NCBI GenBank assembly: GCA_035495775.1
Contig: DATJFG010000186.1
Span: forward strand, 13,791-77,790
From: Verrucomicrobiia bacterium
GTDB taxonomy: Bacteria > Desulfobacterota > Binatia > UBA9968
Reading direction: 5' to 3'
Length of the DNA stretch: 64,000 nucleotides
Shown piece after piece: positions 1 to 64,000 of this stretch. Below the pieces are notes generated by a model. The model ran no database searches. It saw only the letters and a list, made by a program, of their open reading frames with translations, and was not told the origin of the DNA. The translations under genes and the position numbers were made by a program. Numbering within the stretch: position 1 is the stretch's first letter; each line of letters opens with the position of its first letter.

Positions 1-6
1 CAGGCG

Positions 7-534
7 ATGACCTGGGTGGTCGCCGCAATCATTACGATCCTCGTCAACGCAGACACCTTGGAGATCGCGAGGCGGCTGTGGACCCAGCCGGCTCTCCGGG
101 CGTCGGTCGTCGAGCGCGCCAAGCTGCGCGCGCAAGGACCGCCGCTCAACGTCGAATATTCCGATCCGGAGTCGCCAGTGCCGGCGGCGCCCTCCATCAC
201 GCCAGCCGACAAAGCCCCTTCGGCTCCCATGCTTTCCGAAGACGAGCGCAATATGCTTGGCGACCTGCTCGGTTGGTCGGTCGACTTTGCGCGGCTGGCG
301 CAAACGACGAAAGACAGCGCCGGCGGACAAGATCTCGTTGCGATTGCACGCGGAGTCGGGTCGCTGACCTTGGCACATCTGGTCGGCTGGATTTTGACCG
401 TATTCGCGATTTCGCTCGGCGCGCCGTTCTGGTTCGACACGCTTAACAGGTTGATCAACGTTCGCTCGGCGGGCCGTTCTCCGGACGAGCCGAAGAAGCC
501 GGGCAAAGCTCCGGTGGGGGAGAAACGGACTTGA
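7..534 (+). CDS. membrane protein of unknown function, probably the 3' part of a gene starting upstream of the window
   Basis: Frame stays open back to base 1 (cag gcg atg). Hydrophobic segments VVAAIITILV and LAHLVGWILTVFAISLGAPFWF, Pro/Lys-rich tail. Stop TGA overlaps the next start (TTGA at 531-534). Confidence 0.5.
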   Translation: MTWVVAAIITILVNADTLEIARRLWTQPALRASVVERAKLRAQGPPLNVEYSDPESPVPAAPSITPADKAPSAPMLSEDERNMLGDLLGWSVDFARLAQTTKDSAGGQDLVAIARGVGSLTLAHLVGWILTVFAISLGAPFWFDTLNRLINVRSAGRSPDEPKKPGKAPVGEKRT

Positions 535-1490
535 ATACCGGCCGTCCGAGGCCCATCGGCTTCAAGGCCGCTTGCGCGTTCGCGCTTTTTGCCGCGATCG
601 CCGCCGCGGGGCAGCTTCACGCGGCGAGCAAGCTCGTCTTGAAGAACGCCTTCATCGAAAAATACAAAAACCGGGTCACGGTGGAGATCGACTTCAAGGT
701 CGATCACGCTCATCCTAAGCCCAACCCGATCAGCGCCGACGGAGAAGACGGCGACCTCCACTTCTCGGGCCGCGCCCCGGACGTCGGACTGCCGATGGTC
801 GCGGAGATCGTCAACGCCGTCGCGCCGGCGCAGAAAGCGGCGGTCGATCTCGTGCACCAAAAAGAGAAGGAACAGAAGAAACAAAATGTGCGTCTGGCCG
901 GTGTGTGGAGGCTCTGGTTCGAGCACCCGCCGGCGGGGCAGGGGCAGCAAATCCAGGGGCAGACTATACCGATTCCCGAGAACACCAATCCGGACCACGT
1001 CTTCGAGCTTCACCCGCTGACGGCGATTGGTGACAAGACGGTGCCGAAATCCTTCGCCGTGATACCGAAATTCACCGCCTACGACGCTGACACGGCGTTC
1101 GGGTACTACGAAAAGCTCCCTCTCGCTGCCAAGGCCAACGCCAGCGCGACGCTGCTCTCTTCGGTAAAGGCAAAATATAATTATGCCGAATTCGTTATCG
1201 AATTGACGAGCGCAGCGGCGCCGGTTGAGGACGGTTTTTTCGCCCTGGCGAAGGTGCTGGATCGGGAGGGGAACACGGTCGTTGACAACGCGCGGCGGAT
1301 GGCGTTCCCCCAGGGGACTTCGCCGGCAGCGATCATCAAAAGCCGAAAAAAGGGCGACCGGCTCCACGTCATCGGCATCCCGCGGCTCAATCTGGAGCGA
1401 ATCTCCGCGCTGACAAAATCGGCGGGAGGCGCCGAAGTTAAGGTCAATCTGCCTTACGAAATGATCATCGTCGGAGTCTTCCCGAACTAA
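531..1490 (+). CDS. secreted protein of unknown function
   Basis: TTG start overlapping the upstream stop, GGGGGAG about 10 nt upstream. N-terminal signal-like segment FKAACAFALFAAIAAAGQLHA. No family recognised. Confidence 0.55.
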   Translation: MNTGRPRPIGFKAACAFALFAAIAAAGQLHAASKLVLKNAFIEKYKNRVTVEIDFKVDHAHPKPNPISADGEDGDLHFSGRAPDVGLPMVAEIVNAVAPAQKAAVDLVHQKEKEQKKQNVRLAGVWRLWFEHPPAGQGQQIQGQTIPIPENTNPDHVFELHPLTAIGDKTVPKSFAVIPKFTAYDADTAFGYYEKLPLAAKANASATLLSSVKAKYNYAEFVIELTSAAAPVEDGFFALAKVLDREGNTVVDNARRMAFPQGTSPAAIIKSRKKGDRLHVIGIPRLNLERISALTKSAGGAEVKVNLPYEMIIVGVFPN

Positions 1491-1522
1491 TACTTTCTGC
1501 GCTCGTCCCGGCAACCGTTCCT

Positions 1523-1550
1523 TTGCCCGCCGTGCTGGATTCTTTATAAT
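1523..1550 (+). promoter_or_regulatory. candidate sigma70-type promoter of queG (TTGCCC-16 nt-TATAAT)
   Basis: Perfect TATAAT at 1545-1550 and TTGCCC at 1523-1528 with a 16-nt spacer, 12 nt upstream of the queG ATG. No Shine-Dalgarno in between, implying a very short leader. Confidence 0.35.
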
Positions 1551-1562
1551 GATTTAACGGCC

Positions 1563-2735
1563 ATGAAAGAGGCGAAGTCAAAAGAGCCTGCGGCGCTCTC
1601 TGCGAGCATCAAATCCGCCGCGCAGCGCCTGGGCTTCGCGCTCGCCGGCATCTCGCCCGTGGCGGCCGCGCCGCGGGAACAGTCGTTCGCCGACTGGCTG
1701 CGCAAAGGGCTCGGCGGGGAGATGGGTTACTTAAACCGCACCGAAGAGCTCCGGCGCGATCCCAAAAAACTCGTCCCCTGGGCCGTTTCCGTCGTCTCGG
1801 TCGGAATGAATTATTTCACGCCTGCCGAGCGGCCGAAGACCGCCGGCGACGCGCGCGGCTGGATCTCGCGCTACGCGTGGGGCGACGATTATCACGACGT
1901 CATGCGCGAGAGGCTCGAGGTCCTGCTCGAAGAAATTCGGGAGCTTTCCGGATGCCCTGTCGAGGGCCGGGGGTTCGTCGATTCCGGGCCGGTGTTGGAG
2001 CGCGGACTCGCCGGCGTGGCGGGCGTCGGCTGGATCGGCAAAAACACTCAGCTGATCTCGCCGAAGAAAGGGTCGTGGTTTTTTCTCGGCGAATTGTTTC
2101 TCGATCTCGAGCTGACCTACGACCGTCCAATCCGCGACCGCTGCGGTCAATGCGAACTGTGTCTCGAGGCCTGTCCCACCGGCGCTTTCCTGGGACCGTA
2201 TATTCTCGACGCGCGCCGGTGCATTTCGTACCTCACGATCGAGCTGAAAGGCGCGATCCCGCGGCATCTCCGCGGTCTCGTCGGCAATCACATCTTCGGC
2301 TGCGACATCTGCCAGGAGGTCTGCCCGTATAATGTGAAGGCGGAGCCGACGGCGGAATCGGCCTTTGCTCCGCGCGACGGACTCTATGCGCCGGAGCTCA
2401 TCCCGCTGCTTTCGCTCGATGAAGAAGAATTCCGCCGGCGGTTTAAAGGGAGCCCGCTGTTGCGCGCCAAGCGCCGCGGCTTCCTCCGCAATGTCGCCGT
2501 GGCACTCGGCAATTTAAAGGCTCCCGAAGCGGTGCCGGCGCTTGCCGGCGCGCTTGCAGATAGTGAGCCGCTGGTGCGGGCGCACGCCGCGTGGGCGTTG
2601 GGGGAGATCGCAACGACAGAAGCGGTTGCGGCGTTGATGCGGCATCTGCCATCGGAGGCGGATCCTTCGGTGAGGGAAGAGATGACCCTCGCGGTCGGGA
2701 ATGCGGAAAAGGCGAACGGCGTCGTGGCTTCTTAG
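1563..2735 (+). CDS. queG: tRNA epoxyqueuosine(34) reductase QueG
   Basis: Typical QueG N-terminus (LGFALAGISP...FADWLRKGLGGEMGYL), two 4Fe-4S Cys clusters (CGQCELCLEACP, CDICQEVCP), C-terminal HEAT-like repeats (SEPLVRAHAAWALGEI). Confidence 0.9.
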   Translation: MKEAKSKEPAALSASIKSAAQRLGFALAGISPVAAAPREQSFADWLRKGLGGEMGYLNRTEELRRDPKKLVPWAVSVVSVGMNYFTPAERPKTAGDARGWISRYAWGDDYHDVMRERLEVLLEEIRELSGCPVEGRGFVDSGPVLERGLAGVAGVGWIGKNTQLISPKKGSWFFLGELFLDLELTYDRPIRDRCGQCELCLEACPTGAFLGPYILDARRCISYLTIELKGAIPRHLRGLVGNHIFGCDICQEVCPYNVKAEPTAESAFAPRDGLYAPELIPLLSLDEEEFRRRFKGSPLLRAKRRGFLRNVAVALGNLKAPEAVPALAGALADSEPLVRAHAAWALGEIATTEAVAALMRHLPSEADPSVREEMTLAVGNAEKANGVVAS

Positions 2736-3142
2736 TCCGCCAGAGCGTTTTGTAAAATCGCATTCAGCTCGGGCGTTATCTTGACGAGCTTACCCGCGCC
2801 GTCGAGACAGGCGTGCCGAGTCCACCCCTCGACCAGCAATACCCCGTCGTTCTGGCGCAGGATCTTGTAACCGAAAACCAGCGTAGCGCGCCCGAGCGCC
2901 TGGAGAATCGTCTCGACGGCGATCTCGTCGTCGAATCGCGCCGAGCGCAAGTACCGGCAGGAGACCTCGGTGACGGGGAAAAAAAGGCCGCGCTTTTCGA
3001 CCGCCGTATAGGGGGCGCCGATCTGTCTTAACAGCTCGGTCCTACCCATCTCGAACCATCTCAAATAGTTGGCGTAGTAAACGACGCCCATTTGATCGGT
3101 GTCGCCGTAAATCACGCGGTAAGAGGAGACGTTTTTGGTCAT
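2732..3142 (-). CDS. acyl-CoA thioesterase, YbgC/4HBT hotdog family
   Basis: N-terminus YRVIYGDTDQMGVVYYANYLRWFEMGRTELLRQIG is the 4-hydroxybenzoyl-CoA thioesterase/YbgC signature. Convergent with queG; the stop codons overlap (TTAG). Confidence 0.85.
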   Translation of the reverse strand: MTKNVSSYRVIYGDTDQMGVVYYANYLRWFEMGRTELLRQIGAPYTAVEKRGLFFPVTEVSCRYLRSARFDDEIAVETILQALGRATLVFGYKILRQNDGVLLVEGWTRHACLDGAGKLVKITPELNAILQNALAD

Positions 3143-3252
3143 GTTCCGATGCCTGAATCGTCCCGAATATATCAGCAGCCGGCGCTTGACTGGAAGTGCC
3201 TGCGGGGTACAATCTTCGCAGTTTCGAGGTGATAGGGAAGGGAGGATGGAAG

Positions 3253-3669
3253 ATGCGCAATAAAATTTTTGCGGCCGTTTGGGTCGTGCCGGTGGTGCTG
3301 TTCGCTCTCGCGAGCGGGATGCGCGCGGCGGAGGTGAAAATCTCGGATCAGCCGCCGCAGGAGATATCGGTTCGGAACGTGAGCGTCAAAGACGGCGCGG
3401 TCTCCGGAGAAGTCGTCAATTCCTCTTCGCGGACGATCCGCGACGTTCAGCTGCTCATTCGCTTCACGTGGCTTTGGAAAAACGAGATGAAGCCCAGGGA
3501 AGATACCCGCAGCGACGCCGTTTTTCAGACGGTCGAAGGCGATATCCCGGCCGGCGGCAGCAAGCCGTTTACGTACCGGCCGAGTTCTCCAATGACGTCT
3601 CAGGCGGACGGCCGCTACGAAGCTACCGTAAAAATCGCTGGGTTTACGCAGCTGATTCCGGCCAAATAG
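3253..3669 (+). CDS. secreted protein of unknown function
   Basis: Start moved to ATG 3253, preceded by GGGAAGGGAGGA. Signal peptide MRNKIFAAVWVVPVVLFALASGMRAAE. Confidence 0.6.
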   Translation: MRNKIFAAVWVVPVVLFALASGMRAAEVKISDQPPQEISVRNVSVKDGAVSGEVVNSSSRTIRDVQLLIRFTWLWKNEMKPREDTRSDAVFQTVEGDIPAGGSKPFTYRPSSPMTSQADGRYEATVKIAGFTQLIPAK

Positions 3670-3673
3670 ACGC

Positions 3674-4216
3674 CTAATCCGACACGCGCTGCGCGTAGCG
3701 CCGCTCGATGTACCCGGGGGGGTTGCCGCGTCTCGATTCGACCTTGAGCCACTCCCCATCGGCGCCCACGACGGTCACGAGCGTGTCTTCTTGAATCCTG
3801 GCCAGGGCCTTATAATGAATCCCGGGGCCTTCCCTGACCGACGCGTCAGCCGTCGTTTTGTAGGTGCCGCTATAGCTCCTAGCCTGCTCGGGGCCTTCGG
3901 TAGCCATTGGCTTGGCAAACCGCTCGTCGATGTAGCCGGGCGGACGGCCCTGCCTTGAGACCACCCGCAGCCAGCCACCCTCTTTGCCAGCCACATTAAC
4001 CTTCGTATTTGCCTTTATTTCCGCGATGATCTTGTGCCGGGTTCCAGGGCCGCTGCGGACCTTGACGTCCTGAATTGTCATATAAGGCCTTGTCTTTTCG
4101 GCCTCTGTCTGGACAGTGGACTCGGGCTCCCGCGCATCCTTTTTCTTACACGCGGTCAACGGTAGCAGGATGAAAAACAGGCTTAAAACCAATCCCAAGC
4201 GTGTCGATACGCGCAT
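3674..4216 (-). CDS. lipoprotein with two bacterial SH3-like domains
   Basis: Lipobox LLPLTAC. Two internal repeats of the SH3b pattern (VRSGPGTRHKIIAEIKANTKVNVAGKEGGWLRV.. and VREGPGIHYKALARIQEDTLVTVVGADGEWLKV..), each followed by G.PPGYI. Confidence 0.75.
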   Translation of the reverse strand: MRVSTRLGLVLSLFFILLPLTACKKKDAREPESTVQTEAEKTRPYMTIQDVKVRSGPGTRHKIIAEIKANTKVNVAGKEGGWLRVVSRQGRPPGYIDERFAKPMATEGPEQARSYSGTYKTTADASVREGPGIHYKALARIQEDTLVTVVGADGEWLKVESRRGNPPGYIERRYAQRVSD

Positions 4217-4297
4217 CGGCGGCGTCCCCCAAGTTTCCCAGCGAATTTAACAGAAATAGCGGGTTCCGGCAATTATTTAAAAAGCTCAATTTTTCCC

Positions 4298-4327
4298 TTG
4301 ACAACTTACAATTCCCTTGTGTATTGT
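4298..4327 (+). promoter_or_regulatory. candidate sigma70 promoter of the OmpA-like gene (TTGACA-18 nt-TATTGT)
   Basis: Perfect -35 TTGACA at 4298-4303, TATTGT at 4322-4327, A/T-rich UP-like stretch aattatttaaaaagctcaattttt just upstream. Lies in the divergent intergenic region. Confidence 0.4.
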
Positions 4328-4364
4328 ACCCCCAATTTTCCAGGTCAATTGGGGAGGAATGGGA

Positions 4365-5069
4365 ATGAAAAAGACGCTCTCTGCTTTGATAACTCTGGTC
4401 TTTTTTCTTAGCGGATGCGCGACGTGGAGTCACAAAACGAACAACGCTGTTGTGGCGGGGCTCGTTTGCGGCGCCGCGGGCGCGGGCGCCGGTGCGGGCG
4501 GAGCTCACATCGGCCGCGATAGAAAATTAAATGAAGGCGCCGGCGCCGCGATCGGTTTTACGGCCGGCGCGTTGCTCTGCGGAGCTTTAGCCTATATCTT
4601 TACAGAAGAGCCGAAGCCACCGCCGCCGCCACCTCCTCCGCCGCCACCTCCGCCGCCGCCGGCGCCGAAGCCGCCTCCGCCGCCGCCTCCTCCGCCGCCG
4701 CCTCCTCCGCCGCCACCGGCGCCGAAAGCGGAGCGGACAATTATTCTCGACAACGTCTTGTTTGACTTCGACAAGACTGCGATCAAACCCGACGGCGCGA
4801 AGATACTCGATCGGCTGATCGCGTTCTTGAAAGAAAATTCCGATAAGAGGGTGGACCTCGAAGGCCACACCGACTCTATCGGCACCGAGCAGTACAACCA
4901 GGGACTTTCCGAGCGGCGCGCCGCCTCGGTGAAAGACTACCTCGTCAAACGTGGTGTCGACGCGGGTAGGATCTCGACGCGCGGCTTCGGCAAGACTAAG
5001 CCGATCGCCGATAACAAGACCGCCGAGGGCAGGGCAAAGAACCGGCGGGTCGAAATCAAAATCCGCTAG
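4365..5069 (+). CDS. OmpA-family peptidoglycan-binding lipoprotein with polyproline linker
   Basis: Start moved to ATG 4365 (GGGGAGG 7 nt upstream). Lipobox FFLSGC. C-terminal OmpA_C pattern (LDNVLFDFDKTAIKP..LEGHTDSIGTEQYNQGLSERRAASVKDYL..RRVEIKI). Confidence 0.85.
   Translation: MKKTLSALITLVFFLSGCATWSHKTNNAVVAGLVCGAAGAGAGAGGAHIGRDRKLNEGAGAAIGFTAGALLCGALAYIFTEEPKPPPPPPPPPPPPPPPAPKPPPPPPPPPPPPPPPPAPKAERTIILDNVLFDFDKTAIKPDGAKILDRLIAFLKENSDKRVDLEGHTDSIGTEQYNQGLSERRAASVKDYLVKRGVDAGRISTRGFGKTKPIADNKTAEGRAKNRRVEIKIR
4617..4718 (+). repeat. polyproline-coding tract (P15-APK-P16) inside the OmpA-like gene
   Basis: Codon-by-codon count: 15 consecutive Pro codons (4617-4661), GCG CCG AAG, then 16 consecutive Pro codons (4671-4718). 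Mixed CCG/CCA/CCT codons, so it is not a perfect nucleotide repeat. Confidence 0.95.
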
Positions 5070-5087
5070 GCGCGAAAGGACATAACA

Positions 5088-5540
5088 ATGTTGGGGCGGC
5101 AGACAAGGATAAGAGGGACCATTGCAGGATTGCTCTTCTTAGCCTTGCTGCCGCCCCTTTTCGTTCAGGCCCAGGACGTCAAGCCGGAAGACATCAAGGC
5201 TTGGGCGATGAAGACGAAGGAATACAAACAGTGGCTCGAATCTATGAAGGGCGGTACCTTCCAGTTCTGGACGCGCATGGACGACAGCCGCCGCCCGCAC
5301 AAGGTTTACGTCGGCGAGGGATTCGAGAAAGCGGATTTTAAAGACCAGGAGCAGTTCGTCGAGATATTCTCTCACTACCTTGCAGGACATCCAGACAAGT
5401 ACATGCTGATCGACCTTTACGACGCCCGCACCGGCTCGCCTATCGGCGAGTACGGCTTCGGCGGCTTCAAGTTATTCCCGGCGGAGAGCGCGACGGTTCA
5501 GGCTCCTTCACCCGTCAAAGCCTCCGGTCCCGCGCGTTGA
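5088..5540 (+). CDS. secreted protein of unknown function
   Basis: ATG start. Signal peptide GTIAGLLFLALLPPLFVQAQD. No family recognised. Confidence 0.55.
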   Translation: MLGRQTRIRGTIAGLLFLALLPPLFVQAQDVKPEDIKAWAMKTKEYKQWLESMKGGTFQFWTRMDDSRRPHKVYVGEGFEKADFKDQEQFVEIFSHYLAGHPDKYMLIDLYDARTGSPIGEYGFGGFKLFPAESATVQAPSPVKASGPAR

Positions 5541-5679
5541 TCGTCGGCGCTTCGTTGGCCGCCCTCATTTCCCGATAAAAAATCTTCAGATTTAGACGTT
5601 TTGTCTCGGTCCGCGGTGACAATCCGCCGTCATCAGATCGGTTTCTTGCGGAAATTAAATCTTATCGATTGCCCCTCGA

Positions 5680-5774
5680 TGGCGGAGAAGGGAGGGAGTC
5701 GAACCCTCCGGGAACCTTACGATTCCCAGACTGGTTTTGAAGACCAGCGAAGCCACCGGGCCTCTTCCTTCTCC
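5680..5774 (-). tRNA. selC: tRNA-Sec (anticodon UCA), selC
   Basis: Folded by hand from the reverse complement: 8-bp acceptor GGAGAAGG/CCTTCTCC, discriminator G and encoded CCA. 6-bp D stem GAGGCC/GGCTTC with 4-nt loop, 6-bp anticodon stem GCTGGT/ACCAGT with loop CT-TCA-AA. 21-nt variable arm and 5-bp T stem GAGGG/CCCTC with loop TTCGACT. This is the 8/5 bacterial tRNA-Sec geometry, 95 nt. Confidence 0.85.
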
Positions 5775-5788
5775 CGCTGAAGCTTGAA

Positions 5789-5817
5789 ACGCTATCATTT
5801 TTCCCCCTAACGGCCAA
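5789..5817 (-). promoter_or_regulatory. weak candidate promoter for selC (TTGGCC-17 nt-TAGCGT, TG at the extended -10 position)
   Basis: On the minus strand: TTGGCC (5812-5817), 17-nt spacer ending TGA, TAGCGT (5789-5794), about 14 nt before the mature 5' end. Poor match to consensus. Confidence 0.2.
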
Positions 5818-5899
5818 GCGATGTTAAATATTCGCCGACCCGCGAAATTTTTTCTGGCGGTTCGCCCCTAAAATTTGATATAAATAGGGTGTTCACCGG

Positions 5900-6883
5900 A
5901 TGACCACTGTTCTTGCCAGACGCTTTGCCATCGCGGTACTCACCGCGATGGTCTTTTGCTCACCTGCGGCGGCCGCCAGTCCACTGAGCGACGCCAAGCG
6001 GCTTCTTGCCGAGGGCGCGCGCTTCACGTGGGATGATGCGGAGTCGCGGAGCGTCAAGATCGTCGTACAGCGCCGCGACCAAACCTCCGGGAGTGTCCGT
6101 TCGTCGATCGGCTCCGGTTTTCTCATATCGCCGGACGGTTTGTTCATTACCGCTTATCACGTAGTGAAGTACTGCCTGGGAAATAACCAAGCTCAACCGG
6201 GGTTCTCGGTTGCGGTCGACTGCTCGAAAGAACACCCGAATATCGAATATCGCGCGCTCAACGGCGGCCGCGAGTTCGAGATCGAAATCGTCTCGTATCT
6301 GCGGCGCGAAGATTCGATTAGAAGCGAGGTTCAGACACCCGAAGAGACGGCGGAGTTAAAAGATTTCGTCATCGCGCGGCTCAAGACGCCGACGGCCGGC
6401 CGGTTCGCTTATTGGCAGCTGAACGATTTTGGCAAGCCGCTCGCCGTCGATAACACCGCCAAGCATGATGACTTCAAGCCTCTCGTCCCGCCGAAAAAGG
6501 TCTTCGTCGCCGCCTATGCGGCGGGCCCGGACTTTACCCTCGCAGAAGGATTTTTAAATCTCATCGACCGGGACCGTCGCGCCTATTTTGCATGGAACCG
6601 GGATATCTACGATCCGCGGGTTCTTCAGGCGTATGATATTCCACCGGGCATTAAGTGGGGTATCCCCGTGGCGAACTATATGAGTGGAGGCGCCGTGATC
6701 GACCCCGCGGGCACGGTTATCGGCCTCGTCGTCAATCAGAGCGGAGGCAACGCCGGAGTTCTGTCGACTGAGAATTTTCTCGATACCTTCTTCTCGCGCA
6801 CCGCCGCCCCCGGCACTCCGCCCGCAGTCGTATTGACGCCGACGCGAGCACCGCTTTATTTAAAAGCGCGCGGCGGGCTGTGA
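5900..6883 (+). CDS. secreted trypsin-like (S1/S1C-type) serine peptidase
   Basis: Signal peptide. GSGFLISPDGLFITAYHVV (His box) and YMSGGAVIDPAGTVIGLVV (Ser box) resemble trypsin-like peptidase domains. No PDZ domain visible. Confidence 0.65.
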   Translation: MTTVLARRFAIAVLTAMVFCSPAAAASPLSDAKRLLAEGARFTWDDAESRSVKIVVQRRDQTSGSVRSSIGSGFLISPDGLFITAYHVVKYCLGNNQAQPGFSVAVDCSKEHPNIEYRALNGGREFEIEIVSYLRREDSIRSEVQTPEETAELKDFVIARLKTPTAGRFAYWQLNDFGKPLAVDNTAKHDDFKPLVPPKKVFVAAYAAGPDFTLAEGFLNLIDRDRRAYFAWNRDIYDPRVLQAYDIPPGIKWGIPVANYMSGGAVIDPAGTVIGLVVNQSGGNAGVLSTENFLDTFFSRTAAPGTPPAVVLTPTRAPLYLKARGGL

Positions 6884-7065
6884 CGACTAGCGCACCGCGT
6901 TTATCCCTCTCAAGTATTTCCCTAAATTGACAAAGATTCCCGCGGCCCGCACGATTGAAAGCGAGCGCTGCGGTTTTCTCGCCTCCGCTTGCGCAGTAAA
7001 AAAAATCTTTTACCGGGTAAAGAGCGAGCAGGTGCATCGACAACTCCTGAAAGGAGGGACGCAGT

Positions 7066-7977
7066 ATGTTTTATTCTAAGTGGCTCTCGTCAGCCGGAGT
7101 GCTGATGGGAGCGCTGATAATCGGTACGGCGCCAGTTTGGGCGCAAGCCGGCTCGTCCGATAAATCAAGCGGCGGCTCTGCGACCGGCCAGGGCTCGAGC
7201 AGCGGAAGCTACTCCGGACAGACCGGCTCCAGCGCGAGCGGAAGCTCGGACCGCAGCAGTCAGAGCGGCAGCAGCATAAAAAGTCCGAGCACCAGCGGGA
7301 CGAGCACCGATCAGGGCCAGAAAGGCAGCGCAAGCAGCCGAAGCAGCGGATCGAGCGACATGTCCTCGACGTCCTCGTCGGGAATGTCGTCTCCCGGCAT
7401 GTCCTCAAGCACGCATGGCAGCGCGTCGGCCGGCAGCGAAGACATCAAGAAAGTGCAGCAGGCGCTTAAAGACAAAGGCCAGGATCCGGGCGAGATCGAC
7501 GGCATCTTGGGGCCGAAGACCAAACAGGCTGTAAAGGCTTTTCAGCAGCAGCAGGGGCTTAGCGCCAGCGGCACGCTGGACAGTCAGACCAAGCAGGCGC
7601 TGGGCGTTGATGAGTCTGGCTCATCGAAGTCTAGCAAGAGCTCCTCGTCCTCACCGTCGAGCAAGTCGGGTTCGAGCAGCCTCGGCGCTACTGGGTCAGG
7701 ATCGAGCGATTCGTCCAGCTCGTCGGGTGGCAGTTCATCTCGTTCCGGCGGGACATCCTCAGGGCTGGGCGCGTCAGGTTCGGGCTCCTCTTCGGGCATG
7801 GGCTCTTCGCGGTCGAGCGGCGCCTCGTCGTCGGGAGCCGGCGATACCTCGAAGGGGCTTAGCGGCTCGTCCGATAGTTCCCCAAGCGGCGGAGCCTCTT
7901 CGTCCTCGGGGTCCTATGGCGCGGGATCTTCCTCGAAATCAACTAGCAAATCTCCGTCCGAGGGAACAAATCAATAA
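7066..7977 (+). CDS. secreted Ser/Gly-rich low-complexity protein with a central peptidoglycan-binding (PG_binding_1-like) domain
   Basis: AAAGGAGGG RBS and signal peptide. Central IKKVQQALKDKGQDPGEIDGILGPKTKQAVKAFQQQQGLSASGTLDSQTKQAL matches the PG_binding_1 helical repeat. Both flanks are almost pure S/G/T. Confidence 0.7.
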   Translation: MFYSKWLSSAGVLMGALIIGTAPVWAQAGSSDKSSGGSATGQGSSSGSYSGQTGSSASGSSDRSSQSGSSIKSPSTSGTSTDQGQKGSASSRSSGSSDMSSTSSSGMSSPGMSSSTHGSASAGSEDIKKVQQALKDKGQDPGEIDGILGPKTKQAVKAFQQQQGLSASGTLDSQTKQALGVDESGSSKSSKSSSSSPSSKSGSSSLGATGSGSSDSSSSSGGSSSRSGGTSSGLGASGSGSSSGMGSSRSSGASSSGAGDTSKGLSGSSDSSPSGGASSSSGSYGAGSSSKSTSKSPSEGTNQ

Positions 7978-7996
7978 AGCCGCGTCGGTTGAGTGT

Positions 7997-8032
7997 GAGC
8001 GGGCGGGACCCGGGTCTCGCCCGTTCTTTTTT
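7997..8032 (+). terminator. Rho-independent terminator
   Basis: 13-bp stem (7997-8009 / 8014-8026, two G-U pairs), loop CCGG, followed by TTTTTT (8027-8032), 20 nt after the stop at 7977. Confidence 0.7.
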
Positions 8033-8117
8033 AATTTAATATGTGACTTCCGGCAAAGGCGAGAGCGGCTCGTCGGTCGGAGAATTCCACCGGCGAGCCG
8101 CTGCCGGAAAAATAGCG

Positions 8118-8900
8118 CTAACGTCTTGCTTGGCTATGATCTTGATTACGCTTTAGCGCCTCATCGGTCTCCTTAGCCCGCCACATATTCGTTCCCACAT
8201 CCACTTTGCTGGCCCTGTGGCTGTTCTTGTCGAAATCGATGGCGACTTCATAGCTCCTGTCGCCTTTCACGATTTCGTATTCCGAGTATTCGGGTTTGTC
8301 GGAGTTGACCGACGTGATCTGGTAACCGAGTCGACCGAGTTCGCGGCGATAAAAGTCCCTCTCTTCGCCGATTTTCAGCTTGTCGACGAGCTCCTGCTTG
8401 CCTCTGTCCCAGTTGCTCTTATGATCGCGGTCGCTGAACCTCGCGTTGCGGACGTGAAACAGACCTTTATCGCTTTTCTCATTATCGCTCAGCTTGTTGC
8501 CTTTTAAGACGCGATCGGTCGAGTCGGCTTTCCAGAGGTTCGTCGTGATATCGACTTTTTTCGCGCGATGGCTGGGCTTATCGAAGTCGATCTGAACTTC
8601 GTAAGTATTTTGCCCCTTAACAATCTCGTATTCTAAGTAATCCGGCTTATCATAGTTGACCGAAGTCACGAGAAAGCCCATTTTTTCGAGCTCGCGGCGA
8701 TAGAAGCCGCGGTCCTCGCCGATCTTCAAATTACGTACGAGTTCCTCCTTTCCTTTTTCCCAGTCTTGCTTATGGCTGCGGTCGCTATAGTGCGCTGCAT
8801 CGGTGTCGTCTGTTTTAATCCGGTCGGCGCCGTTGGCATTCACCGCCCCACCGATCGCCACCGTCAACCCCACCGCCAGCACGATTTTGAAATCGAGCAT
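8118..8900 (-). CDS. secreted protein made of two tandem ~117-aa repeats (PepSY-like, tentative)
   Basis: GGAGGGAGG RBS and signal peptide MLDFKIVLAVGLTVAIGGAVNA. Two copies of SDR.HK..W..GK.ELV..LKIGE.R.FYRREL...G...TSVN.DKP.Y.EYEIVKG...YEV.IDFDK.SHRA.KVD. Confidence 0.7.
   Translation of the reverse strand: MLDFKIVLAVGLTVAIGGAVNANGADRIKTDDTDAAHYSDRSHKQDWEKGKEELVRNLKIGEDRGFYRRELEKMGFLVTSVNYDKPDYLEYEIVKGQNTYEVQIDFDKPSHRAKKVDITTNLWKADSTDRVLKGNKLSDNEKSDKGLFHVRNARFSDRDHKSNWDRGKQELVDKLKIGEERDFYRRELGRLGYQITSVNSDKPEYSEYEIVKGDRSYEVAIDFDKNSHRASKVDVGTNMWRAKETDEALKRNQDHSQARR
8151..8789 (-). repeat. in-gene tandem duplication, period 351 bp (aa 38-133 and aa 155-250)
   Basis: Repeat copies at 8502-8789 and 8151-8438, aligned by eye from the translated protein. 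Confidence 0.8.
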
Positions 8901-8961
8901 AAGCCTCCCTCCTTTATGCGCCTGGTGCGCCTAACTCGGTCATCGGACGACAACCGGACCG

Positions 8962-9132
8962 CTAAACCGCCGGCGGTTCGCGCCGTCCCATGACCAGGCT
9001 GATCAGGAACAACACCATGAAGACCACAAAGAGAATCCAAGCGATCTCCGTCGCCGCGCCGGCGACGCCGGAAAGTCCCAGAACTCCCGCGATCAGGCCG
9101 ATAATTAGAAATGCGACAGCCCAGTTCAACAT
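8962..9132 (-). CDS. small membrane protein, DUF1328/YtjA (UPF0391) family
   Basis: Start moved to ATG 9132 (AGGAGG 8 nt upstream). The 56-aa product [51 protein letters not shown] matches the family pattern. Confidence 0.8.
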
Positions 9133-9313
9133 GCTCCATCCCTCCTTTCTTCGATAATCCCTTCGATCCCTCCACTCCTCCACTTTCAGGGTAGGGTTGC
9201 TGCCGACCCGCTGCAATGCAGGTTTAACCCCGACCCACGTAAACAATATTTAAACCGGCTACAATTCGCGTTTTTGGATGGTATTCTAAATACGTTGATT
9301 TGAGAGGTGCCTA

Positions 9314-9580
9314 ATGGTCGATTTCGAGAAAGCTCTTGTCGATCCGGCTCTAATCTTTAAAAGCCCCGCCGAAGTTCTGCAAAATCGCGAACTATCACGG
9401 AGCCAGAAGATTCAGATTTTACAGCGATGGGAATATGACGCCCGCGAGCTTCAAGTCGCAGAAGAGGAAAGCATGCGCGGCCCGCCGTCGGTTACTCTTG
9501 ATACCGTTCTTAATGCGCTGCGCTCCTTGGGGGCTGAGACGCAAGAGCGCTCGGCACCGACGAAACAAGGCGGTAAATAA
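9314..9580 (+). CDS. small hypothetical protein
   Basis: ATG with GAGAGGTG upstream. 88 aa, hydrophilic, no family recognised. Confidence 0.45.
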   Translation: MVDFEKALVDPALIFKSPAEVLQNRELSRSQKIQILQRWEYDARELQVAEEESMRGPPSVTLDTVLNALRSLGAETQERSAPTKQGGK

Positions 9581-9771
9581 ATTGATTAGAGCCGGCGCTC
9601 ATAGCGCGCCGCTGATGATATCCGTTGCGAGTTAAAAACAGACGCAGCCCGCGGGTTGGCATGGGCCCGAAGCGCGCTAAGCGGCGCGCCCGAAGCAAAA
9701 AGGTTCAGCGCGGCCGCTGCAATTTGCCCGAGCGGCGATCCATTCGGTGAAGGGGGCGGAGGTGATTGGGG

Positions 9772-11766
9772 ATGCGATCGGATCCTTCTCGAAAGCTCGG
9801 TATCGGTACGCGGCTGGATAGGCGACGATCGAACGCCCAGTCGATCCGCAATTGGAAGAAAACTTTAGCGAGTCTCCGCGGCGCAGTCGGCGCAAAGCTT
9901 CCAGCCTTCATCCCTCCCGAGCTCACGACCCTCGTCGATGATGTACCTGCCGGCGACGCGTGGCTCCACGAGATCAAGTTCGACGGCTACCGCGCGCTTT
10001 GCCGTTTGAAGGAAGGCAAAGCGCAGTTCTTCACGCGTGAAGGCAACGATTGGAGCGCGCGATTCGCCGCACTCGCCGAGCCCGCCGCCGCACTCGCGGT
10101 CCGTGAGGCCTTTCTCGACGGTGAAGTCGTCGCTTTAGAAAAAAACGGCGCGAGCAATTTTCAACGCCTGCAAGAAGCGCTCAGCGCTGGCGAAGGCGCC
10201 CGGCTGGTCTACTATGTTTTCGACCTGCTTTACCTCGACGGCTACGATTTAAGAGAGGTCCCGCTCCACAGTCGCAAAGGCCTCCTGGCGGACTTATTGA
10301 AACATCGGGGGAAAAGCGGCCGGCTCCGCTACAGCGATCATGTCATCGGCCACGCGGAAGAATTCTTCCGGCGCGCCCGTGACACGGGCCTCGAAGGCAT
10401 CGTCTCCAAACGCAAAGAGTCGCCATACCGTGCCGGCCGCGCACGCGACTGGCTCAAGATCAAATGCCACGCGAGTCAGGAGTTTGTCCTCGGCGGCTTT
10501 ACCGAACCTTCAGGCTCGCGCATCGGTCTTGGCGCCCTGCTTCTCGGCCACAACAATGACCGGCACGAATTAATTTATGCCGGTAAGGTCGGCACGGGAT
10601 TCAATAGCCGCTCGCTAACCGACCTCCGGAGGCGGCTGGAAAAAATCGAAACGGCGAAGCCGCCGTTTGCCAATCCTCCCCGGCTGCCGCGGCGCGAAGG
10701 GGTTCACTGGATAGAACCTCGGTACGCCGCAGAGATCGAGTTCACCGGCTGGACGCGCGACGGCTTGCTGCGCCATCCTTCATTTAAAGGTCTGCGCGAA
10801 GACAAGCCGCCAGCAAAGATCTCCCGCGAGCGCCCGGAACCGGTTCCCGAAAACCCGGCTCCGCGACGCTCAACCGATACAGCGGTCGCCGGCGTGGCGC
10901 TGAGCAATCCGGAACGCGTCCTCTATGCCGAGCAAGGCATCACGAAGATCGAGCTGGCGCGGTACTATGAAGAAATCAGCGACTGGATTCTGCCGCACAT
11001 TTCGCTGCGCCCGCTGACGATGGTCCGCTGTCCCGAGGGTTACCGGAAATGTTTTTATCAAAAACATGTCGAAGAGAATCTGCCGCCCTCGTTTAAGCGG
11101 ATCTTCGTCAAGGAAAAACGCGCCTCCGGAAGATACGTCATGATCGATTCGCTTCCCGGCCTCATTTCTTTAGTGCAGATGGGGGTGCTGGAAATCCACA
11201 CTTGGGGCTCTCGCGCCGAGCATGTGGAGCAGCCCGACCAGTTAATCTTCGATTTAGATCCTGACGCCGGACTGCCCTGGAATCGCGTCGTGGAAGCGGC
11301 GCGGCGACTGCGCGTCCGCCTCCGTGAGCTCGGGCTCGAGTCGTTCGTCAAAACCACCGGCGGCAAGGGGCTCCACGTCGTCGTTCCGATCGTTCCGGAG
11401 GAACGATGGGATGCGGTCAAGGAGTTTACCAAACAAGTCGCGGAGAGCATCGCGCGCGAAGCCCCTGAGTCCTATCTGACGAAGATGTCCAAAGCGAAGC
11501 GCGCTGGCAAGATATTCATCGATTATCTACGCAATGGCCGCGGCGCGACCGCGGTCGCGGCCTATTCCACGCGGGCGCGCTCCGGCGCTCCGGTTTCAGT
11601 CCCGCTCCGCTGGGAAGAACTCGCCGACGGTGTCCGCCCCGATCAATACAACGTGCGCAACATCCGCCGGCGCTTAACGGCCCTCCGTAAGGACCCATGG
11701 CACGATTTCGCCGCAGCCCGGCGGTCGATTCGGAACGCGATGCGCCGCGTTAGAGAGGTGGCATAA
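9772..11766 (+). CDS. ligD: ATP-dependent DNA ligase LigD, two-domain form (ligase + polymerase/primase, no phosphoesterase domain)
   Basis: Start set to ATG 9772 (GGAGG 7 nt upstream). Adenylation motif LHEIKFDGYR. C-terminal LigD Pol pattern (LSNPERVLYAEQGITKIELARYYEEISDWILPHISLRPLTMVRCPEG..FYQKH). The length leaves no room for a PE domain. Confidence 0.9.
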   Translation: MRSDPSRKLGIGTRLDRRRSNAQSIRNWKKTLASLRGAVGAKLPAFIPPELTTLVDDVPAGDAWLHEIKFDGYRALCRLKEGKAQFFTREGNDWSARFAALAEPAAALAVREAFLDGEVVALEKNGASNFQRLQEALSAGEGARLVYYVFDLLYLDGYDLREVPLHSRKGLLADLLKHRGKSGRLRYSDHVIGHAEEFFRRARDTGLEGIVSKRKESPYRAGRARDWLKIKCHASQEFVLGGFTEPSGSRIGLGALLLGHNNDRHELIYAGKVGTGFNSRSLTDLRRRLEKIETAKPPFANPPRLPRREGVHWIEPRYAAEIEFTGWTRDGLLRHPSFKGLREDKPPAKISRERPEPVPENPAPRRSTDTAVAGVALSNPERVLYAEQGITKIELARYYEEISDWILPHISLRPLTMVRCPEGYRKCFYQKHVEENLPPSFKRIFVKEKRASGRYVMIDSLPGLISLVQMGVLEIHTWGSRAEHVEQPDQLIFDLDPDAGLPWNRVVEAARRLRVRLRELGLESFVKTTGGKGLHVVVPIVPEERWDAVKEFTKQVAESIAREAPESYLTKMSKAKRAGKIFIDYLRNGRGATAVAAYSTRARSGAPVSVPLRWEELADGVRPDQYNVRNIRRRLTALRKDPWHDFAAARRSIRNAMRRVREVA

Positions 11767-11796
11767 CGCTTGCTCGAAATTAAAAAAAGAAGAAAG

Positions 11797-11826
11797 CGTC
11801 GCGATTTTCTACAATTAGTCGCGACG
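11797..11826. other. perfect 8-bp inverted repeat CGTCGCGA-N14-TCGCGACG downstream of ligD
   Basis: Read directly: 11797-11804 and 11819-11826. No U-tract follows on either strand, so its role (attenuator, operator or terminator) is open. Confidence 0.4.
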
Positions 11827-11967
11827 TCGAGAGGTTGAATCGAAGTAAAATTTACATCCGCGGGGAAATTGTTCCCTCGGGGAAACAACCGGGAGGTGTA
11901 AAGGTAGAAAATGATCGCGATGTCCTTTGGAAGGTTTGAGGAATGTCAAAAATAGGGGGGTGGGACC

Positions 11968-12120
11968 ATGGGCACAATTTTAGTGATCATTTTGATTCTG
12001 CTGCTCGTCGGAGCTTTGCCGACATGGCCGTACAGCACGGGATGGGGGTATTTCCCGAGCGGCGGTCTTGGCTTGATCCTTTTGATCGTCATTATTCTGG
12101 CTCTCGCCGGCCGGCTCTAG
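11968..12120 (+). CDS. small membrane protein, DUF3309 family (50 aa, below the ORF-track size cutoff)
   Basis: Hand translation gives MGTILVIILILLLVGALPTWPYSTGWGYFPSGGLGLILLIVIILALAGRL. The conserved core ALPTWPYS.GWGY.PSGGLG is the DUF3309 signature. G-rich RBS ataggggggtggg. Confidence 0.75.
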   Translation: MGTILVIILILLLVGALPTWPYSTGWGYFPSGGLGLILLIVIILALAGRL

Positions 12121-12200
12121 CGAGCAGCCGAAAGCGAGGAGAAGTTCGGTGTAAGACGATCATACGTAACGGCTGGGTTGATTCGGGAAGGAACTAACTT

Positions 12201-12695
12201 ATGAATACTCCAGCCAGTATCGCCAAGCATCCCATACACCCCATGATCGTGGTCCTCCCGATGGGGTTGTGGATTTTTTCTTTGGTCGCCGATCTGATTG
12301 TCGCCGCCGGCTGGAGGACTCCGTGGCACGAAGTCGCCATCTATACGATGGCCGGCGGAATCTTGGGCGCGGTTATGGCCGCTGCGCCGGGACTCATCGA
12401 TTTTTTTTCGATCACCGACAGTAAAAGCCGGAGCGTCGCTTTCTATCATCTCACCGTCAATTTAGCCGGAACGGCCATTTTCGCCCTCAATCTTTATCTT
12501 CGCGCGACGACCGACACGGCCGCGTTCTTGCCGGTCGGGCTGTCGCTTGCGGGGATCGGCTTGATCGGGGTCGGCGGTTGGCTCGGAGGCGAGCTCGTTT
12601 ATATCCACGGGATGGGCGTCGACCCGGTTCACCCGCGACCCACCGCCGACAACGTCCGCGATATTCAGCGAAAGAAACTCCGCCGGATTGTCTGA
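12201..12695 (+). CDS. DUF2231-family integral membrane protein
   Basis: N-terminal HPIHPMIVVLPMGLWIFSLVADL plus four predicted TM helices, as in DUF2231 proteins. Confidence 0.65.
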   Translation: MNTPASIAKHPIHPMIVVLPMGLWIFSLVADLIVAAGWRTPWHEVAIYTMAGGILGAVMAAAPGLIDFFSITDSKSRSVAFYHLTVNLAGTAIFALNLYLRATTDTAAFLPVGLSLAGIGLIGVGGWLGGELVYIHGMGVDPVHPRPTADNVRDIQRKKLRRIV

Positions 12696-13804
12696 TGCGG
12701 CGCGGCAAACAAATACGCTATGCCGTCGTCGGTCTCGGCCATATCGCGCAAACGGCGGTGCTCCCCGCCTTTCGCCACGCGCGTCGCAATTCTACTCTCG
12801 CCGCGCTCGTTTCCGACGACCCGGAGAAACTCGCACAATTGAGTCGACGCTACGATGTCGATCTCGTTTATTCCTACGATGAATACGATGAGTGTCTTCG
12901 AAGCGGCGAAGTGGATGCTGTCTATATCGCTTTACCCAATAATCTGCACCGGGACTTCGCGGTGCGCGCCGCGCGTGCCGGCGTGCACATCCTGTGCGAA
13001 AAGCCCATGGCGGTAACCGCGGCAGACTGCCGCGCAATGATCCGCGCCGCCCGCGATAATCGAGTGAAGCTCATGGTCGCCTATCGACTCCACTTCGAAG
13101 CCGCCAATCTGAAAGCCGTCGAGATTGCCAAATCAGGGAAGATCGGCGACACGCGTCTTTTTCATTCAGTGTTCGCGATGCAGGTAAAGGAAGAAAATAT
13201 CCGGACTCAAGCGGAACTTGGCGGCGGTACGCTCTATGATCTCGGAATTTATTGCATCAACGCCGCTCGCTACATTTTTCAGGCCGAGCCTTACGAGGTT
13301 TTGGCCGCCAGCGCTAGGAGCGACGACCCGCGCTTCCAAGAGATCGACGAGATGACGAGCGCGGTGCTGCGATTTCCCGAAAACCGGCTGGCGGTCTTTA
13401 GCTCCAGCTTCGGAGGCGCCGACGCGTCGATGTACGAAATTGTCGGGACGCGCGGCAAGCTGCGCCTCGAGCCGGCCTATGAATACGCGATGGGGCTGAA
13501 TCACGAGTTGACTGTCAGTGGAAAAACCACCAAGCGACATTTTCCCAAACGCGACCAATTCGCTGCGGAGCTCCTGTATTTCTCGAACTGCGTTCAGAAG
13601 AATCTCCAGCCGGAACCATCGGGCGAAGAAGGGCTCGCCGACGTAGGCATCATCGAAGCACTGTACCAATCGGCGGCAACCGGCCGAGCGGTCGCGCTGA
13701 GGAGCATCGCGCGCCGCCGACGACCGACGATGAGGCAGGAAATCAAGCGGCCGGCGATACCACGGCCACCGGAACTCGTGCATGCGGAGAGCGCTTCGGG
13801 ATAA
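12695..13804 (+). CDS. Gfo/Idh/MocA-family NAD(P)-dependent oxidoreductase
   Basis: Start moved to ATG 12695 (1-nt overlap with the upstream TGA). IRYAVVGLGHIAQTAVLPAF Rossmann motif and EKPMAVTAADCRAM motif. Confidence 0.85.
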   Translation: MRRGKQIRYAVVGLGHIAQTAVLPAFRHARRNSTLAALVSDDPEKLAQLSRRYDVDLVYSYDEYDECLRSGEVDAVYIALPNNLHRDFAVRAARAGVHILCEKPMAVTAADCRAMIRAARDNRVKLMVAYRLHFEAANLKAVEIAKSGKIGDTRLFHSVFAMQVKEENIRTQAELGGGTLYDLGIYCINAARYIFQAEPYEVLAASARSDDPRFQEIDEMTSAVLRFPENRLAVFSSSFGGADASMYEIVGTRGKLRLEPAYEYAMGLNHELTVSGKTTKRHFPKRDQFAAELLYFSNCVQKNLQPEPSGEEGLADVGIIEALYQSAATGRAVALRSIARRRRPTMRQEIKRPAIPRPPELVHAESASG

Positions 13805-13836
13805 GGCGGTGAAGGCAAGCGAAAGGCGGCAGAATC

Positions 13837-14442
13837 ATGAAAATTGCAGACGATACGCATACGTCGATCCGGATAGTATTGCCGCGGCAGCGGTGCGGCG
13901 AAGTGAGGGACGTGATCGGGGTGCTCTCCGTTCTCGACGATGTTTATAACCATCTCTACGTCTGGCATGAGCTGGCTGGCGTTAATGGATCGGAGGGCGA
14001 AGCGCACGATTCCCGGGCGTCGCGGTCCCTGCCGGATATAACCGACGCTGCCGATGTCGTTCCGGCCGACCGCCGCCTCTGTCTCGCGCGTATCGAGGTC
14101 GAGCCGCCGGCCTTCATCGAAGTTGTCGGCGCGCGCTACCCGCTCGAGATGATTTACAATTACCTGCGGGCGCGCGATGGGAGGAAAGATCATCGCAGCG
14201 CGCGGACGATCGAAAAGATCGAAGCGATGCGCGGCGAGATCGACTATTTGTGGGGATCGAACTTTTCCGAAAGCGAGATTCGGGAGGCCGTCTCTCGGCA
14301 CGTGATCGCGCCCTTCAAGCGCTTCGACCGCCTCGAGGGCATCGAGATTTACGACCGCGACGATTCGGTAAAAAGTCCGCCGCGGCGCGGCCGGCCGGAC
14401 CGCGCGGCGAATCAACCCTCGCCGCTAGCGCGGGAGCATTGA
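13837..14442 (+). CDS. hypothetical protein, 201 aa, abutting ku
   Basis: ATG start and high GC3 in this frame. The stop at 14440-14442 is 1 nt before the ku ATG. No family recognised. The longer antisense ORF 13594-14415 is judged spurious. Confidence 0.5.
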   Translation: MKIADDTHTSIRIVLPRQRCGEVRDVIGVLSVLDDVYNHLYVWHELAGVNGSEGEAHDSRASRSLPDITDAADVVPADRRLCLARIEVEPPAFIEVVGARYPLEMIYNYLRARDGRKDHRSARTIEKIEAMRGEIDYLWGSNFSESEIREAVSRHVIAPFKRFDRLEGIEIYDRDDSVKSPPRRGRPDRAANQPSPLAREH

Positions 14443-14443
14443 T

Positions 14444-15325
14444 ATGGCGCGGAAAGCCGCACACGCCTTGCGGCACAGAAGACGGGCGCGAAGAGCGGCC
14501 GGCTCGCGTCCGATCTGGAAGGGCAGCTTAAGCTTCGGTCTCGTCAATATACCCGTTTCGCTGCATCCCGCCGAGACCTCGAACGATCTTGGCTTTAAAC
14601 TGCTCGATCGTCGCGACCTGTCGCCGGTTCACTATCAGCGAGTGAACGAAAAGACAGGAAAGGAAGTGCCGTGGGACGAAGTCGTTAAAGGCTACCAATA
14701 TGAAAAAGGCGAATACGTGCCGATGAGCGAGACGGATTTCGAGCGCGCCAACACGGAGGCGACGCAGACCATCGAGATCACCGATTTTGTCGACGCGGCG
14801 GAGATCGCTCCGGTCTACTACGATAAGCCTTATTACTTGGCGCCGGCGAAGAATGCCGCCAAGAGCTACGCGTTATTGCGTGAGACGATACGCAAAACGA
14901 AAACCGTCGGCATCGCGCGGGTCGTTATTCGCTCGCGGCAGCACCTGGCGGCGGTTCTGCCGCGAGACTCCGCTCTTGTTTTGAATATTCTTCGCTTTGC
15001 GCACGAGATCCGCGACCCTGAGAACCTAGAAATTCCGGAGAACATCTCGATCGGTGAAAAAGAGCTCAAGATGGCCGAGCGGCTTGTCGAGACGATGGTC
15101 GGCAAGTGGCAGCCGGAGAAGTACCGCGATGAGTATCGCGAAGACCTGCTGGCTCTGATCGAGCGCAAGGTGAAGGCGGGCAAGACCAAAGTGATCGATG
15201 AAGCGCCTCCCCGCGAGCCGCGGCGGACGGCAAAAGTCATCGATATCATGGATCTGCTCAAGCGCAGCGTCGAGCAGGCGGGGCATCGAGAGGAGGCCCC
15301 GCGGCGGCGGCGCAAGACGGGATAA
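14444..15325 (+). CDS. ku: NHEJ DNA end-binding protein Ku
   Basis: IWKGSLSFGLVNIPVSLHPA and YYDKPYYLAP are hallmark bacterial Ku motifs. Basic C-terminal tail. The true start may lie a few codons downstream. Confidence 0.9.
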   Translation: MARKAAHALRHRRRARRAAGSRPIWKGSLSFGLVNIPVSLHPAETSNDLGFKLLDRRDLSPVHYQRVNEKTGKEVPWDEVVKGYQYEKGEYVPMSETDFERANTEATQTIEITDFVDAAEIAPVYYDKPYYLAPAKNAAKSYALLRETIRKTKTVGIARVVIRSRQHLAAVLPRDSALVLNILRFAHEIRDPENLEIPENISIGEKELKMAERLVETMVGKWQPEKYRDEYREDLLALIERKVKAGKTKVIDEAPPREPRRTAKVIDIMDLLKRSVEQAGHREEAPRRRRKTG

Positions 15326-15344
15326 AAGTCCAAAGGAGGTGTTT

Positions 15345-16070
15345 ATGAACTCACTGACCGCAATGGTGACAGGCGCCGGGTTGGGCTGTCTCGCCATGTA
15401 CGGCCTCGATCCGGAGATGGGGCGCAGGCGCCGCGCTCTAGCGCGCGACAAGATGATCAAAATTCAGCGCAAAGCCGGCGACGCGGCGGCATTCACGGCG
15501 CGGGATTTAAAAAACCGCACGCTCGGCACATTCGCCGAGGGAAAATCGCTGCTCGCCGAGGGGGAGATTTCCGACGAGGCGCTTGCGGAGCGCGTCCGCG
15601 CCGAGCTCGGCTTTCTCGTCCGCTACCCGTCCTTCATCGATGTTCAGGTTCACAGCGGCGAGGTGATACTCACCGGCGACGCTTTCAGCGACGAATGTGG
15701 GCAGTTGATCACAGGGATTCTATCGCTTCGCGGCGTCCGCTGCGCGGACAATCGCCTGCGGACCCATGAAAGCACCGAAGATTTTCCCAGTCTTCAGGGG
15801 CAGCCACTGAAACCGAAACCGACAGGCCGGCCGTTCGATATCATGCAGCGGCATTGGTCTCCTGCCACGCGCCTGCTGGTCAGCCTCGCGACACTCGGCG
15901 GGCTCGGCGCCTTGGCCTATTCGTTTGCGGGAGGCAACGGCTATTCGCGGCGTCGTTCGCATGGAATAAGAGGCAGGTTCCGGTCGCAGGGATCGCGTGC
16001 AATGAGCAGCATATGGCCGCATAAGTCGCATGGCGTAATCGAAAAAATCCGCGAGGAACTCCGTCTATGA
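15345..16070 (+). CDS. BON-domain protein
   Basis: Start moved to ATG 15345 (AAAGGAGG upstream). N-terminal helix plus BON pattern (LAERVRAELGFLVRYPSFIDVQVHSGEVILTGDAFS..ILSLRGVRCADNRL). Stop overlaps the next start (ATGA). Confidence 0.7.
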   Translation: MNSLTAMVTGAGLGCLAMYGLDPEMGRRRRALARDKMIKIQRKAGDAAAFTARDLKNRTLGTFAEGKSLLAEGEISDEALAERVRAELGFLVRYPSFIDVQVHSGEVILTGDAFSDECGQLITGILSLRGVRCADNRLRTHESTEDFPSLQGQPLKPKPTGRPFDIMQRHWSPATRLLVSLATLGGLGALAYSFAGGNGYSRRRSHGIRGRFRSQGSRAMSSIWPHKSHGVIEKIREELRL

Positions 16071-17815
16071 GCTTTACCGCCGCAGACGTATTAATCGACG
16101 CCCTCTGCGACTGGGGCGTCAGCGTTATTTTCGGCCTCCCCGGCGACGGGATCAATGGCGTCATGGAGGCGCTGCGCAAGCGGCAGGGAAAAATTCGCTT
16201 CATCCAAGTGCGTCATGAAGAGGCAGCGGCGTTCATGGCATGCGGTTACGCGAAATACACCGGCAAGCTCGGCGTCTGCCTGGGAACTTCCGGTCCCGGC
16301 GGTATACACCTGCTGAATGGCCTGTATGACGCCAAGCTCGACGGACAACCTGTCCTGGCGATCACCGGGCATCATTATCACGATCTCATCGACACGCATG
16401 CGCAGCAGGATGTCGACCTCGACAAGGTCTTCATGGATGTCGCCACTTACAACGCCAGGATCATGGGGCCATCTCACGTCGAGCAGGTGGTGAACCTCGC
16501 GTGCCGCACGGCGGTCGGACAGCGCGGCGTCGCCCATATCAATTTCCCCGTCGATCTTCAGGAGCATGAGATCGAAGAGCATTCCAAGCGTAACATCCCG
16601 GGGCATACTTCGAGAATACCGGCAACGGGGGTGGAGTTGCCCGTCGAGCTCGATCTCAAGACCGCCGCCGCCGTGCTGAACGAAGGACAAAGGGTCGCCA
16701 TACTCGCCGGACAGGGCGCGCTCGCCGCCGGCGGCGAGTTGGAGGAAGTCGCGGAAAAATTGGCGGCGCCGATCATCAAGGCATTGCTCGGCAAAGCCGC
16801 GGTTCCAGACGACAGCCCGTATACGACCGGCTCGATCGGCCTGCTCGGCACGAAGCCATCGCAACAGGCGATGGAGGAATGCGATACGCTCCTCATTGTC
16901 GGAAGCTCGTTTCCATACATCGAGTTCCTTCCCCAGCCCGGACAGGCGCGCGGCGTTCAGATCGATATGGACCCGACGCGGATCGGCCTCCGCTATCCGG
17001 TCGAAATCGGTCTGGTCGGCGACAGCCGCATGACGCTCAAAAAGCTCATTCCGCTGCTCGAGCGCAAAGCAGACCGCGGCTTTTTACAAAAGGCGCAGGC
17101 AGGGATGAACGATTGGTGGAAATTGATCGAGGACCAAGGTACGCGGCCTGACAAGCCGATGAAGCCGGAGGTCGTAGCGTGGGAACTAGGTAATCGGCTG
17201 GCCGAAAACGCGATCGTTTCCTGCGATTCAGGAACCGTGGCGACTTGGTTCGCGCGCCATATCCGCGCGCGACGGGGACAAAAGTTTTCTCTCTCCGGCA
17301 CGCTCGCGACGATGGCGAACGGTCTGCCCTACACGATCGCGGCGCAGATCGCGTATCCCGAAAGGCAATGCGTCGCGTTCGTCGGCGACGGCGGCTTTTC
17401 GATGCTGATGGCGGAGTTCGCCACGGCCGTCAAATACCGGCTGCCGATCAAGGTCGTGATCGTTAAGAACAACAGCCTGGGGCAGATCAAGTGGGAGCAG
17501 ATGGTCTTTTTAGGCAACCCGGAGTACGGCTGCGAGCTGCATCCGATCGACTTCGCCGCGTTCGCCCGCGCTTGCGGCGGCACGGGTTTTACCATCGAGG
17601 ATCCCGCCGAGTGCGGCCGCACCATCTCGGAAGCGCTCGCGACCGAAGGTCCGGTCATTGTGGAAGCCGTCGTCGACCCGTTTGAGCCGCCAATGCCGGC
17701 GAAAGTCACGCTCGAGCAGGCGGCGAAGTTCGCAAGATCGCTCGCACGAGGCGAGCCCGATCGGTCGAAGATCGCATGGACCGTCCTGTCGGATAAGGTC
17801 CGCGAGTTAATTTGA
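16067..17815 (+). CDS. thiamine-diphosphate enzyme, pyruvate oxidase / pyruvate:quinone oxidoreductase (PoxB)-like
   Basis: IFGLPGDGINGVMEAL, VRHEEAAAFMACGYAK and GTSGPGGIHLLNGLYDA parallel E. coli PoxB (GVTGDSLNG.., RHEEVAAFAAGA.., GPGNLHLINGLFD). TPP-binding GDGGFSML...NN motif. Confidence 0.8.
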   Translation: MSFTAADVLIDALCDWGVSVIFGLPGDGINGVMEALRKRQGKIRFIQVRHEEAAAFMACGYAKYTGKLGVCLGTSGPGGIHLLNGLYDAKLDGQPVLAITGHHYHDLIDTHAQQDVDLDKVFMDVATYNARIMGPSHVEQVVNLACRTAVGQRGVAHINFPVDLQEHEIEEHSKRNIPGHTSRIPATGVELPVELDLKTAAAVLNEGQRVAILAGQGALAAGGELEEVAEKLAAPIIKALLGKAAVPDDSPYTTGSIGLLGTKPSQQAMEECDTLLIVGSSFPYIEFLPQPGQARGVQIDMDPTRIGLRYPVEIGLVGDSRMTLKKLIPLLERKADRGFLQKAQAGMNDWWKLIEDQGTRPDKPMKPEVVAWELGNRLAENAIVSCDSGTVATWFARHIRARRGQKFSLSGTLATMANGLPYTIAAQIAYPERQCVAFVGDGGFSMLMAEFATAVKYRLPIKVVIVKNNSLGQIKWEQMVFLGNPEYGCELHPIDFAAFARACGGTGFTIEDPAECGRTISEALATEGPVIVEAVVDPFEPPMPAKVTLEQAAKFARSLARGEPDRSKIAWTVLSDKVRELI

Positions 17816-17824
17816 GGCGACGGC

Positions 17825-18520
17825 ATGGGGCAAATAATCGCGCGCGACGAGGTCCAGCGAATGACGGCGGAAGGCGCTGCGCTGATCGAAGTGCTGCCGC
17901 AAAAGGAGTACGAGCGCGTGCATCTCCCGGGTGCCGTGAACCTGCCGCTCGCCGATTTATACCCGTTTTCGGCCCCGCTCGCCGATAAAGACCGCCGCAT
18001 CGTGCTTTACTGCTATGACTTTCAGTGAGACATGAGCCGCAGGGCCGCGGCGCGGCTCCAGCGCATGAGATTCCGTCATGTTTTTGCCTACGCGCCCGGC
18101 AAAGTCGATTGGATGGCGCACGGCCTTCCCGTCGAGCGCGGCCCGGACATCCCGCCGGTAATCGGTGATTTCGTCATCTGCGATGTGCCCCGCTGTCATC
18201 CGGACGATCTCATCGGCGCGGCGCGCGACGCGGCCTATGAAATGGGGGTCGATATGTGTCCGGTCGTCGACGAAGAAAACATCCTGCTCGGCCTTTGCAC
18301 GCGCACATCGCTACACGCGCATCCGTCGATCGCTGTTCACCTCGTGATGGAGCCCGGCCCTCTCACGGTTCGACCGAGCGTCTCGGTCGAAGAGGGGCTA
18401 AAAAAACTCGAACGGAAGAAAAACCCGTTTTTGCTCGTGACGACGCCCGAGGGGAGGCTGATCGGCTACTTTAACCGTAGACTGGCGGCGGCCGGCAACG
18501 GAACCGGTCGCTCCACCTGA
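17825..18520 (+). CDS. candidate selenoprotein: single-domain rhodanese fused to a CBS pair, in-frame UGA at codon 68 (18026-18028)
   Basis: Track ORFs 17825-18028 and 18032-18520 share one frame and are separated only by TGA-GAC. The rhodanese fold runs across the TGA (..DRRIVLYCYDFQ-U-DMSRRAAARLQRMRFRHVFAYAPGKVDWMAHGLPVE). selC lies 12 kb upstream and a hairpin follows the TGA. Confidence 0.6.
18034..18058 (+). promoter_or_regulatory. candidate SECIS-like hairpin directly after the in-frame UGA
   Basis: GAGCCGC (18034-18040) pairs perfectly with GCGGCTC (18052-18058). The 11-nt loop AGGGCCGCGGC is G-rich. The stem starts 6 nt after the UGA. Alternative register: GCCGC/GCGGC with loop AGGGCC. 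Confidence 0.4.
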
Positions 18521-18539
18521 TGGCGATCAGGAAGAAATT

Positions 18540-19328
18540 ATGAAGAACAGAAGCGGGGAGCCCGTGCGCATAGCGGCGATGGGGGATCTCCATTACACGA
18601 AGACCTCGCACGGCAGACTGCAGCCGATCTTCGCCCAGGCGACCGACAGCGCGGACATACTTTTGTTGTGCGGCGATATGGTCGATTATGGTCTGCCCGA
18701 GGAGACCGAGATCCTCGTCAAAGAGCTGTCGGTGGTGAAGATTCCCATCCTTGCAGTGTTCGGCAACCACGAATCGGAATCGGGAAAACAGGACGAGGTG
18801 CAGCGGATTCTCGCCGGCGCGGGCGTGACGATCCTCGACGGCACCGCGTGTGAAGTTCTCGGCGTGGGCTTTGCGGGCGTCAAAGGCTTTGCCGGCGGCT
18901 TCGGCCAGCATTCGCTTCAGCCTTGGGGCGAGCCGGCGATCAAAAAATTCGTCCAGGAGGCGATCGACGAGTCGTTGAAGCTTGAGTCGGCGCTGGCGAA
19001 GCTCAGAACTCCACATCGCATCGCCGTGCTGCATTACTCGCCGATCCAGGCGACGGTCGAGGGCGAGCCGGCGCCGATCTATCCCTTCCTAGGGTCGAGC
19101 CGCCTCGAGGAGCCGCTCAATCGCTATCCAGTCACGGCAGTTTTTCACGGCCACGCTCATCAGGGGAGTCCCGAAGGGCGCACTCAGACCGGCGTGCCGG
19201 TCTACAATGTAGCGATCAAAGTGCTTAGAAAAAATTTTCCGGACCGACCGCTTTTTCGCCTTATCGAGATTCCGGCGGCGGCGCGCGTCGACGAGGGCAA
19301 CGGCATTGGACGGGAGGTGGCGACGTGA
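18540..19328 (+). CDS. calcineurin-like metallophosphoesterase
   Basis: Motifs GDLH, GDMVDYG, GNHE and ..HGH.. in canonical order. Confidence 0.85.
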   Translation: MKNRSGEPVRIAAMGDLHYTKTSHGRLQPIFAQATDSADILLLCGDMVDYGLPEETEILVKELSVVKIPILAVFGNHESESGKQDEVQRILAGAGVTILDGTACEVLGVGFAGVKGFAGGFGQHSLQPWGEPAIKKFVQEAIDESLKLESALAKLRTPHRIAVLHYSPIQATVEGEPAPIYPFLGSSRLEEPLNRYPVTAVFHGHAHQGSPEGRTQTGVPVYNVAIKVLRKNFPDRPLFRLIEIPAAARVDEGNGIGREVAT

Positions 19329-20140
19329 AGGCGACGGATGCGGAAGAAGCCGGCGAGAACGGCGACAAGATAGGCAACGGATTTTATTATCGCGTGCTGA
19401 TAGCGATGAATGAAGCGAAGGTGCCGTTCATGATCGGCGGGGCCTTTGCGCTGCACCGATATACGGGAATCTACCGCGACACCAAGGATCTCGACCTTTT
19501 TGTCCATCCCGATGATTGCGAGCGCGCCTTGCGCGCGCTGGCGGCCGCCGGTTGCCATACGGAGCTCACGTTTCCGCACTGGCTCGGCAAGGCGTATTGC
19601 GGCGAGTATTTCGCCGATCTGATCTTCAGTTCCGGTAACGGCACCGCCCGGGTCGACGATCTTTGGTTCCGGCATGCCGCCGACGCCGAACTGCTCGGGC
19701 TGCCGGTGAAGCTCTGTCCTGTGGAAGAGACGATCTGGTCGAAGTCCTTCGTCATGGAGCGCGAGCGCTACGACGGCGCGGACGTCGCGCATCTGCTGCG
19801 CGCTTACGGCGAGAAGCTCGACTGGCGCCGGCTGCTGTGGCGCTTCGGCCGGCACTGGCGGGTGCTTTACAGTTACATCGTGCTCTTCGGCTTTATTTAT
19901 CCGTCGCATCGCGCATCGATTCCCGCTTGGGTCGTGCGCGACCTTTCTCGGAAAACGGAAGCCGAAGCGGAGACGGATGCCGCCGAAGCCGTGTGCCAGG
20001 GTACGCTCCTTTCGCGCGAGCAGTTCCTGATCGACATCCAGCAATGGGGCTACCACGATTCTCGCCTCGTCCCTGAAGGCAACATGACGGCGGCGCAAAC
20101 CCGTCATTGGACGAGGGCGATCAATGGCGATAAAAAATAG
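19325..20140 (+). CDS. nucleotidyltransferase-fold protein (tentative), unknown function
   Basis: GTG start overlapping the upstream stop (GTGA). IGGAFALHRYTGIYRDTKDLDLFV resembles the G-x-A...R.T.D.D pattern of minimal nucleotidyltransferases. Confidence 0.5.
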   Translation: MKATDAEEAGENGDKIGNGFYYRVLIAMNEAKVPFMIGGAFALHRYTGIYRDTKDLDLFVHPDDCERALRALAAAGCHTELTFPHWLGKAYCGEYFADLIFSSGNGTARVDDLWFRHAADAELLGLPVKLCPVEETIWSKSFVMERERYDGADVAHLLRAYGEKLDWRRLLWRFGRHWRVLYSYIVLFGFIYPSHRASIPAWVVRDLSRKTEAEAETDAAEAVCQGTLLSREQFLIDIQQWGYHDSRLVPEGNMTAAQTRHWTRAINGDKK

Positions 20141-20174
20141 CGCCGAACGTGCCCCTCGGGCGGTGTAAAAACCC

Positions 20175-21446
20175 ATGCCGCACCGCGTAGTCATCATCGG
20201 CGGCGGCTTCGGCGGTCTCCATGCCGCGCAGTCGTTGAGGGACGCGCCGGTCCAAGTGACGCTCGTCGACCGGCGGAACTTCCATCTCTTCCAGCCGCTG
20301 CTTTATCAAGTCGCCACCGGCTGGCTCTCCCCAGCCAATATCGCCTCGACCCTGCGGTCGGTGCTCCGGCGGCAGAAAAATACCCGCGTGCTGCTGGGTG
20401 ACGTGATCGACATCGACGTCGATCGCCGGCAGGCGATTTTGACCGACAGTGTCATTCCGTACGACAGCCTCATTGTCGCGGCCGGCTCGCATCATCATTA
20501 TTTCGGCAACGACCATTGGGAGGCGCTCGCGCCCGGACTGAAAACCGTCGAGGACGCGACCGAAATACGCCGGCGCATTTTTTTAGCGTTCGAGGCCGCC
20601 GAGCGCGAGCCGGATGAGGCGACCCGGCGCGCCTATTTGACCTTTGTCATCGTCGGCGGCGGGCCGACGGGTGTCGAGCTCGCCGGAGCGCTGGCGGAGA
20701 TCGCGCGCGACACATTGAAAAATGATTTTCGCAATATCGAGCCGGCCTCGGCGTGCATCATGCTGCTCGAAGCGGGCGAGCGGATTTTACCGCCTTATCC
20801 CGTCGAGCTCTCGGCGAAGGCCGAAGCGTTTCTTCGTCGCGCCGGCGTAAAGATCGAGGTGGGCGCGACGGTGACCGATATCCGCCGCGATGGGGTCGCG
20901 ATTCGACGCGGCGATGCGGTCCAGCAGATTCCCTGCCGTACGGCGATCTGGGCAGCCGGCGTCAAGGCGTCGTTTCTCGGAAAAATTCTCGCCCAGGCGA
21001 CCGACGCAAAATTGGATCGCGGCGGCCGTGTCATCGTCGAGCCGGACTTGTCGCTCGCCAACCATCCGGAGATCTTCGTCATCGGGGATCTCGCGAACTA
21101 TTCACACCAGACGGGCAAACCGCTGCCGGGATTGGCGCCGGTCGCGATGCAGCAGGGAGAATACGTGGCCAAGGTCTTGGCGAGCCGCTTACAAGGAAAA
21201 TCGCTGCCCGCGTTCCGCTACCATGACCGCGGCAGCATGGCGATCATCGGCCGCGGGACGGCGGTCGCCGATCTCGGCAAGTTAAAGCTCGCAGGCTTTT
21301 TCGCCTGGCTCGCATGGCTCTTTGTCCATTTAATTCAGATCGTCGAGTTCGAAAATCGCGTCCTCGTGCTGGTCCAGTGGGGATGGTATTACTTCAGCCG
21401 CAACCGCGCGGCGCGCTTGATCACCGGCGAACACCGCATGCCGTGA
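20175..21446 (+). CDS. ndh: type II NADH:quinone oxidoreductase (NDH-2)
   Basis: HRVVIIGGGFGGL and FVIVGGGPTGVELAG dinucleotide folds, VIGDLA motif, C-terminal membrane-anchoring helices. Confidence 0.9.
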   Translation: MPHRVVIIGGGFGGLHAAQSLRDAPVQVTLVDRRNFHLFQPLLYQVATGWLSPANIASTLRSVLRRQKNTRVLLGDVIDIDVDRRQAILTDSVIPYDSLIVAAGSHHHYFGNDHWEALAPGLKTVEDATEIRRRIFLAFEAAEREPDEATRRAYLTFVIVGGGPTGVELAGALAEIARDTLKNDFRNIEPASACIMLLEAGERILPPYPVELSAKAEAFLRRAGVKIEVGATVTDIRRDGVAIRRGDAVQQIPCRTAIWAAGVKASFLGKILAQATDAKLDRGGRVIVEPDLSLANHPEIFVIGDLANYSHQTGKPLPGLAPVAMQQGEYVAKVLASRLQGKSLPAFRYHDRGSMAIIGRGTAVADLGKLKLAGFFAWLAWLFVHLIQIVEFENRVLVLVQWGWYYFSRNRAARLITGEHRMP

Positions 21447-21465
21447 CCGGCCCGCGATGAGAAAT

Positions 21466-21504
21466 AAAAAAAAGCCCGAACCGTTCGGTTCGGGCTTTTT
21501 TTTT
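21466..21504. terminator. bidirectional Rho-independent terminator between convergent ndh and the epimerase gene
   Basis: A8 (21466-21473), perfect 10-bp palindrome arms GCCCGAACCG/CGGTTCGGGC (21474-21483 / 21486-21495), then T9 (21496-21504). Confidence 0.85.
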
Positions 21505-21520
21505 GCGGATCAAACCAGGT

Positions 21521-22507
21521 TTAAATTTCCACGATGCCTTGTCCGGGATGGCTGCGGCCGTTCGCGCCCGGCGTCGCCGCCGACCGCTTGCGAAAATCGT
21601 CGACGGTTCTTTTTAGCCCTTCCGCGAAAGAGATTCGCGGATGATAATCGAGCAGGCGTTTTGCTTTCGAGATATCCGCGCGGCTGTGTCTTACGTCGCC
21701 GGCGCGCGCCTGCGCGTGCGACCAGCACACCTGCCGACCCACGATTCGTCTCAAGAGATCGATGACATCGAGCAGCGTGAAGGACCCGTTCTGCCCGATA
21801 TTGAACACCTCGCCCACGGCTTCCATGCTCTCCGCCGCCAGTAGATTGGCATCGACGATATTGTCGATATAGGTGAAGTCGCGCGTCTGCAGCCCGTCGC
21901 CGTGTATCTGAAGAGGCTCCCCGCGGACCGCTGCGGCGATGAACCGCGCGATGACGGCAGCGTGCGGCGCATCCGGCTCCTGGCGCGGCCCGAATACATC
22001 GAAATATCTCAGCGTCACGGTCTCGAGACCGTAAAGATCGGCGAAGACTTTGCAATAATACTCGCCGGCGAGCTTAGAGACGGCGTAAGGCGAAGTCGGG
22101 CAGGGTGTTAAATCTTCGCGTTGCGGCACGGTTTCCGTATTGCCGTAGACCAGACACGAAGAAGCGTAAACGACGCGGCGGACGCCGGCGTCGCGCGCCG
22201 CGAGCAAGACATTCAACGTCCCCTCCACGTTGACCCGATTAACGAGGCCCGGATTCTCAAGCGAGAGTCCGACCGACCGCAAAGCGGCCTCATGAAAAAC
22301 GACGTTGATGCCGCTCATGGCGCGCCGGACGACCGAAGGATTCGTCACATCGCCGCTCATCACCTCGATCCGTCCATCGAAGCCGGTGAGATTTTCCCCA
22401 CTGCCGAAGCTTAAATTATCTAGCACCCGCACCCGTTCGCCTGTCGCAGCGAGCCGCGCCGCGATACGCGAACCGATAAACCCCGCCCCGCCCGTGACTA
22501 GATACAT
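21521..22507 (-). CDS. NAD-dependent nucleotide-sugar epimerase/dehydratase (extended SDR, UDP-hexose 4-epimerase-like)
   Basis: Start moved to ATG 22507 (AAGGAGGAG upstream). VTGGAGFIGS Rossmann motif and catalytic YAVSK. Confidence 0.85.
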   Translation of the reverse strand: MYLVTGGAGFIGSRIAARLAATGERVRVLDNLSFGSGENLTGFDGRIEVMSGDVTNPSVVRRAMSGINVVFHEAALRSVGLSLENPGLVNRVNVEGTLNVLLAARDAGVRRVVYASSCLVYGNTETVPQREDLTPCPTSPYAVSKLAGEYYCKVFADLYGLETVTLRYFDVFGPRQEPDAPHAAVIARFIAAAVRGEPLQIHGDGLQTRDFTYIDNIVDANLLAAESMEAVGEVFNIGQNGSFTLLDVIDLLRRIVGRQVCWSHAQARAGDVRHSRADISKAKRLLDYHPRISFAEGLKRTVDDFRKRSAATPGANGRSHPGQGIVEI

Positions 22508-22582
22508 GAGTCTCCTCCTTAAAAAATATAATGGTTCTAAGCAACTCAAATATCATATCTGAAGTAATACTTTAGAACATAT

Positions 22583-24394
22583 TCATGACACCGTCACCGA
22601 TTTCGCCAGCGACCGCGGCCGATCGATGTTGCGACCGAGCAGCAGCGCCGTCTCGTAGGCGAGCAGCTGCGCTGCAACGAGATGAAGCAAGGGCGCCGTC
22701 ACCGGCGAGGCCGGCGGAAGAATGATCTCCGTGTCGGCTCCTCCGGGAACACGATCGAAGGCGAGCGCAATCACCTTGCCCTTGCGCGCGCGGACCTCCT
22801 CGAGGCTGCTCATCGTCAGATCGAAAAGCGTCTTGTCCTCCTCCGGCGGAATGAGAAACACGCAGGGCGTCTCCTCGTCAACGAGCGACAGCGTTCCGTG
22901 CTTTAAGAAACCGGCGGGCATCCCCTCGGCGTGAAGGTAGGTGACTTCCTTCATCTTCAGCGCCGCCTCGTAAGCCATGGGCGTGAAGAGGCCGCGGGCT
23001 AAAAAAAACCAGTTCGGCTTCTGATGATAACGCCATGCGAGATCGCGGATCGCCGGGCGTATGCTGCCGAGCGCGCTCTGGATGACATGGGGCAGGGCGC
23101 AGAGGTCGTCGATAATTTTCTGATATTTGCCGTTGCGGACGCGTTGTTTCGCGCGCGCGACCTCGACCGCGAGCCGCGTGAGGAGGACGAGCTGCGCCGC
23201 CGCCGCCTTGGTGCTGATGACGCAGATCTCCGGCCCCGAGTCCTGCTGGACCACGAGGTCCGCTTCACGCGTCATCGACGATCCCGGTACGTTGACGATC
23301 GCCGCCGTGCGCGCGCCCGCAGCCCGCGCGCGGCGGAGCGCCTGGAGCGTGTCAAAGGTCTCGCCCGACTGCGAGATCGCGAGCATGAGCCCGCCGGGAT
23401 CGGCCGGCGCGAGCGCTTCGGTCTCATCCGAGCTGATCGCGGGTGCGAATTCGCCGGCGAGCGCGCCGAGGAGATACTGCCCGTAGAGCGCGACGTAGTA
23501 CGTGGTGCCGACGCCGACGAGGACGTTGGGACGCGAGCGGCTCATGGCATGCGCGATCGCCGCGATCTCCTCGTGATTGACGGCGAGCGCGTGGCGGACT
23601 GTCTCCGGCTGCTCGCAGATCTCTTTTTCCATATAGTGGCGGTGGCCGGCTTTCCCAATGCTGTCGATGTGCCAATCGATTTCCGTGATTCGTTTCGGCC
23701 GCGTCATCCCATCCTCGATGGCGCGGACGCAATAACCGTCGCGCGCGACCACGGCGTACTCCCCGTCCTCGAGAAGGACGGCGCGGCGGGTATACGGCAG
23801 GAAGGCGTTCACGTCGGAGGCGATGTAGCTCGTTTGCGGTGAAAGGCCGAGAATCAGCGGGCTCTGCTGGCGCGCGCAATAGATTTTCTTTGCATCGCGC
23901 GCGCTGATCATCGCAATCGCGAACGTCCCCTCCAGTCGTTTCAGGGCTTCGACAAACGCCTGCTCCACCGACGCGCCGCCGTGGTGCGTTTCTTCCAGGA
24001 GATGGGCGAGGATCTCGGTGTCGGTTTCGGAAGCGAAGCGATGTCCGCGCTCGCGAAGCTCGGCGCGTAGCGCCTGGTGGTTCGAGATGATTCCGTTGTG
24101 GACGACCGCGAACTCGCCGTCGCAGCTCAAATGCGGATGGGCGTTGACCAGCGAGACGCCTCCGTGCGTCGCCCAGCGCGTGTGCGCGATGCCGATGTCG
24201 CCATGCGCCGAGGCGAAGTCGCCCGCGGCGGCGACGTCCTCGACCGCGCCCACCGCCTTGCGAATTTCGATGCCATGGGAGTTGATTGTCGCGAGACCGC
24301 ACGAGTCGTAGCCGCGGTATTCGAGCCGCGCGATGCTTTCGACGAGAATGGGGGCGATGGGGTTTTCACCGATGCTGCCGACGATGCCGCACAT
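22583..24394 (-). CDS. glmS: glutamine--fructose-6-phosphate aminotransferase (isomerizing)
   Basis: MCGIVG N-terminal nucleophile, two SIS domains, C-terminal ..LAKSVTVS typical of GlmS. GGAGGAG RBS. Confidence 0.95.
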   Translation of the reverse strand: MCGIVGSIGENPIAPILVESIARLEYRGYDSCGLATINSHGIEIRKAVGAVEDVAAAGDFASAHGDIGIAHTRWATHGGVSLVNAHPHLSCDGEFAVVHNGIISNHQALRAELRERGHRFASETDTEILAHLLEETHHGGASVEQAFVEALKRLEGTFAIAMISARDAKKIYCARQQSPLILGLSPQTSYIASDVNAFLPYTRRAVLLEDGEYAVVARDGYCVRAIEDGMTRPKRITEIDWHIDSIGKAGHRHYMEKEICEQPETVRHALAVNHEEIAAIAHAMSRSRPNVLVGVGTTYYVALYGQYLLGALAGEFAPAISSDETEALAPADPGGLMLAISQSGETFDTLQALRRARAAGARTAAIVNVPGSSMTREADLVVQQDSGPEICVISTKAAAAQLVLLTRLAVEVARAKQRVRNGKYQKIIDDLCALPHVIQSALGSIRPAIRDLAWRYHQKPNWFFLARGLFTPMAYEAALKMKEVTYLHAEGMPAGFLKHGTLSLVDEETPCVFLIPPEEDKTLFDLTMSSLEEVRARKGKVIALAFDRVPGGADTEIILPPASPVTAPLLHLVAAQLLAYETALLLGRNIDRPRSLAKSVTVS

Positions 24395-24850
24395 AAATCT
24401 CCTCCTTCATTCTTTTCTCTCGGCTTTGCATGTGACTATTCTGCCGTCCGTTATGCTGAGCACCGATGCCAGGAGATCCGTTGCCGCGCCCAGCACTCGG
24501 CCGCTCTCGTCGAAGACCGAGGCTTGATCTCAGCGCCTGCGACGCTGTCGATGATGAACACGAGCAGGGCAAAGGCGAGCGCGACCAAGAGGATGGTCCG
24601 CTTCTCAAGTGAACGAGAATACATAAAGCATGTCGCCTTTCGTCGTCTGTTCCGGGAAATCTTTCGTTGCAGCCGAAATCCGGCGAAGCCGACGCGTCCC
24701 GGGCATTGAGAGATCAGCGGCGAAGGTCGCGCAGGTCCAAGCGACCACCGGAGAATCGAGGCGCGCGTTCGGGGGATTCCAGACCGTGAAACTCACAGCA
24801 ATAACCACCGGGAGCCGCCTTTCGACGTTGTGGTCCGCGCCCTGTTTTGC

Positions 24851-26044
24851 CTAACCGGTCGATTTCTTGGTCATCGGCGATTTCCTCGGCCGGGCAGTCT
24901 CGGCTACGGCCTTTGCAACGGCGGGGGCGACAAACTGGGTCGCTGTAGCCGTCCAATGGGTATCTTTCGGAAAAAACAGCAGTTCTTGCCCGCGGTAGCG
25001 AGACAGAAGCGGGGAAAGCGCAAGCGTTCGAGAAAATCCCGAGCGAAGCGCCGCCCTGCCCGACCGACTGTGGAAGACCATTGCCTCCGGCTGTAAGCGC
25101 CCATCTCGAAACTCGTATGCGCCTCCCAATGTTAATAGGAGCGAGCGCGCCCCAACGGTTTGGGCCGTCCTCGCCATTTCCGCCAGGATGGCGCGGGTGA
25201 CTTCGAACGGTCCACCTCTAGCTTCGTAGAACTGCGGTTGGAATTCTGGATATGAGGAAAGCTGCTTGGGTCCGGCATTGGCTTGTTCGTCTGCAGCGGG
25301 TAGCTTACCCGACGTCAAGACGGGCAAGAGCCTAACGCCGAGGAATTTAAAAAGATGGCTATGCGCGCGCAACCAGTTGGCGCCAGGAATAAAACGCGTG
25401 ATGCGCCGGCTCCGGGTATAATCGCTCGAGGTCTTTTGCTTTATCAGCTCGCCGCCGCTACCTAGCTTATAACCTACGACGTTATCGTCGAAGTCATTCG
25501 TCATGAGCAGTGTGACGACTACATCGGGCTGCAGCGGTACACCGAATTTTTTTAAAAAATTGAGTTCATCCGCGGTTGAATAACCGTAGACTCCGCCGTT
25601 TATGACCTCAAATTTTCCCGGATAATTGTGTTCGAGGTCCCGTCCTACCAGGTAGGGAAGCGTTTCGTTTTCGCTCAGACCATGGCCGAAAGTAAACGAG
25701 TCACCGAGGAACAATACCCTCGTCATGCCGGGCCTTTTAACCGGTGATATTTCGGCTCCGCGGAATCCCAAGGAGTTGATACGGATATCCGCGGAATATT
25801 CGGGCGAGCTCATATGGCCCCGCGCGTTCGGCCGCAAGCGGTAATCGACGTCGGGGTCTCCCATAATGACATCGGACGTCAAAGCCTGCGGCGCGAAAAT
25901 TCGAACCGCGAATTCACAAACGACGAGACCTACTGCAGATCCGATAAGGATCAGCAGCAATGACAAGACAATGGTTCGACGCCTTGTGCGTAGGTCTGAA
26001 CGCGTCTCGGCGCGAACGGCATCAACGACGTGCTCGCTACTCAT
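24851..26044 (-). CDS. membrane-anchored SGNH/GDSL-family esterase or acyltransferase
   Basis: N-terminal TM helix. SGNH blocks in order: FLGDSFTFG (I), NGGVYGYS (II), LLMTNDF (III), KDTHW (V). Confidence 0.75.
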   Translation of the reverse strand: MSSEHVVDAVRAETRSDLRTRRRTIVLSLLLILIGSAVGLVVCEFAVRIFAPQALTSDVIMGDPDVDYRLRPNARGHMSSPEYSADIRINSLGFRGAEISPVKRPGMTRVLFLGDSFTFGHGLSENETLPYLVGRDLEHNYPGKFEVINGGVYGYSTADELNFLKKFGVPLQPDVVVTLLMTNDFDDNVVGYKLGSGGELIKQKTSSDYTRSRRITRFIPGANWLRAHSHLFKFLGVRLLPVLTSGKLPAADEQANAGPKQLSSYPEFQPQFYEARGGPFEVTRAILAEMARTAQTVGARSLLLTLGGAYEFRDGRLQPEAMVFHSRSGRAALRSGFSRTLALSPLLSRYRGQELLFFPKDTHWTATATQFVAPAVAKAVAETARPRKSPMTKKSTG

Positions 26045-26160
26045 CGCTCTTCCTTCCTAGAGCAGGAGATGAATGTCGACTACGGAGGGAAAGAAACTAC
26101 CGACGGAAATCGCGCTCAGCGATGAAACGATCTCAAAGGTTCTACAGTAGGTATACCGAA

Positions 26161-27222
26161 TTATCGGGCCAACTGCCGTGGGACGGCGTGAGGTTGCAGA
26201 TGACTTTCCGAGTTTTCTGCAATCGAGGCATCTGCGGCGTTGTCTTGTGCCGGCTCGTAGGCATTAACGAAATAGAGCGGTCTTTGTTTGCTCTCGTCGA
26301 ACATCCTGCCGATGTACTCCCCCATGATCCCGACGGTAATCAACTGAACGCCGCCGAGAAACAAGATGACGACCATAAGAGACGGGTATCCGGCGACAGG
26401 ATCGCCGTAGAGCAGTGTTTTGGCAATGACGATTCCGGCATAAATAAATGCGATAACGGCTGTGACAAGCCCCAGATAGGTCGCCATTTTGAGTGGACCG
26501 ATCGTGAACGATGTGATGCCTTCGAGTGCGAAGTTCCACAAGTTCCAGTAATTCCATTTCGTCGTGCCGGCGTAGCGCGAGTCGCGGTGATAGGGAATAC
26601 CTTTTTGTGGATAGCCGATCCAAGTGAACAAGCCCTTCATGAACCGATGCTGCTCCCTGAGCTTACCGAGCGCGTTAACGGCGCGGCGGCTGAGCAAACG
26701 ATAATCACCTGTATCCGCCGGGATCTTTACCCGGCTGATTTGATTGATCACGCGATAAAAGATGTAGGCCGTCGCTTTTTTGAATCTGCTCTCGCCTTCG
26801 CGCGACATGCGAGTCGCGTAGACGACGTCATATCCGTTTTTCCACTCCTTAATGAACTGCGGGATCAACTCCGGAGGGTCCTGTAGATCGGCATCGATAA
26901 GGACGACGGCGGCTCCCTTGCTATGGTCGAGACCCGCTGTGACGGCGATTTCTTTGCCGAAATTTCGGCTAAGATCAACAATCGCAATCCGCGGATCGCT
27001 TGCCCGAAGCCTCCTCAGCACCGCGAGCGTACCGTCCCGGCTGCCATCATTGACGTAGATAACCTCTACAGTTTCATTAATGCTCGCTAGGACCGCACTC
27101 AGCCGTTTATGGAACTGGGGCAGTACGTCTTGCTCGTTGTAAGCGGGAACGATAATGGAAAACTCAACCGCGGCGGCTGTGTTTGATTCCACGGTGGTGC
27201 AATCAACCGTTTCTGACGGCAT
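26161..27222 (-). CDS. GT2 polyprenyl-phosphate glycosyltransferase (GtrB/ArnC/DPM1-like)
   Basis: FSIIVPAYNEQ..VIYVNDGSRDGT..IDADLQDPPELIPQFIKEW..GYDVVYATR plus two C-terminal TM helices, the standard architecture of this family. Confidence 0.85.
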   Translation of the reverse strand: MPSETVDCTTVESNTAAAVEFSIIVPAYNEQDVLPQFHKRLSAVLASINETVEVIYVNDGSRDGTLAVLRRLRASDPRIAIVDLSRNFGKEIAVTAGLDHSKGAAVVLIDADLQDPPELIPQFIKEWKNGYDVVYATRMSREGESRFKKATAYIFYRVINQISRVKIPADTGDYRLLSRRAVNALGKLREQHRFMKGLFTWIGYPQKGIPYHRDSRYAGTTKWNYWNLWNFALEGITSFTIGPLKMATYLGLVTAVIAFIYAGIVIAKTLLYGDPVAGYPSLMVVILFLGGVQLITVGIMGEYIGRMFDESKQRPLYFVNAYEPAQDNAADASIAENSESHLQPHAVPRQLAR

Positions 27223-28819
27223 GTTGTTCCCCCCCGTTCTTGACCTTCACTCCCGGCTTGGCGATGAGGCTCAGAGTATCACCCGTGAGACCTAAAATCA
27301 TAGCCGTCGTCTTATGTTGCTCTATATTCTCTTTAAAATCGGACTCATCAATGATTCTTAGAGTGATGTCTTCGCGAGCATACGTCTTTTTAATGAAAGA
27401 TTCGCCGAACTCCAGCACCTTCAAACCCGGCATGAGGTAAACCGCGTATTCTGTCTGCTTCGTCGAGGGGTTTAGCAGAAGCAATTCACCCCGCGGGGGC
27501 ACTTCATCGATATAGGCACCGAGTTGTTGAATCAGCATTGCGGCCCGCTCGCCGTTCTTACGCATGAGCGAAGTCTTGTCCCGAATGGCTGCTATATGAC
27601 TGACGAACATAAGCACACAGCACGCCACAATGGCATGTTTAAGATAAGACCGCTTGGCCGCGTCTAGAATGGCACTCACTCCAATACCAACGAGAACGGA
27701 AAAAAACGGCATCAGATTATACACGTATAGCTCGCTGACGTGATTCAACAAAATCATGGGAAAAGCGGCGCCGATGAAACAAACCACCACCGCCGCTATC
27801 TTCAGGTCGCTTCGGCGAAGCCATAATCCATAGGTCACGGCAAACAGCAGAAGCATGGAGGCGCCGGCCGCCAACCCAACGATGACCGTTTCGCCTTTCT
27901 CAAAAGCCTCGAAGATTGTCACAGTGGATATCGGCACCGTGACGGCGAAGATATCCAGCAGGAAGTTGATAGGAAGATTTGATCCGATATGGAAATTGTA
28001 AACTCCCGAACCAGACGAAGGAGAGTTGGCACCGATGTGGGAATGGACGATGAGGTAGACGAAGAAGACGGCCGCGAAGGGTATTGATTCGGCAAAAACC
28101 TTTTTGATGAAACGAAATTTATTTTCGGCTTCGTAGTTCCGAAAAACCGTAGCACAAACGAGGATTGGGAAGAAAGAAGATGCGGCTTCCTTAGACAAAA
28201 GTGCCAGGGCGAACGCGACTATGCTGACAACATATGGAGTTATTTTCTTGACGCTTGCCGTCCTCTCTCTTCTCATCGTATTCCATTTGAGCAGCCCCCA
28301 AACACTGACACATCCAAAGAAGGTCGCTGCGACCTGGGAGAAGGTATCGACGCTTAGCAGCGCAAAGGCGCTCGCCTGGGACAACGCCATAAAGATCGCT
28401 GCCGAGAGTGCGGGAGTCAATGTATAGCCGAGTTCTGTCATCGATCTGAATATGAGGCAGCAAAGAAGCGCGTGTAACAGAAAGTTGAGGAGGTGAATGG
28501 GTACGGTATTGAGACCGAAGTTCTTTTGAATGATCGTATAAATGCTCGCCTGAAGCGGCCGATACCAGCCATCGGCATTCACCTGAACGAAATGGCGCAA
28601 TGGAGCCGTTGAGGCATCGATCCAGCCGAAATCGTCGCCGTAGTACTGAATGCCAACTCCCGGCAGATATATGCAAAAAACGAGCAGAGCGAGAACAACC
28701 AGTATGGCCGGCGTTGAAATATATCGCATCGGAGAACTGCTCACGAGGACGGCTTTCGAGCTTTGCGCATGACCTAAGCCGCTGGCGGTCAGAGATGAGT
28801 CAATCGTTGGTCTGAGCAT
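27203..28819 (-). CDS. GT-C-fold membrane glycosyltransferase (ArnT/PMT-like, tentative)
   Basis: Start moved to ATG 28819, 1 nt after the regulator stop. At least 12 predicted TM helices, an acidic motif YYGDDFGW in the first extracytoplasmic loop, a soluble C-terminal domain. Overlaps the downstream GtrB-like gene. Confidence 0.6.
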   Translation of the reverse strand: MLRPTIDSSLTASGLGHAQSSKAVLVSSSPMRYISTPAILVVLALLVFCIYLPGVGIQYYGDDFGWIDASTAPLRHFVQVNADGWYRPLQASIYTIIQKNFGLNTVPIHLLNFLLHALLCCLIFRSMTELGYTLTPALSAAIFMALSQASAFALLSVDTFSQVAATFFGCVSVWGLLKWNTMRRERTASVKKITPYVVSIVAFALALLSKEAASSFFPILVCATVFRNYEAENKFRFIKKVFAESIPFAAVFFVYLIVHSHIGANSPSSGSGVYNFHIGSNLPINFLLDIFAVTVPISTVTIFEAFEKGETVIVGLAAGASMLLLFAVTYGLWLRRSDLKIAAVVVCFIGAAFPMILLNHVSELYVYNLMPFFSVLVGIGVSAILDAAKRSYLKHAIVACCVLMFVSHIAAIRDKTSLMRKNGERAAMLIQQLGAYIDEVPPRGELLLLNPSTKQTEYAVYLMPGLKVLEFGESFIKKTYAREDITLRIIDESDFKENIEQHKTTAMILGLTGDTLSLIAKPGVKVKNGGEQHAVRNG

Positions 28820-28820
28820 A

Positions 28821-29714
28821 TTATCGAGCTTTGTTTTCGCCAACCGCTTGAGCCGGCGCCTCCGGTTTGGTTTCGAGCCAGTCTCGATCGACGTAGATGC
28901 GGCCGGGCTGCGGGCGATCTTGCTTGACTCGATCCCGTAAGGCGGCGTCCTGCTCCCGGATTAAATGGGGATTGATAAGTCCGCGGGTCAACGATTCGTA
29001 ATAAAGCCGCCCGCGGCTCTCCAAGAGCGCGCTAACACCCTGCGGCGCGTCGCGCCGGGTTGGAATCTTCATCTTCTGATAAAGCCCGGTCAACACTCGC
29101 TCGACGCTCTGGCGCGACGCGCTGACCAGCCAGGCGATGCCGTCATTCGTGACACCGAGGCAAATGTACAGAAGAACGGTAAACTCGAGATCACTGAGAT
29201 CTTTGGACGGCGAATTCTTGAGATTTTGGCTGAAGATGTCAGTGAACGAGAGCTCGTAGATGAAAACCTGCTCGACGGCGTTTTGCACGAGCCGCTTGGG
29301 CATCGCGCCTTTGTCGACAAAACCCCATACTTCCGGCTTGTGTTTTCCATCGTTGATGAGATTGCCGATTTGGTGCAGGTAGCTCGGATCGCCGGCATGG
29401 ACCGTACGAAAGAGAAGCCGTGTCTTGAAGTCTTCGTCCTCGGTCCTCGCCTCGAGAATCCGCCGCGCGATCTCGACGCCGGATACACGCGGCACGACGA
29501 AATCCAAGTCGAGTACGATATTTTCGATTTCTTCTTCCGCGGCCTTCGAGACCGCCTCGTCAGGAATCTGCGCCCGGTGGATCTCCGCATCGGGCCAGCG
29601 CTCGCGGATCCACGAACTCATCTGATCGATGGAATCCGGCGAATCATCGGCGATGAGGACCCTCAGGGGTTCTTTCCCGCCGTTATGATCTTTTTTCCGC
29701 GCTTTGGTGGCCAC
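28821..29714 (-). CDS. response regulator, receiver + LuxR/NarL-type HTH
   Basis: RVLIADDSPD...IVLDLDF receiver motifs. HTH LSDLEFTVLLYICLGVTNDGIAWLVSASRQSVERVLTGLYQKM. GTG start. Confidence 0.75.
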   Translation of the reverse strand: MATKARKKDHNGGKEPLRVLIADDSPDSIDQMSSWIRERWPDAEIHRAQIPDEAVSKAAEEEIENIVLDLDFVVPRVSGVEIARRILEARTEDEDFKTRLLFRTVHAGDPSYLHQIGNLINDGKHKPEVWGFVDKGAMPKRLVQNAVEQVFIYELSFTDIFSQNLKNSPSKDLSDLEFTVLLYICLGVTNDGIAWLVSASRQSVERVLTGLYQKMKIPTRRDAPQGVSALLESRGRLYYESLTRGLINPHLIREQDAALRDRVKQDRPQPGRIYVDRDWLETKPEAPAQAVGENKAR

Positions 29715-29726
29715 GGGTGGTTTGAT

Positions 29727-32036
29727 TTATATGACGCCGAGAATTTTAGAACCGTCGTCGAGCTTTGCCTCGGTCTGCGCGAGCCGGATCAGGACGGTTG
29801 TGCCGCCGGCGGTGGACGTCTTTTTGTATTCGATGGCAGCGCCGATGTCTTCGGCTCGGCGCTGCATGAGATCGATGCCGAAGCTTTGCTCGAAGGGCCC
29901 CCCGCCGCCGCGACCGTTGTCGCTGACGGAGATTTCAACGATACCCAAGCGCGGGCGTCTGAGCCGCACGGTTATCAGCGTGCCCTGCGAATGCTTGCGG
30001 GCATTGATGAGAGCTTCGGAGACGATGCGGTAGAGAAGAACCAGATGGGATTTATCGCGAAGACTGGTCGTGATCGCGTCATCGGTGATATCGGGGGGAC
30101 AGTCGAACTCGACTGTAAACTTCGGAACCCGTCTTCGCATTTGGATTTTCACGTCCTCAAGCCGCTTTCGGATGGTCGCTAGAAAACCCTCCGCTTCGAG
30201 GTCCTTCGGGTAGAGATGGTTCATGATCCTTCTAAGCTCGGTGACGACGTCGCTCAGCCGCGACTGAGCGTCGGCGAAATCGCGCTCATCGATCGCCGTC
30301 GCGAGATAACCGCAGAGCGTATTGAGGACCTCGTGGTGGATCTCTTCTCCGATTCTGAACGCCTGCTTTTCCAGATAAGTCAAAAGGCGCTCCCGGCGAT
30401 TCTCCAATCTCAGGACTTCACCTTGGAGCTCATCGACCCGCTCGAGCAGGGTCGCCAGGCTGACGCCGAGCGCCGTCTCGAGGTCGACGCGTGCGCGCTC
30501 CTTATCTTTGACGCGGTAGACCTTCTCCGCGAGCTTGCCCGAGATGTCGTGAATGACGGTGAAAATTTCCTGATTGCGAAACGTTGCAAGGGTTCGAATC
30601 GTTCGCATCATATCGAGGCGGATGCCGTAATGCTCGTCGGACAGGAGCGACATGAGCTTGATGTAGTGCTTCGGTTTAAACCATTCGGGATGCTGCCGCG
30701 CGCATTGATAACAAAGCGTTGCGGCATTCCAGCGAACATAGTCGGATTCTTCATCGAGGGCTTCGAATAAAAATTCGAGCTTTTCTTCCGTGTCGACGAT
30801 ACCTAAATCTTCATCGTCACGAAGCCGGTAATGAATGCCGCCGGCGCGGTAAGGCATGAGAAAAAGCTGACAGAAAAATTCCGCGCGCGGCGACAGCTGC
30901 ACCGATGGAAGCGCATAATTCAACAGTGAGAGAAGCGCCGCCGCCATATTCCGTGTCTTAGCGCGGCGTTTAACGTCGAGCAAAACCGATTCGAGAAGGG
31001 AAGGGTCCGAAGGATTCAGCAAAGTTTCGTCCGTCGACCGCGGCTTTGGTCGACGATCGGCTTCTGTCATCTGGCCGGCGACGGCGATCTCGAGAACAAT
31101 GGCGATAGCGCGATCGATAATTAACGCAAGGATGACTTTCGTCTCTTCCCCGGCCGATTCAAGTCCCGGCTCGTTCAAGCCGAATTGCCGATTCGAGTGG
31201 CTCCGTCCGTTTCCCCTCCGGTTCCTCGGCCGTTCCGCGGCGCTTTGAGAATTCTCTCTCCGGGGGGATGCGGAAGGATGCCATGCCGGAAGGGGCGCGT
31301 TTACGCGCAAGATCTTGAGAACCGAGGCCATCGAGTCCGTCGCCGACGAAGACTGGACAACGGTCTGTAGGGCATCGATGACCTCCCGGTGGGTTTGCGG
31401 CCGTGCCGTTTCAACTCCTGCTGCCTGGGGCTCCGCACGGGTCAGCGTCGGAAGAAGCCGATTAACGGTCTGAAGCTCCCGTGCCAGCCTTTCCTGACTT
31501 TTAGCGATGCCTTTCGCCGATTCGCGCTTAACGTCCACCAACATCTCATTGAGCGTGCGGAGAGTTTCTTCGATCGCGGGCGCCGTATGAAAAGTCCTTC
31601 GAGCGAGCGCGAGGCGGGTAAAAAGTCCTTCTAAGGCTCGAACTCGAAGCTGTACAAGCTGTCCTTCGGCACGAATGATTTCATGAACGAGCGCTAGCAA
31701 GACGGAAGACCGTGGCGCCGTCTCAAACATCACCTCCGTAAGGGGGTCTTGATAATGCAATTTCATCTCATCAAAGAGATCGCGCAAAGCGTCAGCCGTG
31801 AGGTCGGAATTAGCGTTGATGAGCGCTGACAACATGTCGCCAGCCCACGGTACGTTGGCCGTTTTATCGATCCAAGACGCCCGATAAAGCTCGCCGTTAA
31901 AGCGGATAAAGAACTCCCTCAATAGTCCTGCATCCCGGGACCCCGCGACTTCCCGAACAAAGAGCCTAAATGCTGAACTTATAAAGGGATCTTCCGAGCG
32001 GAAGATCTCTTCTAAGTTATGTCTTCGAACCGCCAT
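29727..32036 (-). CDS. histidine kinase (HisKA_3 + HATPase_c) with a ~530-aa N-terminal region of unknown fold
   Basis: H-box IGEEIHHEVLNTL and ATPase motifs ALINARKHS..VSDNGRGGGG. No clear TM helices or periplasmic loop. Start set at ATG 32036; the track's GTG 32081 is the alternative. Confidence 0.8.
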   Translation of the reverse strand: MAVRRHNLEEIFRSEDPFISSAFRLFVREVAGSRDAGLLREFFIRFNGELYRASWIDKTANVPWAGDMLSALINANSDLTADALRDLFDEMKLHYQDPLTEVMFETAPRSSVLLALVHEIIRAEGQLVQLRVRALEGLFTRLALARRTFHTAPAIEETLRTLNEMLVDVKRESAKGIAKSQERLARELQTVNRLLPTLTRAEPQAAGVETARPQTHREVIDALQTVVQSSSATDSMASVLKILRVNAPLPAWHPSASPRRENSQSAAERPRNRRGNGRSHSNRQFGLNEPGLESAGEETKVILALIIDRAIAIVLEIAVAGQMTEADRRPKPRSTDETLLNPSDPSLLESVLLDVKRRAKTRNMAAALLSLLNYALPSVQLSPRAEFFCQLFLMPYRAGGIHYRLRDDEDLGIVDTEEKLEFLFEALDEESDYVRWNAATLCYQCARQHPEWFKPKHYIKLMSLLSDEHYGIRLDMMRTIRTLATFRNQEIFTVIHDISGKLAEKVYRVKDKERARVDLETALGVSLATLLERVDELQGEVLRLENRRERLLTYLEKQAFRIGEEIHHEVLNTLCGYLATAIDERDFADAQSRLSDVVTELRRIMNHLYPKDLEAEGFLATIRKRLEDVKIQMRRRVPKFTVEFDCPPDITDDAITTSLRDKSHLVLLYRIVSEALINARKHSQGTLITVRLRRPRLGIVEISVSDNGRGGGGPFEQSFGIDLMQRRAEDIGAAIEYKKTSTAGGTTVLIRLAQTEAKLDDGSKILGVI

Positions 32037-32048
32037 TTCCCTTCGTTT

Positions 32049-32066
32049 CTGAGGGGAGTCCCTCAG
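32049..32066. promoter_or_regulatory. perfect 7-bp inverted repeat CTGAGGG-GAGT-CCCTCAG in the divergent control region
   Basis: Read directly. Lies between the kinase start (32036) and the paralogue-A start (32149). Confidence 0.3.
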
Positions 32067-32148
32067 ACAAATATGTATCACATCAGCGCCGGCAAGGGCA
32101 CTCTGACGCCACGCCTAAGGACTCATCTGGATAGGAGTGCACACGATT

Positions 32149-34596
32149 ATGTTTTTTTCACGGGTGACTTTGCTGATTATTTCCGCGCTAAGCGTGATGA
32201 GCGTTCATATTGGTGTGGCCGCCGCGCAGTTTCCCGGCGGATTCATTACTAAAAGCTACGACGCGCCGAATCGACCGAGATTGACGCAGTCTCAGATCCA
32301 GAGCTTTCTGCCCGCGGGACGGGGAAAGTTCAACTTCCCGGCGCCCTACAATACCGAAGGGATCCGCATCACCATACCGACGGATTGCGGCGGCGCCGAC
32401 TGCGTGGACTACGTCGGATATTCCTATTGGAAGAACATGAACAACCATCAGAACAGCGACACGATGTACATCGTGTTGGGGTTGCATCGCGGCAGCGGCG
32501 GAGACGGCCCCACGCTGTTCGCTTACAATAAAGTTACCGATGTGGTGACCAAAGTCGGAGCGCTGTTCGATCCATCGACGAAATGGAGCTGGTCGGCGGG
32601 CAACGGCTTTTACTTCAGCGCGACGCTGCCGACCAAGCTCTACGTGAATTACTGGGGCGACTCCACGCTCTTTCGCTACGACGTTGTGGACCACAGCTTC
32701 CAACAGGTCCTCGACATCGCATCTCGGCCCGATATCTTCGGCTCGAATCGCAATATTACGCAATATCACTCGAGCGACGACGACAAGGTGCATTCGTTCA
32801 CTGTGCAGGACTCGAACTTCACGATGCTTGGCTGCGGGGTTTATCACGAGGATACCGGCAATTTTCAGTATTTTCCCAAAACCGGCGAATTTAACGAATG
32901 CAATCTCGACGCCAGCGGCCGTTGGCTCATGATTCTGGACGGCTCGGCCGATCTCGACAATTACGTCGTCGATCTACAAAACAACAACGAGAAGATCATC
33001 CTCAACCAGAACGGGCGCTTGGGCCATTTAGATATGGGCGATGGATATGCCATAGGCGATAGCGGGTCTGTGCCGCTACCCCAGGCCTCGCTTCTCTATA
33101 AATTTCCCCTCGCAACCACGACTTATCCCGTCGGGCCGACAGTCTTCTACAATGTCGATTGGTATACGAGCATCGTGAATCATGTGAGCCATCAGAACCG
33201 CAGGGTTGGCGTCGCGCCGGAGCAGCAATACGCTTGCGGTAGCAACCTGGACGGTGATCCTTCGCGTGAAAACGAGATCGCCTGCTTTCGTTTGGATACG
33301 AGCTATGACGCGTTGTTCGTCGCGCCGGTGATGACCGACATCAACGCGCCGGGCGGCGGCGACAGCTATGCCAAATATCCGAAGGGCAATATCGATATTA
33401 CCGGCCAGTATTTCTTGTGGACCAGCAACATGTACGGCAACCGCTTGGACGCGTTTATTGTCAAAGTGCCCTCGCAACTGCTAACCGGCTCTTCGCCCTC
33501 GACACCTCCGCCTTCATCAGGGCCAACGCCGCCGGTCATTAGTGGCGTATCCGCTCCTGTCGTTAGTTCGTCATCGGCGACAGTTGTCTGGACAACGAGC
33601 ACCAGCAGCGACTCGCAGGTGGAATATGGCACGACGACGGATTATGGAACCACAACCCCTTTGAACGGGAGCGCCGTCAAATCCCATCTGCAAGTTCTCG
33701 ACGCTCTCTCGGCCGGGACGATATATCACTATCGCGTTACATCGAAGGATTCGGCCGGTAATGCGGCGGTCTCCGGAGATTTCACCTTTGCCACGACCGA
33801 TTCGTCGGGCTCAGGTAGCGGAACGTCGGCCGTGTCCGTCGTCTCTCCGGCCTCGGGAGCTGCGGTCAAGGGGAAAGTAAAACTTTCGGCCAAGGCATCC
33901 GTCAGCGGCGTTATGCGACTGCAATTCCAAGTGGACGGCCGAAATGTCGGACCGGAGCGTCGTTCCGGCCGTTTTACCGTAACGTGGAATGCGGCGGCTG
34001 CGGTTCCCGGATTTCACGTTGTTACCGCAATCGCGCGTGACTCGGCAGGCAATACCAGCGTTTCGGCGCCAGTTATCGTCAGCGTCACTTCCGGCAAGGC
34101 CAGCTCCACGGGTCTGTTCACGCAGAACGTCGTATGGAGCAATGCTATCAATGTGACCGTCACGGGAAACTCAATCCAAAAAACCAGCGGTTGCGATGGC
34201 TGCGAAGACGCCGCCGCCGTGTCCTCGCAGCAATTCACAGGTAACGGTTATGTCGAATTCACCGCATCTGAAACGACGACGCAGCGCGCCATTGGTCTAA
34301 GCCGTGGGAATACGGGTACGATCCGGCAGGATATCGATTTCGCCATAATGCTATGGAATGTCAACGGCGGCGTTGTCGAAATCTATGAAAATGACATTTA
34401 CCGCGCTGGAACGGTGGGTTATACGCCCGGCGACGTCTTCCGCGTCGCCGTCGATCAGGGCATCGTCAAGTATTCGAAAAATGGCGTCGTTTTCTACACG
34501 AGCAGCAAGAAGCCAAGTTTCCCTCTGCTTGCGGATACATCGCTCTGGACTGCCGGCGCGACTCTCACAAATGCCGTAATTTCTAAGACACCCTAA
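32149..34596 (+). CDS. large secreted protein, paralogue A: unknown ~440-aa N-domain + Fn3 + Ig-like + ~170-aa C-terminal domain
   Basis: Start moved to ATG 32149 (AGGAGTG 8 nt upstream). Signal peptide ..HIGVAAA/QFPGGF. One Fn3-like module (VVSSSSATVVWTTSTSSDSQVEYGTTTDYG..YHYRVTSKDSAGN) and one Ig-like module (..VKGKVKLSAKAS..LQFQVDGRNVG..). Confidence 0.8.
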   Translation: MFFSRVTLLIISALSVMSVHIGVAAAQFPGGFITKSYDAPNRPRLTQSQIQSFLPAGRGKFNFPAPYNTEGIRITIPTDCGGADCVDYVGYSYWKNMNNHQNSDTMYIVLGLHRGSGGDGPTLFAYNKVTDVVTKVGALFDPSTKWSWSAGNGFYFSATLPTKLYVNYWGDSTLFRYDVVDHSFQQVLDIASRPDIFGSNRNITQYHSSDDDKVHSFTVQDSNFTMLGCGVYHEDTGNFQYFPKTGEFNECNLDASGRWLMILDGSADLDNYVVDLQNNNEKIILNQNGRLGHLDMGDGYAIGDSGSVPLPQASLLYKFPLATTTYPVGPTVFYNVDWYTSIVNHVSHQNRRVGVAPEQQYACGSNLDGDPSRENEIACFRLDTSYDALFVAPVMTDINAPGGGDSYAKYPKGNIDITGQYFLWTSNMYGNRLDAFIVKVPSQLLTGSSPSTPPPSSGPTPPVISGVSAPVVSSSSATVVWTTSTSSDSQVEYGTTTDYGTTTPLNGSAVKSHLQVLDALSAGTIYHYRVTSKDSAGNAAVSGDFTFATTDSSGSGSGTSAVSVVSPASGAAVKGKVKLSAKASVSGVMRLQFQVDGRNVGPERRSGRFTVTWNAAAAVPGFHVVTAIARDSAGNTSVSAPVIVSVTSGKASSTGLFTQNVVWSNAINVTVTGNSIQKTSGCDGCEDAAAVSSQQFTGNGYVEFTASETTTQRAIGLSRGNTGTIRQDIDFAIMLWNVNGGVVEIYENDIYRAGTVGYTPGDVFRVAVDQGIVKYSKNGVVFYTSSKKPSFPLLADTSLWTAGATLTNAVISKTP
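32224..33489 (+). repeat. copy 1 of a ~1.27-kb dispersed direct duplication (N-domain coding sequence)
   Basis: Collinear with 34878-36146 apart from one extra codon. Includes an 81-nt run identical in both copies (33061-33141 = 35718-35798). Confidence 0.9.
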
Positions 34597-34802
34597 ACTT
34601 CGCAGTTCCTCCTTAAATCCAAGGACATGCGGATGTCGAGGCCCAATCCCTCGACATCCGCGCCAGCGCGTCATGCCGTGCATCAGCGGCGGTTTTTCTG
34701 ATGCCTTTCCCTCAACGAATTATGTGTTTCCCCGCGGCTTATTAAGTGCATTCTGCGGCTTATTTGGCCGACATTCATGGTGCAGAGGAGTGGCTAGAAT
34801 CC

Positions 34803-37800
34803 ATGAAGTTAAACATTCGAACCCTTATCTCATTCAGTACTCTTGCCGTCAGTGCGCTCTTTGCGCTGCCGGCATCCGCGCAGTTTCCCGGCGGATTTAT
34901 TACTAAAAGCTACGACACGCCGAATCGACCGAGATTGACGCAGTCTCAGATCCAAAGCTTTCTGCCCGCGGGACGGGGAAAGTTCACCTTCCCGGCCCCT
35001 TACAACACCGAGGGTGTCCGCATCACCATACCGACGGATTGCGGCGGCGCCGACTGCGTGGACTACGTCGGATATTCCTATTGGAAGAACATGAACAACC
35101 ATCAGAACAGCGACACGATGTACATCGTGTTGGGTCTTAATCGGAGCCGCGGTGGTGCGGAGGGGCCGACGCTGTTTACCTATAACAAAATTACTGACGC
35201 TGTGACCAAAGTCGGACCGCTGTTCGATCCATCGACGAAATGGAGCTGGTCGGCGGCCAACGGCTTTTACTTCAGCGTCACTCAGCCGACCAAGCTCTAC
35301 GTGAATTACTGGGGCGACTCCACGCTCTTTCGCTACGATGTCGTGACGCACACGTTCCAGCAGATTTTCGACATCGCCTCGCGGCCGGATATCTTCGGCT
35401 CGAATCGCAACATCACCCAATATCATTCCAGCGACGACGACAAGGTGCACTCGTTCACTGTGCAGGACTCGAACTTCACGATGCTCGGCTGCGGGGTTTA
35501 TCACGAGGATACCGGAAACTTTCAGTATTTCCCGAAAGTTGGAAATTATGACGAATGCAATCTAGACGCGTCTGGGCGATGGCTCATCATACTTGAGGGC
35601 GGTCCTGACTTGGATAATCACGTTATCGACTTGCAGACGAATACCGAGACGGTAATCCTTAACCAGAACGGCCGGCTCGGTCATTTGGATATGGGTTACG
35701 GATATACCGTCGGCGACAGCGGGTCTGTGCCGCTACCCCAGGCCTCGCTTCTCTATAAATTTCCCCTCGCAACCACGACTTATCCCGTCGGGCCGACAAT
35801 CTTCTACAATGTCGACTGGTATACGAGCATCGTGAATCATGTGAGCCATCAGAACCGCAAGCCAGGCGTGGCGCCGGACCAGCAGTATGCCTGCGGCAGC
35901 AACTTAGACGACAATCCTTCGCGTGAGAACGAGATCGCCTGCTTTCGGCTTGACACGAGCTATGACGCATTGTTTGTCGCGCCGGTGATGACCGACATCA
36001 ATGCCCCGGGCGGCGGCGACAGCTATGCCAAATATCCGAAGGGCAACCTCGATATCACAGGGCAATACTTTATCTGGACCAGCAATATGTACGGCAACCG
36101 TCTCGACGCGTTTATCGTCAAGGTGCCCTCCCAATTGCTAACGGGTGCAACTACCACAACGACCACCTCCACGTCCGATACCACGCCTCCGACGATCAGC
36201 GGTGTATCCGCCCCCGTCGTCGCCTCCTCATCCGCCACCGTCACGTGGGGAACGAACGAATCCAGTGATTCACAGGTGGAATACGGCACGACTACGGCTT
36301 ACGGCAGCTCGAGCTCCGTCAACTCGACAATGGTAACCTCGCATACTCAGTCGCTTGCGGGTCTTGTGGGGAGCACGGTTTATCATTATCGTGTGAAGTC
36401 GCGCGATGCAGCGGGAAATCTTGCGACGTCTGCGGATTTTTCTTTCACGACCCCAGCGCCTACCGATACTACGCCGCCGGTCATCAGCGGGGTCTCCGCG
36501 CCATCGGTCACTTCGTCCTCAGCGAGTGTCTCATGGGTGACGAACGAGGCGAGCGACTCACAGGTGGAATACGGCACGACGACCGCGTACGGGAGCTCCA
36601 CCGCAGTCAATTCGACAATGGTCACGTCGCATTCGCAGTCGCTCAGCAGCCTAGCCGCAGGCACGGTCTATCACTATCGCGTCAAGTCGCGCGATGCGGC
36701 GGGTAATCTCGCGACGTCTGCGGATTTTTCTTTCACAACTTCAGCGGCGGGCGATACGATATCTCCGACAGTCGCCATCACTGCACCGGCGGCAGGCGCG
36801 CATGTGAAGGGAAAGATAAAGGTCGCCGCGACGGCCTCTGACAATGTGGGTATCGTCGGCGTGCAATTCCAATTGGACGGCAAGAACCTCGGGGCCGAAG
36901 ATACCACGGCTCCTTATACCACCATTTGGAACACATCCACTGCGGCGCAGGGATACCATACATTAACCGCGGTTGCGCGCGACCAAGCAGGCAACCGAAC
37001 GACATCGGCGCCCGTCACTGTTATCGTCGGCACAGTGACCGCCGACACCACGGCGCCGACGGTATCCATTTCGTCGCCCGCTGCCGGGACAACCGTCTCG
37101 GCCACGATAACTGTCACAGCGAACGCGGCGGACAATGTCGGCGTGGTCGGCGTGCAATTCAAGCTCGATGGGGTCAACCTCGGGAGCGAAGACACGGCGG
37201 CTCCATATTCGGTGTTTTGGGACACGACGACGGCTGCAAACAGTTCGCATGTCCTCACCGCGGTCGCGCGCGATGCCGCTGGCAATTCGGCCACTTCCAC
37301 AGCCGTCGCAGTGACGGTCAACAATGCCGCGGCGCCCGTGATTTCGAGCGTGTCGGCCTCGCCGATGGGTTCTTCGGGCGCTGTCATCGGTTGGAAGACC
37401 GACAAAACCTCGAACTCCCAGGTCGAGTACGGTATTACGTCCGCCTACGGCGCCTCGACGCCACTCGACGCCGGAATGACAACAGCCCATTCGGAGGCGC
37501 TCTCCGCGCTGACGGCAAACACCGTTTATCATTATCGAGTGAAATCGACCGATACCTCGGGAAATCTCGCCGTTTCCGGTGATTCCACCTTCACAACGCC
37601 CGCGTCGGTGCAGAATGTTGTCTGGACGAGCCTCATCAATACTACCGCCAGCGGCAACTCGTTGCAGAAAACTGGTGGCTGCGATGGCTGCGAAGACGCG
37701 GGCGCCGCTTCTCAGCAGCAAATCCTTTCTGGCGACGGCTATGTCGAATTCACGGCGTCTGAGAGCAATACCAACCGCACCATCGGGCTCAGCAACGGTA

Positions 37801-38087
37801 ATCCCGGAGTAACGCGCGGTGAGATCGCTTTTGGGCTGCAAATGTGGCACGTTTCATACCCCTCTAATCTAGAGGTGCGGGAGAACGGGAATTACCAAAC
37901 CGCGACGTCCTATGTGCCCGGCGATGTTTTCCGGATTGCCGTCGTATCAGGCGTCGTAAAGTATTATAAAAATGGCGTCTTGTTTTATACGAGCACGAAA
38001 GCGCCTGTTTACCCATTGCTTGTAGACACGTCGCTCTGGAGCGCCGGGGCCACGATCGCCAACGCGGTCATCTCCACCTCGCCGTAG
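34803..38087 (+). CDS. large secreted protein, paralogue B: same N-domain + 3 Fn3 + 2 Ig-like + same C-terminal domain
   Basis: Start moved to ATG 34803. Signal peptide ..LFALPASA/QFPGGF. Domain modules read from the translation. Confidence 0.8.
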   Translation: MKLNIRTLISFSTLAVSALFALPASAQFPGGFITKSYDTPNRPRLTQSQIQSFLPAGRGKFTFPAPYNTEGVRITIPTDCGGADCVDYVGYSYWKNMNNHQNSDTMYIVLGLNRSRGGAEGPTLFTYNKITDAVTKVGPLFDPSTKWSWSAANGFYFSVTQPTKLYVNYWGDSTLFRYDVVTHTFQQIFDIASRPDIFGSNRNITQYHSSDDDKVHSFTVQDSNFTMLGCGVYHEDTGNFQYFPKVGNYDECNLDASGRWLIILEGGPDLDNHVIDLQTNTETVILNQNGRLGHLDMGYGYTVGDSGSVPLPQASLLYKFPLATTTYPVGPTIFYNVDWYTSIVNHVSHQNRKPGVAPDQQYACGSNLDDNPSRENEIACFRLDTSYDALFVAPVMTDINAPGGGDSYAKYPKGNLDITGQYFIWTSNMYGNRLDAFIVKVPSQLLTGATTTTTTSTSDTTPPTISGVSAPVVASSSATVTWGTNESSDSQVEYGTTTAYGSSSSVNSTMVTSHTQSLAGLVGSTVYHYRVKSRDAAGNLATSADFSFTTPAPTDTTPPVISGVSAPSVTSSSASVSWVTNEASDSQVEYGTTTAYGSSTAVNSTMVTSHSQSLSSLAAGTVYHYRVKSRDAAGNLATSADFSFTTSAAGDTISPTVAITAPAAGAHVKGKIKVAATASDNVGIVGVQFQLDGKNLGAEDTTAPYTTIWNTSTAAQGYHTLTAVARDQAGNRTTSAPVTVIVGTVTADTTAPTVSISSPAAGTTVSATITVTANAADNVGVVGVQFKLDGVNLGSEDTAAPYSVFWDTTTAANSSHVLTAVARDAAGNSATSTAVAVTVNNAAAPVISSVSASPMGSSGAVIGWKTDKTSNSQVEYGITSAYGASTPLDAGMTTAHSEALSALTANTVYHYRVKSTDTSGNLAVSGDSTFTTPASVQNVVWTSLINTTASGNSLQKTGGCDGCEDAGAASQQQILSGDGYVEFTASESNTNRTIGLSNGNPGVTRGEIAFGLQMWHVSYPSNLEVRENGNYQTATSYVPGDVFRIAVVSGVVKYYKNGVLFYTSTKAPVYPLLVDTSLWSAGATIANAVISTSP
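34878..36146 (+). repeat. copy 2 of the ~1.27-kb duplication
   Basis: See copy 1. Runs of 30-80 identical nucleotides are separated by single substitutions. Confidence 0.9.
36177..36752 (+). repeat. two tandem 288-bp Fn3-module repeats inside paralogue B
   Basis: DTTPP(T/V)ISGVSAP..SQVEYGTTTAYGSS..VYHYRVKSRDAAGNLATSADFSFTT occurs twice, at 36177-36464 and 36465-36752. Confidence 0.9.
36753..37331 (+). repeat. two tandem ~290-bp Ig-like-module repeats inside paralogue B
   Basis: DT.(S/A)PTV.I..PAAG..V...I.V.A.A.DNVG.VGVQF.LDG.NLG.EDT.APY...W.T.TAA...H.LTAVARD.AGN occurs twice, at 36753-37043 and 37044-37331. Confidence 0.85.
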
Positions 38088-38088
38088 G

Positions 38089-39270
38089 TTACCCGCCTTC
38101 CGCATCCAGCGCCTTGCGCGGCGCGGCCGCCCACGTCGGCCGCGCCGCGCCGGCGATAAGCCGCAGCAGTCCGCAAAAGAGCCCCGCATTGAGCACGACG
38201 AAATAGCGCGCGGCGGTCGCTAGCCGGCCGACCGCCGGGAGCGGGCGAAGCAGTGCGCTGCCCAAGGCCAGGGCATAAAAGGCCAACTGCGCGGCCAAGA
38301 GCCAACGAAAAAACGGATCGTCAAGCAACGCCAAATTTCCGATCAGACCCGCCAGCATGAGCCACGGCCCGAGCCATCGAAGCGCTTTATGTGAGAAATA
38401 CGCCAGCGCGATCATTCCTTTCCACGGCAGCAGCAGTCTCCACGTCCATTTCAGAGCTTGAAAATCACCCGCGCCGATGCGCACGCGCCGACGGAATTCA
38501 TCGCGCACCTGCTCGGGAGACCGCTCACAGGCGCGCGCTTCGGGCACAAAAAAAATACGGTCGCCGAAGCGGAGCCGCATGAGCATCGGAATCAGGAAAT
38601 CGTCGACGATCGCTTCGCGAGACAGTCGCTGATACCGTTCGCGCCGGAACGCGTAGATCGCCCCGTTGGCTCCGAGGAGGCTGCCGAATTGCGATTCGAG
38701 CGTTTTGATCCATGTCTCGTAACGCCAGTAGGCGCCGTCCAGATTGCCTTTTTCGAACGGTGACCTAAGCTCCAGACATCCAACGACGACCGAGCCGTGC
38801 GGATGCTGGCCGAGAGCTCTGACGAGTTGCCGCACTGCGTCGAGGCGAAAGTATGTATTGGCGTCGGTGAGGACGACGATGGCGCTCCGCGCCTCGGCCA
38901 TAAGATCGTTGAGCACGCTCGCCTTGCCTCTCCTTTCAGGAAACGCCAGCAGGCGGACGCGCGCATAGGATTTTACGATTTCTTCCGTGCGGTCGGTAGA
39001 TCCATCCGATCCGATGAGAATCTCGACCCGCTCTGGTGGATAGTCGATTTTGAGCAGATTTTCGATGCGCTCGGCGATCGCCTGCTCCTCATTATAGGCG
39101 GACACGAGGATGCTTACGTCAGGCCATTCCGCGGGCTCATCGTTCGATTTATCCGGCTTCGATACGAGCCGGCTAAAAAACCAAAGCATCGCGGGATAGC
39201 CGACGTAGGTGTAAAACAAGAGCGCGAAGGATAGTAAGGTGAGCCAGTAAAAAACCTGCTCGGTGCTCAT
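38089..39270 (-). CDS. membrane-embedded (synthase-type) family-2 glycosyltransferase
   Basis: N-terminal TM, VSILVSAYNEE..GSDGSTD..LTDANT.. catalytic core, degenerate QxxRW-like RRRVRIGAG, and 3-4 C-terminal TM helices. Same architecture class as PgaC/IcaA/Alg8. Confidence 0.8.
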   Translation of the reverse strand: MSTEQVFYWLTLLSFALLFYTYVGYPAMLWFFSRLVSKPDKSNDEPAEWPDVSILVSAYNEEQAIAERIENLLKIDYPPERVEILIGSDGSTDRTEEIVKSYARVRLLAFPERRGKASVLNDLMAEARSAIVVLTDANTYFRLDAVRQLVRALGQHPHGSVVVGCLELRSPFEKGNLDGAYWRYETWIKTLESQFGSLLGANGAIYAFRRERYQRLSREAIVDDFLIPMLMRLRFGDRIFFVPEARACERSPEQVRDEFRRRVRIGAGDFQALKWTWRLLLPWKGMIALAYFSHKALRWLGPWLMLAGLIGNLALLDDPFFRWLLAAQLAFYALALGSALLRPLPAVGRLATAARYFVVLNAGLFCGLLRLIAGAARPTWAAAPRKALDAEGG

Positions 39271-39318
39271 TTGTTCCTTATTTTCAGAGTAAAGGTGCGA
39301 CCAGGGACGTTGGCCGCA

Positions 39319-40533
39319 TCAATTAAGAATGATCAATTGAAAAAAAATTTCCGTCTCATCGATGAAGGTCGGGAACATCACGCCGAGCGTTCGCTGGACT
39401 ATTCTTTTAATCCAAGGCATCCAGTGGCGGAATAGGGGATGCAAGCAGTGATACCCCACTTCGGTGGCTCCGGCCAACAGCCAGAGAAATTGCGAGTAGG
39501 TGTTATACGGAAACAAACTTAAATCCACTACTGGTCGCGTGCCGTTTGCGAACAGTAACTTGTAATCGGCCAAACCTCGGCCGAAATCGAGCGCGTCGAC
39601 GATGCGGCTTTGGTGGAGTTCTTCTAAAATTTTAAACAAAAGAACCTTGCCGGGATTGAGTTTGGCGAATTGGGGATCGTAGCCGACGACATCGTAAGAT
39701 AACTCGCCGTGGCGAATGGTCGCGTAACAGTACGCCGCGGGTACGCCGCGAATATAGAGGATATAGCTGCGCCACCTGCCAACGGCGGCGAGATAAGAGG
39801 TCTTCTTTACGGCCTGCGGGGTGACGCGAAGAGCATTCATGCCTATCTTCCACTGGTACGTCAGCCGGGCGATGCTTCCCGCGTCGCGCATGAACTGTTC
39901 CACGTCCGCGGGCGAATGATAGATCTTTATCTCGACGTCTCCCGCAACCGCCTCATCAAGGAGCCGAACCTCGCGTCTTAAATTGTAGCGGGCCTTCTTT
40001 GTAAAGCGTTTTTTGAGATAGCTTTCGAAGGTATCATCGAGCTTTACTTGAACCGTCGGCACGTCCTTGCGGATCATCCGATAGCGCGGCCTCTTTTGCG
40101 CGCTCCCAAGGCGTCTCACGAGCGGATCATCTGGCGAAACCTCGAGGATATTTCCGATATGCCATCCGCGCTGATTGAGCAACAGCTCGAAAAAGCGATC
40201 GAGAAGGTTATCGGGAATTGTCCTGACGCCGACGAGGCCGAAGATCCTGAGTTGCCTGACCGGCAGACGCCCCAAAGATAACGGGCCGACGGCCGGTCGG
40301 AACTGCTTCCAGGAAAACGCATACGTCAGGTAGGCGAACGGTACTCCATCGTCGTAGGCTACGACCGCGCCCGAATGCTCGCCTTCAAAATCTTCCGCGA
40401 GGAATTCAGCATCCATCCCTGGAATGGTTGCGCTTGGGAGCCCTGCCGCCCGCAGCTTGGGCGCTAGATCGCGCAATGCTTCGCGACTCGCATAATGTCG
40501 AATCTCAGTATCCATCGTTTGCAGCTGTTTCAC
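39319..40533 (-). CDS. CelD/BioF2/FemAB-like GNAT-fold acyltransferase (copy 1 of 3)
   Basis: Core ..SYILYIRGVPAAYCYAT..YDVVGYDPQFAKLNPGKVLLFKILEEL..DFGRGLADYKLLFAN matches the CelD-like pattern (G...YK..W/F). GTG start uncertain. Confidence 0.65.
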   Translation of the reverse strand: MKQLQTMDTEIRHYASREALRDLAPKLRAAGLPSATIPGMDAEFLAEDFEGEHSGAVVAYDDGVPFAYLTYAFSWKQFRPAVGPLSLGRLPVRQLRIFGLVGVRTIPDNLLDRFFELLLNQRGWHIGNILEVSPDDPLVRRLGSAQKRPRYRMIRKDVPTVQVKLDDTFESYLKKRFTKKARYNLRREVRLLDEAVAGDVEIKIYHSPADVEQFMRDAGSIARLTYQWKIGMNALRVTPQAVKKTSYLAAVGRWRSYILYIRGVPAAYCYATIRHGELSYDVVGYDPQFAKLNPGKVLLFKILEELHQSRIVDALDFGRGLADYKLLFANGTRPVVDLSLFPYNTYSQFLWLLAGATEVGYHCLHPLFRHWMPWIKRIVQRTLGVMFPTFIDETEIFFQLIILN

Positions 40534-40559
40534 GTTTTTCTCTCGGATAAATCACGCCA

Positions 40560-41873
40560 TTAAGCGGCGCTTTCGACGCTTTTCTCGATTTTACTTTTTT
40601 GAACGATACCTCTCGTGAGGTCGATGACGATGTGATTCGCGTCCGCGGCGGCAAGCGCAGCGGCGGCCTCGGTGTCGGCGTTGCCGATGACTAATACCTC
40701 GGCGTGCGCCAGCAGCTCTTCGACCGTCTCGCACATCAGAGACGAGATGTGCGGAATCTCCTCCTCGATGTATCGGCGGTTCGCCCCCATCAGGCGGGCC
40801 AAGGAGACGTTGCGGTCTAGAATGCGCACGTCGCAGCCTTTACCGATGAGCGTCTCGGCCAACGTGACCATGGGGCTTTCTCTCAAATCATCTGTCAACG
40901 GCTTGAAGGAAAGCCCGACAATGCCGACTTTGCGTTTGCGAGTCTTTAGAATCGCTTCCACCTGCTGGCGGACCTGCCCTTCGTTGGACGGCAGGATCGA
41001 AGTGAGCAGCGGGACGGCGAGATCGGCCGAGCGCGCCGCGTAAATGAGAGCGCGAAGGTCCTTCGGCAGGCACGAGCCGCCGAACGCGAATCCCGGTCGC
41101 AGGTACATTTCGGAAATGTTGAGCTTTTTATCCGACATAAAAATGCGCATGAGCTCCTGCGGATCGACGCCGAATGCGCCGCAGATATCGCCGATCTCGT
41201 TAGCGAAGGTGATTTTCAGTGCGTGAAATGTGTTCGAGACGTATTTGAGCATCTCCGCCGTTTTAATCGTGGTCTGGACGAAGGATGACTGAACGCCGGT
41301 ATACAACGAACGTAGCAAGGCCGCCGTCGAGGCATCTTCGGTACCCACCAACGTGAACGGGGGCTGAGCGAAGTCTTTGAGCGCGCTGCCTTCCCGCATG
41401 AACTCTGGATTGACGGCAACGCGGAGAGAAGCGTCCAACGGCCGGCCGGCGCCGGCGGTCAGGGCGGGAATGAAGATCTGCTCGGTCGTTCCCGGCAGCA
41501 CCGTGCTGCGGAGCACGACGGTGAAGGGGGCCGAGCGCGTCGCGAGCGCCGCGCCGATCTCGCGAGCGACTCGCTCGATCGCGGCGATGTCGAGCCGACC
41601 ATTCGATCGACTCGGTGTTCCTACGCAGATCAGCGCGAGTTCGGTCTCTTTAACGGCGTTTTCCGTGGAGGCGATCGCGCGCAGCCGCTTGTCCCAGACC
41701 ACCTCCGCCAAAACGTCGCCGAGGCCCGGTTCGACGACCGGTGGGACCGCGTCGTTGACCATGACGACCTTCTCCGGAGTGATGTCGACGCCGATTACCT
41801 GATGGCCTGTTTTGGCCAGACATGCCGCTGTCACACACCCGACGTATCCTAGTCCAAAGACGCTAACTCGCAT
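40560..41873 (-). CDS. algD: GDP-mannose 6-dehydrogenase (AlgD-like nucleotide-sugar dehydrogenase)
   Basis: MRVSVFGLGYVGCVTAACLAKTGHQVIGVD, ICVGTPS, VVLRSTVLPGT and GLSFKPLTDDLRESPMVTLAETLIGKGCDVRILDRNV closely parallel P. aeruginosa AlgD as recalled (MRISIFGLGYVGAVCAGCL.., GLSFKAGTDDLRESP..LIGKGYELRIYDRNV). Confidence 0.8.
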   Translation of the reverse strand: MRVSVFGLGYVGCVTAACLAKTGHQVIGVDITPEKVVMVNDAVPPVVEPGLGDVLAEVVWDKRLRAIASTENAVKETELALICVGTPSRSNGRLDIAAIERVAREIGAALATRSAPFTVVLRSTVLPGTTEQIFIPALTAGAGRPLDASLRVAVNPEFMREGSALKDFAQPPFTLVGTEDASTAALLRSLYTGVQSSFVQTTIKTAEMLKYVSNTFHALKITFANEIGDICGAFGVDPQELMRIFMSDKKLNISEMYLRPGFAFGGSCLPKDLRALIYAARSADLAVPLLTSILPSNEGQVRQQVEAILKTRKRKVGIVGLSFKPLTDDLRESPMVTLAETLIGKGCDVRILDRNVSLARLMGANRRYIEEEIPHISSLMCETVEELLAHAEVLVIGNADTEAAAALAAADANHIVIDLTRGIVQKSKIEKSVESAA

Positions 41874-43071
41874 AGTGAATGGCCTCCTTTAAATGCATTT
41901 CGAATTCCGCCGCCACCTGTTTCCACGAATATCGCTCTTCGACGAGTTTTCTGCCGCCGTGTTCCAGCTTGCCGCGCCGCGTGGGGTCGCGAAGCAATTC
42001 GATCACCGCGCGCGCGAAATCCTCCGGATCGTCCGCGGCAAGGAAATGCTCTCCCGAGACCAGCGGCAGCCCCTCCGCGCCGATCCGGGTCGAGACGACC
42101 GCTTTGCCCATCGACAGCGCCTCGAAAATCTTGATCCGCGTCCCGCCGCCGATTCGGAGCGGAACGACGTAAACCGCGGCCTCGCCGACGTACGGTCTCA
42201 CGTCCTCCACCGTCCCGGTCACGCGCACCGCCGCGCCCGCCGCGGCGCGGAGCCGCGGCGTGGGATTTCGGCCGACCACTGTGAGCGTCGCTTCGGGAAT
42301 TTCTTGGCGAATCAGCGGCAGGATCGACTCTATGAAATAAAGAATGCCTTCTTCGTTAGGATACCAATCCATCGAGCCGGTAAAGACAAGCTTTGCCGCC
42401 GACTGACGTGTGCCGTTCGGGTGAAAGTAGGACGTATCGACCCCCGTGGGGATCGCACGCACTTTCGCCCGAGGGGCCGCCGCCGCTAACACGGCCCGGT
42501 CGTTCTCCGAAACGGCGAGGGTCAGCTGCGCGCGCGTGCACGCGTTCGCTTCGGCTCGTCGGAGCTTTTTCCATTCGATCGCCAGCAGAGCGCGGCGCAG
42601 CGGGCGCGTTTCAGCGTCGTAGAGCCGTTTCCAAATAAGATACTCGGCGTTGTGCTCGAACAGTACCGTCGGTACGCGCACTTCGCGAGGCAGGTTTGGG
42701 ATTGCGTAAAGGAAATCGACCACGCAAAGATCGGTTTTCTCGGGCGTAAGGCGCTGAAGGACTTCCCGTTGGAGCGCCGGGATGCGCCATTTCCAGAGCG
42801 TTACCGGCAGTGGAGATACCCATGAGCGCAATAGCGCCAGCACGAACGCTCGGCTATCGCGCTTGGGCAGCGAGTAAGGCACCGAAACCACCTCGCAGCC
42901 GGGCAGATTAGCGGCGAGGCCGGCGGCATCGTCGCCGACGCCGTGCGTCGTCAGTACGGTCATCCGGTGCTGCCGCGCCAGTTCGGAAATGATATGAAAA
43001 CTTCGCTGCCTTCCGCCGGTATTGAGCGGCCAAAGGCCGCCGACGTTGAGCCAGAGTATTCGCATGATCAT
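41863..43071 (-). CDS. GT4-family (GT-B) glycosyltransferase
   Basis: Start moved to ATG 43071 (ATGA overlap with the asparagine-synthase-like stop). The track's 74-aa Arg-rich extension overlaps the upstream gene. C-terminal E..G....EA...G.PVV-type motif (FEALSMGKAVVST). Confidence 0.85.
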   Translation of the reverse strand: MIMRILWLNVGGLWPLNTGGRQRSFHIISELARQHRMTVLTTHGVGDDAAGLAANLPGCEVVSVPYSLPKRDSRAFVLALLRSWVSPLPVTLWKWRIPALQREVLQRLTPEKTDLCVVDFLYAIPNLPREVRVPTVLFEHNAEYLIWKRLYDAETRPLRRALLAIEWKKLRRAEANACTRAQLTLAVSENDRAVLAAAAPRAKVRAIPTGVDTSYFHPNGTRQSAAKLVFTGSMDWYPNEEGILYFIESILPLIRQEIPEATLTVVGRNPTPRLRAAAGAAVRVTGTVEDVRPYVGEAAVYVVPLRIGGGTRIKIFEALSMGKAVVSTRIGAEGLPLVSGEHFLAADDPEDFARAVIELLRDPTRRGKLEHGGRKLVEERYSWKQVAAEFEMHLKEAIHYAS

Positions 43072-44975
43072 GCCGCCCGGAGAACGACGCTGCGGTCTTC
43101 GCCATCCAGGAAAATGCGCTGCCACATCTCGAGGTTGATCAAAAGCCAGAGCCGGTCTCCGTGCTCCCGTGCGCCGCTGCGATGCTCCTCGGCGAGCCGT
43201 TGGACCGCCGCGCGCTGGAATAGCCGCCGCTCGATGGTACGGGAGCCCAAAACGAATTCCTCGACGATCGGCCAGAACGGTCCGCGCAGCCACTTTCCCA
43301 TCGGGACAGGAAAACCCATCTTGCTGCGGGTGAGGATCTCCTTCGGTACGATATCCTTCACCGCTTCGCGCAGCACGGCCTTAGTCGTCAAGCCTCGGAC
43401 TTTGAAACGACTCGGTAAGCGCACGATATGCTCGACGAATTTGTGATCGAGAAAAGGAACGCGGCTTTCGATGGAGGCCGCCATACTCATCTGGTCTTGC
43501 TTCATGAGCAGCTCGACAAGATACGTTTGCAGGTCCGCTCGACTCATCCGCTCGAGAGTGTCGCCGTCGATCTCGTCGTAGCAGCGGAGGCATTCTGCGT
43601 ACGCGTCGGTCCGTACGAGATCGCGGTCGGCCAGCAGTCCGGCGCGAAGACGGTCTGGAAAGACCGCGAAGTTCTCGTAATAAAGACCTCGAGCACCGGG
43701 GTCGAGCGCAAGGAAGCTTCTTTCCGCATACCGCCTAAGCCGCCGCGGTAAGCGCCGTGTCAGCTCTTTCGCTTTGACGCGTAGCGTTTCCGGGACTACT
43801 GGAAAATACAGAGAGCCCATTCGCTCATTCCACGCTGTCGCGCGATACCACGGATAGCCCAAAAACAGCTCGTCAGAGCCTTCACCGGTCAATACGACCT
43901 TAACGTGGTCGCGCGCCAGTTGAGATACGAAGTTCAGCGGGATGCTCGAAGTAAAGGCGATCGGCTCGTCCTCGTGCCAGATGAGGTTTGGCAGCGCGCC
44001 GAAAAATTGCTGAGGAGAAACCACGATCTCGCGGTGTTCCGCATGGACGGCGCTTGCAACCAGACGCGCGTAATTGAGCTCGTTCGCTTCCGCTTCGGCG
44101 AAGCCGACGGAAAACGAACGGATTCGCTCCTTCACCAAAGGAGCCATGAGCGCCGCCAACGCGCTGGAATCGAGGCCGCCGGAGAGAAACAATCCCAGCG
44201 GCACATCACTCATGAGATGGCTCCGTACCACCGAGGAGAGGTGCTGGCGCACCTCCACGGCGCCCGCTTCGAGGGAGGCCGAGTTGCTATTGTCGGCCAA
44301 CGGCAGCTCCCAATATCGCCGCTGGCGGATGCCATGCTCGAGGGACCAAGATAGCGTGCGACCGGGGAGAAGCTTCTTGATACCGTCAAAAAAGGTGTCC
44401 TCACCTGCGACGAACCGTGTCGCGAGAAATTCCGGTAGGATCGCTTCGTTAAACGAAGGCTGGACGGAACCGCCGGTTAAAATTGCTTTTATCTCCGAGG
44501 CGAAGACGATCTCGTCTTTTGTGATCGCATAATAGAGCGGCTTGATGCCGAGGCGATCGCGCGCGAGAAGAAGCCGGCCGCGGTTTTTGTCCCATAGGGC
44601 GAAGGCGAACATCCCTTCGAGCAGCTCCACGCAGCGATCACCTTCTTCTTCGTAAAGGTGAATGATGGTTTCGGTGTCGCTCCGGCTGGCGTAGCGATGG
44701 CCGCGCGCTTCGAGATCGGGCCGCAGAGCGGCATGGTTGTAAATTTCGCCATTATAGGTGATCCAAACCGATCCGTCTTCGTTCGTCATCGGCTGATGGC
44801 CGCCTGCGACATCGACGATCGACAACCGTCGATGGCCGAGTCCTACACGCCCGTCGACCCACAGGCCGGCGCCGTCCGGGCCGCGGTGACGCAGGACGTC
44901 ACGCATGCGTTTGAGCCGGGGCTCGTCCACCTGACTTTGCGGATTTAATTTGATAATGCCAACGATACCGCACAT
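43068..44975 (-). CDS. asparagine synthase (glutamine-hydrolysing)-family amidotransferase, EPS-locus type (copy 1)
   Basis: MCGIVG Ntn nucleophile, GHQPM, SGGLDSS PP-loop. 635 aa. Confidence 0.9.
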   Translation of the reverse strand: MCGIVGIIKLNPQSQVDEPRLKRMRDVLRHRGPDGAGLWVDGRVGLGHRRLSIVDVAGGHQPMTNEDGSVWITYNGEIYNHAALRPDLEARGHRYASRSDTETIIHLYEEEGDRCVELLEGMFAFALWDKNRGRLLLARDRLGIKPLYYAITKDEIVFASEIKAILTGGSVQPSFNEAILPEFLATRFVAGEDTFFDGIKKLLPGRTLSWSLEHGIRQRRYWELPLADNSNSASLEAGAVEVRQHLSSVVRSHLMSDVPLGLFLSGGLDSSALAALMAPLVKERIRSFSVGFAEAEANELNYARLVASAVHAEHREIVVSPQQFFGALPNLIWHEDEPIAFTSSIPLNFVSQLARDHVKVVLTGEGSDELFLGYPWYRATAWNERMGSLYFPVVPETLRVKAKELTRRLPRRLRRYAERSFLALDPGARGLYYENFAVFPDRLRAGLLADRDLVRTDAYAECLRCYDEIDGDTLERMSRADLQTYLVELLMKQDQMSMAASIESRVPFLDHKFVEHIVRLPSRFKVRGLTTKAVLREAVKDIVPKEILTRSKMGFPVPMGKWLRGPFWPIVEEFVLGSRTIERRLFQRAAVQRLAEEHRSGAREHGDRLWLLINLEMWQRIFLDGEDRSVVLRAA

Positions 44976-44988
44976 CGACCGCTACCTC

Positions 44989-45999
44989 CTAATTCGCCAT
45001 AATGCGGGTTGCGTAAAGACTTTCGACCGATGCTTGGAGCCGCGGCGCGAGGGCATTGGTATAACGTGTGGCGCCGGAATCGTTCATATGAAAGCCGTCG
45101 GGCCCGAAATCTTTGCGCCCGATGCTTTCCGGCGGCAGCGCGATGATGACGGGGACGCCCGCGGCTGCGCCAGCGGCCGTGAGGACGTCCACATACGCTT
45201 CATGCGTGAGCGGCGGTGCAAGGAAAATCAACCGGACATCGTATTCGGCCGCGGTGCGCTTGAGTGCCGCAAGTCGCGGCATCAGGGATTGAAGGTCTAC
45301 TTCGCCCAACGGCTTGGGCGCTGTCTGGGTCATAAGATCCATAAGGTCGTGGACGCCGGGAAAGATTTTTGCCAGGAGCCATTTTCTAATGTCGGCGCGG
45401 CCGGCGTAGAACGCGCTGACATGGCCGAATAGCAGATTGCTCGTGGACGTCCGATCGAGTTCGAGGTCGCGTGCTACGGCTGCTAGATCACCGGCGCTCA
45501 TCAAATTATACGCGAAATATTCTCCGAGGACTTCCGACATCGCGAGCTGGCGGACCGTCAAGGCCAGCACCAAGACGTCGGGATGCGCGCCGTCATGGAA
45601 GATTCGCCGCAATCCGTAGAGCCAATCGAAATAGGTAGTTTGTTCCACGGCGAACCGTTTTACCTCGATATCGGTGGGCAGTATTTCTTTCAGGAGCGGC
45701 AGATCGACGGCCGCAAGGAGCAATGAATTGCCTGCGAGCAACACCTGTGTACGCCCACGGTCATGGGTCTGGCGCATGCGCAGGACCGACAGATATTCTT
45801 CTCGGATGCGGCGCTGGACTTTGCTCACGCGATGGAACCCATAGCTGCTCACGAATTCGACCATGATGAGAAAAGAAAAGATCACCAACAGCAACACCGA
45901 AATCCAAAACGGAGATCCCGCGGCCGGTATAGCGGGCGCGATCGCCTCGACGCGTTCGAGTGATTCGACTTGGCTGGAATCGGGAGCCGGTGACCCCAT
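44989..45999 (-). CDS. membrane-anchored SGNH/DltD-like partner of the MBOAT (tentative)
   Basis: GGAGGAG RBS and an N-terminal TM. LLAGNSLL sits where a GDS block would be and DGFHMND where a DxxH block would be. Immediately downstream of the MBOAT gene. Confidence 0.45.
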   Translation of the reverse strand: MGSPAPDSSQVESLERVEAIAPAIPAAGSPFWISVLLLVIFSFLIMVEFVSSYGFHRVSKVQRRIREEYLSVLRMRQTHDRGRTQVLLAGNSLLLAAVDLPLLKEILPTDIEVKRFAVEQTTYFDWLYGLRRIFHDGAHPDVLVLALTVRQLAMSEVLGEYFAYNLMSAGDLAAVARDLELDRTSTSNLLFGHVSAFYAGRADIRKWLLAKIFPGVHDLMDLMTQTAPKPLGEVDLQSLMPRLAALKRTAAEYDVRLIFLAPPLTHEAYVDVLTAAGAAAGVPVIIALPPESIGRKDFGPDGFHMNDSGATRYTNALAPRLQASVESLYATRIMAN

Positions 46000-46031
46000 G
46001 GACGCTCCTCCTTCAGATGATCAGCCGACGA

Positions 46032-47447
46032 TTAGAACTGAAAATAGATGAAGGCGTTGATCTGATTTGCGGATAAAAGTGTCACGGCGGCAAGGAATCC
46101 AAACGCGACGGCCACACGATAGGGCTCTAAGGCGACTGCCAAAGGATATTCTTCACGCCGATGTTCGAGAAATAGATCGATGAGAAATAGCGGAATCGTG
46201 AAAAACGCCAGCAACGAAAAAGCCGTCAGGAATTCCGACCTCCAGGCGAGCGTTTTGAGGCCCGAGAGAAAGTGCAGCGCCTCGCCGATGCTCGCCGCTC
46301 TGAAGAAGACCCAGGTAAGGCAGACCAGATGGAACGTCACGATGCGTTGCGCCCAAACCTGCAACGCCGATACCTTTTCTTTCGCGTCGAAGTCATCGAT
46401 ACCCAACGCGCGTCCGGCACTCAGCGCAAAGCCGTGCAAAGCGCCCCAGACGACGAATGTCCAGTTGGCTCCGTGCCACAGTCCGCCGAGCAACATGGTC
46501 GCGAGCAGGTTGCGCTGGGTCTTTAACTCGCCGTCGCGACTGCCGCCGAGCGGGATATACAAATAATCTCGAAGCCACGTGCTGAGGCTTACATGCCACC
46601 GGCGCCAGAAGTCCTTGAGGCTCGTCGCCAGGTAAGGTTGGCGGAAGTTCACCATGAAGTGGAAGCCCAGCAGCTGCGCGCTGCCGCGCGCGATATCTGA
46701 ATATCCACTAAAGTCCCCGTAGATCTGCCACGCGAACGCGTACGTGCCGAGCGTGATGACGGCGAGGCTGGGCGGACCGAGCTGTCCGCCGAAGGCGGCG
46801 TTGGCGATCAGCGCGCAGTTGTCCGCCACGACGCATTTGCGAAAAAGGCCCGACAAGATGAGCACGATGCCGTCGAAGAAAGCATCAGGCCGGAAAATCC
46901 GCGGTGCGTGGACCTGAGGCAGCAGGTGAGACGGCCGCTGGATCGGACCGGCCACGAGATGGGGGAAGAGGCTGATGAACAACGCATAATCGAGTAAGGA
47001 CTCCGACGGCTTCAGCCGGCCATGGTAAACGTCAACGATATACGCAATCTCCTGGAAAGTATAAAACGAGATCCCCGGCGGAAGAAGGATTCTAAGGGCC
47101 ACCATCGGCACGTCATTGAAGCCGAGCCCCTGCAGGGCGGCCGAAAGGGAATCGGCAAAGAAGTTGAAGTATTTGAAGACGCCGAGGAACGTGAGATTAA
47201 CCGTAATGGAGAACGCGAGCAGTAGGCGCCGTCGGCGCGCGTCGTCCGAATCATGGATGGCACGAGCGCAATAATAATCGACTGTGGTCGAGACGGCGAT
47301 CAGGGTCAAAAACCGCGCGTCCCACCAGCCGTAAAAGGCATAGCTCGCGGCAAGCAGCAGAATGTTTTGGCGGCGGTGCGTGAGCGACCAATAAAGTAGC
47401 ACGACGATGCAAAGAAAGGCGAAATATACTGGTGTGTCGAAAAGCAC
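46032..47447 (-). CDS. MBOAT-family membrane O-acyltransferase (AlgI/DltB-like)
   Basis: MLFDTPVYFAFL.. N-terminus, RRWHVSLSTWLRDYLYIPLGG and the conserved-His region GGLWHGANWTFVVWGALHG. Confidence 0.9.
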   Translation of the reverse strand: MLFDTPVYFAFLCIVVLLYWSLTHRRQNILLLAASYAFYGWWDARFLTLIAVSTTVDYYCARAIHDSDDARRRRLLLAFSITVNLTFLGVFKYFNFFADSLSAALQGLGFNDVPMVALRILLPPGISFYTFQEIAYIVDVYHGRLKPSESLLDYALFISLFPHLVAGPIQRPSHLLPQVHAPRIFRPDAFFDGIVLILSGLFRKCVVADNCALIANAAFGGQLGPPSLAVITLGTYAFAWQIYGDFSGYSDIARGSAQLLGFHFMVNFRQPYLATSLKDFWRRWHVSLSTWLRDYLYIPLGGSRDGELKTQRNLLATMLLGGLWHGANWTFVVWGALHGFALSAGRALGIDDFDAKEKVSALQVWAQRIVTFHLVCLTWVFFRAASIGEALHFLSGLKTLAWRSEFLTAFSLLAFFTIPLFLIDLFLEHRREEYPLAVALEPYRVAVAFGFLAAVTLLSANQINAFIYFQF

Positions 47448-47450
47448 AGA

Positions 47451-49163
47451 TCAGCCTTCCTTGAAAGAAAATGCCGCCAGCCGTTCTCGGTTGTGTTGTG
47501 TGGGCGGCAGTAAAAAAAAGCCATTTTCGCCGCCAACCGACTGTCCGGTTTCGAGTGTCAAAAAAAATTGGTGGACATCGTGCCATGATACCCTCGGGTC
47601 GTCTCCCTCCACCCAGCCGAAATCGAAGCTCGGGCGGGGAGAAAACGCTTCTTTCGACACCCACATATCGCCCCCGCGGCGCCAAACGGCGATCGTCTGT
47701 GCGGCAAACATCTCGCGCCAACGCGGCGCATCGGGGCCGTTTCTGTTGAGGATGTCGAAAACGATCGGAACTTCGCCGCGAGGTTGCGATAAAATTCCCG
47801 TGAGATTGATTGGGTTGAAAGGATAGTTCCAGTAAAATGCATTTAAATCGTCGAGTGTGAGCACCGTTGCGATCCGGCTGTGAGGTTTCCAGATGAGCTG
47901 GATTTCGCCGAGACGTAAGATCGCAGCCGTTTGGCGGCTTTCCGCAGCGGCTTTGCTCAACGCCGTGCCGTTGACAAAGATCAGAAGGAGCGCGAGTACT
48001 GCAACCGTGTGACGAACCCTGACTCTCCGCGCCGTTTCAGAAAGTAGACAGGTAAAAGAAAGAAACAGAGCCGGATACAACGGCAAATAGCGCTCCATGT
48101 CCCCGCCTTGCCAGAACCATGCGAAGACGATGACAGGGAATCCACTGACTACAAGGAACGCGAAAAAACGCCGGCCTTGGCGCGAACGGACCAAGGCGCC
48201 TAGCGAGAGCATCAATAGTAAGTAAAAAAGCAGGAATTTTCCTAGACTCACCCGCATCAGATCAAATAAGGAGACGGGGTTGTAAGCGTCATGAAGCAGA
48301 AAGCGTTTGTAAAGCACTCCGTCGTTGGCCATGTTGATAAATGAGCGCGGAAACCCGAAAACCATACGAGCGAAACCGCCGCTCGTGATCCCATGACTCG
48401 ATTCCGACATCCAGACGATAAATCCGTAAGGATCGTAAATACCTTGCGCCATCGCGGCAAAACTATAAAATACAGCCGCCGTGATTGCCCAGACGAGAAA
48501 TGCGCATAGCACCCACCTCAAACGCCGTGCGTGCCAACCGAAAAGTAAAAGCGTTGAGCCCAAGGCTCCGGGCACGGCCAGGACGTAGGGGAACCATAAG
48601 CCTATAGAGATAGTAAAGGCGATCCCTGAACCGATCGCGCAAGCGAAGTTGTAAACTCCCGTTGCTTCCTGACGGAACACGAGCCACAGGCCAGCCAGAA
48701 AAAAGGCCAAGCCAGGAATATAGGAGCACCCAGTGTGGACGAAGTTGAGAAAAGTCTGTGAGAATACAAAAATAGTTGTGACTAAAAATCCAACCCAAAC
48801 TTGCTGGCTGAGTCGCAAAGATAAATCGTAAAGCACAACAACGCAGATGAGGCCGGAAACCCAATTGATCGCGATGAGCGCGGCAATTAATGTGCCGCGG
48901 TCATTGAGACCCTTCGTCACACTATCGATGACATGCCAAATGAGAGAACCTGAGAGGAGCCAGAGAAGATGGCCAAAGTTCGGCGCCATCGCATTGATGA
49001 TCAAGTTCGAGTAATGCACCGTATCGCCCATGAAAAACGCATCGGTGAAATAAGTTGCGCCGACATAGCAGATAATGGCGGGCAGATAAAAACGAAGCGC
49101 CCCAGAGAGGCGTGCGGCGCAGGAGATCGAGGCCGAGTAGGCGAGTGTGCGTGAGATTTCCAT
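47451..49163 (-). CDS. ~12-TM membrane protein with a ~190-aa C-terminal soluble domain, unknown function (Wzy-like polymerase or GT-C candidate)
   Basis: Hydropathy read by eye. The track start is a TTG at 49250 with an Arg-rich extension; the first ATG is at 49163. Stop is 3 nt before the MBOAT GTG start. Confidence 0.55.
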   Translation of the reverse strand: MEISRTLAYSASISCAARLSGALRFYLPAIICYVGATYFTDAFFMGDTVHYSNLIINAMAPNFGHLLWLLSGSLIWHVIDSVTKGLNDRGTLIAALIAINWVSGLICVVVLYDLSLRLSQQVWVGFLVTTIFVFSQTFLNFVHTGCSYIPGLAFFLAGLWLVFRQEATGVYNFACAIGSGIAFTISIGLWFPYVLAVPGALGSTLLLFGWHARRLRWVLCAFLVWAITAAVFYSFAAMAQGIYDPYGFIVWMSESSHGITSGGFARMVFGFPRSFINMANDGVLYKRFLLHDAYNPVSLFDLMRVSLGKFLLFYLLLMLSLGALVRSRQGRRFFAFLVVSGFPVIVFAWFWQGGDMERYLPLYPALFLSFTCLLSETARRVRVRHTVAVLALLLIFVNGTALSKAAAESRQTAAILRLGEIQLIWKPHSRIATVLTLDDLNAFYWNYPFNPINLTGILSQPRGEVPIVFDILNRNGPDAPRWREMFAAQTIAVWRRGGDMWVSKEAFSPRPSFDFGWVEGDDPRVSWHDVHQFFLTLETGQSVGGENGFFLLPPTQHNRERLAAFSFKEG

Positions 49164-49266
49164 GCGGATTCTTGTGATGACTGAGAAGATTTTGGGGCTC
49201 GACCGGGCGCGTTTGCCGGTCGCACTTATTGAAGCGCGGCGGCGGCGCAACCGATGCGGATCGCGA

Positions 49267-51507
49267 TCAATTCATCGAGTCTGTCCTTCGAATGGCGACT
49301 TCGTTCTCGTGGATCATTACGGTTTCTCCGTTGCGAATAAAACTTAGGCCCGAAGGACCAATGGGATCGCTCAAGATAGGCAAAATATCGGGAGGCTGGG
49401 CCGAGGCATCTGCAAAGGGAATGACGACGGTCATGACTCTGGATGGTAGCCTTGTATGCATCGAACAGATCAGGACCGGCGCGGGGACCCGCCGCCCATA
49501 CTCAGGAGAGTGCCAGCCTTGTATCGGCGCGACGCCTCCTCTCACAAGCTCTAAACGATAAGGCACGTTCGCAAAGTGTCGGAGCAGCAAAGCATGACCC
49601 TGATGGCCGCGCGCTCTCACCCAACGGCCATCTTCGATGTCGACTGGGAACGGAGCGAATTGAAAGCGAATATCCACGCGGTGCTCGGCCGAGCCCAGAA
49701 GATCGTCGACGACGATCCAATAGCTCTGCTTGACGAAAACGATGCGCCGCCGGTGCACCACCGGATCCAAGAGACGCGTATACGCGTAATGTTCGGCATC
49801 GGCGAAATCGTAATCGTCGGCCGATAACCACCGTCGGAGCCGCGCGCCGGGATGGTCTTTCCATTTGAAGGGTCCGGAGGAGAGCGCTTGGCTCTCGCCA
49901 TCGACGGCGACGGTGCTATGGGCGAGGCTGCCGCGGAAAAAGTCGCGCCAGGCGGGCTCAGACGTATAACAATAGGTTCCCGCGTCGACGAGGTACGGCT
50001 CGCCGAAAACCGAGCATTGAATGCTGAGAAGATCGGCATGGCCGTGGCCGCTCTTGGGCGAGCTGAGCGGCCCCGTATCGAAGATTAGCTGGTGCGCATC
50101 ACGCGCCCAGCCGCTCCGCATAACAACATAGCCGTCTGAAATGGAGCATGAGCGACCCGCCGGCGGTGTCGGTGCAATGCGCCGACAGTCTTTGTGCCGT
50201 GCCGCTCCGAGAAGCCAGAGGCTTTCCGATGCCGGCCCTTCAGCCGCCCAGGCGTAATCCGGCCGGTTGAAGAAGGCCGCGGCTACGGCAAACACGCCGC
50301 GCGCGTCGTTGCCATTCCGCCTATCGAATGGCAGCAGGCAACCGCCGTCGGCATCGCCGATATCAGGGAGCGAGCCGTCCGGACGCCTGAGGGTAACGAG
50401 GGCGTCGATCAGCCGCTCGATACGGTGCCCCACGGACTGCGGCAAAGCGATCTCGTTGCGCTTCGCCAGAATGAGAAAGTGGAGATAGATTTCCGCGGTG
50501 TAGCGCTGATAACAAATGGACTGCTCGAAGTAAACGCCGTCGGATAGAATCTGCCGGCCGCACTCGTCGATCAAGATGCGCGCGCCGAGCTCTCGCCAGC
50601 GCCGCGCGCCTTGGAGGTCGGCAAACAGCACCCCTGCATAGAAGAGTCCCAGGGCTTCTCCCGTGAGGTGGGTATTCGGCGCGAAATAATAGGAGAGGTA
50701 TTTCTCGACGCGCACTGCATGGTGCGAAACGCATTCAAGCATTCGGAGAAAAAGCTCGGGAGCGAGCGCCTCGGATCCGCGGAATAGAAACAGCGCCCAC
50801 GACCACGACACGATGCGCAGCGCCGTCTCGAGACTGCTTGTCCAGTGAATGCCGAGGCCGGGCGGGTTGGCGCGGACCCATTGCCGGAAATATTCGGCGG
50901 CACAGCGCGCGTACTTCTCCTCGCCAGTGAGTCGGTAGGCGATGCCAAGATACATCATCCACTGATGACGGCTAAGCTCCCAGACGATCTTACTGTCCCC
51001 GACCGCTGCGGCATCGAGCGGATCGATGCGGCTCCAATGCGCGAGAATACTTCGCCGTCCCGTTACGGGATCAAGCCGCCAGTCGATGGGATCGCCGAAA
51101 AAAAGTTTCTCGTACCCGAGTAGATCGAAGCGGCCGGCCAAAATCCGCTCGGCGGCGCCGATGATCCGCGCCGCCGTCTCCGGCATCTCGCCGTGTAAAA
51201 CTGTCGCCGCGCCATGTTCCGTCGCGCCTTCGAAAAAGCGGCTCGCTGCCGTCTCTTGAAACCGCTTCCACAACCGCTTCGCGATGGCGCCGAAATCGGA
51301 ATCTCCGCCCGGGAGTTTCGGGAGCGCCTCGCGCGTCAGCAGTTTGTTTAAGATGTCTTGCGGTTCGCTATGGGCGCTGCCATTCGCGCCGACGCGCTCG
51401 AGCCACTTGCTCGCTTCCTGCCGGCCGCGACAGGCGATTTCGGTCAGACTCATGGTCCTCAGGCGCTCAAGTTTTGTGGAAATCACTACGACTCCGCGCT
51501 CGACCAA
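49267..51507 (-). CDS. heparinase II/III-family protein (N-terminal alpha/alpha toroid + Hepar_II_III domain)
   Basis: GHGHADLLSIQCSVFGEPYLVDAGTYCY is the family signature. 746 aa. An alternative start at ATG 51453 (MSLTEIACRGRQE..) is plausible. Confidence 0.8.
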   Translation of the reverse strand: MVERGVVVISTKLERLRTMSLTEIACRGRQEASKWLERVGANGSAHSEPQDILNKLLTREALPKLPGGDSDFGAIAKRLWKRFQETAASRFFEGATEHGAATVLHGEMPETAARIIGAAERILAGRFDLLGYEKLFFGDPIDWRLDPVTGRRSILAHWSRIDPLDAAAVGDSKIVWELSRHQWMMYLGIAYRLTGEEKYARCAAEYFRQWVRANPPGLGIHWTSSLETALRIVSWSWALFLFRGSEALAPELFLRMLECVSHHAVRVEKYLSYYFAPNTHLTGEALGLFYAGVLFADLQGARRWRELGARILIDECGRQILSDGVYFEQSICYQRYTAEIYLHFLILAKRNEIALPQSVGHRIERLIDALVTLRRPDGSLPDIGDADGGCLLPFDRRNGNDARGVFAVAAAFFNRPDYAWAAEGPASESLWLLGAARHKDCRRIAPTPPAGRSCSISDGYVVMRSGWARDAHQLIFDTGPLSSPKSGHGHADLLSIQCSVFGEPYLVDAGTYCYTSEPAWRDFFRGSLAHSTVAVDGESQALSSGPFKWKDHPGARLRRWLSADDYDFADAEHYAYTRLLDPVVHRRRIVFVKQSYWIVVDDLLGSAEHRVDIRFQFAPFPVDIEDGRWVRARGHQGHALLLRHFANVPYRLELVRGGVAPIQGWHSPEYGRRVPAPVLICSMHTRLPSRVMTVVIPFADASAQPPDILPILSDPIGPSGLSFIRNGETVMIHENEVAIRRTDSMN

Positions 51508-51638
51508 TTCGGCTTTCCAGGGGCGAAACGCCTCGAGACGAACAGCCGCTCGAGGTGGCCGGACAAATTAAAAAAACCATTTTGCTCCGCCCGCTCGGCT
51601 TGGAATTTTAGCTCCTCCGCTGCGATCCGCATCCGCAT
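51486..51638 (-). CDS. possible 50-aa small protein in the only sizeable gap of the operon
   Basis: AGGAGG 6 nt upstream of ATG 51638. Product MRMRIAAEELKFQAERAEQNGFFNLSGHLERLFVSRRFAPGKPNWSSAES. Overlaps the heparinase-like ORF only if that gene starts at 51507. Confidence 0.25.
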   Translation of the reverse strand: MRMRIAAEELKFQAERAEQNGFFNLSGHLERLFVSRRFAPGKPNWSSAES

Positions 51639-51657
51639 TTCGCCCTCCTGAATCTCG

Positions 51658-52878
51658 TCAGGCAAGGTTCGGCTGGTATACCGCCAGCCATTGGGAACGG
51701 ACATTGCGCCACACGTGCTTTTCCAATTCCTTTCTCGCTTCGCGCGCCATGGTTGCGGCCCGCTCGGGCTCTTTCAGCAAGTGCTCCACGGCATCGGCCA
51801 TCGCTTGCGGATCGTCGGGTGAAATGATGCATCCCGTCTCGCCGTTGCGCACCATGTCGGTGATACCACCCGTTGCGGTGCTGACGATGGGTGTTCCGGT
51901 CGCGGCGGCCTCGAGAACTGACAAAGGCTGGTTGTCGACGATTGAAGAGTTGACGAAAATATCCGCTTCATCGTAAACCGCGGAAATGCGAGAAGGTTCG
52001 ACTCTCCCGAGGAAGCGAATGCTCTCGTCAGTAAATGGCGCTGCCAGCCGCCGCAGCCGCTCCGCTTCGCTGCCTGATCCGGCGATCGTCAAAGTCATGT
52101 CGGGGTAGCGCGGTTTGAGCAGCGCAAAGGCTCTGATCGTATTGTCCACCCGGTAGATCGGTTCGAGATTGCGCGTCGAGACGAGCCTGGGGTGGAGTGG
52201 CGTGCGCTCGCGAAAATGAAAGTGCGAGAGATCGACGACGTTCGGGATAACGCGTGCCTGGTATCCGTGATGCGCGAAGACTTTTCTCAGATATTCGGAG
52301 GGGACGACGAGCTCGTCCACGAGCTTCAGCCACGGATGAACGAACGATCCCCAGCGCTCCAGGTGATCCGCGGCTTCGCCGCTGTGGTAATTGAGAATCA
52401 CGCGTTTGCCGAACTTTTTCGCGGCTAGAATTGCCGGGACTGGAGCGAGGAGAAAAGACCAATACGAAGCCGAGAACACATGCACCACGTCGACGTGCTG
52501 CAGCCTATAAAGGCTCGGAACGTAGAGCGCTTCGTTGGCAATGGTTCTTAAATAACGCGCACGTCTGAGCCACTTGAGCCCTCGTGGGAATGCCGGGTTG
52601 ATCGCGATGAAATCAACCCGGCATCCCTCGCCGCGAAGCCGTTCGCACAAAAGCCGCGCCTGGACTTCTTGACCCCCGACGATATCGAGGCTGCCGGCGA
52701 CGACGGCGATACGGAAGCGGTCGGCGGAATCCAGCGTTGAATTGCTGTTTTCCGAACCCGCGCTCTCGAGCGGTTGAATCGAGTTAATGGCCAATGAGCG
52801 TAGGGCCGAGCGCGTTTGAACGCGCGAGTTACTTCGCGGAGTTAACCGGCTGAAGACGCTCCCCGATATAAAATACAT
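51658..52878 (-). CDS. GT4-family (GT-B) glycosyltransferase
   Basis: RIAVVAGSLDIVGGQEV.. N-domain and C-terminal E..PLSVLEAAATGTPIVST motif. ATG 52878 overlaps the methyltransferase gene by 50 nt, so the true start is uncertain. Confidence 0.8.
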   Translation of the reverse strand: MYFISGSVFSRLTPRSNSRVQTRSALRSLAINSIQPLESAGSENSNSTLDSADRFRIAVVAGSLDIVGGQEVQARLLCERLRGEGCRVDFIAINPAFPRGLKWLRRARYLRTIANEALYVPSLYRLQHVDVVHVFSASYWSFLLAPVPAILAAKKFGKRVILNYHSGEAADHLERWGSFVHPWLKLVDELVVPSEYLRKVFAHHGYQARVIPNVVDLSHFHFRERTPLHPRLVSTRNLEPIYRVDNTIRAFALLKPRYPDMTLTIAGSGSEAERLRRLAAPFTDESIRFLGRVEPSRISAVYDEADIFVNSSIVDNQPLSVLEAAATGTPIVSTATGGITDMVRNGETGCIISPDDPQAMADAVEHLLKEPERAATMAREARKELEKHVWRNVRSQWLAVYQPNLA

Positions 52879-53656
52879 GCGGGGCGAGCCATCGCATTTC
52901 CGGCGCGAATGCCTTTCCCAAAGTGCGATTCCACGCTTCGGAGCTCATGCCTAAGATCCAACACAGCCGATCATGGATGCGCCGACGCAGTGGAGGCGTA
53001 TGGGGCTGAGAGGCGGATAAATAGCCGTCGCAAAAACCCACGTAGCCGGAGGCGATCGTCTTAAAGCCCGCGATCTCGTGAATATGCCTGAGCTTGTCTG
53101 TGTTGTAGATGACATGCATGTCATACCTCTCCCGATCGGCAAAACGTTGCATGAGCGAGTTAAGGCCTTGCAAATTCGGCACGAGAGTAAGAATACGTCC
53201 GCCAGGGCGCAAATAATTCGCCAAGATCGCCGCGCGACGTTCGGCGTCGTCGAAATGTTCCATGACACCCCACGAATAGATAAAATCGAACCGGCGAAAA
53301 AGATCTTGGTTTTCTTGTAAATCGAAAGCGTCGCGGCAAAGGACCTCTCCGTTCGCGCCTGCGCCCGTCAGATTCGCCTGTGCGAGGCGCGCCGCAAACG
53401 GCTCAACATCAATACCGATGACCGTGCAGTTTTGCCGGCGCGCGAGATAAGCGAGCCATGGAGAACGGCCGCATCCTATTTCCAGGATTGTGGGTCTTTC
53501 GGCCCAATTCACATAGGTGTCAAACAACCTCATAATCCGTCGGTCGCACAGCCGTTTGGAATTGGGCAAGATGGGAGAGGCCCTCAGCTGATCTTCAGTC
53601 TCCGAATAATACCCGCCGCCTTCCTTCCATAGAGCGTCGCTTGCGCGTACCATCAT
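52829..53656 (-). CDS. class I SAM-dependent methyltransferase
   Basis: ILEIGCGRSPW motif I and IGIDV motif II. CAGGAGGCG RBS. Confidence 0.85.
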   Translation of the reverse strand: MMVRASDALWKEGGGYYSETEDQLRASPILPNSKRLCDRRIMRLFDTYVNWAERPTILEIGCGRSPWLAYLARRQNCTVIGIDVEPFAARLAQANLTGAGANGEVLCRDAFDLQENQDLFRRFDFIYSWGVMEHFDDAERRAAILANYLRPGGRILTLVPNLQGLNSLMQRFADRERYDMHVIYNTDKLRHIHEIAGFKTIASGYVGFCDGYLSASQPHTPPLRRRIHDRLCWILGMSSEAWNRTLGKAFAPEMRWLAPHVFYIGERLQPVNSAK

Positions 53657-53672
53657 CGCCTCCTGACGTAGC

Positions 53673-55100
53673 TTATCGCGCCGCCTTATTTGCGGCGGAA
53701 CGATCTTGCGAATAGAGAAGTTGCGCCGGGACCTTGACTATGAATGCATCCATCCGGCTGCCGCCCAAATTGCTCGTCCAGATGAAATATCGGCCGGTGA
53801 CGTCGAGATTACCTTTCGGCGCTTTGCAATAGTCGTCGCATGGACCGGGCGCATCGGGGTTCGTCATCACCGGAGCAACTACAAGAGTGTTGTGAGATGT
53901 ATCGAGACGAAAACAGACGATCTCGTTTTCCTGTCTGCCGTGATCTAAATTGCTGCCGCAGGCATATTGCTCTTCGGCCGGCACTCCTGCTCGCCGGTTC
54001 TGGTGGCTCACGTGATTGGCGACTGCCGTATCCCAGTCGCTGTTGTAGTGCACAACTGTCCCAGGCCACTTAGTATTTGCTGGGGGGAATTTGATCACCG
54101 CCGTGGTGTTCGGCAGGCGATGATGCCCATTCGCGCCTACAGCGTAGCCGTCGCCCATATCTAAATGGCCGAGCCGCCCGGCCGTTTGTCCCGGAAGAAC
54201 GGTCTCTGTGTTATTTTGTAAATCGATAATGCGGTTGCCCAGACCGTCGACCGGGTCGCCGTCAATGATCAACAGCCATCGTCCGCCCCGGTCCAGATTA
54301 CACTCGTCATATTTTCCTTTTCGCGGAAAATAGGAGAAGCTGTTGGAGGGCTGATGATAAACGAGACATCCCATCATCTCCTTTTCTTTCGTTGCGACGT
54401 GAGTGCCGTCACTACAGCCGGCCTTTTTGCAGAGTAACGTGCCGGAATGCACCCGATCATCAGCGCTTGAATGATTTTGGGTGACTCCCTTATCGGATCC
54501 GAAGCGAGCGCGAACGTCGAAGACTATCTCAAACTTTTTAACCACAACATCGTAGCGATAGAATGTCGGGCCGCTGTCGTTAACGTAAAGTTTTGTCGGC
54601 TGCGTGGCACTGAAGTACCAGTCGGCCCCTGGATACCAACTGAACGAGCTCGTCGGATCGAATATCGGGCCTAAATTTTTCACCTCGTCGGTGACTTTAT
54701 TGTAAGTGAACAGCGTCGGTCCCGTTCCTCCTAGGCTGCGGTTGAGGCTCAAGAAGATGAGCATGGTATCGCTGCCCACATGATTGTTCATGTTCATCCA
54801 ATAAGAGTAGCCGACGTACGTCACGCAATCCTTGCCGCCGCAATCTTCAGGCACCGTGATGCGAATGCCTTCGGTATTATACGGGGAAGGAAACTTGAAT
54901 TTGCCGCGCCGCGGTGGAACGAAGGACTGGATTTGAGAAGCGGTGAGGCGTGGGCGAACGGCATGGCTCCCCGCCTTTTCGATAAAACCTCCAGGAAATG
55001 ACTGGCCACGCGACGACGTGTTCCATATGAGGAGTGTCGCAAGCACGGTCACAGCAGACAACTGCATGGCTCGAAAGCTGTTTTGGCAAAATTTTCTCAT
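53673..55100 (-). CDS. secreted protein, paralogue C: the unknown ~440-aa N-domain alone
   Basis: Start moved to ATG 55100 (MRKFCQNSFRAMQLSAVTVLATLLIW..). Mature part SFPGGFIEK..RPRLT.SQIQSF.P.RGKF.FP.PYNTEGIRIT.P.DCGG.DCV.YVGYSYW.NMNNH aligns with paralogues A and B. The track's longer ORF overlaps the upstream gene. Confidence 0.8.
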   Translation of the reverse strand: MRKFCQNSFRAMQLSAVTVLATLLIWNTSSRGQSFPGGFIEKAGSHAVRPRLTASQIQSFVPPRRGKFKFPSPYNTEGIRITVPEDCGGKDCVTYVGYSYWMNMNNHVGSDTMLIFLSLNRSLGGTGPTLFTYNKVTDEVKNLGPIFDPTSSFSWYPGADWYFSATQPTKLYVNDSGPTFYRYDVVVKKFEIVFDVRARFGSDKGVTQNHSSADDRVHSGTLLCKKAGCSDGTHVATKEKEMMGCLVYHQPSNSFSYFPRKGKYDECNLDRGGRWLLIIDGDPVDGLGNRIIDLQNNTETVLPGQTAGRLGHLDMGDGYAVGANGHHRLPNTTAVIKFPPANTKWPGTVVHYNSDWDTAVANHVSHQNRRAGVPAEEQYACGSNLDHGRQENEIVCFRLDTSHNTLVVAPVMTNPDAPGPCDDYCKAPKGNLDVTGRYFIWTSNLGGSRMDAFIVKVPAQLLYSQDRSAANKAAR

Positions 55101-55140
55101 GATCGATTTCCGCTCCCGCGGGTCGAGGGTAATGACACCT

Positions 55141-57042
55141 TCACGAGGCGGCGCGAAGCGGCGCCGTTCGTACATCGCTGTCCGGCCAGCGCGCCGCCCG
55201 ATCGAGAAATGTCCGGCACCAGAGCTCGAAGGAGATGAGCGTCCAAAGCTCGATGTCACGCCGGCGGCCCTGCTCGTGAATGCGCAGCAGTTTTTCGATA
55301 TAGGAGGGTTCAAAGATGCCGCGTTGACTGCTCCGGCTTGAGAGCAATAGATCGCGCACAAAGCTCGCGAGGTTCCCGCGGAACCAGTCCTCCAGCGGAA
55401 CGGCGAATCCTTGTTTCGGACGATTAATGATGGTGTCCGGCAGAATGCCGCGCAGCGCACGCTTGAAAATATATTTAGTATCACCCTGTCGGAGCTTCAA
55501 CTCGGGAGGAATCGTGGCGGCGAATTCGACCAGCTTATGATCGAGCAGCGGCTCACGCGCCTCGATCGAGCAAGCCATGCTCATCCGATCGACTTTGGTC
55601 AGGATATCGAGCGGCAGATAGCTGTGGATATCGAGATATTGGACGGACGAGAGCCAATGGCCCTTGTCAGCAAAGGCACCATATCCGTTATTTTGGCATC
55701 CGAGGGTGAGGATCTCCCGAATTTCACGACGCAGAAGTGCCTGCTTGTCCTCGTTCGGAAATAACACCAGCGAATCCAGATAGCGCGCGTGACCGTCAAG
55801 CGAGTAGTGATAGATGAGATTCCGCCCCTTCATCCCCAGCGGCATGAGCGAGGCGGTCCAGGCCAGAGCTTTTCTTGCCGGCGCGGGGATGTAATGTCGC
55901 CGCTCTCGTTCTTCAACGAGATATTTTTCATATCCGGCGAATATCTCGTCGCCACCGTCCCCCGAAAGCACGACTTTAACGTGGTCGGCGGCGAGCCGCG
56001 AGACCATATACGTGGGAATGCACGAGGGATCGCCGAGCGGCTCGTCGAGATACCACGCGAGTTCGTCCATCAACGCCAATGCATCAGGTTCAAGGACGAG
56101 CTCGTGGTGTTCGGTGCCGAAGCGCTCCGCGACGATCCGGGCGTGCGCGAGCTCGTTATAGCGGACTTCTTTGAAGCCGATGGAAAAGGTCTTCACCGGC
56201 GCCGACGCAAGGCGCGTCATCATTGCGACGACCGAGCTCGAATCGATCCCACCGCTTAAAAATGCTCCGAGGGGCACGTCGCTCACGAGCCTCAATCGTA
56301 CCGATTCGAGCAAAAGCTCGCGCAGGCGCTCGACGAAGTATTCTTCGTCATGATTGTAATCGGGTTCGAAGCAGACGTCCCAATAGCGCTGGACGGTGGG
56401 ACGGCGGCCGGGTCCGGCGATCAAAATATGACCGGCCTCGAGTTTATGCACTCCCTCGATCAGGCTTTCGGTGGCGGGTGTATACTGCGAGCTCAAAAGG
56501 TAATCGAAGCTCGCCCAGTTGATCCGTCTTTCAACCTCGGGCAACCGTAAGAGAGATTTTAGCTCCGAAGCGAACGCCAGCCGTCCTCCGGCTTCGGTAT
56601 AATAGAGGGGCTTGACGCCCAAACGGTCGCGCGCCAACAGTAGAGTTTTCCGAGTCTCGTCCCATACGGCGAAGGTGAACATGCCGCGCATTTTTTCCAC
56701 GCAGCGCGGGCCGGATTCTTCATAGAGATGCGCGATGACTTCCGTATCCGTCGAGGTGTAGAACGAGTGGCCGCGGTGCTCGAGATCGTCCCTCAACTCC
56801 TTGAAGTTGTAGATCTCACCATTGAAGACGACCCAGACCGAGCCGTCTTCGTTTCGGACCGGCTGATGTCCCGTCGCTAGATCGATGATGCTCAAGCGGC
56901 GCATCCCGAGGCCGATCCCGACGGCTATATATGAGCCTTCGTCATCTGGGCCGCGGTGGACGATCGCATCACACATATGACCGATCTCCTGTCGCGCGAC
57001 GGGGTGGTCGCCGAGGCTCATGATTCCTACAATGCCGCACAT
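55141..57042 (-). CDS. asparagine synthase (glutamine-hydrolysing)-family amidotransferase, EPS-locus type (copy 2)
   Basis: MCGIVG, GHQPV, SGGIDSS PP-loop. 633 aa, collinear with copy 1. Confidence 0.9.
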   Translation of the reverse strand: MCGIVGIMSLGDHPVARQEIGHMCDAIVHRGPDDEGSYIAVGIGLGMRRLSIIDLATGHQPVRNEDGSVWVVFNGEIYNFKELRDDLEHRGHSFYTSTDTEVIAHLYEESGPRCVEKMRGMFTFAVWDETRKTLLLARDRLGVKPLYYTEAGGRLAFASELKSLLRLPEVERRINWASFDYLLSSQYTPATESLIEGVHKLEAGHILIAGPGRRPTVQRYWDVCFEPDYNHDEEYFVERLRELLLESVRLRLVSDVPLGAFLSGGIDSSSVVAMMTRLASAPVKTFSIGFKEVRYNELAHARIVAERFGTEHHELVLEPDALALMDELAWYLDEPLGDPSCIPTYMVSRLAADHVKVVLSGDGGDEIFAGYEKYLVEERERRHYIPAPARKALAWTASLMPLGMKGRNLIYHYSLDGHARYLDSLVLFPNEDKQALLRREIREILTLGCQNNGYGAFADKGHWLSSVQYLDIHSYLPLDILTKVDRMSMACSIEAREPLLDHKLVEFAATIPPELKLRQGDTKYIFKRALRGILPDTIINRPKQGFAVPLEDWFRGNLASFVRDLLLSSRSSQRGIFEPSYIEKLLRIHEQGRRRDIELWTLISFELWCRTFLDRAARWPDSDVRTAPLRAAS

Positions 57043-57067
57043 CGAACGATCCTCTCTGGACGTTTAG

Positions 57068-58573
57068 TTATAGCTCTTTGATCTGGTGCCCGACTTTGGT
57101 CATCCTTGTCGGAAACCGCTGCAATGAACGCCAAAGCACTTGACGTTCCTCAGCGGTCACAAGCCCAAAAATAAAACCTAATGCGACATAGATTATGCCG
57201 AAAGACATGCCTGAAAGCACAAGCGTCAGCAAAACGGGGGTCTCGAGATGCGACTTCAGCAGCATGGTGGCGGTTCCAGCAGCCACTGTCACGATGAGAT
57301 TCAATGTCAGATCTTTCCATGGCAAAAGATTGGCCAAACCGATGTGCGCTAGCCGTTTGAATCTGGCTAAAGAAAGGATCTTTGCCAAGAAGGACGCCAA
57401 AACCGTCACCATGGCGGCGCCCCACACGTTAAAAAACGAAATGAACCAATAAATGAGGGCGACGGTTAGCGCGAGTTTCAGTGCATAGACGAACAGTAGA
57501 AAGCCGGTCTCGGCATAAACCCGCAGCACGCTGTCGGTTTGCAGTACGGGAAGCAACACGGTCGTGGACCAGATCATGAAAATCGGTATGCTTCCCACAT
57601 AACTTTCGGTAAATAGAAAAACGATTAATTCGTGTGCCGTAACGAGGATCAATCCAAGCATTGGAAAAAAAACCAGTGCGAGTTTGCGGGTGGTGTCGTT
57701 CCAAACGCCGAGAACGGCGTTGCTCTGACCGTCTCTGAGCTCTTCGGCCATTCTGACCATCATCACGTTACTGACTGGACTGTGGACGAGTTCGACCAGC
57801 GGGATATTAAGACAGCCCACGGCGTAGACGGCGAAGGTCGCGGCGTCGAAATAATGGGAAACAGCATATTGGTGAAATTGTCCGCTCCAGTCCGCCAAAA
57901 GGCTCGAGCCAGCGAGCGGCAGCGCATAACTAAGTTGATCTTTGAGGGTAGTAATCTCCGGAAAAATTTCGCCCTTAAACTCACGGAAGAGATATACAAG
58001 AGTAGCCGCAAGCCTAAGGGCGGCGAAAAGAATAGCACCGAAAAGCAGCCAACGGAGTTCACCAAACAGAAGGGCGGGGATGATAAAAGCTGCACCGCGC
58101 AGCATCTCGGAAACTGCATAAGCCAAAGCCGTCGCCATGAAGCGCTTGCGTGCGGTCATGACAATTTCCAACACGGCCGAAGCGACTGAAAGTAACAGAT
58201 AGATGCCGACATAGGGGATATAAGCTGTGAGCCGAGGGTTTCCGAGCAATCCGGCGACCTCGCTCGAATACCAGCAAAGCAGCCCTAGGCCGGCGATGCC
58301 TGCCGTTGCCAATATGATCAGCGAGTTCGCCGCGTAATGGCCGGCTTTCTGTGGCGTTAGAGGCAGAAAATAGTAAAGGCTTTCTGCCATGCCGAACTGT
58401 AAAAGGTTAAATAGAGTGGCGAAAATCAGAAAGACTTGCTTATAGGTGCCGAATATCGTTTGATCGAATACTCGGACCAGCACGACCGGAATGAAGAACG
58501 TCGTGGCGAACGCCACCATTCTTCCCGCCATCAATAGCAGCGCGGGTTTAAACGTTGACTTCATAGCTCCCAC
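57068..58573 (-). CDS. MOP-superfamily oligosaccharide flippase (Wzx-like)
   Basis: About 12-14 TM helices and an N-terminal pattern typical of polysaccharide-biosynthesis (Polysacc_synt) proteins. Confidence 0.75.
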   Translation of the reverse strand: MGAMKSTFKPALLLMAGRMVAFATTFFIPVVLVRVFDQTIFGTYKQVFLIFATLFNLLQFGMAESLYYFLPLTPQKAGHYAANSLIILATAGIAGLGLLCWYSSEVAGLLGNPRLTAYIPYVGIYLLLSVASAVLEIVMTARKRFMATALAYAVSEMLRGAAFIIPALLFGELRWLLFGAILFAALRLAATLVYLFREFKGEIFPEITTLKDQLSYALPLAGSSLLADWSGQFHQYAVSHYFDAATFAVYAVGCLNIPLVELVHSPVSNVMMVRMAEELRDGQSNAVLGVWNDTTRKLALVFFPMLGLILVTAHELIVFLFTESYVGSIPIFMIWSTTVLLPVLQTDSVLRVYAETGFLLFVYALKLALTVALIYWFISFFNVWGAAMVTVLASFLAKILSLARFKRLAHIGLANLLPWKDLTLNLIVTVAAGTATMLLKSHLETPVLLTLVLSGMSFGIIYVALGFIFGLVTAEERQVLWRSLQRFPTRMTKVGHQIKEL

Positions 58574-59651
58574 GCAGAGAATGCGCGATGTAACCGCCGT
58601 TGCAATTTAAGCCGAAGTCGAACAAGCCGCTGACAAGGCAATCCAGCAGAGCCGGCGAGAATCGGCCGACGGGATCGACGCAGGATTTTTCCCAAAGGAC
58701 TCTTCGCGGTATCGTCAGAAGCGGACAATCGGAACGGCGGATTGGGCCGGTTGTGTAGGCGAAGCGATAGCCCGAGCTGGCGAGCGCTTTGACTGTCGAA
58801 TCGTTGAATCTGCCATCGGGATAGGCGAAATGAAGGATTCTCGCTCCCAGCCGTTGTTCGAGCTCCCGGCGCGATCCCTCGATCTCATCACGGATTTTTT
58901 CCTGGCTCTCGTTGGGAAGCACGGCGTGCGTCCGCGTATGGGAACCGACGACCACGCCGCTTTGGTGCATCTTCTTCACCATTTCCCAAGTTAAGGCGTG
59001 CTGCGCTTCCCGAGGACCCGGCACCAATCCGGTTTGTTTTTCCAAAAGGCCGATTAACCTTTCGATCTCGCATTGTGGCAAAACCCCGAGTAGGGAGTTC
59101 ACGGCTTTTGAATAATCCACGACGCCGTTGCCGAAATTTTGCGGATCCAACGGCGGTATATCGAGAGCAAGCAAGGATGCGAGTAGTTCGCGGGGCGACG
59201 GAACTTTCGAAGCGAACGCCATGACCAACAGTAGATAAAGCTTGTCGTGATATTGCAACTTGGACGTGCCGATGACGTCGGTGACTACAAACAGCGCGGC
59301 CGGAATGCCTTTGCGCTTGAGCAGTGGCCAAGCGTGGTCATACACATCCTGATAGCCGTCGTCGAACGTGACGGCAGCAAGCGGCTTCGGAAAGCTCTTT
59401 TTCCCCTGTAGCGATGTCGCCAACTCGTCGAGTGAGACAAACCTATAGCGGGAGCCGATCCAGTCCAGCTGTCGCTCCAACATCGCGACACTGATGAGCA
59501 TTGCCGGTATCGAATCCTGCGAATGCAGCGAGAAATCGTCGACGACTCTGTGGTAGCTCAACACCAGCGGCGCATCCTTTCTGATCCAACGTGTCACGCC
59601 GGTCCAATGGAGCGCCGAGGCGGCGCCTGTCTTAACGAGATTGCGCAGCAT
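58548..59651 (-). CDS. polysaccharide deacetylase (NodB homology, CE4)
   Basis: VTFDDGYQDVYDHAWPLLKRKGIPAALFV (motif 1), GSHTRTH (motif 2), AYPDG. Confidence 0.85.
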   Translation of the reverse strand: MLRNLVKTGAASALHWTGVTRWIRKDAPLVLSYHRVVDDFSLHSQDSIPAMLISVAMLERQLDWIGSRYRFVSLDELATSLQGKKSFPKPLAAVTFDDGYQDVYDHAWPLLKRKGIPAALFVVTDVIGTSKLQYHDKLYLLLVMAFASKVPSPRELLASLLALDIPPLDPQNFGNGVVDYSKAVNSLLGVLPQCEIERLIGLLEKQTGLVPGPREAQHALTWEMVKKMHQSGVVVGSHTRTHAVLPNESQEKIRDEIEGSRRELEQRLGARILHFAYPDGRFNDSTVKALASSGYRFAYTTGPIRRSDCPLLTIPRRVLWEKSCVDPVGRFSPALLDCLVSGLFDFGLNCNGGYIAHSLRGSYEVNV

Positions 59652-60798
59652 AGTATCCTTTCAGTTGCGCGGTTCTTCTCGCCGTCGCGATTTTCTCCGC
59701 GAGCGGTTTCGGAAGAATGGTCCAGCCGAGTCTCCTCGCAACGCGGCCGGCTTGGGAGATATGCCCATAGAGAAAGCCGGCCGCACTGGGAGGATAGACT
59801 TCCAATTTGTGGATCTCGCGCGTTGAGCGCGCCCAAAGAAATTTATAAGTCTCGCTTCCGTGGAGAAGGTCGTACTCCTGCGCTCCCTCTTCGAGCGCGA
59901 ATCGAATGGTAAGGCCCATGGCCACAAGTCCCGTGCTATAGCGGGCATAATCTGGATCGAGGCCGGATTGAAAAAAATAAAACCGCCCATGGTGGTGAAA
60001 TCCGTAGAGCGCTGCGGCCGGCAGGTCGTCGAGCGAAAGGATGAAAAGCCTGAGCCAGCCGCGTTCTAACGCGCGCTGCGAAAGTTCATCATGGAACGAG
60101 ACCATATCGGGTGTCGAAAAAGCCTCGGAGCGTCCTTTGTCGCGCCAGCGGCGCCGATGCAGATCAATCAGCGCGGCGAGAAAGTCGCGGCGTTGTTCTT
60201 CGGTTGCGGCTGACTCGAAGCGGAACGTAAAATCACGGCGGAGTTGCTTAAGCCGTCTTTGGAAGTTCGCACGGTGCGAAGCACCGAGACTCGCGAGATA
60301 AGAATCCCAGGTAGCACCGGTCAACTCGATGTACGGACAGATGTCGGTTGGGACTTCCCAGGAGCGATACCCGCTTCGCTCTCCGAGGGTTCGGGCGAGT
60401 CGCCGGGCTAGGGCGGAGCTTCGAAGTTGTCCTAAGTCGAGCAGCAGTTTCCGCTCCGCCAGGTACTCGGCCAACTCATCTATAGCCTCTCTTTCGCTGC
60501 CGTTTCGGACGATGAGATCTAGGTAGTCCGAGCCGGCAGCGCCCGATCCTAAAAACTCGAGGGTCGGTGGAATGCCGAAGCGCTCGGGTTTGGCGGCGAA
60601 CGGTGCCAAAGCGATCATCTTTCCGCCTGAGTGAAGCGTCAGGATGAAAAGCTTTCTTTGTCCGGACAGATGCTTCCACCACGTGAAGAGCCATTCCCAC
60701 GTCAAAAAGAAACAATTCGCTGAACTCGCATCGAGCAGGTCGCGCCATGCGCCGCGAAGTTGCTCGAAGTCTTCGGCAGTTTCGATTTTTACGACCAT
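59632..60798 (-). CDS. CelD/BioF2/FemAB-like GNAT-fold acyltransferase (copy 2 of 3)
   Basis: Start moved to ATG 60798, 8 nt after the upstream stop (MVVKIETAEDFEQLRGAWRDLL..). C-terminal YDLLHGSETYKFLWA motif. Confidence 0.7.
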   Translation of the reverse strand: MVVKIETAEDFEQLRGAWRDLLDASSANCFFLTWEWLFTWWKHLSGQRKLFILTLHSGGKMIALAPFAAKPERFGIPPTLEFLGSGAAGSDYLDLIVRNGSEREAIDELAEYLAERKLLLDLGQLRSSALARRLARTLGERSGYRSWEVPTDICPYIELTGATWDSYLASLGASHRANFQRRLKQLRRDFTFRFESAATEEQRRDFLAALIDLHRRRWRDKGRSEAFSTPDMVSFHDELSQRALERGWLRLFILSLDDLPAAALYGFHHHGRFYFFQSGLDPDYARYSTGLVAMGLTIRFALEEGAQEYDLLHGSETYKFLWARSTREIHKLEVYPPSAAGFLYGHISQAGRVARRLGWTILPKPLAEKIATARRTAQLKGYYAAQSR

Positions 60799-60806
60799 AA
60801 GCAACT

Positions 60807-62051
60807 TCACACGATGGCTTGTTCGATCGCCCACAACAGGCCCAAGGCGATAGTCGCTTTTCCGTAGCGCAGCAGTGAATAGAGCCGCCGCCGGCGAAGC
60901 GACGGCAGGGCGCCGAATTTCACCGCATGGATGATGGAGGTGCGGAGCTTTCGCTGCATAATGTAAACCCAGTATTGCGACTTAGTCTTGTCCGCCCAGC
61001 GCAGCTTCCAAGCGTCGCTGCCGCCCAGGAACTCGTATTCCGCCACACCCCGTTCACACGCTTCTTGAAACAGCAGATGACACAGCAGCAGATAGGGGGA
61101 GTATGCAGCGTACTCAGGACGATAGCCGGCTTTCAAAACATAGATTTTGTTTTTGTGAAACAGAGCGTAAGCAAAGGCGATCCGCGTTGCGCCAACTTTT
61201 AGAAACACCAGCCGCAAAGTGCCAAGACGCTCTGTTTCGTCGGCAACCTGCCGGTAAAAACAGACGAGCTCGGGGCGGCACACAATTGCCGTCCCGGCCT
61301 TCGCTTTCCATGCGGCCGCCTCGATGCTGAGGCCTTCCTCGAGAACCTGCTGCAGGTTGTCGGGTTTCGCTATGACTTCGAGCCGCACCACACCGATGCG
61401 GCGGAGACGCCGCAAGCGCTTGCCCATCTGCGAGCGATGATTATGGCTGAGGCTCCTCAGCAGCGTTCTCCAGCCTTGAGCAAACTCGACATAGGGGCAA
61501 TCTTCGGAGTGCCATATGCCCGTGAGAAAGTTGTCCTTGGCGGCGAGGCGCGTCAATTCCTTCAGTGTCGGGGAATCGAAGATCACCTGCATTAGTTCGA
61601 CGACGTCCCAGAGATCGGCGCACTTTAAAAGGTGTTCCCAAATAATCCGGTAAACTTCTCTTCGCCGATCGGCGATGATGAGATCGAACCGAGGCGTGTG
61701 GACATTCGCCATAAAGCCGATCTTACGTACTTTCAGGCCGTACATTCTTCCGACGCTCAGCATTAACGGAGCAATCGCGATCGGTCTGTCGCCGGCCTTA
61801 ATCACGAGGATATGCAATCTTTTTCCTGCGCCAAAGCACTGCCACCAGCTCCGAACCCATTCATGGCTCGAGAAGGGGTGCTCGATGTTCGCCTCCTCCA
61901 CGAGGCAATTCCAGACCGTGGCGAGCTCGAGGAATCGCGCCTCGTCGGTTACGACTTCGGCTTTGATCTTAGGCTCGCCGGCGGCAGGGAGGGCCGCTGA
62001 TTCAGCGGACCGGCGATCGGCCGGCACATGGAATATTTCGTTTGATTCCAT
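60807..62051 (-). CDS. CelD/BioF2/FemAB-like GNAT-fold acyltransferase (copy 3 of 3)
   Basis: ..FLELATVWNCLVEEA..HPFSSHEWVRSWW.. and YEFLGGSDAWKLRWA motifs, parallel to copies 1 and 2. Confidence 0.7.
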   Translation of the reverse strand: MESNEIFHVPADRRSAESAALPAAGEPKIKAEVVTDEARFLELATVWNCLVEEANIEHPFSSHEWVRSWWQCFGAGKRLHILVIKAGDRPIAIAPLMLSVGRMYGLKVRKIGFMANVHTPRFDLIIADRRREVYRIIWEHLLKCADLWDVVELMQVIFDSPTLKELTRLAAKDNFLTGIWHSEDCPYVEFAQGWRTLLRSLSHNHRSQMGKRLRRLRRIGVVRLEVIAKPDNLQQVLEEGLSIEAAAWKAKAGTAIVCRPELVCFYRQVADETERLGTLRLVFLKVGATRIAFAYALFHKNKIYVLKAGYRPEYAAYSPYLLLCHLLFQEACERGVAEYEFLGGSDAWKLRWADKTKSQYWVYIMQRKLRTSIIHAVKFGALPSLRRRRLYSLLRYGKATIALGLLWAIEQAIV

Positions 62052-62056
62052 CAGGA

Positions 62057-63820
62057 TCAGTCCACCGGCCGACGCCGCACCAGCGTATTTTCCAGAAAGA
62101 GAAACTCTATACCTGTGCCGAGGAACGTCTCCACCGCCTCACGCGGTGTGTTGACGATCGGTTGCCCTTTGACGTTGAAGCTCGTATTGAGGACCATCTC
62201 GCGCCCCGTTGTCTTGCCGACAGCCGTAAGCAGGGCGTGAAACTCCGCATTATCCGTCCCTGAAACGGTTTGCAGTCGGGCAGAGCCGTTCACGTGTGTG
62301 ACGGCCGGCAGCTGGGCTCGGTGGGGCTCCCGCACATCGACAGTCATGATCATGTAAGGCAGCTCGGTCATTGGCGCTACCTCGAACCACTGATGCGCTT
62401 GTTCGACCGTCACCGCCGGCGCGAAGGGCCGGAACGCCTCGCGCATTTTTACCATCGCGTTAATCCGGTCGCGCATTTCAGGATGGCCCGGATCGGCCAG
62501 AATGCTGCGATGTCCCAAGGCTCGAGGCCCGAATTCCATGCGCCCCCGATACCAGGCGACGACGTGTCCATCGGCGATCAAGTGCGCGGCCTGTTCGCAG
62601 GCTTCATCCAAGGTGGCGCAGCGTACGGTCTCGATCCGATGCTCGAATGCCGCCAAGGCGTCGTCAATTTCAATCTGAGAATGCGCCGGGCCATAAAAAG
62701 GGGTCGGCAGCCGTTCGTTGACGATTTCTCCGGCCAGCGCGGCACGGTAAAGCGCGGCTCCCAGTGCCGACCCGTCGTCTCCGGCTGCCGGTTGCACATA
62801 GATCTCGTCGAACAAACCGGAGGACAGGAGTTTGCCATTGGCGGTGCAGTTGAGCGCCACTCCGCCTGCAAGCGCAAGCCGGCGTAGTCCGGTCTTTTGA
62901 CCAAAATAGCCGCAGAGATGAAGCATCGTCCGGTCGAGACATGATTGGAGCGCCGCGGCGATATCGCGGTAGTCGTCGGTAATCTCGGCTTCGGGGTCGC
63001 GCTCCGCAATCAAATGGCGGCTTAAATACTCTCGCGTGCGGAGGTGGTTCTCACGCTCATCACGGGTGCGGTTGAGCTTCAGCATTGGAATCTGGATCGA
63101 TCCGTCCTCGCCCAATAAGACGTTTTGATCGAAAAACTGGCGAAACCGATCCGGGTCCCCATAAGGGGCGAGTCCCATGATCTTGTATTCATCGGCGTTG
63201 AAGTCGAATCCAAGATGAAAAGTGATGAGTGAGTAGAGAATCCCGATCGAATTGGCGGCGGAAATCTGATGGACGCGTTCAAGTCGTCCCCCACGGGCGC
63301 GGTAGACCGACGCGCTGTGCACCTCGCCCATACCGTCGATGACAACCGTCAAGCACTCATCCCAGCCGGAGGTGAGATACGCGCTGGCCGCGTGCGCGAG
63401 ATGATGGCCCACAGGCTGCACACGCTCGAGGGGATAATCGGGAAGGTAACGGCGAACGGAAGTTAACAGCGCTTCCTTGGAATAGACCTCGCGGTAACAT
63501 GCGGCGCCGACAGGATCGATCGAGAAAGCCGCCGCATAGGGCGAATAGTCGAATCCATGGGCGATCTTATCGATCTCCGAGAGAGGGACTCCGGCTTCGC
63601 GGAGACAATATTCGATCGCCTGCTGCGGAAAGTCTCCGCAGTGCTTCTTTCGATTAAAGCGTTCTTCCGCCGCAGCTGCGACAACGGTACCGTCGATGAT
63701 CAAGGCGGCTGCCGAATCGTGGCCTTGGGACATGCGGTATTCACGGTCGTTCAGGCCCGGCCAGTGCTTTTTCTTAAACGGGATCGAGTTTTCCAATCCG
63801 CTGATTCCGATAATATTCAT
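62057..63820 (-). CDS. carbamoyltransferase (NodU/CmcH family)
   Basis: MNIIGISG..HDSAAALIIDGTVVAAAAEERFNRKKH, GHHLAHAASAY and a C-terminal carbamoyltransferase domain. GGAGAA RBS. Confidence 0.9.
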   Translation of the reverse strand: MNIIGISGLENSIPFKKKHWPGLNDREYRMSQGHDSAAALIIDGTVVAAAAEERFNRKKHCGDFPQQAIEYCLREAGVPLSEIDKIAHGFDYSPYAAAFSIDPVGAACYREVYSKEALLTSVRRYLPDYPLERVQPVGHHLAHAASAYLTSGWDECLTVVIDGMGEVHSASVYRARGGRLERVHQISAANSIGILYSLITFHLGFDFNADEYKIMGLAPYGDPDRFRQFFDQNVLLGEDGSIQIPMLKLNRTRDERENHLRTREYLSRHLIAERDPEAEITDDYRDIAAALQSCLDRTMLHLCGYFGQKTGLRRLALAGGVALNCTANGKLLSSGLFDEIYVQPAAGDDGSALGAALYRAALAGEIVNERLPTPFYGPAHSQIEIDDALAAFEHRIETVRCATLDEACEQAAHLIADGHVVAWYRGRMEFGPRALGHRSILADPGHPEMRDRINAMVKMREAFRPFAPAVTVEQAHQWFEVAPMTELPYMIMTVDVREPHRAQLPAVTHVNGSARLQTVSGTDNAEFHALLTAVGKTTGREMVLNTSFNVKGQPIVNTPREAVETFLGTGIEFLFLENTLVRRRPVD

Positions 63821-63856
63821 CCCGCGTTCTCCTTCGTAAGACTCATGCCAGACGTG

Positions 63857-64000
63857 CTAAGGTGCCGAACGCGCGACATCGAGCGGCACCGGCGGGACTT
63901 CCTGATACGAGATACGAAGACGCTGGCGAGGAGACCAGTAGCCGTCGCTCGCGAGACGAAAACGCATGATCCACTCGCCCTCCAGGCGGCTTAGAAAAGC
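63857..64000 (-). CDS. 3' end of an upstream gene of the same operon (47 codons visible), function unknown
   Basis: Hand translation of the minus strand gives an open frame from the window edge to TAG (63857-63859): ..LEGEWIMRFRLASDGYWSPRQRLRISYQEVPPVPLDVARSAP. GC3 about 64%. Confidence 0.3.
   Translation of the reverse strand, partial: AFLSRLEGEWIMRFRLASDGYWSPRQRLRISYQEVPPVPLDVARSAP

Follow-up and report, generated by a model that had tools for sequence, protein, structure and literature searches.

Five forms of rhodanese-like selenoproteins are catalogued in a 2026 review (PMC13188914). Form 1 carries the motif UxxS (WP_010941598.1 from Geobacter sulfurreducens; PF00581), forms 2 and 4 carry UxxG, form 3 carries CxU (NF041203, with the sequence LYCAU), and form 5, TsoB, carries UxxxxU (NF045694). 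The protein described here is encoded in a 64-kb stretch of DNA, the whole of which was analyzed and is referred to as the window. It resembles forms 1-5 in having a rhodanese domain, Sec in or next to the active-site loop, and a UGA codon with a putative bacterial SECIS element. However, a CBS domain or a C-x4-U motif is listed for none of the five forms (PMC13188914), whereas the window protein has both.

The window protein was compared with the catalogued forms one by one. With NF041203 it scored only 28.2 bits against a cutoff of 115, and its motif is C-Y-D-F-Q-U rather than C-x-U, which places it outside form 3. With the TsoB model NF045694 it scored 31.5 bits against a cutoff of 805, with a match in the rhodanese part only, and it also falls outside this family. 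TsoB, which was reportedly described by Haft and Tolstoy in 2025, is represented by a 572-position model of a rhodanese/DsbD fusion with two Sec residues, whereas the window protein has one Sec and no DsbD domain. The U-x4-U spacing of TsoB is the same as the C-x4-U spacing of the window protein, some relatives of which are themselves U-x4-U. In forms 2 and 4, as far as the available part of the GOS data goes (...TYUQGGIRAAH), Sec occupies the canonical catalytic position, whereas the window protein has Cys there and Sec at +5. The U-D-M-S of the window protein fits the UxxS of form 1, which was compared by description only and for which the review lists neither an upstream Cys nor a CBS domain. 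In the available part of the GOS supplementary sequences, which include rhodanese selenoproteins, none had the motif of the window protein. The preliminary description of the locus had known of no rhodanese-CBS form with Sec, and the literature searched agrees with this. Because none of the five catalogued forms has a CBS fusion or C-x4-U, the window protein was classed as a variant of the known rhodanese-type selenoproteins. Judged from sequence, and with form 1 compared by description, its novelty relative to the catalogue would lie in the CBS fusion and the C-x4-U motif on a known theme.

Cys-form rhodanese-CBS homologues are 220-245 aa long, for example P0037 from Sphaerimonospora cavernae and P0029 from Solirubrobacteraceae, both named 'rhodanese-like domain-containing protein'. 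They share with the window protein the two-domain architecture, the loop Y-C-x-D-x-x-C-D-[LM]-S-x-R-A-A and 33-43% identity over the full length, but they have Cys at residue 68, and the intact SECIS-type hairpin is missing in five of the eight genomic cases. The best solved match to the rhodanese half was the structural-genomics entry BH2092 (PDB 3nhv, 3o3w), a Bacillus halodurans rhodanese with one domain only, with a target-normalised TM-score of about 0.7, an rmsd of 1.8 A and an identity of only about 24%. BH2092 shares the C-x4-C loop spacing (YCWGPACNGATKAAA; loop YCWGPAC) but has no CBS pair and no Sec. The CBS pairs of MgtE, AcuB, CBSX and IMPDH are adenine-nucleotide-binding Bateman modules joined to transporters or to other kinds of enzymes, and among the solved entries searched with Foldseek none pairs a CBS pair with a rhodanese domain. 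Mammalian thioredoxin reductase (GCUG) cycles through a Cys-Sec selenenylsulfide. By analogy, not homology, the window protein has Cys and Sec close in sequence, so that a reversible S-Se bond would be possible. Thioredoxin reductase differs in its unrelated fold and in its adjacent Cys-Sec in place of the x4 spacing, and the window chain has no flavin partner.

On the plus strand of the window, a 67-aa ORF (17825-18028) ends at TGA 18026-18028 and a 162-aa ORF (18032-18520) follows in the same frame, with a single codon, GAC (Asp), between the TGA and ATG 18032. The preliminary description had taken this as an in-frame TGA splitting one gene, and our analysis came to the same result. The best explanation as a whole is that 17825-18520 is one gene for a rhodanese-CBS selenoprotein of 231 residues, a reading in which we have high confidence. 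The gene comprises 231 codons including Sec68 and stops at TGA 18518-18520, with the rhodanese domain followed by the CBS pair. The UGA at 18026-18028 is almost certainly decoded as selenocysteine, as judged from the sequence comparisons given below, and when it is read as Sec the two small ORFs become one 231-residue protein. A candidate SD-like site, GAGG at 17814-17817 on the plus strand, lies 7 nt 5' of ATG 17825. The GC3 was 0.76 and 0.74 on the two sides of TGA 18026-18028. The window has 113 TGA junctions flanked on each side by 45 or more open codons. GC3 exceeded 0.72 on both sides in only two of them, which were TGA 18026-18028 and the ordinary stop of the upstream gene.

The domain structure was analyzed with U replaced by C. 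The Pfam rhodanese model PF00581 matched residues 8-98 (17846-18118, plus strand) across the TGA, with 48.9 bits against a cutoff of 22.2 (E 9.7e-13; profile positions 3-101 of 102). Since the match covers residues 8-98, the rhodanese domain is truly split by the TGA. The C-terminal half contains a CBS pair, or Bateman module, at residues of about 117-219 (18173-18481, plus strand; PF00571, 41 bits against a cutoff of 24), so a rhodanese fold interrupted by UGA and followed by a CBS pair, as originally described, is indeed what the region encodes. The AlphaFold model of P0022, a homologue of the Cys form, shows two beta-alpha-beta-beta-alpha units in the CBS half, and Foldseek matched this half to the CBS pairs of MgtE, AcuB and CBSX with E values of about 1e-9 to 1e-7.

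If the TGA were a genuine stop, the region would encode a 67-residue rhodanese fragment and a separate 162-residue CBS protein starting at ATG 18032. All public gene callers annotate the region in this way, the public gene calls listing 67-aa and 162-aa products, many database entries are 150-165 aa proteins named 'CBS domain-containing protein', and in the window an ATG stands one codon past the TGA. However, a rhodanese fold cut past the catalytic loop would miss two core elements, and inspection of the sequence 5' of ATG 18032 found no SD-like site comparable with that of ATG 17825. The Asp between the TGA and this ATG was invariant in 66 of 66 sequences and is Asp in the Cys forms too. In many relatives U-D is followed by Leu, with no ATG, and gene callers begin only at a later Met, some 11-16 residues downstream and within conserved sequence. 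The alignment of the TGA column with Cys in uninterrupted homologues and the covarying hairpin 3' of the TGA, both described below, also speak against termination, and we regard a genuine stop as very unlikely.

The TGA column was examined by tblastn in a sample of 80 species-representative genomes from several phyla-level lineages. The matches passed the stop column and covered query residues from about 1 to 218 or more. The Sec68 column was TGA in 72 of the 80 homologous loci and TGT or TGC (Cys) in the other 8, and the peptide was conserved on both sides of the TGA among the TGA-carrying loci. In four of the 72 TGA homologues a second TGA was present five codons upstream. The titles of the MAGs with the TGA form were Binatia, Actinomycetota/Actinomycetes, Chloroflexia and Chloroflexi, Udaeobacter, Eisenbacteria, Acidobacteria and 'delta proteobacterium'. 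Uninterrupted homologues with Cys at the UGA column were searched for and found; they amounted to dozens of full-length proteins, with loops such as YCWDALCDMSPRAA and YCYDYQCDLS. At E <= 1e-30 there were 343 representative clusters, many of them fragments named 'CBS domain-containing protein'. About 67 of the best 150 representative clusters were fragments whose start coincides with profile position 70, where the first Met past the TGA stands, which indicated that gene callers split the family systematically. The data showed that the C-x4-U rhodanese-CBS family is widespread and that public annotation splits its members in two.

The GC hairpin that had been noticed after the UGA was found to be real. 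The predicted SECIS core at 18041-18059 (plus strand) consists of a 7-bp stem, GGGCCGC/GCGGCUC, and an apical GGC loop starting 20 nt after the TGA, with a folding energy of -11.7 kcal/mol. The bSECIS model quoted in PMC13188914 has a loop of 3-9 nt, a stem of 4-16 bp, G[G/U] at the start of the loop, a distance of 16-37 nt from the UGA and an energy of at most -7.5 kcal/mol, and the hairpin in the window satisfies every one of these constraints. A scan of the window with Rfam at gathering thresholds gave tRNA-Sec only and no SECIS family. The folding energy of longer segments after the TGA was not better than that of shuffled sequences (81 nt, z = 0.03; 45 nt, z = -1.06). As single-sequence energy is uninformative in a GC-rich coding region, a comparative analysis was used.

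Comparison across the family revealed a SECIS-type stem-loop with covariation 3' of the TGA, with a stem of 6-8 bp and a G[G/U]N loop. In 66 distinct TGA-carrying sequences, the stem columns 16-23/27-34 were 93.6% paired, compared with 24-55% in slid controls. The pair 21-29 was CG in 49 of these sequences, UA in 11 and AU in 6, with none unpaired and 17 double-sided changes. The hairpin overlaps the conserved peptide S-x-R-A-A-x-R-L, and double-sided covariation was seen at this one pair only; owing to the overlap, its conservation is partly driven by the protein. The six core pairs were kept in all 73 TGA forms but in only three of eight Cys forms (Fisher p = 2e-6), at least one pair being broken in the other five, which also counts against a genuine stop. 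In L024 and L046 the same PRAAWRL peptide is encoded with a broken hairpin. A possible extended lower stem at 18031-18067 on the plus strand (CAUG...CGC.GG-GCCGC GGC GCGGC-CC.GCG CAUG) appeared in the MFE fold of 18026-18070, at -18 kcal/mol, but the support for it is weak because it is not conserved across the family.

A tRNA-Sec gene was detected by ARAGORN at 5680-5774 on the minus strand, with anticodon TCA, an 8-bp acceptor stem and an encoded CCA (Rfam RF01852, 76.9 bits against a gathering score of 47), which bears out the earlier claim of such a gene 12 kb upstream. About 40 of the larger ORFs in the 64-kb window were scanned with Pfam and NCBIfam, and selA, selB and selD were not found among them; the rest of the Sec machinery is therefore assumed. 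The region from 21 to 64 kb of the window is a polysaccharide biosynthesis cluster. In a scan of 60 related loci, none had a tRNA-Sec gene within 3 kb.

The UGA might instead be recoded to a standard amino acid, either by an alternative code or by near-cognate read-through to Trp, Cys or Gly. In bacteria, Sec codons can be read by near-cognate tRNAs when selenium is limiting, and one homologue, P0074, has Trp at the column, as a gene caller using a code with UGA as Trp would print. However, TGA serves as an ordinary stop in the window, for example at 17813-17815 in the upstream gene, and none of the lineages concerned is known to have reassigned UGA. Homologues have Cys at this position, as is usual for Sec proteins, and the window contains both a tRNA-Sec gene and a SECIS-type element, so that decoding as a standard amino acid is judged highly improbable. 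The chance that the TGA is a nonsense mutation or an assembly error of TGC/TGT in a pseudogene is close to nil, for although one base separates these codons and Cys forms exist in the family, the 67 + 162 aa split recurs with identical products in four independent metagenome assemblies, which ruled out the sequencing error or strain-specific mutation that the preliminary description had considered, the TGA stands at the same column in 72 species-level genomes, and both halves combine high GC3 with conserved protein sequence.

Several observed features support decoding as selenocysteine: a domain split by the TGA, conservation of the TGA column, Cys at this column in homologues without an interruption, a SECIS-type hairpin with covariation, and a gene for tRNA-Sec. 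During translation, UGA 18026-18028 would be read as Sec, with the stem-loop at 18041-18059 serving as its bacterial SECIS. As in bacterial systems that have been characterised, SelB carrying Sec-tRNA(Sec) would bind this stem-loop, and the tRNA from the gene at 5680-5774 would decode the UGA.

The register of the active-site loop was analyzed by HMMER alignments and with the AlphaFold model of P0022, which was used for the register of the window protein. Cys63 (codon TGC, 18011-18013, plus strand) comes right after the central beta-strand I-V-L-Y, and the alignments placed it with the catalytic Cys of solved rhodaneses (...LYC with ...LYC). In the model of P0022, which has a mean pLDDT of 87.8, the strand spans residues 59-62, C63 is next and a helix runs from residue 69; the active-site loop, residues 61-70, has a mean pLDDT of 75, the lowest confidence in the rhodanese half. 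The alignments and the model thus predict that Cys63 is at the canonical catalytic position and that Sec68 is five residues on, at the end of the loop and at the N-terminus of the helix, which would make the active site a C-x4-U dyad. Two registers had been proposed in the preliminary description, and the one with Cys63 as the canonical residue in a C-x4-U pair is favored, while the one with U68 as the catalytic residue is not. Likewise, for the proposed reading of U-D-M-S-R-R as a CX4R-type loop, an Arg at U+5 is in fact invariant in the family, but the strand and helix register points to Cys63 as canonical. Placing U68 at the canonical position of a C-x4-R loop would need the polar Y-D-F-Q as the central strand and a three-residue deletion in the helix register, and this arrangement was rejected.

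Of the 80 genomes, 75 have Cys in the column of Cys63, four have Sec (TGA) and one has Ser. Both loop positions matter, and the four relatives with Sec in this column carry it in the Sec68 column as well (U-x4-U). The dyad is not universal, since some Cys-form homologues have Ser, Gly or Trp in place of one of the two loop residues.

The gene directly upstream (16067-17815, plus strand), 9 nt from the rhodanese-CBS gene, encodes a TPP-dependent enzyme of the PRK08273/pyruvate-oxidase type (Pfam TPP_enzyme_N/M/C). Its score with NCBIfam NF006129 was 668.8 bits, just below the cutoff of 724. Ten related loci, in MAGs of Binatia, Udaeobacter and 'delta proteobacterium', have this TPP gene in the same place directly upstream, and the TPP enzyme gene is a probable operon partner of the rhodanese-CBS gene. 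A fusion of the two genes through the in-frame TGA at 17813 was considered and rejected, as relatives such as L001 do not preserve the relation between the two frames. Downstream on the plus strand, Pfam identified a metallophosphoesterase (18540-19328) and an NTP_transf_5-like protein (19325-20140). Their order was kept in five related loci (L001-L005) and in a 35.8-kb JGI contig, and both genes are probably operon partners in the clade of the window.

The neighborhoods of the 80 loci were investigated within 3 kb, by tblastn with defined reference proteins. A DF-family (seleno)protein gene (NF049942) lay directly upstream on the same strand in 21 of the 80 loci, and in every one of these neighbors the motif had Cys and none had TGA. 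A MerR-family metal regulator was found in 17 loci and an ArsR/SmtB regulator in 12. MerB, with the C-A-W-D and F-C-H-K motifs, was found in 9 loci, one of which also had a CDF efflux gene. Neighbor groups such as 'BrkB' and 'MerB-like' were discarded as false, single-linkage clustering of stop-to-stop ORFs having merged MerB, the DF-family protein and antisense ORFs. The neighborhoods vary by clade, and none is common to the whole family.

The function of the site can be proposed only by inference, and it may be a redox, sulfur-transfer or soft-metal site. The selenol would be the primary reactive group, and the loop might either cycle through a selenenylsulfide between Cys63 and Sec68 or hold one of three species between S and Se, namely sulfane sulfur, selenium or the ion of a soft metal. 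The CBS pair may act as a sensing module of the adenine-nucleotide type or as a dimerisation module. In Actinomycetota relatives, the gene lies in MerR- or ArsR-regulated operons together with MerB and a DF-family (seleno)protein, which points to thiophilic-metal or organometal stress, and in the clade of the window it is coupled to the pyruvate-oxidase-like TPP enzyme instead.

It is possible, but we hold it to be considerably less likely than not, that the C-x4-U loop serves mainly for high-affinity binding and hand-over of Hg(II), soft metals or organometals in a mer-like detoxification and not as a sulfurtransferase or redox site. Genes for the DF-family (seleno)protein, the MerR and ArsR/SmtB regulators and MerB, with the one CDF efflux gene, lie near a subset of the 80 loci, and several known selenoproteins are tied to the handling of Hg or As (PMC13188914). 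On the other hand, the neighbors in the clade of the window are the TPP enzyme, the metallophosphoesterase and the NTP_transf_5-like protein, about 50 of the 80 loci have no metal gene within 3 kb, MerA, MerT and MerP were not seen in the neighborhoods of the 80 loci, and the MerB and MerR neighbors score below the NCBIfam equivalog cutoffs.

A more far-reaching proposal is one that we think rather unlikely. It describes a Sec-dominated and uncatalogued rhodanese-CBS family, with C-x4-U and occasional U-x4-U, that is widespread in soil and subsurface Actinomycetota, Chloroflexota, Binatia and neighboring lineages, is split in every public annotation, and handles Hg, soft metals or organometals together with MerB and the DF-family (seleno)protein under MerR/ArsR. 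If true, soil bacteria that are largely aerobic would have a new branch of metal detoxification that depends on selenium.

Hundreds of database entries of this family are mis-annotated, and recognition of the Sec codon restores a complete two-domain protein. It also adds a selenoprotein to lineages with few recorded, such as Solirubrobacterales, Thermoleophilia, Acidimicrobiia, Binatia and Udaeobacter. The compact conserved SECIS element with covariation is a useful example for SECIS models. In this family Sec does not stand at the canonical position of the rhodanese loop but at +5 relative to the catalytic Cys. That 90% of the species sampled have Sec there and not Cys suggests that selection for selenium chemistry is strong at the Sec68 position. 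The Sec, Cys and U-x4-U forms are natural variants for comparison, and the mer-type operon context in Actinomycetota offers a concrete functional hypothesis for the family.

The gene at 17825-18520 on the forward strand appears as two ORFs in a shared frame. The first (17825-18028, forward strand, 67 aa) starts with ATG and ends at the TGA at 18026-18028, and the second (18032-18520, forward strand, 162 aa) starts with an ATG separated from this TGA by a single GAC codon. When the two ORFs were joined with Cys replacing the stop, Pfam gave one rhodanese match spanning residues 8-98 (E 9.7e-13; 3-101 of the 102 profile positions) and a CBS match in the C-terminal half. The TGA therefore interrupts a single domain, which confirmed the claim of the preliminary description that an in-frame UGA splits a rhodanese domain. 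By reading of the sequence, GAGG was found 7 nt upstream of the ATG at 17825, and no comparable site precedes the ATG at 18032. A survey of the whole window gave 113 TGA junctions flanked on either side by 45 or more open codons. GC3 exceeded 0.72 on both flanks at only two of them, the 18026 junction and the TGA at 17813, where the upstream gene ends normally. The stop TGA of the upstream TPP enzyme (17813-17827 region) is in frame with the selenoprotein ORF, three codons 5' of its ATG; this relation is absent from relatives such as locus L001 and was therefore read as a coincidence.

Homologues were compared at the alignment column of the TGA. In the protein search, about 25 close relatives (59-83% identity) were all fragments of 133-165 aa, with a start at the Met directly after this column or at the one following. 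When 1.84 billion representative proteins were searched exhaustively with a profile, 343 clusters were obtained at E <= 1e-30; about 67 of the best 150 clusters were fragments whose first residue, at profile position 70, was the Met after the TGA column, and both loop positions were mostly Cys in the full-length representatives. We also surveyed the DNA of 80 species-representative genomes, whose MAG labels cover Binatia, Actinomycetota/Actinomycetes (including Solirubrobacterales, Thermoleophilaceae, Acidimicrobiia and Rubrobacter), Chloroflexia, Anaerolineales, Thermomicrobiales, Udaeobacter, Eisenbacteria, Acidobacteria and a 'delta proteobacterium'. The loop was C-x4-TGA in 68 loci and TGA-x4-TGA in four (L048, L049, L063 and L071), and the remaining eight had TGT or TGC at the TGA column. 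The roughly 62 residues 5' of the loop were conserved in frame back to the start codon in all loci checked. Cys also occupies this column in relatives of 222-229 aa, which are uninterrupted and about 40% identical; examples are YCWDALCDMSPRAA and YCYDYQCDLS. Four independent metagenomes also contained exactly this 67 + 162 aa pair. Together with the homologue data, this recurrence excludes a sequencing error, a nonsense mutation confined to one strain, and two genes that are independent of each other. One database homologue, P0074, has Trp at the Sec column (YCSDSLWDMS), which is probably a TGA rendered by a gene caller with a UGA=Trp code, and hence a further hidden Sec form.

The hairpin downstream of the UGA was analyzed with columns numbered from 1 at the T of the TGA. 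Every TGA-carrying sequence had a stem-loop at a fixed register, columns 16-23 pairing with 27-34 around a three-base loop, which was G-U-G in most sequences and G-G-C in the window and its Binatia-type relatives. Among 66 distinct sequences, 93.6% of stem cells were paired, versus 24-55% when the 3' arm was slid by 1-3 columns. Pair 21-29 was C-G in 49 sequences, U-A in 11, A-U in 6 and unpaired in none. This pair joins the third base of an Ala codon to the middle base of an Arg, Gln or Leu codon, and the encoded peptide cannot by itself account for the covariation. At pairs 17-33 and 18-32, variation was limited to Watson-Crick versus G-U. The six core pairs were intact in 73 of 73 TGA forms, and at least one was broken in five of eight Cys forms (Fisher p = 2e-6), including L024 and L046, which encode the unchanged PRAAWRL peptide. 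The bacterial SECIS model has a loop of 3-9 nt starting with G and then G or U, a stem of 4-16 bp, a UGA-to-loop distance of 16-37 nt and an energy of <= -7.5 kcal/mol (PMC13188914). The core hairpin of the window (18041-18059, -11.7 kcal/mol, UGA-to-loop distance 20 nt) lies within all these constraints, and the GC hairpin noted earlier was thus borne out. The tRNA-Sec gene was likewise found at 5680-5774 on the reverse strand (anticodon TCA, 8-bp acceptor stem, Rfam 76.9 bits). No selA, selB or selD was found among the larger ORFs of the 64-kb window, so the remaining Sec machinery is assumed. We consider it very likely that 17825-18520 is a genuine selenoprotein gene, as had been proposed.

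An FAD/NAD(P)-dependent pyridine nucleotide-disulfide oxidoreductase is encoded at 20175-21446 on the same strand, 1.6 kb 3' of the gene. Its best NCBIfam match was TIGR03169 'Nterm_to_SelD' (94 bits vs cutoff 310), and it weakly matched the selenoprotein subtype of type III sulfide:quinone reductase; it may be merely a generic NDH-2/SQR relative.

Two registers had been considered for the loop, with either U68 as the catalytic residue of a CX4R-type loop or Cys63 as the canonical catalytic Cys in a C-x4-U pair. In HMMER alignments to solved rhodaneses, I-V-L-Y-C63 fell on their strand and catalytic Cys. An AlphaFold model of P0022, the closest full-length Cys homologue (loop Y-C-Y-D-x-Q-C-D), had a mean pLDDT of 87.8, with a lower value of 75 for the loop block, and placed Cys63 right after the central strand (59-62) and residue 68 right before the helix from 69. 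These alignments and the model favour Cys63 over U68 as the canonical catalytic residue and fit the second register, with Sec68 as a second reactive residue of the loop. Conservation was seen at both positions. Among the 80 genomes, 75 had Cys at position 63 (Sec in 4, Ser in 1), and position 68 was Sec in 72 and Cys in 8; in Cys-form representatives each position was occasionally replaced. Because selenoproteins almost always use Sec as their reactive centre, we infer that the Sec68 selenol would be the main nucleophile, with Cys63 as its partner. A third Cys, C124 (18194-18196), lies in D-V-P-x-C where the first CBS motif begins. It hardly varies among Sec and Cys forms and could serve the loop dyad as an additional redox partner.

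The four relatives with two TGAs five codons apart, three Acidimicrobiia MAGs and one 'Acidobacteria' MAG by label, read Y-TGA-H-D-G-L-TGA-D-M-S (L048 ~155-175, L049 ~3142-3162, L063 ~2532-2552, L071 ~3190-3210). The resulting loop is U-x4-U, in which Sec takes the canonical catalytic position as well. In these relatives 35 nt separate the first UGA from the loop of the single downstream hairpin, inside the bSECIS range, so one element could serve both UGA codons.

By Foldseek, the N-terminal half best matched BH2092 (PDB 3nhv), an uncharacterised rhodanese with a C-x4-C loop, and the C-terminal half matched MgtE-type CBS pairs; Foldseek and HMMER found no solved structure spanning both halves.

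The gene lies 9 nt downstream of a PRK08273/pyruvate-oxidase-type TPP enzyme gene and is followed by a metallophosphoesterase gene and an NTP_transf_5-like gene. The TPP neighbour was retained in 10 loci (Binatia, Udaeobacter and 'delta proteobacterium' MAGs), and no neighbour gene was common to the entire family. Shortly upstream of the TPP/rhodanese-CBS operon, LigD (ligase plus primase-polymerase), Ku and BON-domain genes (9766-11766, 14444-15325, 15198-16070) form a non-homologous end-joining and stress-type neighbourhood. From about 21500 to 64000 the window holds a large polysaccharide biosynthesis cluster with GlmS, a sugar epimerase, several GT2 and GT4 glycosyltransferases, two asparagine-synthase paralogues, three GNAT (Acetyltransf_6) genes, heparinase II/III-like, MBOAT, polysaccharide deacetylase, carbamoyltransferase and flippase-like genes, and ORFs of 550-820 aa lacking a family match (27203-28843, 32137-34596, 47451-49250, 53673-55484).

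In Actinomycetota, a DF-family (seleno)protein of about 100 aa (NF049942) was encoded directly upstream on the same strand in 21 loci, and its F-D-G-C-P motif had Cys, not TGA, in all 15 neighbours checked. A MerR-family metal regulator was near the gene in 17 loci, an ArsR/SmtB regulator in 12, MerB with the organomercurial lyase motifs C-A-W-D and F-C-H-K in nine, and a downstream CDF efflux gene in one, L050. Such operons include L050 1527-4583 and L072 2290-3639, and others occur in L043, L065, L079, L012, L044, L070 and further loci. For that clade, this context points to involvement in the stress caused by mercury, by other soft metals or by organometals. Cys63 and Sec68 might form a selenenylsulfide, or hold a chalcogen or metal, and the CBS pair might tune the activity of this site. 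We consider a redox or sulfur-transfer role of the selenoprotein less likely than not, yet somewhat more probable than metal handling.

Knowledge of rhodanese-type selenoproteins goes back to 2005. Five forms, UxxS, UxxG, CxU, UxxG and UxxxxU (TsoB), are catalogued in a 2026 review, in which CBS, a C-x4-U motif, Binatia and Actinobacteria go unmentioned (PMC13188914). The NCBIfam models of the CxU form and TsoB scored the window protein at 28.2 (cutoff 115) and 31.5 bits (cutoff 805), respectively. Its U-D-M-S formally fits the UxxS of form 1 (WP_010941598.1), a comparison by motif notation. Unlike the window protein, the GOS rhodanese selenoprotein sequences examined place Sec at the canonical catalytic residue. 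Our literature search found no paper joining selenocysteine, 'CBS domain' and rhodanese, and NCBI-derived entries of the Sec forms go under the names 'CBS domain-containing protein' or 'hypothetical protein'. Within the literature searched, the domain architecture is new among rhodanese-type selenoproteins, and the Sec position, as far as we can tell, is also new and shared only with the second Sec of TsoB. The finding extends a known selenoprotein category and opens no new one. It describes a large, Sec-dominated and systematically mis-annotated rhodanese-CBS family, for which function is inferred and the hypotheses are testable.

What the first reader, a model, noticed from the sequence alone, without database searches (positions are those of the whole stretch)
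38089..64000. Single-strand polysaccharide gene train of at least 26 kb mixing alginate-like core genes with unusually heavy decoration
At least 19 minus-strand genes have gaps of 0-40 nt or overlaps (ATGA at 43068-43071, an 11-nt overlap at 41863-41873, 20-28-nt overlaps at 58548, 59632 and 60807 if the track starts hold). The 5' end lies beyond the window. The core resembles alginate logic: an AlgD-like GDP-mannose 6-dehydrogenase, an AlgI-like MBOAT plus an SGNH-like partner, a membrane synthase-type GT2 and a lyase-family protein. Alg44, AlgK, AlgE and AlgG are not seen. It also encodes a Wzx flippase and two GT4s, hallmarks of the Wzx/Wzy route, so two assembly logics coexist. The decoration set is exceptional: two AsnB-type amidotransferases, three CelD/FemAB-like acyltransferases, a CE4 deacetylase, a SAM methyltransferase and a NodU/CmcH carbamoyltransferase. 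This predicts a uronic-acid polymer that is amidated, O-acetylated, methylated, carbamoylated and possibly aminoacylated. I do not know of a described polymer with this combination.
Basis: partly seen in the sequence, partly recalled or inferred. Interest (0 to 1): 0.75.

Follow-up and report, generated by a model that had tools for sequence, protein, structure and literature searches.

The report
Soil-bacterium surface-polysaccharide gene cluster
This is a real polysaccharide-building gene cluster of more than 26 kb from an uncultured soil bacterium (closest matches are Binatia genomes), predicted to make a heavily decorated mannuronic-acid sugar polymer by the ordinary Wzx/Wzy route rather than an alginate-like one; its chemistry is unknown and it includes two uncharacterised enzyme families.

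Summary

- The dehydrogenase is truly AlgD-like: 49.5% identical to P. aeruginosa GDP-mannose dehydrogenase with no gaps.
- Nothing else specific to alginate is present.
- The membrane GT2 lacks the QxxRW synthase motif.
- The "lyase" resembles heparinase III and has no signal peptide.
- In four syntenic relatives the train continues upstream into a Wzc-like kinase, a priming phosphoglycosyl transferase, a Wzy-type polymerase, and a stand-alone amino-acid adenylation enzyme with its carrier protein.

So this is one Wzx/Wzy-dependent locus, not two coexisting assembly logics.

It resembles XrtA/PEP-CTERM exopolysaccharide loci, but every diagnostic model scores below its cutoff.

New points:
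- The two unassigned genes are a GT-C-fold glycosyltransferase and a secreted beta-propeller closest in fold to PL22 uronate lyases. The propeller has two further paralogues just downstream.
- A core of propeller, GT2, AlgD-like dehydrogenase, GT4, heparinase-like protein and AsnB recurs in distant metagenomic contigs.

I rate it a new variant of a known kind, of moderate interest.

The parts
63857..64000 (-). C-terminal 47 codons of a ~395-aa protein (weak Acetyltransf_9 hit). It is the last gene of the upstream adenylation-enzyme / carrier-protein / transferase trio.
   Evidence: the tail is identical to the end of the 319-aa partial gene in L001 and matches the 396-aa protein of L083; the gene follows AMP-binding and PP-binding genes.
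62057..63820 (-). g18: NodU/CmcH-type O-carbamoyltransferase
   Evidence: Carbam_trans_N 200 bits and Carbam_trans_C 228 bits; 64-82% identical homologues in many phyla.
60807..62051 (-). g17: PF13480 (CelD/FemAB-like tandem GNAT) acyl- or aminoacyl-transferase. No TM helix, so inferred cytoplasmic.
   Evidence: Acetyltransf_6 116.9 bits, weak FemAB hit; no TM helix.
59632..60834 (-). g16: second PF13480 transferase, 27% identical to g17
58548..59651 (-). g15: CE4 polysaccharide de-N-acetylase. No TM helix detected.
   Evidence: Polysacc_deac_1 97.6 bits. N-terminal part like PgaB/IcaB; the XrtA deacetylase model scores only 18.6 bits; no TM helix.
57068..58573 (-). g14: MOP-family (Wzx-type) flippase, multi-pass membrane protein
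   Evidence: Polysacc_synt_3 and Polysacc_synt; many hydrophobic segments.
55141..57042 (-). g13: AsnB-type glutamine-dependent amidotransferase 2, starting MCGI
   Evidence: Asn_synthase 368 bits; TIGR03108 648 bits, below the 816.9 cutoff.
53673..55175 (-). g12: secreted beta-propeller of an uncharacterised family, closest in fold to PL22. The start is at 55175 or 55100.
   Evidence: no family hit; at least 1577 homologues; pLDDT 89; the top three PDB hits are oligogalacturonate lyases.
52829..53656 (-). g11: SAM-dependent methyltransferase
   Evidence: Methyltransf_23, _25, _11 and _12.
51658..52878 (-). g10: GT4 glycosyltransferase
   Evidence: Glycos_transf_1 113 bits; every specific model is below its cutoff.
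49267..51507 (-). g9: heparinase II/III-family (PL12-like) protein without a signal peptide. The likely start is at 51453.
   Evidence: Hepar_II_III_N 127 bits and _C 149 bits; best PDB match is heparinase III at 130 bits; no hydrophobic N-terminus; independently called as 728 aa.
47451..49250 (-). g8: GT-C-fold membrane glycosyltransferase of an unnamed family. The likely start is at 49163.
   Evidence: no family hit; pLDDT 90.5; the top 22 PDB hits are all GT-C enzymes (STT3, DPY19, ArnT, PglB, PMT, ALG). Asp47 is invariant; by position it is inferred to lie in the first extracytoplasmic loop.
46032..47447 (-). g7: MBOAT O-acyltransferase of the AlgI/DltB/PatA class
   Evidence: MBOAT 87.6 bits. 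DltB model 155 bits, below the 375 cutoff. DltB structures 91 bits.
44989..45999 (-). g6: N-terminally membrane-anchored partner of the MBOAT, probably SGNH-like
   Evidence: DUF1574 19 bits, sub-threshold; one N-terminal TM helix. The sequence shows a GNSLL block and a DGFH block; an orthologue (75% identical) follows the MBOAT in L083.
43068..44975 (-). g5: AsnB-type amidotransferase 1, starting MCGI, 40% identical to g13
   Evidence: 60-61% identical orthologues in distant clusters.
41863..43071 (-). g4: GT4 glycosyltransferase, stp1-like
   Evidence: TIGR03087 226.8 bits, below the 316.65 cutoff. ATGA start/stop overlap with g5.
40560..41873 (-). g3: GDP-mannose 6-dehydrogenase (AlgD-type)
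   Evidence: 433 bits and 49.5% identity to P. aeruginosa AlgD, with Cys268 in the GGSCLPKD motif.
39319..40533 (-). g2: third PF13480 transferase, the most divergent of the three
38089..39270 (-). g1: membrane GT2 with a minimal cellulose-synthase-like architecture but no QxxRW motif
   Evidence: Glycos_transf_2, Glyco_tranf_2_3 and Glyco_trans_2_3; best PDB match is 6yv7. C-terminal TM helices, and RRVRI in place of QxxRW.
34746..38087 (+). Secreted 1113-aa paralogue of g12: propeller, then fn3/Ig repeats, then a C-terminal ~150-aa module. It converges on g1 with a 1-nt gap.
   Evidence: 58% identical to g12. The same propeller/GT2 convergence is seen in L084 and L086.
32137..34596 (+). Secreted 819-aa paralogue of g12
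   Evidence: 56% identical to g12.
24851..32081 (-). Possibly associated block, with the link to the train inferred only: histidine kinase (29727-32081), response regulator (28821-29714), 546-aa multi-pass membrane protein (27203-28843), PgfS/ArnC-like polyprenyl-phosphate GT2 (26161-27222) and an SGNH/AlgX-like protein (24851-26044).

Best explanation
The train is the distal two-thirds of one large Wzx/Wzy-dependent locus for a surface or extracellular heteropolysaccharide. The host is an uncultured soil bacterium whose closest relatives in public genomes are Binatia MAGs.

Inferred pathway:
1. A repeat unit is built on undecaprenyl phosphate at the cytoplasmic face. The priming transferase and one GT4 lie upstream, outside the window, and are seen only in syntenic relatives.
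2. g3 supplies GDP-mannuronic acid.
3. GT4s g4 and g10 and the membrane GT2 g1 add sugars.
4. While the unit is still cytoplasmic it is modified:
   - the two AsnB enzymes amidate uronate carboxyls;
   - the CE4 enzyme removes an N-acetyl group;
   - the three PF13480 GNAT-type enzymes, and perhaps the upstream 395-aa protein fed by the adenylation enzyme and carrier protein, re-acylate or aminoacylate;
   - g11 methylates and g18 carbamoylates;
   - the signal-less heparinase-like g9 acts on a uronate, possibly by C5 proton abstraction, as an epimerase or eliminase.
5. Wzx (g14) flips the unit and an upstream Wzy-type protein polymerises it.
6. On the outer face the MBOAT/SGNH-like pair (g7/g6) O-acylates the polymer, and the GT-C enzyme g8 adds a sugar from a polyprenyl-phosphate donor.
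7. The secreted PL22-like propellers (g12 and the two plus-strand paralogues) trim or remodel the polymer.

Shown here: gene identities, synteny, folds, and the upstream content in relatives. Inferred: every substrate, the order of steps and the polymer structure.
For: - Families.
- GDP-mannose dehydrogenase class.
- Wzx.
- Upstream genes on a contig with an identical carbamoyltransferase (AMP-binding, PP-binding, 395-aa protein).
- Upstream genes in three syntenic MAGs at 80-82% g18 identity. These are a Wzc-like P-loop protein, a priming transferase that passes TIGR03025 (338.7 bits against a 295.55 cutoff), Wzy_C, a GT4, a luciferase-like oxidoreductase, an adenylation enzyme that passes TIGR01733 (382.9 against 317.4), and a carrier protein.
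- Both halves of the train are kept in order in L083 (84% identical in g12).
- No TM helix or signal peptide in g9, g15, g2, g16 or g17.
- g8 has a GT-C fold. In L083 it is preceded, with overlap, by a GtrB-like GT2.
- g12 has a PL22-like fold.
- A core of propeller, g1-like GT2, g3-like dehydrogenase, g4-like GT4, Hepar_II_III protein and g5-like AsnB recurs in distant contigs.
- Precedent for pairing a CE4 deacetylase with a FemX-like GNAT that re-acylates the freed amine: HfsH/HfsK of the Caulobacter holdfast (PMC5362036).
Against: - Wzy, the priming transferase and Wzc were not seen in this genome itself. The window ends before them, and the contig carrying identical genes stops at the adenylation enzyme.
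- No Wza-type export protein was seen anywhere.
- All specific equivalog models score below cutoff, so no enzyme has a proven substrate.
- The g10-g9 gap of 150-204 nt could hold an internal promoter.
- The PL22 resemblance is fold-level only, and a profile search of PDB sequences finds nothing.
- The role proposed for the cytoplasmic heparinase-like protein has no direct precedent that I could find.
Confidence: 0.75

Rival explanations
1. One reading: an alginate-like, synthase-dependent polymannuronate core (AlgD, Alg8-like GT2, AlgI/AlgJ-like pair, AlgL-like lyase) coexists with a separate Wzx/Wzy system in one operon.
For: - The dehydrogenase is genuinely AlgD-like.
- An MBOAT with a membrane-anchored partner is present.
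- The GT2 has C-terminal TM helices, and its nearest solved structure has a minimal cellulose-synthase-like fold.
- A lyase-fold protein is present.
Against: - The GT2 has no QxxRW motif.
- No Alg44/PilZ, AlgK, AlgE, AlgG, AlgX or AlgF is found among the ORFs scanned across the window.
- The lyase-fold protein is PL12-like rather than PL5, and has no signal peptide.
- In distant clusters the GT2, dehydrogenase, GT4, AsnB and Hepar_II_III protein travel together without any synthase accessory genes.
Confidence: 0.07
2. The product is not a free exopolysaccharide or capsule. It is an LPS O-antigen or a glycan transferred to proteins, for example to the Ser/Thr/Pro-rich linkers of the neighbouring secreted propeller proteins. 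The Wzy_C protein would then act as a ligase and the GT-C protein as a transferase.
For: - The best NCBIfam match of the Wzy_C protein in relatives is 'putative O-glycosylation ligase, exosortase A system-associated', at 136.8 bits against a 188.1 cutoff.
- g8 has the fold of the oligosaccharyl, C-mannosyl and O-mannosyl transferases.
- The two plus-strand proteins have S/T/P-rich linkers.
- AsnB-type uronate amidation is best known from O-antigens (my own knowledge: P. aeruginosa WbpS, Francisella WbtH; not tested here).
Against: - A Wzc-like P-loop gene directly precedes the priming transferase in relatives. That is typical of EPS and capsule loci rather than O-antigen loci.
- The priming transferase passes the EPS-type model TIGR03025.
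- No WaaL-specific or lipid A-core genes are nearby.
Confidence: 0.13
3. The train is several independent operons that merely share a strand: for example a Dlt-like acylation unit, an amino-sugar modification unit and a uronate unit, serving different cell-envelope polymers.
For: - Gaps of 150-204 nt (g10-g9) and up to about 103 nt (g9-g8) could hold promoters.
- The g1-g5/g9 core occurs elsewhere without the g13-g18 half.
- The carbamoyltransferase occurs in many genomes with unrelated neighbours.
Against: - Both halves stay contiguous and in the same order in L083, and the g18-g10 half does so in L003-L005.
- Many junctions overlap or are under 30 nt.
- No terminator-like hairpin lies in a junction apart from one weak hit at g2/g1.
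- Every gene has a polysaccharide-related family or fold.
Confidence: 0.05

Closest known systems
XrtA/PEP-CTERM (exosortase A) type exopolysaccharide loci (Haft et al. 2006, PMC1569441; NCBIfam TIGR03108, TIGR03087/03088/04063, TIGR03006, TIGR03013, TIGR03097, TIGR03098)
   Same: The gene repertoire matches: AsnB-type amidotransferases, stp-like GT4s, a CE4 deacetylase, FemAB/GNAT-like transferases, an AMP-forming ligase with a carrier protein, an EPS-type priming transferase, a Wzy_C/O-ligase-like protein and a Wzc-like kinase. For the amidotransferases, stp1-like GT4 and (in relatives) the Wzy_C protein and GT4, the best-scoring specific model is from this set; for the priming transferase, ligase and deacetylase it is a lower-ranked hit.
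   Different: - Every one of those models scores below its curated cutoff: 557 and 648 against 816.9; 226.8 against 316.65; 18.6 against 276.2; 334.6 against 393.35; 136.8 against 188.1; 237.3 against 592.35.
- The PEP-CTERM FemAB model gives no hit.
- No exosortase or PrsK/PrsR-type regulators appear in the window.
- The neighbouring secreted proteins do not end in a PEP-CTERM motif.
- This locus adds an AlgD-type dehydrogenase, a PL12-like protein, a GT-C enzyme, a carbamoyltransferase and the propeller family.
Alginate biosynthesis operon of Pseudomonas and Azotobacter (algD-8-44-K-E-G-X-L-I-J-F-A)
   Same: It has an AlgD-type GDP-mannose 6-dehydrogenase (49.5% identical), an MBOAT with a membrane-anchored partner for O-acylation, and a polysaccharide-lyase-fold protein inside a biosynthetic operon.
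   Different: - No Alg44, AlgK, AlgE, AlgG, AlgX or AlgF.
- The GT2 lacks QxxRW.
- The lyase-fold protein is PL12-like and apparently cytoplasmic, not a periplasmic PL5 enzyme.
- Wzx is present and Wzy is inferred.
Caulobacter holdfast modification pair HfsH (CE4 deacetylase) and HfsK (FemX-like tandem GNAT) (PMC5362036)
   Same: A CE4 deacetylase is paired with soluble FemX-like GNAT transferases in a Wzx/Wzy pathway. The logic proposed there is deacetylation followed by re-acylation of the freed amine.
   Different: Homology of g2, g16 and g17 to HfsK was not tested here. This locus has three such enzymes, plus an adenylation enzyme with a carrier protein as a possible acyl donor.
Dlt D-alanylation system (DltA, DltC, DltB, DltD)
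   Same: All four roles are represented: a stand-alone amino-acid adenylation enzyme (DltA subfamily model 298 bits), a small carrier protein with weak DltC hits, an MBOAT (DltB model 155 bits) and an N-terminally anchored SGNH-like partner.
   Different: - All scores are below the equivalog cutoffs.
- The adenylation enzyme and carrier protein lie about 17 kb from the MBOAT pair. They sit next to a GNAT-like gene, which could use the carrier-bound amino acid instead.
- The acceptor would be a polysaccharide rather than teichoic acid.
PL22 oligogalacturonate lyases (3c5m, 3pe7), for the g12 propeller family
   Same: Both are beta-propellers, and PL22 enzymes are the best fold matches (E 4e-13 to 5e-12, TM 0.56-0.70). 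The g12 family has several invariant His and Asp residues, as expected of a metal-dependent enzyme. It sits beside uronate-polymer biosynthesis genes.
   Different: - There is no sequence-level similarity.
- g12 family members have a signal peptide and six invariant Cys residues, implying secretion. By my recollection, not checked here, PL22 enzymes are cytoplasmic.
- They are often fused to Ig/fn3 and lectin-like modules.
- Catalytic residues could not be superposed.

Membership tests
Alginate (alg) synthase-dependent system | GDP-mannose 6-dehydrogenase AlgD | tested here: met
   433 bits, 49.5% identity over 402 gap-free residues, catalytic Cys268 kept.
Alginate (alg) synthase-dependent system | Processive GT2 synthase (Alg8) working with a PilZ co-polymerase (Alg44) | tested here: not met
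   g1 has no QxxRW motif and its best PDB match is the archaeal mannosyltransferase 6yv7. No PilZ or Alg44-like protein turns up in the Pfam scans of ORFs across the window. No Alg8-specific model was available.
Alginate (alg) synthase-dependent system | Periplasmic scaffold and export proteins AlgK (TPR), AlgE (porin), AlgG (beta-helix epimerase) and AlgX | tested here: not met
   None appear in the train or elsewhere in the window. The only weak ALGX-domain hit is in the separate gene at 24851-26044.
Alginate (alg) synthase-dependent system | Periplasmic PL5 lyase AlgL | tested here: not met
   g9 carries Hepar_II_III N and C domains and is heparinase-III-like. The PF05426 hit covers only 28 residues. 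No signal peptide was found.
Wzx/Wzy-dependent polysaccharide pathway | MOP-family Wzx flippase | tested here: met
   g14: Polysacc_synt_3 and Polysacc_synt, with many hydrophobic segments.
Wzx/Wzy-dependent polysaccharide pathway | Wzy-type polymerase and a polyprenyl-phosphate priming transferase | tested here: inconclusive
   Neither is in the window. Both lie directly upstream in three syntenic relatives: Wzy_C 77 bits, and Bac_transf with TIGR03025 338.7 bits against a 295.55 cutoff. This genome's own upstream DNA could not be obtained.
Wzx/Wzy-dependent polysaccharide pathway | Wzc-type co-polymerase/kinase and Wza export channel | tested here: inconclusive
   The C-terminal P-loop part of a Wzc-like gene appears at the edge of L003-L005. 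Wza was not seen in the DNA available.
XrtA/PEP-CTERM exopolysaccharide locus | Equivalog-level amidotransferase (TIGR03108), stp GT4s, deacetylase (TIGR03006) and FemAB-like protein (TIGR03019) | tested here: not met
   Scores are 557 and 648 against 816.9, 226.8 against 316.65, and 18.6 against 276.2. The three PF13480 proteins give no TIGR03019 hit.
XrtA/PEP-CTERM exopolysaccharide locus | Exosortase gene and PEP-CTERM-tailed substrate proteins | tested here: not met
   No exosortase-family hit in any scanned ORF of the window. The secreted neighbours end ...AVISKTP and ...AVISTSP, without a PEP-CTERM motif. The rest of the genome could not be tested.
Dlt-type aminoacylation system | DltA, DltC, DltB and DltD equivalogs | tested here: not met
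   MBOAT 155 against 375. In relatives DltA scores 298.6 against 476 and DltC 27.9 against 68. g6 gives no DltD hit. The family-level resemblance does exist.
GT-C glycosyltransferase superfamily (g8) | Multi-pass GT-C fold with a conserved acidic residue in the first extracytoplasmic loop | tested here: met
   AF2 pLDDT 90.5 and pTM 0.91. The top 22 PDB fold hits are all GT-C enzymes. Asp47 is invariant in 38 homologues; its loop location is inferred from its position in the sequence.
PL22 polysaccharide lyases (g12 family) | Beta-propeller with a central Mn site and His/Arg catalytic residues | tested here: inconclusive
   The fold matches best and invariant His residues are present. There is no sequence-level match, and no coordinates were available to superpose the active sites.

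The most novel reading that the evidence does not exclude
The recurring core defines a widespread, undescribed class of soil-bacterial polysaccharides built around amidated mannuronic acid. The core is an AlgD-type GDP-mannose dehydrogenase, a membrane GT2, a GT4, an AsnB amidotransferase, a signal-less PL12-fold protein and a secreted PL22-fold propeller. In this reading the two lyase-fold proteins are dedicated biosynthetic or processing enzymes: a cytoplasmic C5-epimerase or eliminase acting on the lipid-linked unit, and a secreted chain-trimming enzyme from a new lyase family.
Probability: 0.3. Interest if true: 0.65.

Novelty: new variant of a known kind. Interest (0 to 1): 0.45.

Why it matters
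Binatia and their soil neighbours are abundant but uncultured, and nothing is known about their surface polymers.

This locus predicts that GDP-mannuronic acid, known in bacteria mainly as the alginate precursor (my own knowledge), is also used in Wzx/Wzy repeat-unit polymers in which it would be amidated.

It also assigns folds and a genomic context to two large protein families that currently have no name:
- a GT-C-type glycosyltransferase;
- a secreted propeller closest to PL22, with at least 1577 homologues, which may be a new polysaccharide-lyase family.

These are concrete targets for enzymology and for carbohydrate-active-enzyme classification. The general logic of the cluster is otherwise conventional.

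Tried and rejected
- **This genome's own upstream DNA.** Exact-protein look-ups gave only a 33.8-kb contig with no DNA available, which starts inside the adenylation enzyme, plus short contigs. I used syntenic relatives instead.
- **Carbamoyltransferase as a marker for related loci.** It is 64-82% identical in 80 genomes of many phyla, but only 3-4 of them share the neighbourhood. It is a poor marker for the system.
- **NCBIfam ranking of the dehydrogenase.** UDP-glucose dehydrogenase models rank first. I rejected that as evidence, because none passes its cutoff, no GDP-mannose-dehydrogenase model appeared among the NCBIfam hits, and the PDB search clearly favours AlgD.
- **Sequence-profile search of the propeller family against the PDB.** No hit.
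- **PDB sequence searches for g6 and g17.** Nothing useful.
- **Are the ~550-aa membrane proteins of the distant clusters g8 or the 546-aa protein?** They are not detectably related.
- **Is the GtrB-like GT2 next to the g8 orthologue in L083 the same as the window's PgfS-like GT2?** Only 23% identical.
- **Promoter and terminator scans.** No informative sites.
- **Six literature searches for this gene combination or for Binatia EPS.** Nothing relevant. One further query failed on syntax.
- **Cluster-member look-up to get taxonomy for the distant loci.** No names returned.

Full report
**1. Observation**

The region 38089-64000 carries 18 complete minus-strand ORFs. A nineteenth ends at 63857 and has its start beyond the window.

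Junctions are tight. Seven overlap by 4-50 nt with longest-ORF starts, and most of the rest are 3-48 nt.
- The ATGA stop/start overlap at 43071-43068 was read directly.
- The 11-nt overlap at 41863-41873 holds. The start of g3 is validated by its residue-1-to-residue-1 alignment with AlgD.
- Independent gene calls on a metagenome contig carrying identical proteins shorten g8, g9, g10, g11 and g16.
- With those calls the largest spacers are about 204 nt (g10-g9) and about 103 nt (g9-g8).
- No junction holds a convincing terminator.

The order is conserved in four related contigs, so it is not a chance arrangement.

**2. What each gene is**

| Gene | Family | Key evidence |
|---|---|---|
| g1 | membrane GT2 | |
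| g2, g16, g17 | PF13480 GNAT-type transferases | only 22-32% identical to each other, so old paralogues |
| g3 | nucleotide-sugar dehydrogenase | see below |
| g4, g10 | GT4 | |
| g5, g13 | AsnB-type amidotransferases | both start MCGI, 40% identical to each other |
| g7 | MBOAT | |
| g9 | Hepar_II_III N+C | |
| g11 | SAM methyltransferase | |
| g14 | MOP/Wzx flippase | |
| g15 | CE4 deacetylase | |
| g18 | NodU/CmcH carbamoyltransferase | |

The critical dehydrogenase question has a clear answer. Against solved structures g3 scores 433 bits with P. aeruginosa GDP-mannose 6-dehydrogenase, and at most 230 bits with any UDP-glucose dehydrogenase. The alignment is gap-free over 402 residues at 49.5% identity, and the catalytic Cys268 motif GGSCLPKD is kept. 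The NCBIfam ranking that puts UDP-glucose dehydrogenase models first is not informative. None of them passes its cutoff, and no GDP-mannose-dehydrogenase model appeared among the hits.

**3. The two genes without a family**

*g8.* This protein has about ten hydrophobic segments and no Pfam or NCBIfam hit. Its 152 detectable homologues are all unnamed. An AlphaFold model built on 38 homologues is confident (pLDDT 90.5, pTM 0.91). Its 22 best PDB matches are all GT-C glycosyltransferases: STT3, DPY19, ArnT, PglB, Pmt4 and ALG enzymes. Asp47, just after the first helix, is invariant, as expected for a GT-C catalytic loop. In the relative L083 the orthologue is preceded, with overlap, by a GtrB/DPM1-like GT2 that has two C-terminal helices. 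That is the usual donor-making partner of a GT-C enzyme.

*g12.* This is a secreted protein. The N-terminal ~470 residues of the two plus-strand proteins just downstream of the train (32137-34596 and 34746-38087) are its paralogues at 56-58% identity.
- The family has at least 1577 members, 50-60% identical across MAGs labelled Binatia, Rokubacteria, Acidobacteria, Thermoanaerobaculia, Gamma- and Deltaproteobacteria.
- It has no Pfam domain and no informative name.
- The model (pLDDT 89, pTM 0.87) is a beta-propeller.
- Its three best PDB matches are the PL22 oligogalacturonate lyases 3c5m and 3pe7 (E 4e-13 to 5e-12, TM 0.56-0.70). They stand about four orders of magnitude ahead of generic propellers.
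- Four His, several Asp and six Cys residues are invariant.
- Many members carry Ig/fn3 repeats and a Laminin_G_3-type module.
- This architecture is typical of secreted carbohydrate-active enzymes.
- There is no sequence-level link to any solved structure, so the lyase assignment remains a fold-level inference.

**4. Extent and assembly route**

On a 33.8-kb metagenome contig carrying an identical g18, the genes just upstream are an AMP-binding enzyme, a PP-binding carrier protein and the 395-aa protein whose tail is at the window edge.

Three MAGs (two labelled Binatia and one labelled 'Proteobacteria') share the g18-g10 order at 58-82% identity. In them the 10 kb upstream reads:
- a Wzc-like P-loop protein;
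- a polyprenyl glycosylphosphotransferase that passes TIGR03025 (338.7 bits against 295.55);
- a methyltransferase (absent in one MAG);
- a Wzy_C protein;
- a GT4;
- a luciferase-like oxidoreductase;
- an adenylation enzyme that passes TIGR01733 (382.9 against 317.4) and scores 298 bits on the DltA subfamily model;
- a carrier protein;
- the ~395-aa protein;
- then g18.

A closer relative, L083 (84% identical in g12), keeps both halves of the train, from the carrier protein down to the second AsnB.

The locus is therefore a single Wzx/Wzy-dependent system about 36-40 kb long. The window shows roughly its distal two-thirds.

The rest of the window holds no Wza, Wzc, exosortase, Alg44, AlgK, AlgE or AlgG. 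It encodes housekeeping functions instead: QueG, OmpA-like, LigD/Ku, GlmS and others.

**5. Why the alginate reading fails**

Only AlgD is shared specifically with alginate systems.
- g1 has the small membrane GT2 architecture. Its nearest solved relative is an archaeal mannosyltransferase (6yv7; a minimal cellulose-synthase-like fold by my recollection, not checked here). It has RRVRI where processive synthases have QxxRW.
- g9 is closest to heparinase III (PL12, 130 bits). Its only match to the alginate-lyase model is a 28-residue fragment.
- g9 has no hydrophobic N-terminus, and the ORF cannot be extended upstream. It is most likely cytoplasmic, unlike AlgL.
- MBOAT-plus-partner modules are generic: AlgI/J, PatA/B, WssH/I, DltB/D. 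The partner g6 has an N-terminal anchor, a GNSLL block and a DGFH block, but only a sub-threshold DUF1574 hit.

**6. A recurring core**

I looked up distant members of the propeller family (51-54% identical) on long contigs. In three of four cases the propeller gene converges on a g1-like GT2 (52-57% identical), exactly as in the window, where only 1 nt separates 38087 from 38089.

Those three clusters contain:
- a g5-like AsnB (60-61% identical);
- a Hepar_II_III protein (36-39%);
- a g4-like GT4 (42-44%) in two of the three, and a g10-like GT4 (51%) in the third;
- a g3-like dehydrogenase (51%) in one case.

Variable extras are GDSL/AlgX-like proteins, methyltransferases, a different carbamoyltransferase and a PF13480 protein.

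So the 'alginate-like half' of the train is really a conserved module, present in several metagenomic lineages of unknown taxonomy and always without synthase accessory proteins. I found no paper describing it.

**7. Mechanism (inferred)**

- The repeat unit is assembled on undecaprenyl phosphate, with GDP-ManA from g3.
- Cytoplasmic tailoring is done by the enzymes without TM helices (AsnB x2, PF13480 x3, PL12-like, CE4). The methyltransferase and carbamoyltransferase were not scanned for TM helices and are assumed soluble.
- The unit is flipped by Wzx and polymerised by Wzy.
- Outer-face O-acylation is done by the MBOAT/SGNH-like pair, and glycosylation by the GT-C enzyme.
- The secreted propellers process the polymer.

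The CE4/GNAT pairing has a published analogue in the Caulobacter holdfast enzymes HfsH and HfsK, where re-acylation of the deacetylated amine was proposed (PMC5362036).

The carrier-bound amino acid could feed either the neighbouring GNAT-like transferase, giving N-aminoacylation, or the MBOAT pair, giving Dlt-like O-aminoacylation. The data do not discriminate between these.

Uronate amidation by AsnB homologues is known from O-antigen genetics. This rests on my own knowledge (WbpS, WbtH) and was not tested here.

**8. Relation to known systems and novelty**

The closest described kind is the XrtA/PEP-CTERM exopolysaccharide locus. For the amidotransferases, the stp1-like GT4 and (in relatives) the Wzy_C protein and GT4, the best specific NCBIfam hit comes from that set, and the priming transferase, ligase and deacetylase also hit it. 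Every one is below cutoff. No exosortase or PEP-CTERM tail is seen. It is therefore a cousin, not a member.

The overall logic (Wzx/Wzy plus tailoring enzymes) is conventional. Large, richly decorated EPS loci are expected in soil bacteria.

Four things are new:
- an AlgD-type dehydrogenase used in this context;
- the conserved AsnB / PL12-like / GT2 / GT4 / propeller core;
- fold assignments for two unnamed families;
- a Dlt-like set of parts in a polysaccharide locus.

I rate it a new variant of a known kind, with interest 0.45.

Noticed in passing
window 53673-55175 (-), 32137-34596 (+), 34746-38087 (+): Three paralogues of a large, unnamed, secreted beta-propeller family with at least 1577 homologues and no Pfam model. 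Its best fold match is the PL22 oligogalacturonate lyases. It repeatedly sits next to polysaccharide clusters in distant contigs and is a candidate new polysaccharide-lyase family.
   Followed up: partly
window 62057-63820 (-); loci L002-L081: The carbamoyltransferase is 64-82% identical in 80 genomes labelled Binatia, Acidobacteriota, Gemmatimonadota, Bradyrhizobium, Solirubrobacterales, Planctomycetes and Verrucomicrobia. Only 3-4 of them share its neighbours. That is unusually strong conservation for a tailoring enzyme and suggests a conserved substrate or frequent transfer.
   Followed up: partly
window 24851-28843 (-): A second modification block sits beyond the propeller genes: an SGNH/AlgX-like protein with a DTHW motif, a PgfS/ArnC-like polyprenyl-phosphate GT2 (303 bits to PgfS) overlapping a 546-aa ten-helix membrane protein with no family, followed by a response regulator and a histidine kinase. 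This is probably a GtrB-like/GT-C-like side-chain glycosylation pair. GlmS and a TviC-like epimerase lie next to it (21521-24394).
   Followed up: partly
L083 15680-18431: In the closest long relative, a GtrB/DPM1-like GT2 with two C-terminal helices overlaps the start of the g8 orthologue. That gene is missing at the equivalent place in the window.
   Followed up: partly
window 38087-38089: The 1113-aa plus-strand gene and the minus-strand GT2 g1 converge with a single base between their stop codons, leaving no room for a terminator. The same propeller/GT2 convergence (3-13 nt) is seen in L084 and L086.
   Followed up: partly
window 5680-5774 (-): A selenocysteine tRNA gene (Rfam 76.9 bits; ARAGORN anticodon TCA).
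   Followed up: no
window 9766-11766 (+) and 14444-15325 (+): A bacterial non-homologous end-joining pair: LigD (ligase plus primase-polymerase domains) and Ku.
   Followed up: no
window 46000-50000: Strong positive AT skew (0.19-0.24) and lower GC on the plus strand, coinciding with the minus-strand membrane-protein genes g7 and g8. GC is also lower (0.52-0.56) across 26-36 kb, the second block and the propeller genes.
   Followed up: no
L087 6071-8496: A distant version of the cluster carries a different carbamoyltransferase (35% identical to g18), together with SxtJ-like and DUF5989 small proteins.
   Followed up: no

What the first reader, a model, noticed from the sequence alone, without database searches (positions are those of the whole stretch)
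53673..55100. Third, minimal copy of the unknown N-domain embedded inside the biosynthetic operon
Paralogue C (475 aa) consists of a signal peptide and the N-domain only, with no Fn3, Ig or C-terminal modules. It keeps the same conserved blocks (SFPGGFIEK, PYNTEGIRITVPEDCGGKDCVTYVGYSYWMNMNNH, GRLGHLDMGDGY, ANHVSHQNR, ENEIVCFRLDTS, PKGNLDVTGRYFIWTSN). It lies between an AsnB-type amidotransferase gene and a methyltransferase gene. Being co-transcribed with biosynthetic enzymes suggests the domain is an autonomous functional unit of the pathway, for example periplasmic polymer modification, rather than only a surface adhesin.
Basis: partly seen in the sequence, partly recalled or inferred. Interest (0 to 1): 0.65.

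Follow-up and report, generated by a model that had tools for sequence, protein, structure and literature searches.

The report
Stand-alone secreted propeller in slime operon
This gene encodes an exported, stand-alone seven-bladed propeller protein from a large unnamed family; it holds a fixed place inside one type of sugar-acid slime (exopolysaccharide) operon and probably cuts or remodels that polymer, though no activity has been tested.

Summary
Window 53673-55100 (minus strand) encodes a 475-aa protein: a Sec signal peptide plus one ~430-aa domain, 57% identical to the N-domains of paralogues A and B. All quoted motifs are present.

The domain has no Pfam, NCBIfam or PDB sequence match. 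AlphaFold2 (pLDDT 88.8) gives a seven-bladed beta-propeller. Its best solved-structure match is PL22 oligogalacturonate lyase (TM 0.70, 9-10% identity), but the PL22 HMM does not detect it.

New here:
- Copy C belongs to a distinct "operon-embedded" subfamily, marked by a 13-residue Cys-Cys loop insertion.
- In 7 of 7 loci examined it sits in the same block: Wzx, AsnB, [methyltransferase], propeller, GT4, heparinase II/III. In three of these it overlaps the upstream gene by 4 nt.
- Three Cys pairs are kept in all 84 cellular copies and lost in the seven signal-less phage copies, which argues for export.
- Conserved residues include H312, E266 and D433 (invariant) and H363 and Q208 (91/92).
- Relatives occur in phage structural modules, once fused to a right-handed beta-helix.

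Best reading (~45%): an exported glycan-cleaving or remodelling enzyme for the locus's acidic exopolysaccharide. The family is uncharacterised, but other windows of this scan had already flagged it. Interest is moderate.

The parts
53673..55100 (-). Gene C: 475-aa stand-alone exported beta-propeller (P0001)
   Evidence: Translation. No Pfam, NCBIfam or PDB sequence hit. AF2 model pLDDT 88.8, pTM 0.87, all-beta with 28 main strands. Foldseek top hits are PL22 structures 3c5m and 3pe7.
55005..55100 (-). Signal peptide, residues 1-32; predicted cleavage SRG|QSFPGG
   Evidence: Read directly from the sequence. The AF2 model has an N-terminal helix 4-26 followed by a low-confidence linker. The mature start Q-(S)-FPGGF aligns with A and B directly after their AxA sites.
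54393..54431 (-). C-type signature insertion, residues 224-236 (CKKAGCSDGTHVA) with the extra Cys pair C224/C229
   Evidence: Absent from A, B and the Nitrospira copies. Present in all 21 operon-embedded relatives sampled. These 21 form one side of a branch: SH-aLRT 91, or 75 with the insertion columns removed.
55141..57042 (-). Upstream neighbour: AsnB-type glutamine amidotransferase
   Evidence: Pfam Asn_synthase 1e-109 plus GATase_7. Best NCBIfam match is TIGR03108 at 648 bits, below its 816.9 cut-off.
52829..53656 (-). Downstream neighbour: class-I SAM methyltransferase
   Evidence: Pfam Methyltransf_23/25/11.
51658..52878 (-). GT4 glycosyltransferase, conserved partner of the block
   Evidence: same position in L001, L002, L105 and the P0021 locus.
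49267..51507 (-). Heparinase II/III-family protein, conserved partner of the block
   Evidence: Pfam Hepar_II_III_N and _C. Present within 10 kb of 13 of 42 family loci of at least 15 kb and in all C-type loci that reach that far.
57068..58573 (-). Wzx-type flippase, directly upstream of AsnB in all C-type loci
   Evidence: Pfam Polysacc_synt_3; synteny.
32137..34596 (+). Paralogue A (819 aa): same propeller plus Fn3/Ig-like modules and a C-terminal module
34746..38087 (+). Paralogue B (1113 aa): same propeller plus Fn3, Big_7 and a C-terminal module

Best explanation
Gene C encodes a Sec-exported, disulfide-stabilised, single-domain seven-bladed beta-propeller. It is a fixed component of a Wzx-dependent operon for an acidic (uronic-acid or uronamide) exopolysaccharide.

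Most likely mechanism: it is made together with the flippase, AsnB amidotransferase, GT4 and heparinase-II/III-like genes and acts on the polymer after export. A single asymmetric active site lies on the top face of the propeller, built from one or two conserved polar residues per blade. Candidates are R65, D86, N105/H107, Q208/H218, E266/D270, H312/D314, H363/H366 and K429/D433. The site would cleave the glycan chain (beta-elimination or hydrolysis) or otherwise remodel it, so controlling chain length, release or clearance. That role would parallel AlgL, PslG, BcsZ and PelA in other exopolysaccharide systems. Paralogues A and B would carry the same module tethered to Fn3, Ig and lectin-like modules for work at the cell surface or in the matrix.

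Shown here: the gene, the paralogy, the fold prediction, the conserved synteny, the residue conservation, the Cys-pair pattern and the phage homologues.

Inferred: export compartment, co-transcription, location of the site, and any catalytic activity or substrate.
For: - Fold: AF2 pLDDT 88.8. The best solved-structure matches are the PL22 lyases 3c5m and 3pe7 (E 3e-12 and 2e-11, TM 0.70-0.71 on the target). Generic WD40, TolB and DPP4 propellers follow at 1e-9 to 1e-8.
- Operon membership: the block Acetyltransf_6, deacetylase, Wzx, AsnB, [MTase], propeller, [MTase], GT4, heparinase II/III is found in the window and six other loci. A 4-nt start/stop overlap with the upstream gene occurs in three of them.
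- Family-wide linkage: of 42 loci of at least 15 kb, 20 have an AsnB homologue, 19 a UDP-glucose dehydrogenase homologue and 27 some EPS-type gene within 10 kb.
- Enzyme-like conservation: 92 cellular and phage sequences share invariant R65, D86, N105, E266, H312 and D433. H363 and Q208 are kept in 91/92, H218 in 89, H107 in 88. No blade-repeat family (WD40, PD40, Kelch) is detected consistently, so the blades differ from one another, unlike multivalent lectin propellers.
- Export: signal peptide, plus Cys pairs 87/92, 245/267 and 381/396 kept in all 84 cellular copies and lost in the 7 signal-less phage copies.
- Fusion partners are only accessory modules: LamG, Fn3, Big_7 and SLH.
- Phage use: 8 viral contigs carry relatives. 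L097, L098 and L104 have portal, terminase or tail-assembly genes. In L097 the propeller is fused to a right-handed beta-helix (PF13229), a fold typical of tailspike depolymerases (established knowledge).
- The polymer is probably acidic: UDP-glucose dehydrogenase and two AsnB-type amidotransferases are in the operon.
Against: - No activity has been measured for any family member.
- The PL22 HMM does not detect the family at E <= 10, and identity to PL22 structures is only 9-10%.
- I could not superpose the model on 3PE7, so it is unknown whether the conserved His and Gln coincide with the PL22 Mn site. Only two His (H312, H363) are near-universal, which does not fit a strict 3-His + Gln site.
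- 15 of 42 large loci have no EPS-type neighbour, mainly extra Nitrospira paralogues (some with lipoprotein signals) and Thermoanaerobaculia copies.
- The operon already holds a heparinase-II/III-like candidate lyase.
- Phage tail proteins can be pure receptor binders.
Confidence: 0.45

Rival explanations
1. The propeller is a non-catalytic polysaccharide-binding or scaffolding module. It would act as a periplasmic or extracellular chaperone or lectin that guides, anchors or organises the EPS. In phages it would serve as a receptor-binding domain.
For: - Propellers are common binding platforms, and WD40, TolB and DCAF1 fill most Foldseek hits.
- A and B look like surface or matrix proteins with Fn3, Ig and lectin-like modules.
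- Phage copies sit in structural modules, where receptor binders are encoded.
- In L097 a beta-helix that could itself be the depolymerase is already present.
Against: - There are no internal blade repeats or repeated binding motif.
- The near-invariant set rich in His, Asp, Glu and Arg, different in every blade, is kept from Nitrospira to phages at 30-43% overall identity. That is more typical of a catalytic centre.
- A stand-alone soluble copy translationally coupled to biosynthetic enzymes is not what an adhesin looks like.
Confidence: 0.22
2. The propeller is an exported enzyme that modifies the polymer without cutting it. Examples would be a C5-epimerase, an esterase/deacylase, a de-amidase or a lactonase-type enzyme that edits the uronic-acid, uronamide, acyl, carbamoyl or methyl decorations made by the neighbouring genes.
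For: - The operon is unusually rich in decoration enzymes: three CelD/FemAB-like acyltransferases, a carbamoyltransferase, MBOAT plus an SGNH-like protein, a methyltransferase, a deacetylase and two AsnB.
- The gene always lies beside AsnB and a methyltransferase.
- Beta-propeller hydrolases and lactonases with metal sites are known (established knowledge).
Against: - The closest solved fold is a lyase.
- Use by phages in tail-region genes and fusion to a beta-helix fit depolymerisation or binding better than fine decoration.
- No sequence link to any esterase or epimerase family was found.
Confidence: 0.18
3. The protein has a role unrelated to the exopolysaccharide, for example in envelope, peptide or small-molecule metabolism, and merely hitch-hikes in the locus.
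For: 15 of 42 large loci lack EPS-type neighbours. Several Nitrospira paralogues are lipoproteins in unrelated contexts.
Against: - The position inside the operon is fixed in 7 of 7 C-type loci, with overlapping start and stop codons in three.
- An AsnB homologue lies within 10 kb of 20 of 42 loci. My rough estimate for a random gene is about 1-2% (not computed).
Confidence: 0.07

Closest known systems
Polysaccharide lyase family 22, oligogalacturonate lyase (YeOGL PDB 3PE7; Vibrio VPA0088 PDB 3C5M; Pfam PF14583)
   Same: Seven-bladed beta-propeller and the best solved-structure match (E 3e-12 and 2e-11, TM 0.70-0.71 on the target). Conserved His and Gln residues lie on successive blades. The likely substrate contains uronic acid.
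   Different: - 9-10% identity, and the PF14583 HMM fails at E <= 10.
- PL22 enzymes are cytoplasmic (own knowledge), whereas this protein has a signal peptide and three conserved disulfide-type Cys pairs.
- It has about 50 extra residues.
- The PL22 Mn site of 3 His + Gln with a His base (own knowledge, Abbott et al. 2010; paper not held) could not be mapped, and only H312 and H363 are near-universal here.
- It is encoded in a biosynthetic operon, not a catabolic one.
Periplasmic processing glycanases of EPS operons (AlgL of alginate, PslG, BcsZ, PelA hydrolase domain)
   Same: An exported enzyme-like protein encoded inside the biosynthetic operon of the polymer it presumably acts on. This is a functional analogy only.
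   Different: The folds are unrelated: AlgL is an alpha/alpha toroid, PslG and BcsZ are GH39 and GH8, PelA is a TIM-like fold (own knowledge). No sequence similarity. Activity is unproven here.
Phage tailspike and tail-fibre depolymerases
   Same: Relatives at 30-43% identity are encoded in phage structural modules. One is fused to a right-handed beta-helix, PF13229.
   Different: The cellular proteins are secreted and soluble or tethered to Fn3/Ig modules, not virion parts. The phage copies lack the signal peptide and the Cys pairs. No hit in 50,697 GenBank phage records.
XrtA/PEP-CTERM-type EPS loci (TIGR03108 amidotransferase, TIGR03087/03088 glycosyltransferases)
   Same: The neighbouring AsnB and GT4 genes find these models as their best NCBIfam matches.
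   Different: All scores are below the curated cut-offs, and the 98.5%-complete genome has no exosortase (PF09721). This is a related but exosortase-less system.

Membership tests
PL22 oligogalacturonate lyase (PF14583) | Sequence match to the family profile | tested here: not met
   No PF14583 hit for C, A or B at E <= 1, for the 49 members of A2 at E <= 10, or at the three loci in a six-frame search of the genome at E <= 10. Profile A2 finds no PDB chain at E <= 10.
PL22 oligogalacturonate lyase (PF14583) | Seven-bladed beta-propeller fold | tested here: met
   AF2 model pLDDT 88.8 with 28 main strands, consistent with 7 blades of 4. Foldseek top three hits are 3c5m_B, 3c5m_A and 3pe7, TM 0.70-0.71 on the target. 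The blade count is read from the strand list and the best match, not from coordinates.
PL22 oligogalacturonate lyase (PF14583) | Mn2+ site of three His plus one Gln, with a His Bronsted base and an Arg (own knowledge of YeOGL) | tested here: inconclusive
   Conserved His and Gln exist: H312 92/92, H363 91/92, Q208 91/92, H218 89, H107 88, H366 85, H210 77. No residue-level superposition was possible, because no model coordinates are given and no PL22 sequence could be obtained.
PL22 oligogalacturonate lyase (PF14583) | Cytoplasmic enzyme of a pectin catabolic pathway | tested here: not met
   C has a signal peptide and conserved Cys pairs and lies in a biosynthetic operon.
PL22 oligogalacturonate lyase (PF14583) | Beta-elimination of oligogalacturonates | not testable with these tools
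   Needs an enzyme assay.
Repeat-type propellers (WD40, PD40/TolB, Kelch, FG-GAP, NHL) | Detectable blade repeat motif | tested here: not met
   Pfam scan of 49 members at E <= 10: Kelch_3 in 2, DUF5122 in 2, nothing consistent.
XrtA/PEP-CTERM exopolysaccharide system | Exosortase (EpsH/XrtA) in the genome | tested here: not met
   PF09721 finds nothing at E <= 0.001 in the 98.5%-complete genome.
XrtA/PEP-CTERM exopolysaccharide system | Amidotransferase and glycosyltransferases above the curated TIGR03108 / TIGR03087 cut-offs | tested here: not met
   648 and 557 bits against a cut-off of 816.9; 227 bits against 316.65.
Operon-encoded EPS-processing enzyme (functional class, AlgL/PslG/BcsZ-like) | Encoded inside the biosynthetic operon and exported | tested here: met
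   Same strand with 40-nt and 16-nt gaps. Conserved position in 7 of 7 loci. Signal peptide and Cys-pair pattern.
Operon-encoded EPS-processing enzyme (functional class, AlgL/PslG/BcsZ-like) | Cleaves the cognate polymer | not testable with these tools
   Needs biochemistry or genetics.

The most novel reading that the evidence does not exclude
The propeller founds a new carbohydrate-active enzyme family, lyase or hydrolase, with a PL22-like scaffold but its own catalytic centre built around H312, E266, D433 and H363. The insertion-bearing C-type subfamily would be the obligatory exported processing enzyme of a widespread, exosortase-less uronate/uronamide exopolysaccharide pathway of uncultured soil bacteria (Binatia-like lineages, with related versions in Nitrospira, Acidobacteriota, Rokubacteria and NC10). 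Phages would have captured the same module as a depolymerase against that polymer.
Probability: 0.3. Interest if true: 0.7.

Novelty: new variant of a known kind. Interest (0 to 1): 0.5.

Why it matters
The family is large: at least 1,578 database clusters at 90% identity, 1,073 representatives at 50%, and 223 hits among species-representative genomes. It has no name in Pfam, NCBIfam or the PDB.

It is tied to one type of acidic exopolysaccharide locus in environmentally important, mostly uncultured groups. These include nitrite-oxidising Nitrospira, whose flocs and biofilms matter in wastewater treatment.

If it is the processing or dispersal enzyme of that polymer, it would define a new CAZy-type family, explain how these matrices are trimmed or released, and give a tool for dissolving them.

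The stand-alone C-type copy is the simplest construct for biochemistry: a single domain of about 440 residues. A cultured carrier also exists, Nitrospira moscoviensis NSP M-1 (L094).

Tried and rejected
- **Residue-level comparison with PL22.** No model coordinates are exposed, so I tried to fetch a PL22 sequence for profile-profile alignment. PF14583 searches found no true PL22 in the window's own genome, E. coli K-12 (TolB only), 301 genomes of the window's phylum, 15 family-bearing genomes or 201 Gammaproteobacteria. The YeOGL paper is not held. The Mn-site mapping therefore stays open.\n- **Sequence searches.** Pfam, NCBIfam and PDB searches of C, of the 49-member alignment and of its profile found nothing.\n- **c-di-GMP riboswitch.** This was a lead from another window. 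Rfam at gathering thresholds finds only a tRNA-Sec in the window, so it is rejected for this locus.\n- **Expression evidence.** The window occurs only in soil, rhizosphere and sediment DNA metagenomes. The N. moscoviensis RNA runs are tiny and hold none of the sampled words.\n- **GenBank phages.** tblastn against INPHARED gave no hit; only IMG/VR contigs carry relatives.\n- **Literature.** Searches for the gene combination gave nothing relevant.\n- **Longer ORF.** The 603-aa reading is rejected because it overlaps asnB and exceeds the length of all homologues.\n- **Eight-blade reading.** I first considered an alternative strand register with eight blades. I rejected it because 28 strands partition cleanly into 7 blades of 4, with small-residue inner strands such as YACGS, YAVGA and HSGT. 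This is inference.
Full report
**1. Observation**

The plus-strand translation of 53673-55100 is broken by stops, so the gene is on the minus strand.

The mechanical ORF runs on to 55484 (603 aa). That extension overlaps the end of the upstream asnB gene, and homologues are 455-482 aa long, so the ATG at 55100 is the likely start. It follows GGGAG 12 nt upstream.

Residues 1-32 form a typical Sec signal: MRKF...R, then LSAVTVLATLLIW, then SRG|Q. The mature N-terminus, Q-S-FPGGF, lines up with the mature N-termini of paralogue A (32137-34596) and paralogue B (34746-38087). C is 57% identical to both over the whole ~430-residue domain and ends 11 residues after it.

The window's genome (4.5 Mb, 98.5% complete) holds exactly these three full copies plus one N-terminally truncated remnant on another contig.

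**2. Neighbourhood**

C lies on the same strand as a run of genes from about 63.8 kb down to 38.1 kb, in this order:
- carbamoyltransferase
- two CelD/FemAB-like acyltransferases
- polysaccharide deacetylase
- Wzx-type flippase
- AsnB amidotransferase
- C
- methyltransferase
- GT4
- heparinase-II/III-family protein
- an unassigned multi-pass membrane protein
- MBOAT
- SGNH-like protein
- a second AsnB
- GT4
- UDP-glucose dehydrogenase
- a third CelD-like gene
- GT2

The gaps around C are 40 nt and 16 nt, and the consensus scan found no excess of promoter or terminator signals. Co-transcription is therefore likely but not shown.

The AsnB and GT4 genes best match XrtA/PEP-CTERM-system models, but below their cut-offs. 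The genome has no exosortase. The locus is thus a relative of those systems, not a member.

**3. What the domain is**

No Pfam, NCBIfam or PDB sequence match exists for C, for 49 aligned homologues, or for their profile.

AlphaFold2 run on the 49-sequence alignment gives a confident all-beta model: pLDDT 88.8, pTM 0.87. Its 28 main strands partition into seven four-stranded blades. The conserved mature N-terminal strand (FIEK) probably closes the last blade; this is inference.

Foldseek against the PDB ranks the PL22 oligogalacturonate lyases 3c5m and 3pe7 first (E 3e-12 and 2e-11, TM 0.70-0.71 on the target, 9-10% identity). Generic WD40, TolB and DPP4 propellers come three or more orders of magnitude behind. 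Against predicted viral structures the best hit is an unnamed 1,172-aa protein, A0A8E5NQ64, at E 5.5e-16.

The PL22 HMM does not see the family. This is therefore a PL22-like fold, not a PL22 member.

**4. Family and distribution**

- The word-indexed protein search (clusters at 90% identity) finds 1,578 clusters, all labelled hypothetical or named only for their accessory domains; most of the top 120 are stand-alone proteins of 455-480 aa.
- An exhaustive profile search of 1.84 billion representatives finds 1,073 at E <= 1e-3 and 373 at E <= 1e-30.
- Among species-representative genomes, 223 stretches encode a relative.
- Carriers are mainly Nitrospira and Nitrospiraceae, often with three or more copies per genome and including the cultured N. 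moscoviensis. Others are Acidobacteriota, Binatia, Rokubacteria, NC10, some Gammaproteobacteria and Verrucomicrobiia.
- Fusion partners are only accessory modules: Fn3, Big_7, LamG and SLH.

**5. Linkage to the polysaccharide genes**

I ran tblastn with the window's own EPS proteins against the 80 fetched loci. Of the 42 loci of at least 15 kb:

| Homologue within 10 kb | Loci (of 42) |
|---|---|
| AsnB | 20 |
| UDP-glucose dehydrogenase | 19 |
| GT4 | 18 |
| Heparinase II/III | 13 |
| Any EPS-type gene | 27 |
| None | 15 |

The 15 loci without EPS neighbours are mostly extra Nitrospira paralogues, several with lipoprotein signal peptides, and Thermoanaerobaculia copies. The link is strong but not universal.

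**6. What is specific to copy C (new here)**

C and its closest relatives share a 13-residue insertion, C-K-K-x-G-C-x-D-G-x-H-x-A, with an extra Cys pair. It lies between the first two strands of blade 3 and is absent from A, B and the Nitrospira copies.

All 21 insertion-bearing sequences sampled are stand-alone proteins. They fall on one side of a branch with SH-aLRT 91, or 75 when the insertion columns are removed.

A well-supported clade (96) unites them with the A/B-type multidomain copies of the same lineage: winA, winB, L021 and L018. The next outgroups are all multidomain. The minimal architecture of C is therefore probably secondary, a truncated and relocated derivative, rather than the ancestral state in this half of the family.

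Seven C-type loci were examined: the window, L001, L002 (the same contig as L019), L017, L105, L106 and the P0021 contig. In each the gene sits in the same block: deacetylase, Wzx, AsnB, [methyltransferase], propeller, [methyltransferase], GT4, heparinase II/III. For L017 the neighbouring genes are known only from homology hits, not their order, and L106 ends before GT4. In three loci the start codon overlaps the stop of the upstream gene by 4 nt, which suggests translational coupling.

C keeps 122 of the 130 columns that are at least 85% conserved; A keeps 123 and B 125. It shows no sign of decay.

**7. Conserved residues and export**

Across 92 cellular and phage sequences:
- Invariant polar or aromatic residues: R65, Y74, T76, T82, D86, Y98, Y100, N105, E266, H312, Y424, D433 and W441.
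- Near-invariant: R49, R80, K135, D184, D195, Q208, D270, D314, H363, N368, E393, K429 and R449.
- H218, H107 and H366 are kept in 85-89 of 92.

These residues lie on the outer strands and the strand-D-to-strand-A loops of successive blades. In propellers that is the top face around the axis; this is inference from the strand list, not from coordinates. Each blade contributes different residues, which points to one asymmetric site rather than repeated lectin sites.

Three Cys pairs (87/92, 245/267, 381/396) are present in all 84 cellular sequences and in the one viral copy with a signal peptide. All three pairs are broken in the seven signal-less phage copies: 87/92 always lost together, the other two with one Cys left in some copies. 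They are therefore structural disulfides, and the cellular proteins fold in an oxidising, extracytoplasmic compartment.

**8. Phage relatives**

Earlier agents of this scan had reported phage copies; I treated that as a lead and retested it. Eight IMG/VR contigs encode relatives at 30-43% identity. L104, L097 and L098 carry terminase, portal, head-tail connector or tail-assembly genes.

In L104 the propeller gene follows a tail-assembly-like gene and precedes a LamG protein. In L097 the propeller is the C-terminal half of an 891-aa protein whose N-terminal half is a right-handed beta-helix (PF13229).

GenBank phages have no hit.

**9. Interpretation**

The data fit best with an exported enzyme that acts on the locus's acidic exopolysaccharide, most simply by cleaving it. 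I put this at about 45%. The supporting points are:
- a PL22-like fold;
- a conserved His/Asp/Glu/Arg cluster;
- only accessory fusion partners;
- use by phages;
- a fixed place in the operon.

The rivals are a non-catalytic binder or scaffold (about 22%), a non-cleaving modifying enzyme (about 18%) and an EPS-unrelated role (about 7%).

Whether the catalytic centre resembles the PL22 Mn site remains open. Model coordinates are not exposed, and I could not obtain a PL22 sequence despite five genome searches.

**10. Novelty and verdict**

'Periplasmic modification' remains a hypothesis.

The family is uncharacterised and absent from the domain databases searched. It is a new variant of a known kind: a beta-propeller acting on polysaccharide. 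It has already been flagged in several other windows of this scan.

What this report adds is the definition of the operon-embedded C-type subfamily, the disulfide/export covariation, a candidate list of catalytic residues and the absence of an exosortase. Interest is moderate (0.5).

Noticed in passing
G000 contig C98:3153-3725 (+); locus L010, ORF 1444-2586: A fourth, N-terminally truncated copy of the propeller. It covers only residues ~285-464 (49% identical to C) and is followed by a ~170-aa jelly-roll-like module. It has no signal peptide and lies outside any EPS locus, so it is probably a gene remnant.
   Followed up: partly
Loci L037 (9887-11260) and L069 (9881-11251): Some Nitrospira paralogues carry lipoprotein-type signal peptides (…LVSC GGGG…, …LLVAC GSGG…) and sit in non-EPS contexts. 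Nitrospira genomes hold three or more diverged copies each, so the family has expanded and partly left the EPS locus in that lineage.
   Followed up: partly
Locus L097, 8759-11434: A phage-contig protein of 891 aa with a signal-peptide-like N-terminus, a right-handed beta-helix (PF13229) and then the propeller, which keeps all three Cys pairs. It is the only viral copy that looks exported.
   Followed up: partly
Loci L098-L104: Seven phage copies start directly at the PGGF motif with no signal peptide, and all three Cys pairs are broken in them (87/92 always lost together). The candidate active-site residues are kept (H312, E266 and D433 in all seven; H363 in all seven; Q208 kept).
   Followed up: yes
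window 5684-5774 (-): A selenocysteine tRNA (Rfam RF01852, 76.9 bits); it is the only Rfam hit in the window.
   Followed up: no
window 9766-11766 and 14444-15325 (+): A bacterial non-homologous end-joining pair: LigD (ligase plus primase-polymerase) and Ku.
   Followed up: no
whole genome G000; window 38089-63820: The EPS enzymes best match XrtA/PEP-CTERM-system models (TIGR03108, TIGR03087), but below their cut-offs. The 98.5%-complete genome has no exosortase (PF09721), so this is an exosortase-less cousin of those loci.
   Followed up: partly
window 21521-27222 (-): The EPS region extends upstream of the regulators: an NAD-dependent epimerase/dehydratase, a GlmS-like amidotransferase, an AlgX/SGNH-like protein and a GT2.
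   Followed up: no
Locus L094 (NZ_CP011801.1, about 2,455,447-2,456,895): The cultured Nitrospira moscoviensis NSP M-1 carries a stand-alone homologue (52% identical) next to homologues of GT4, UDP-glucose dehydrogenase, GT2, carbamoyltransferase and methyltransferase. It offers an experimental handle.
   Followed up: partly
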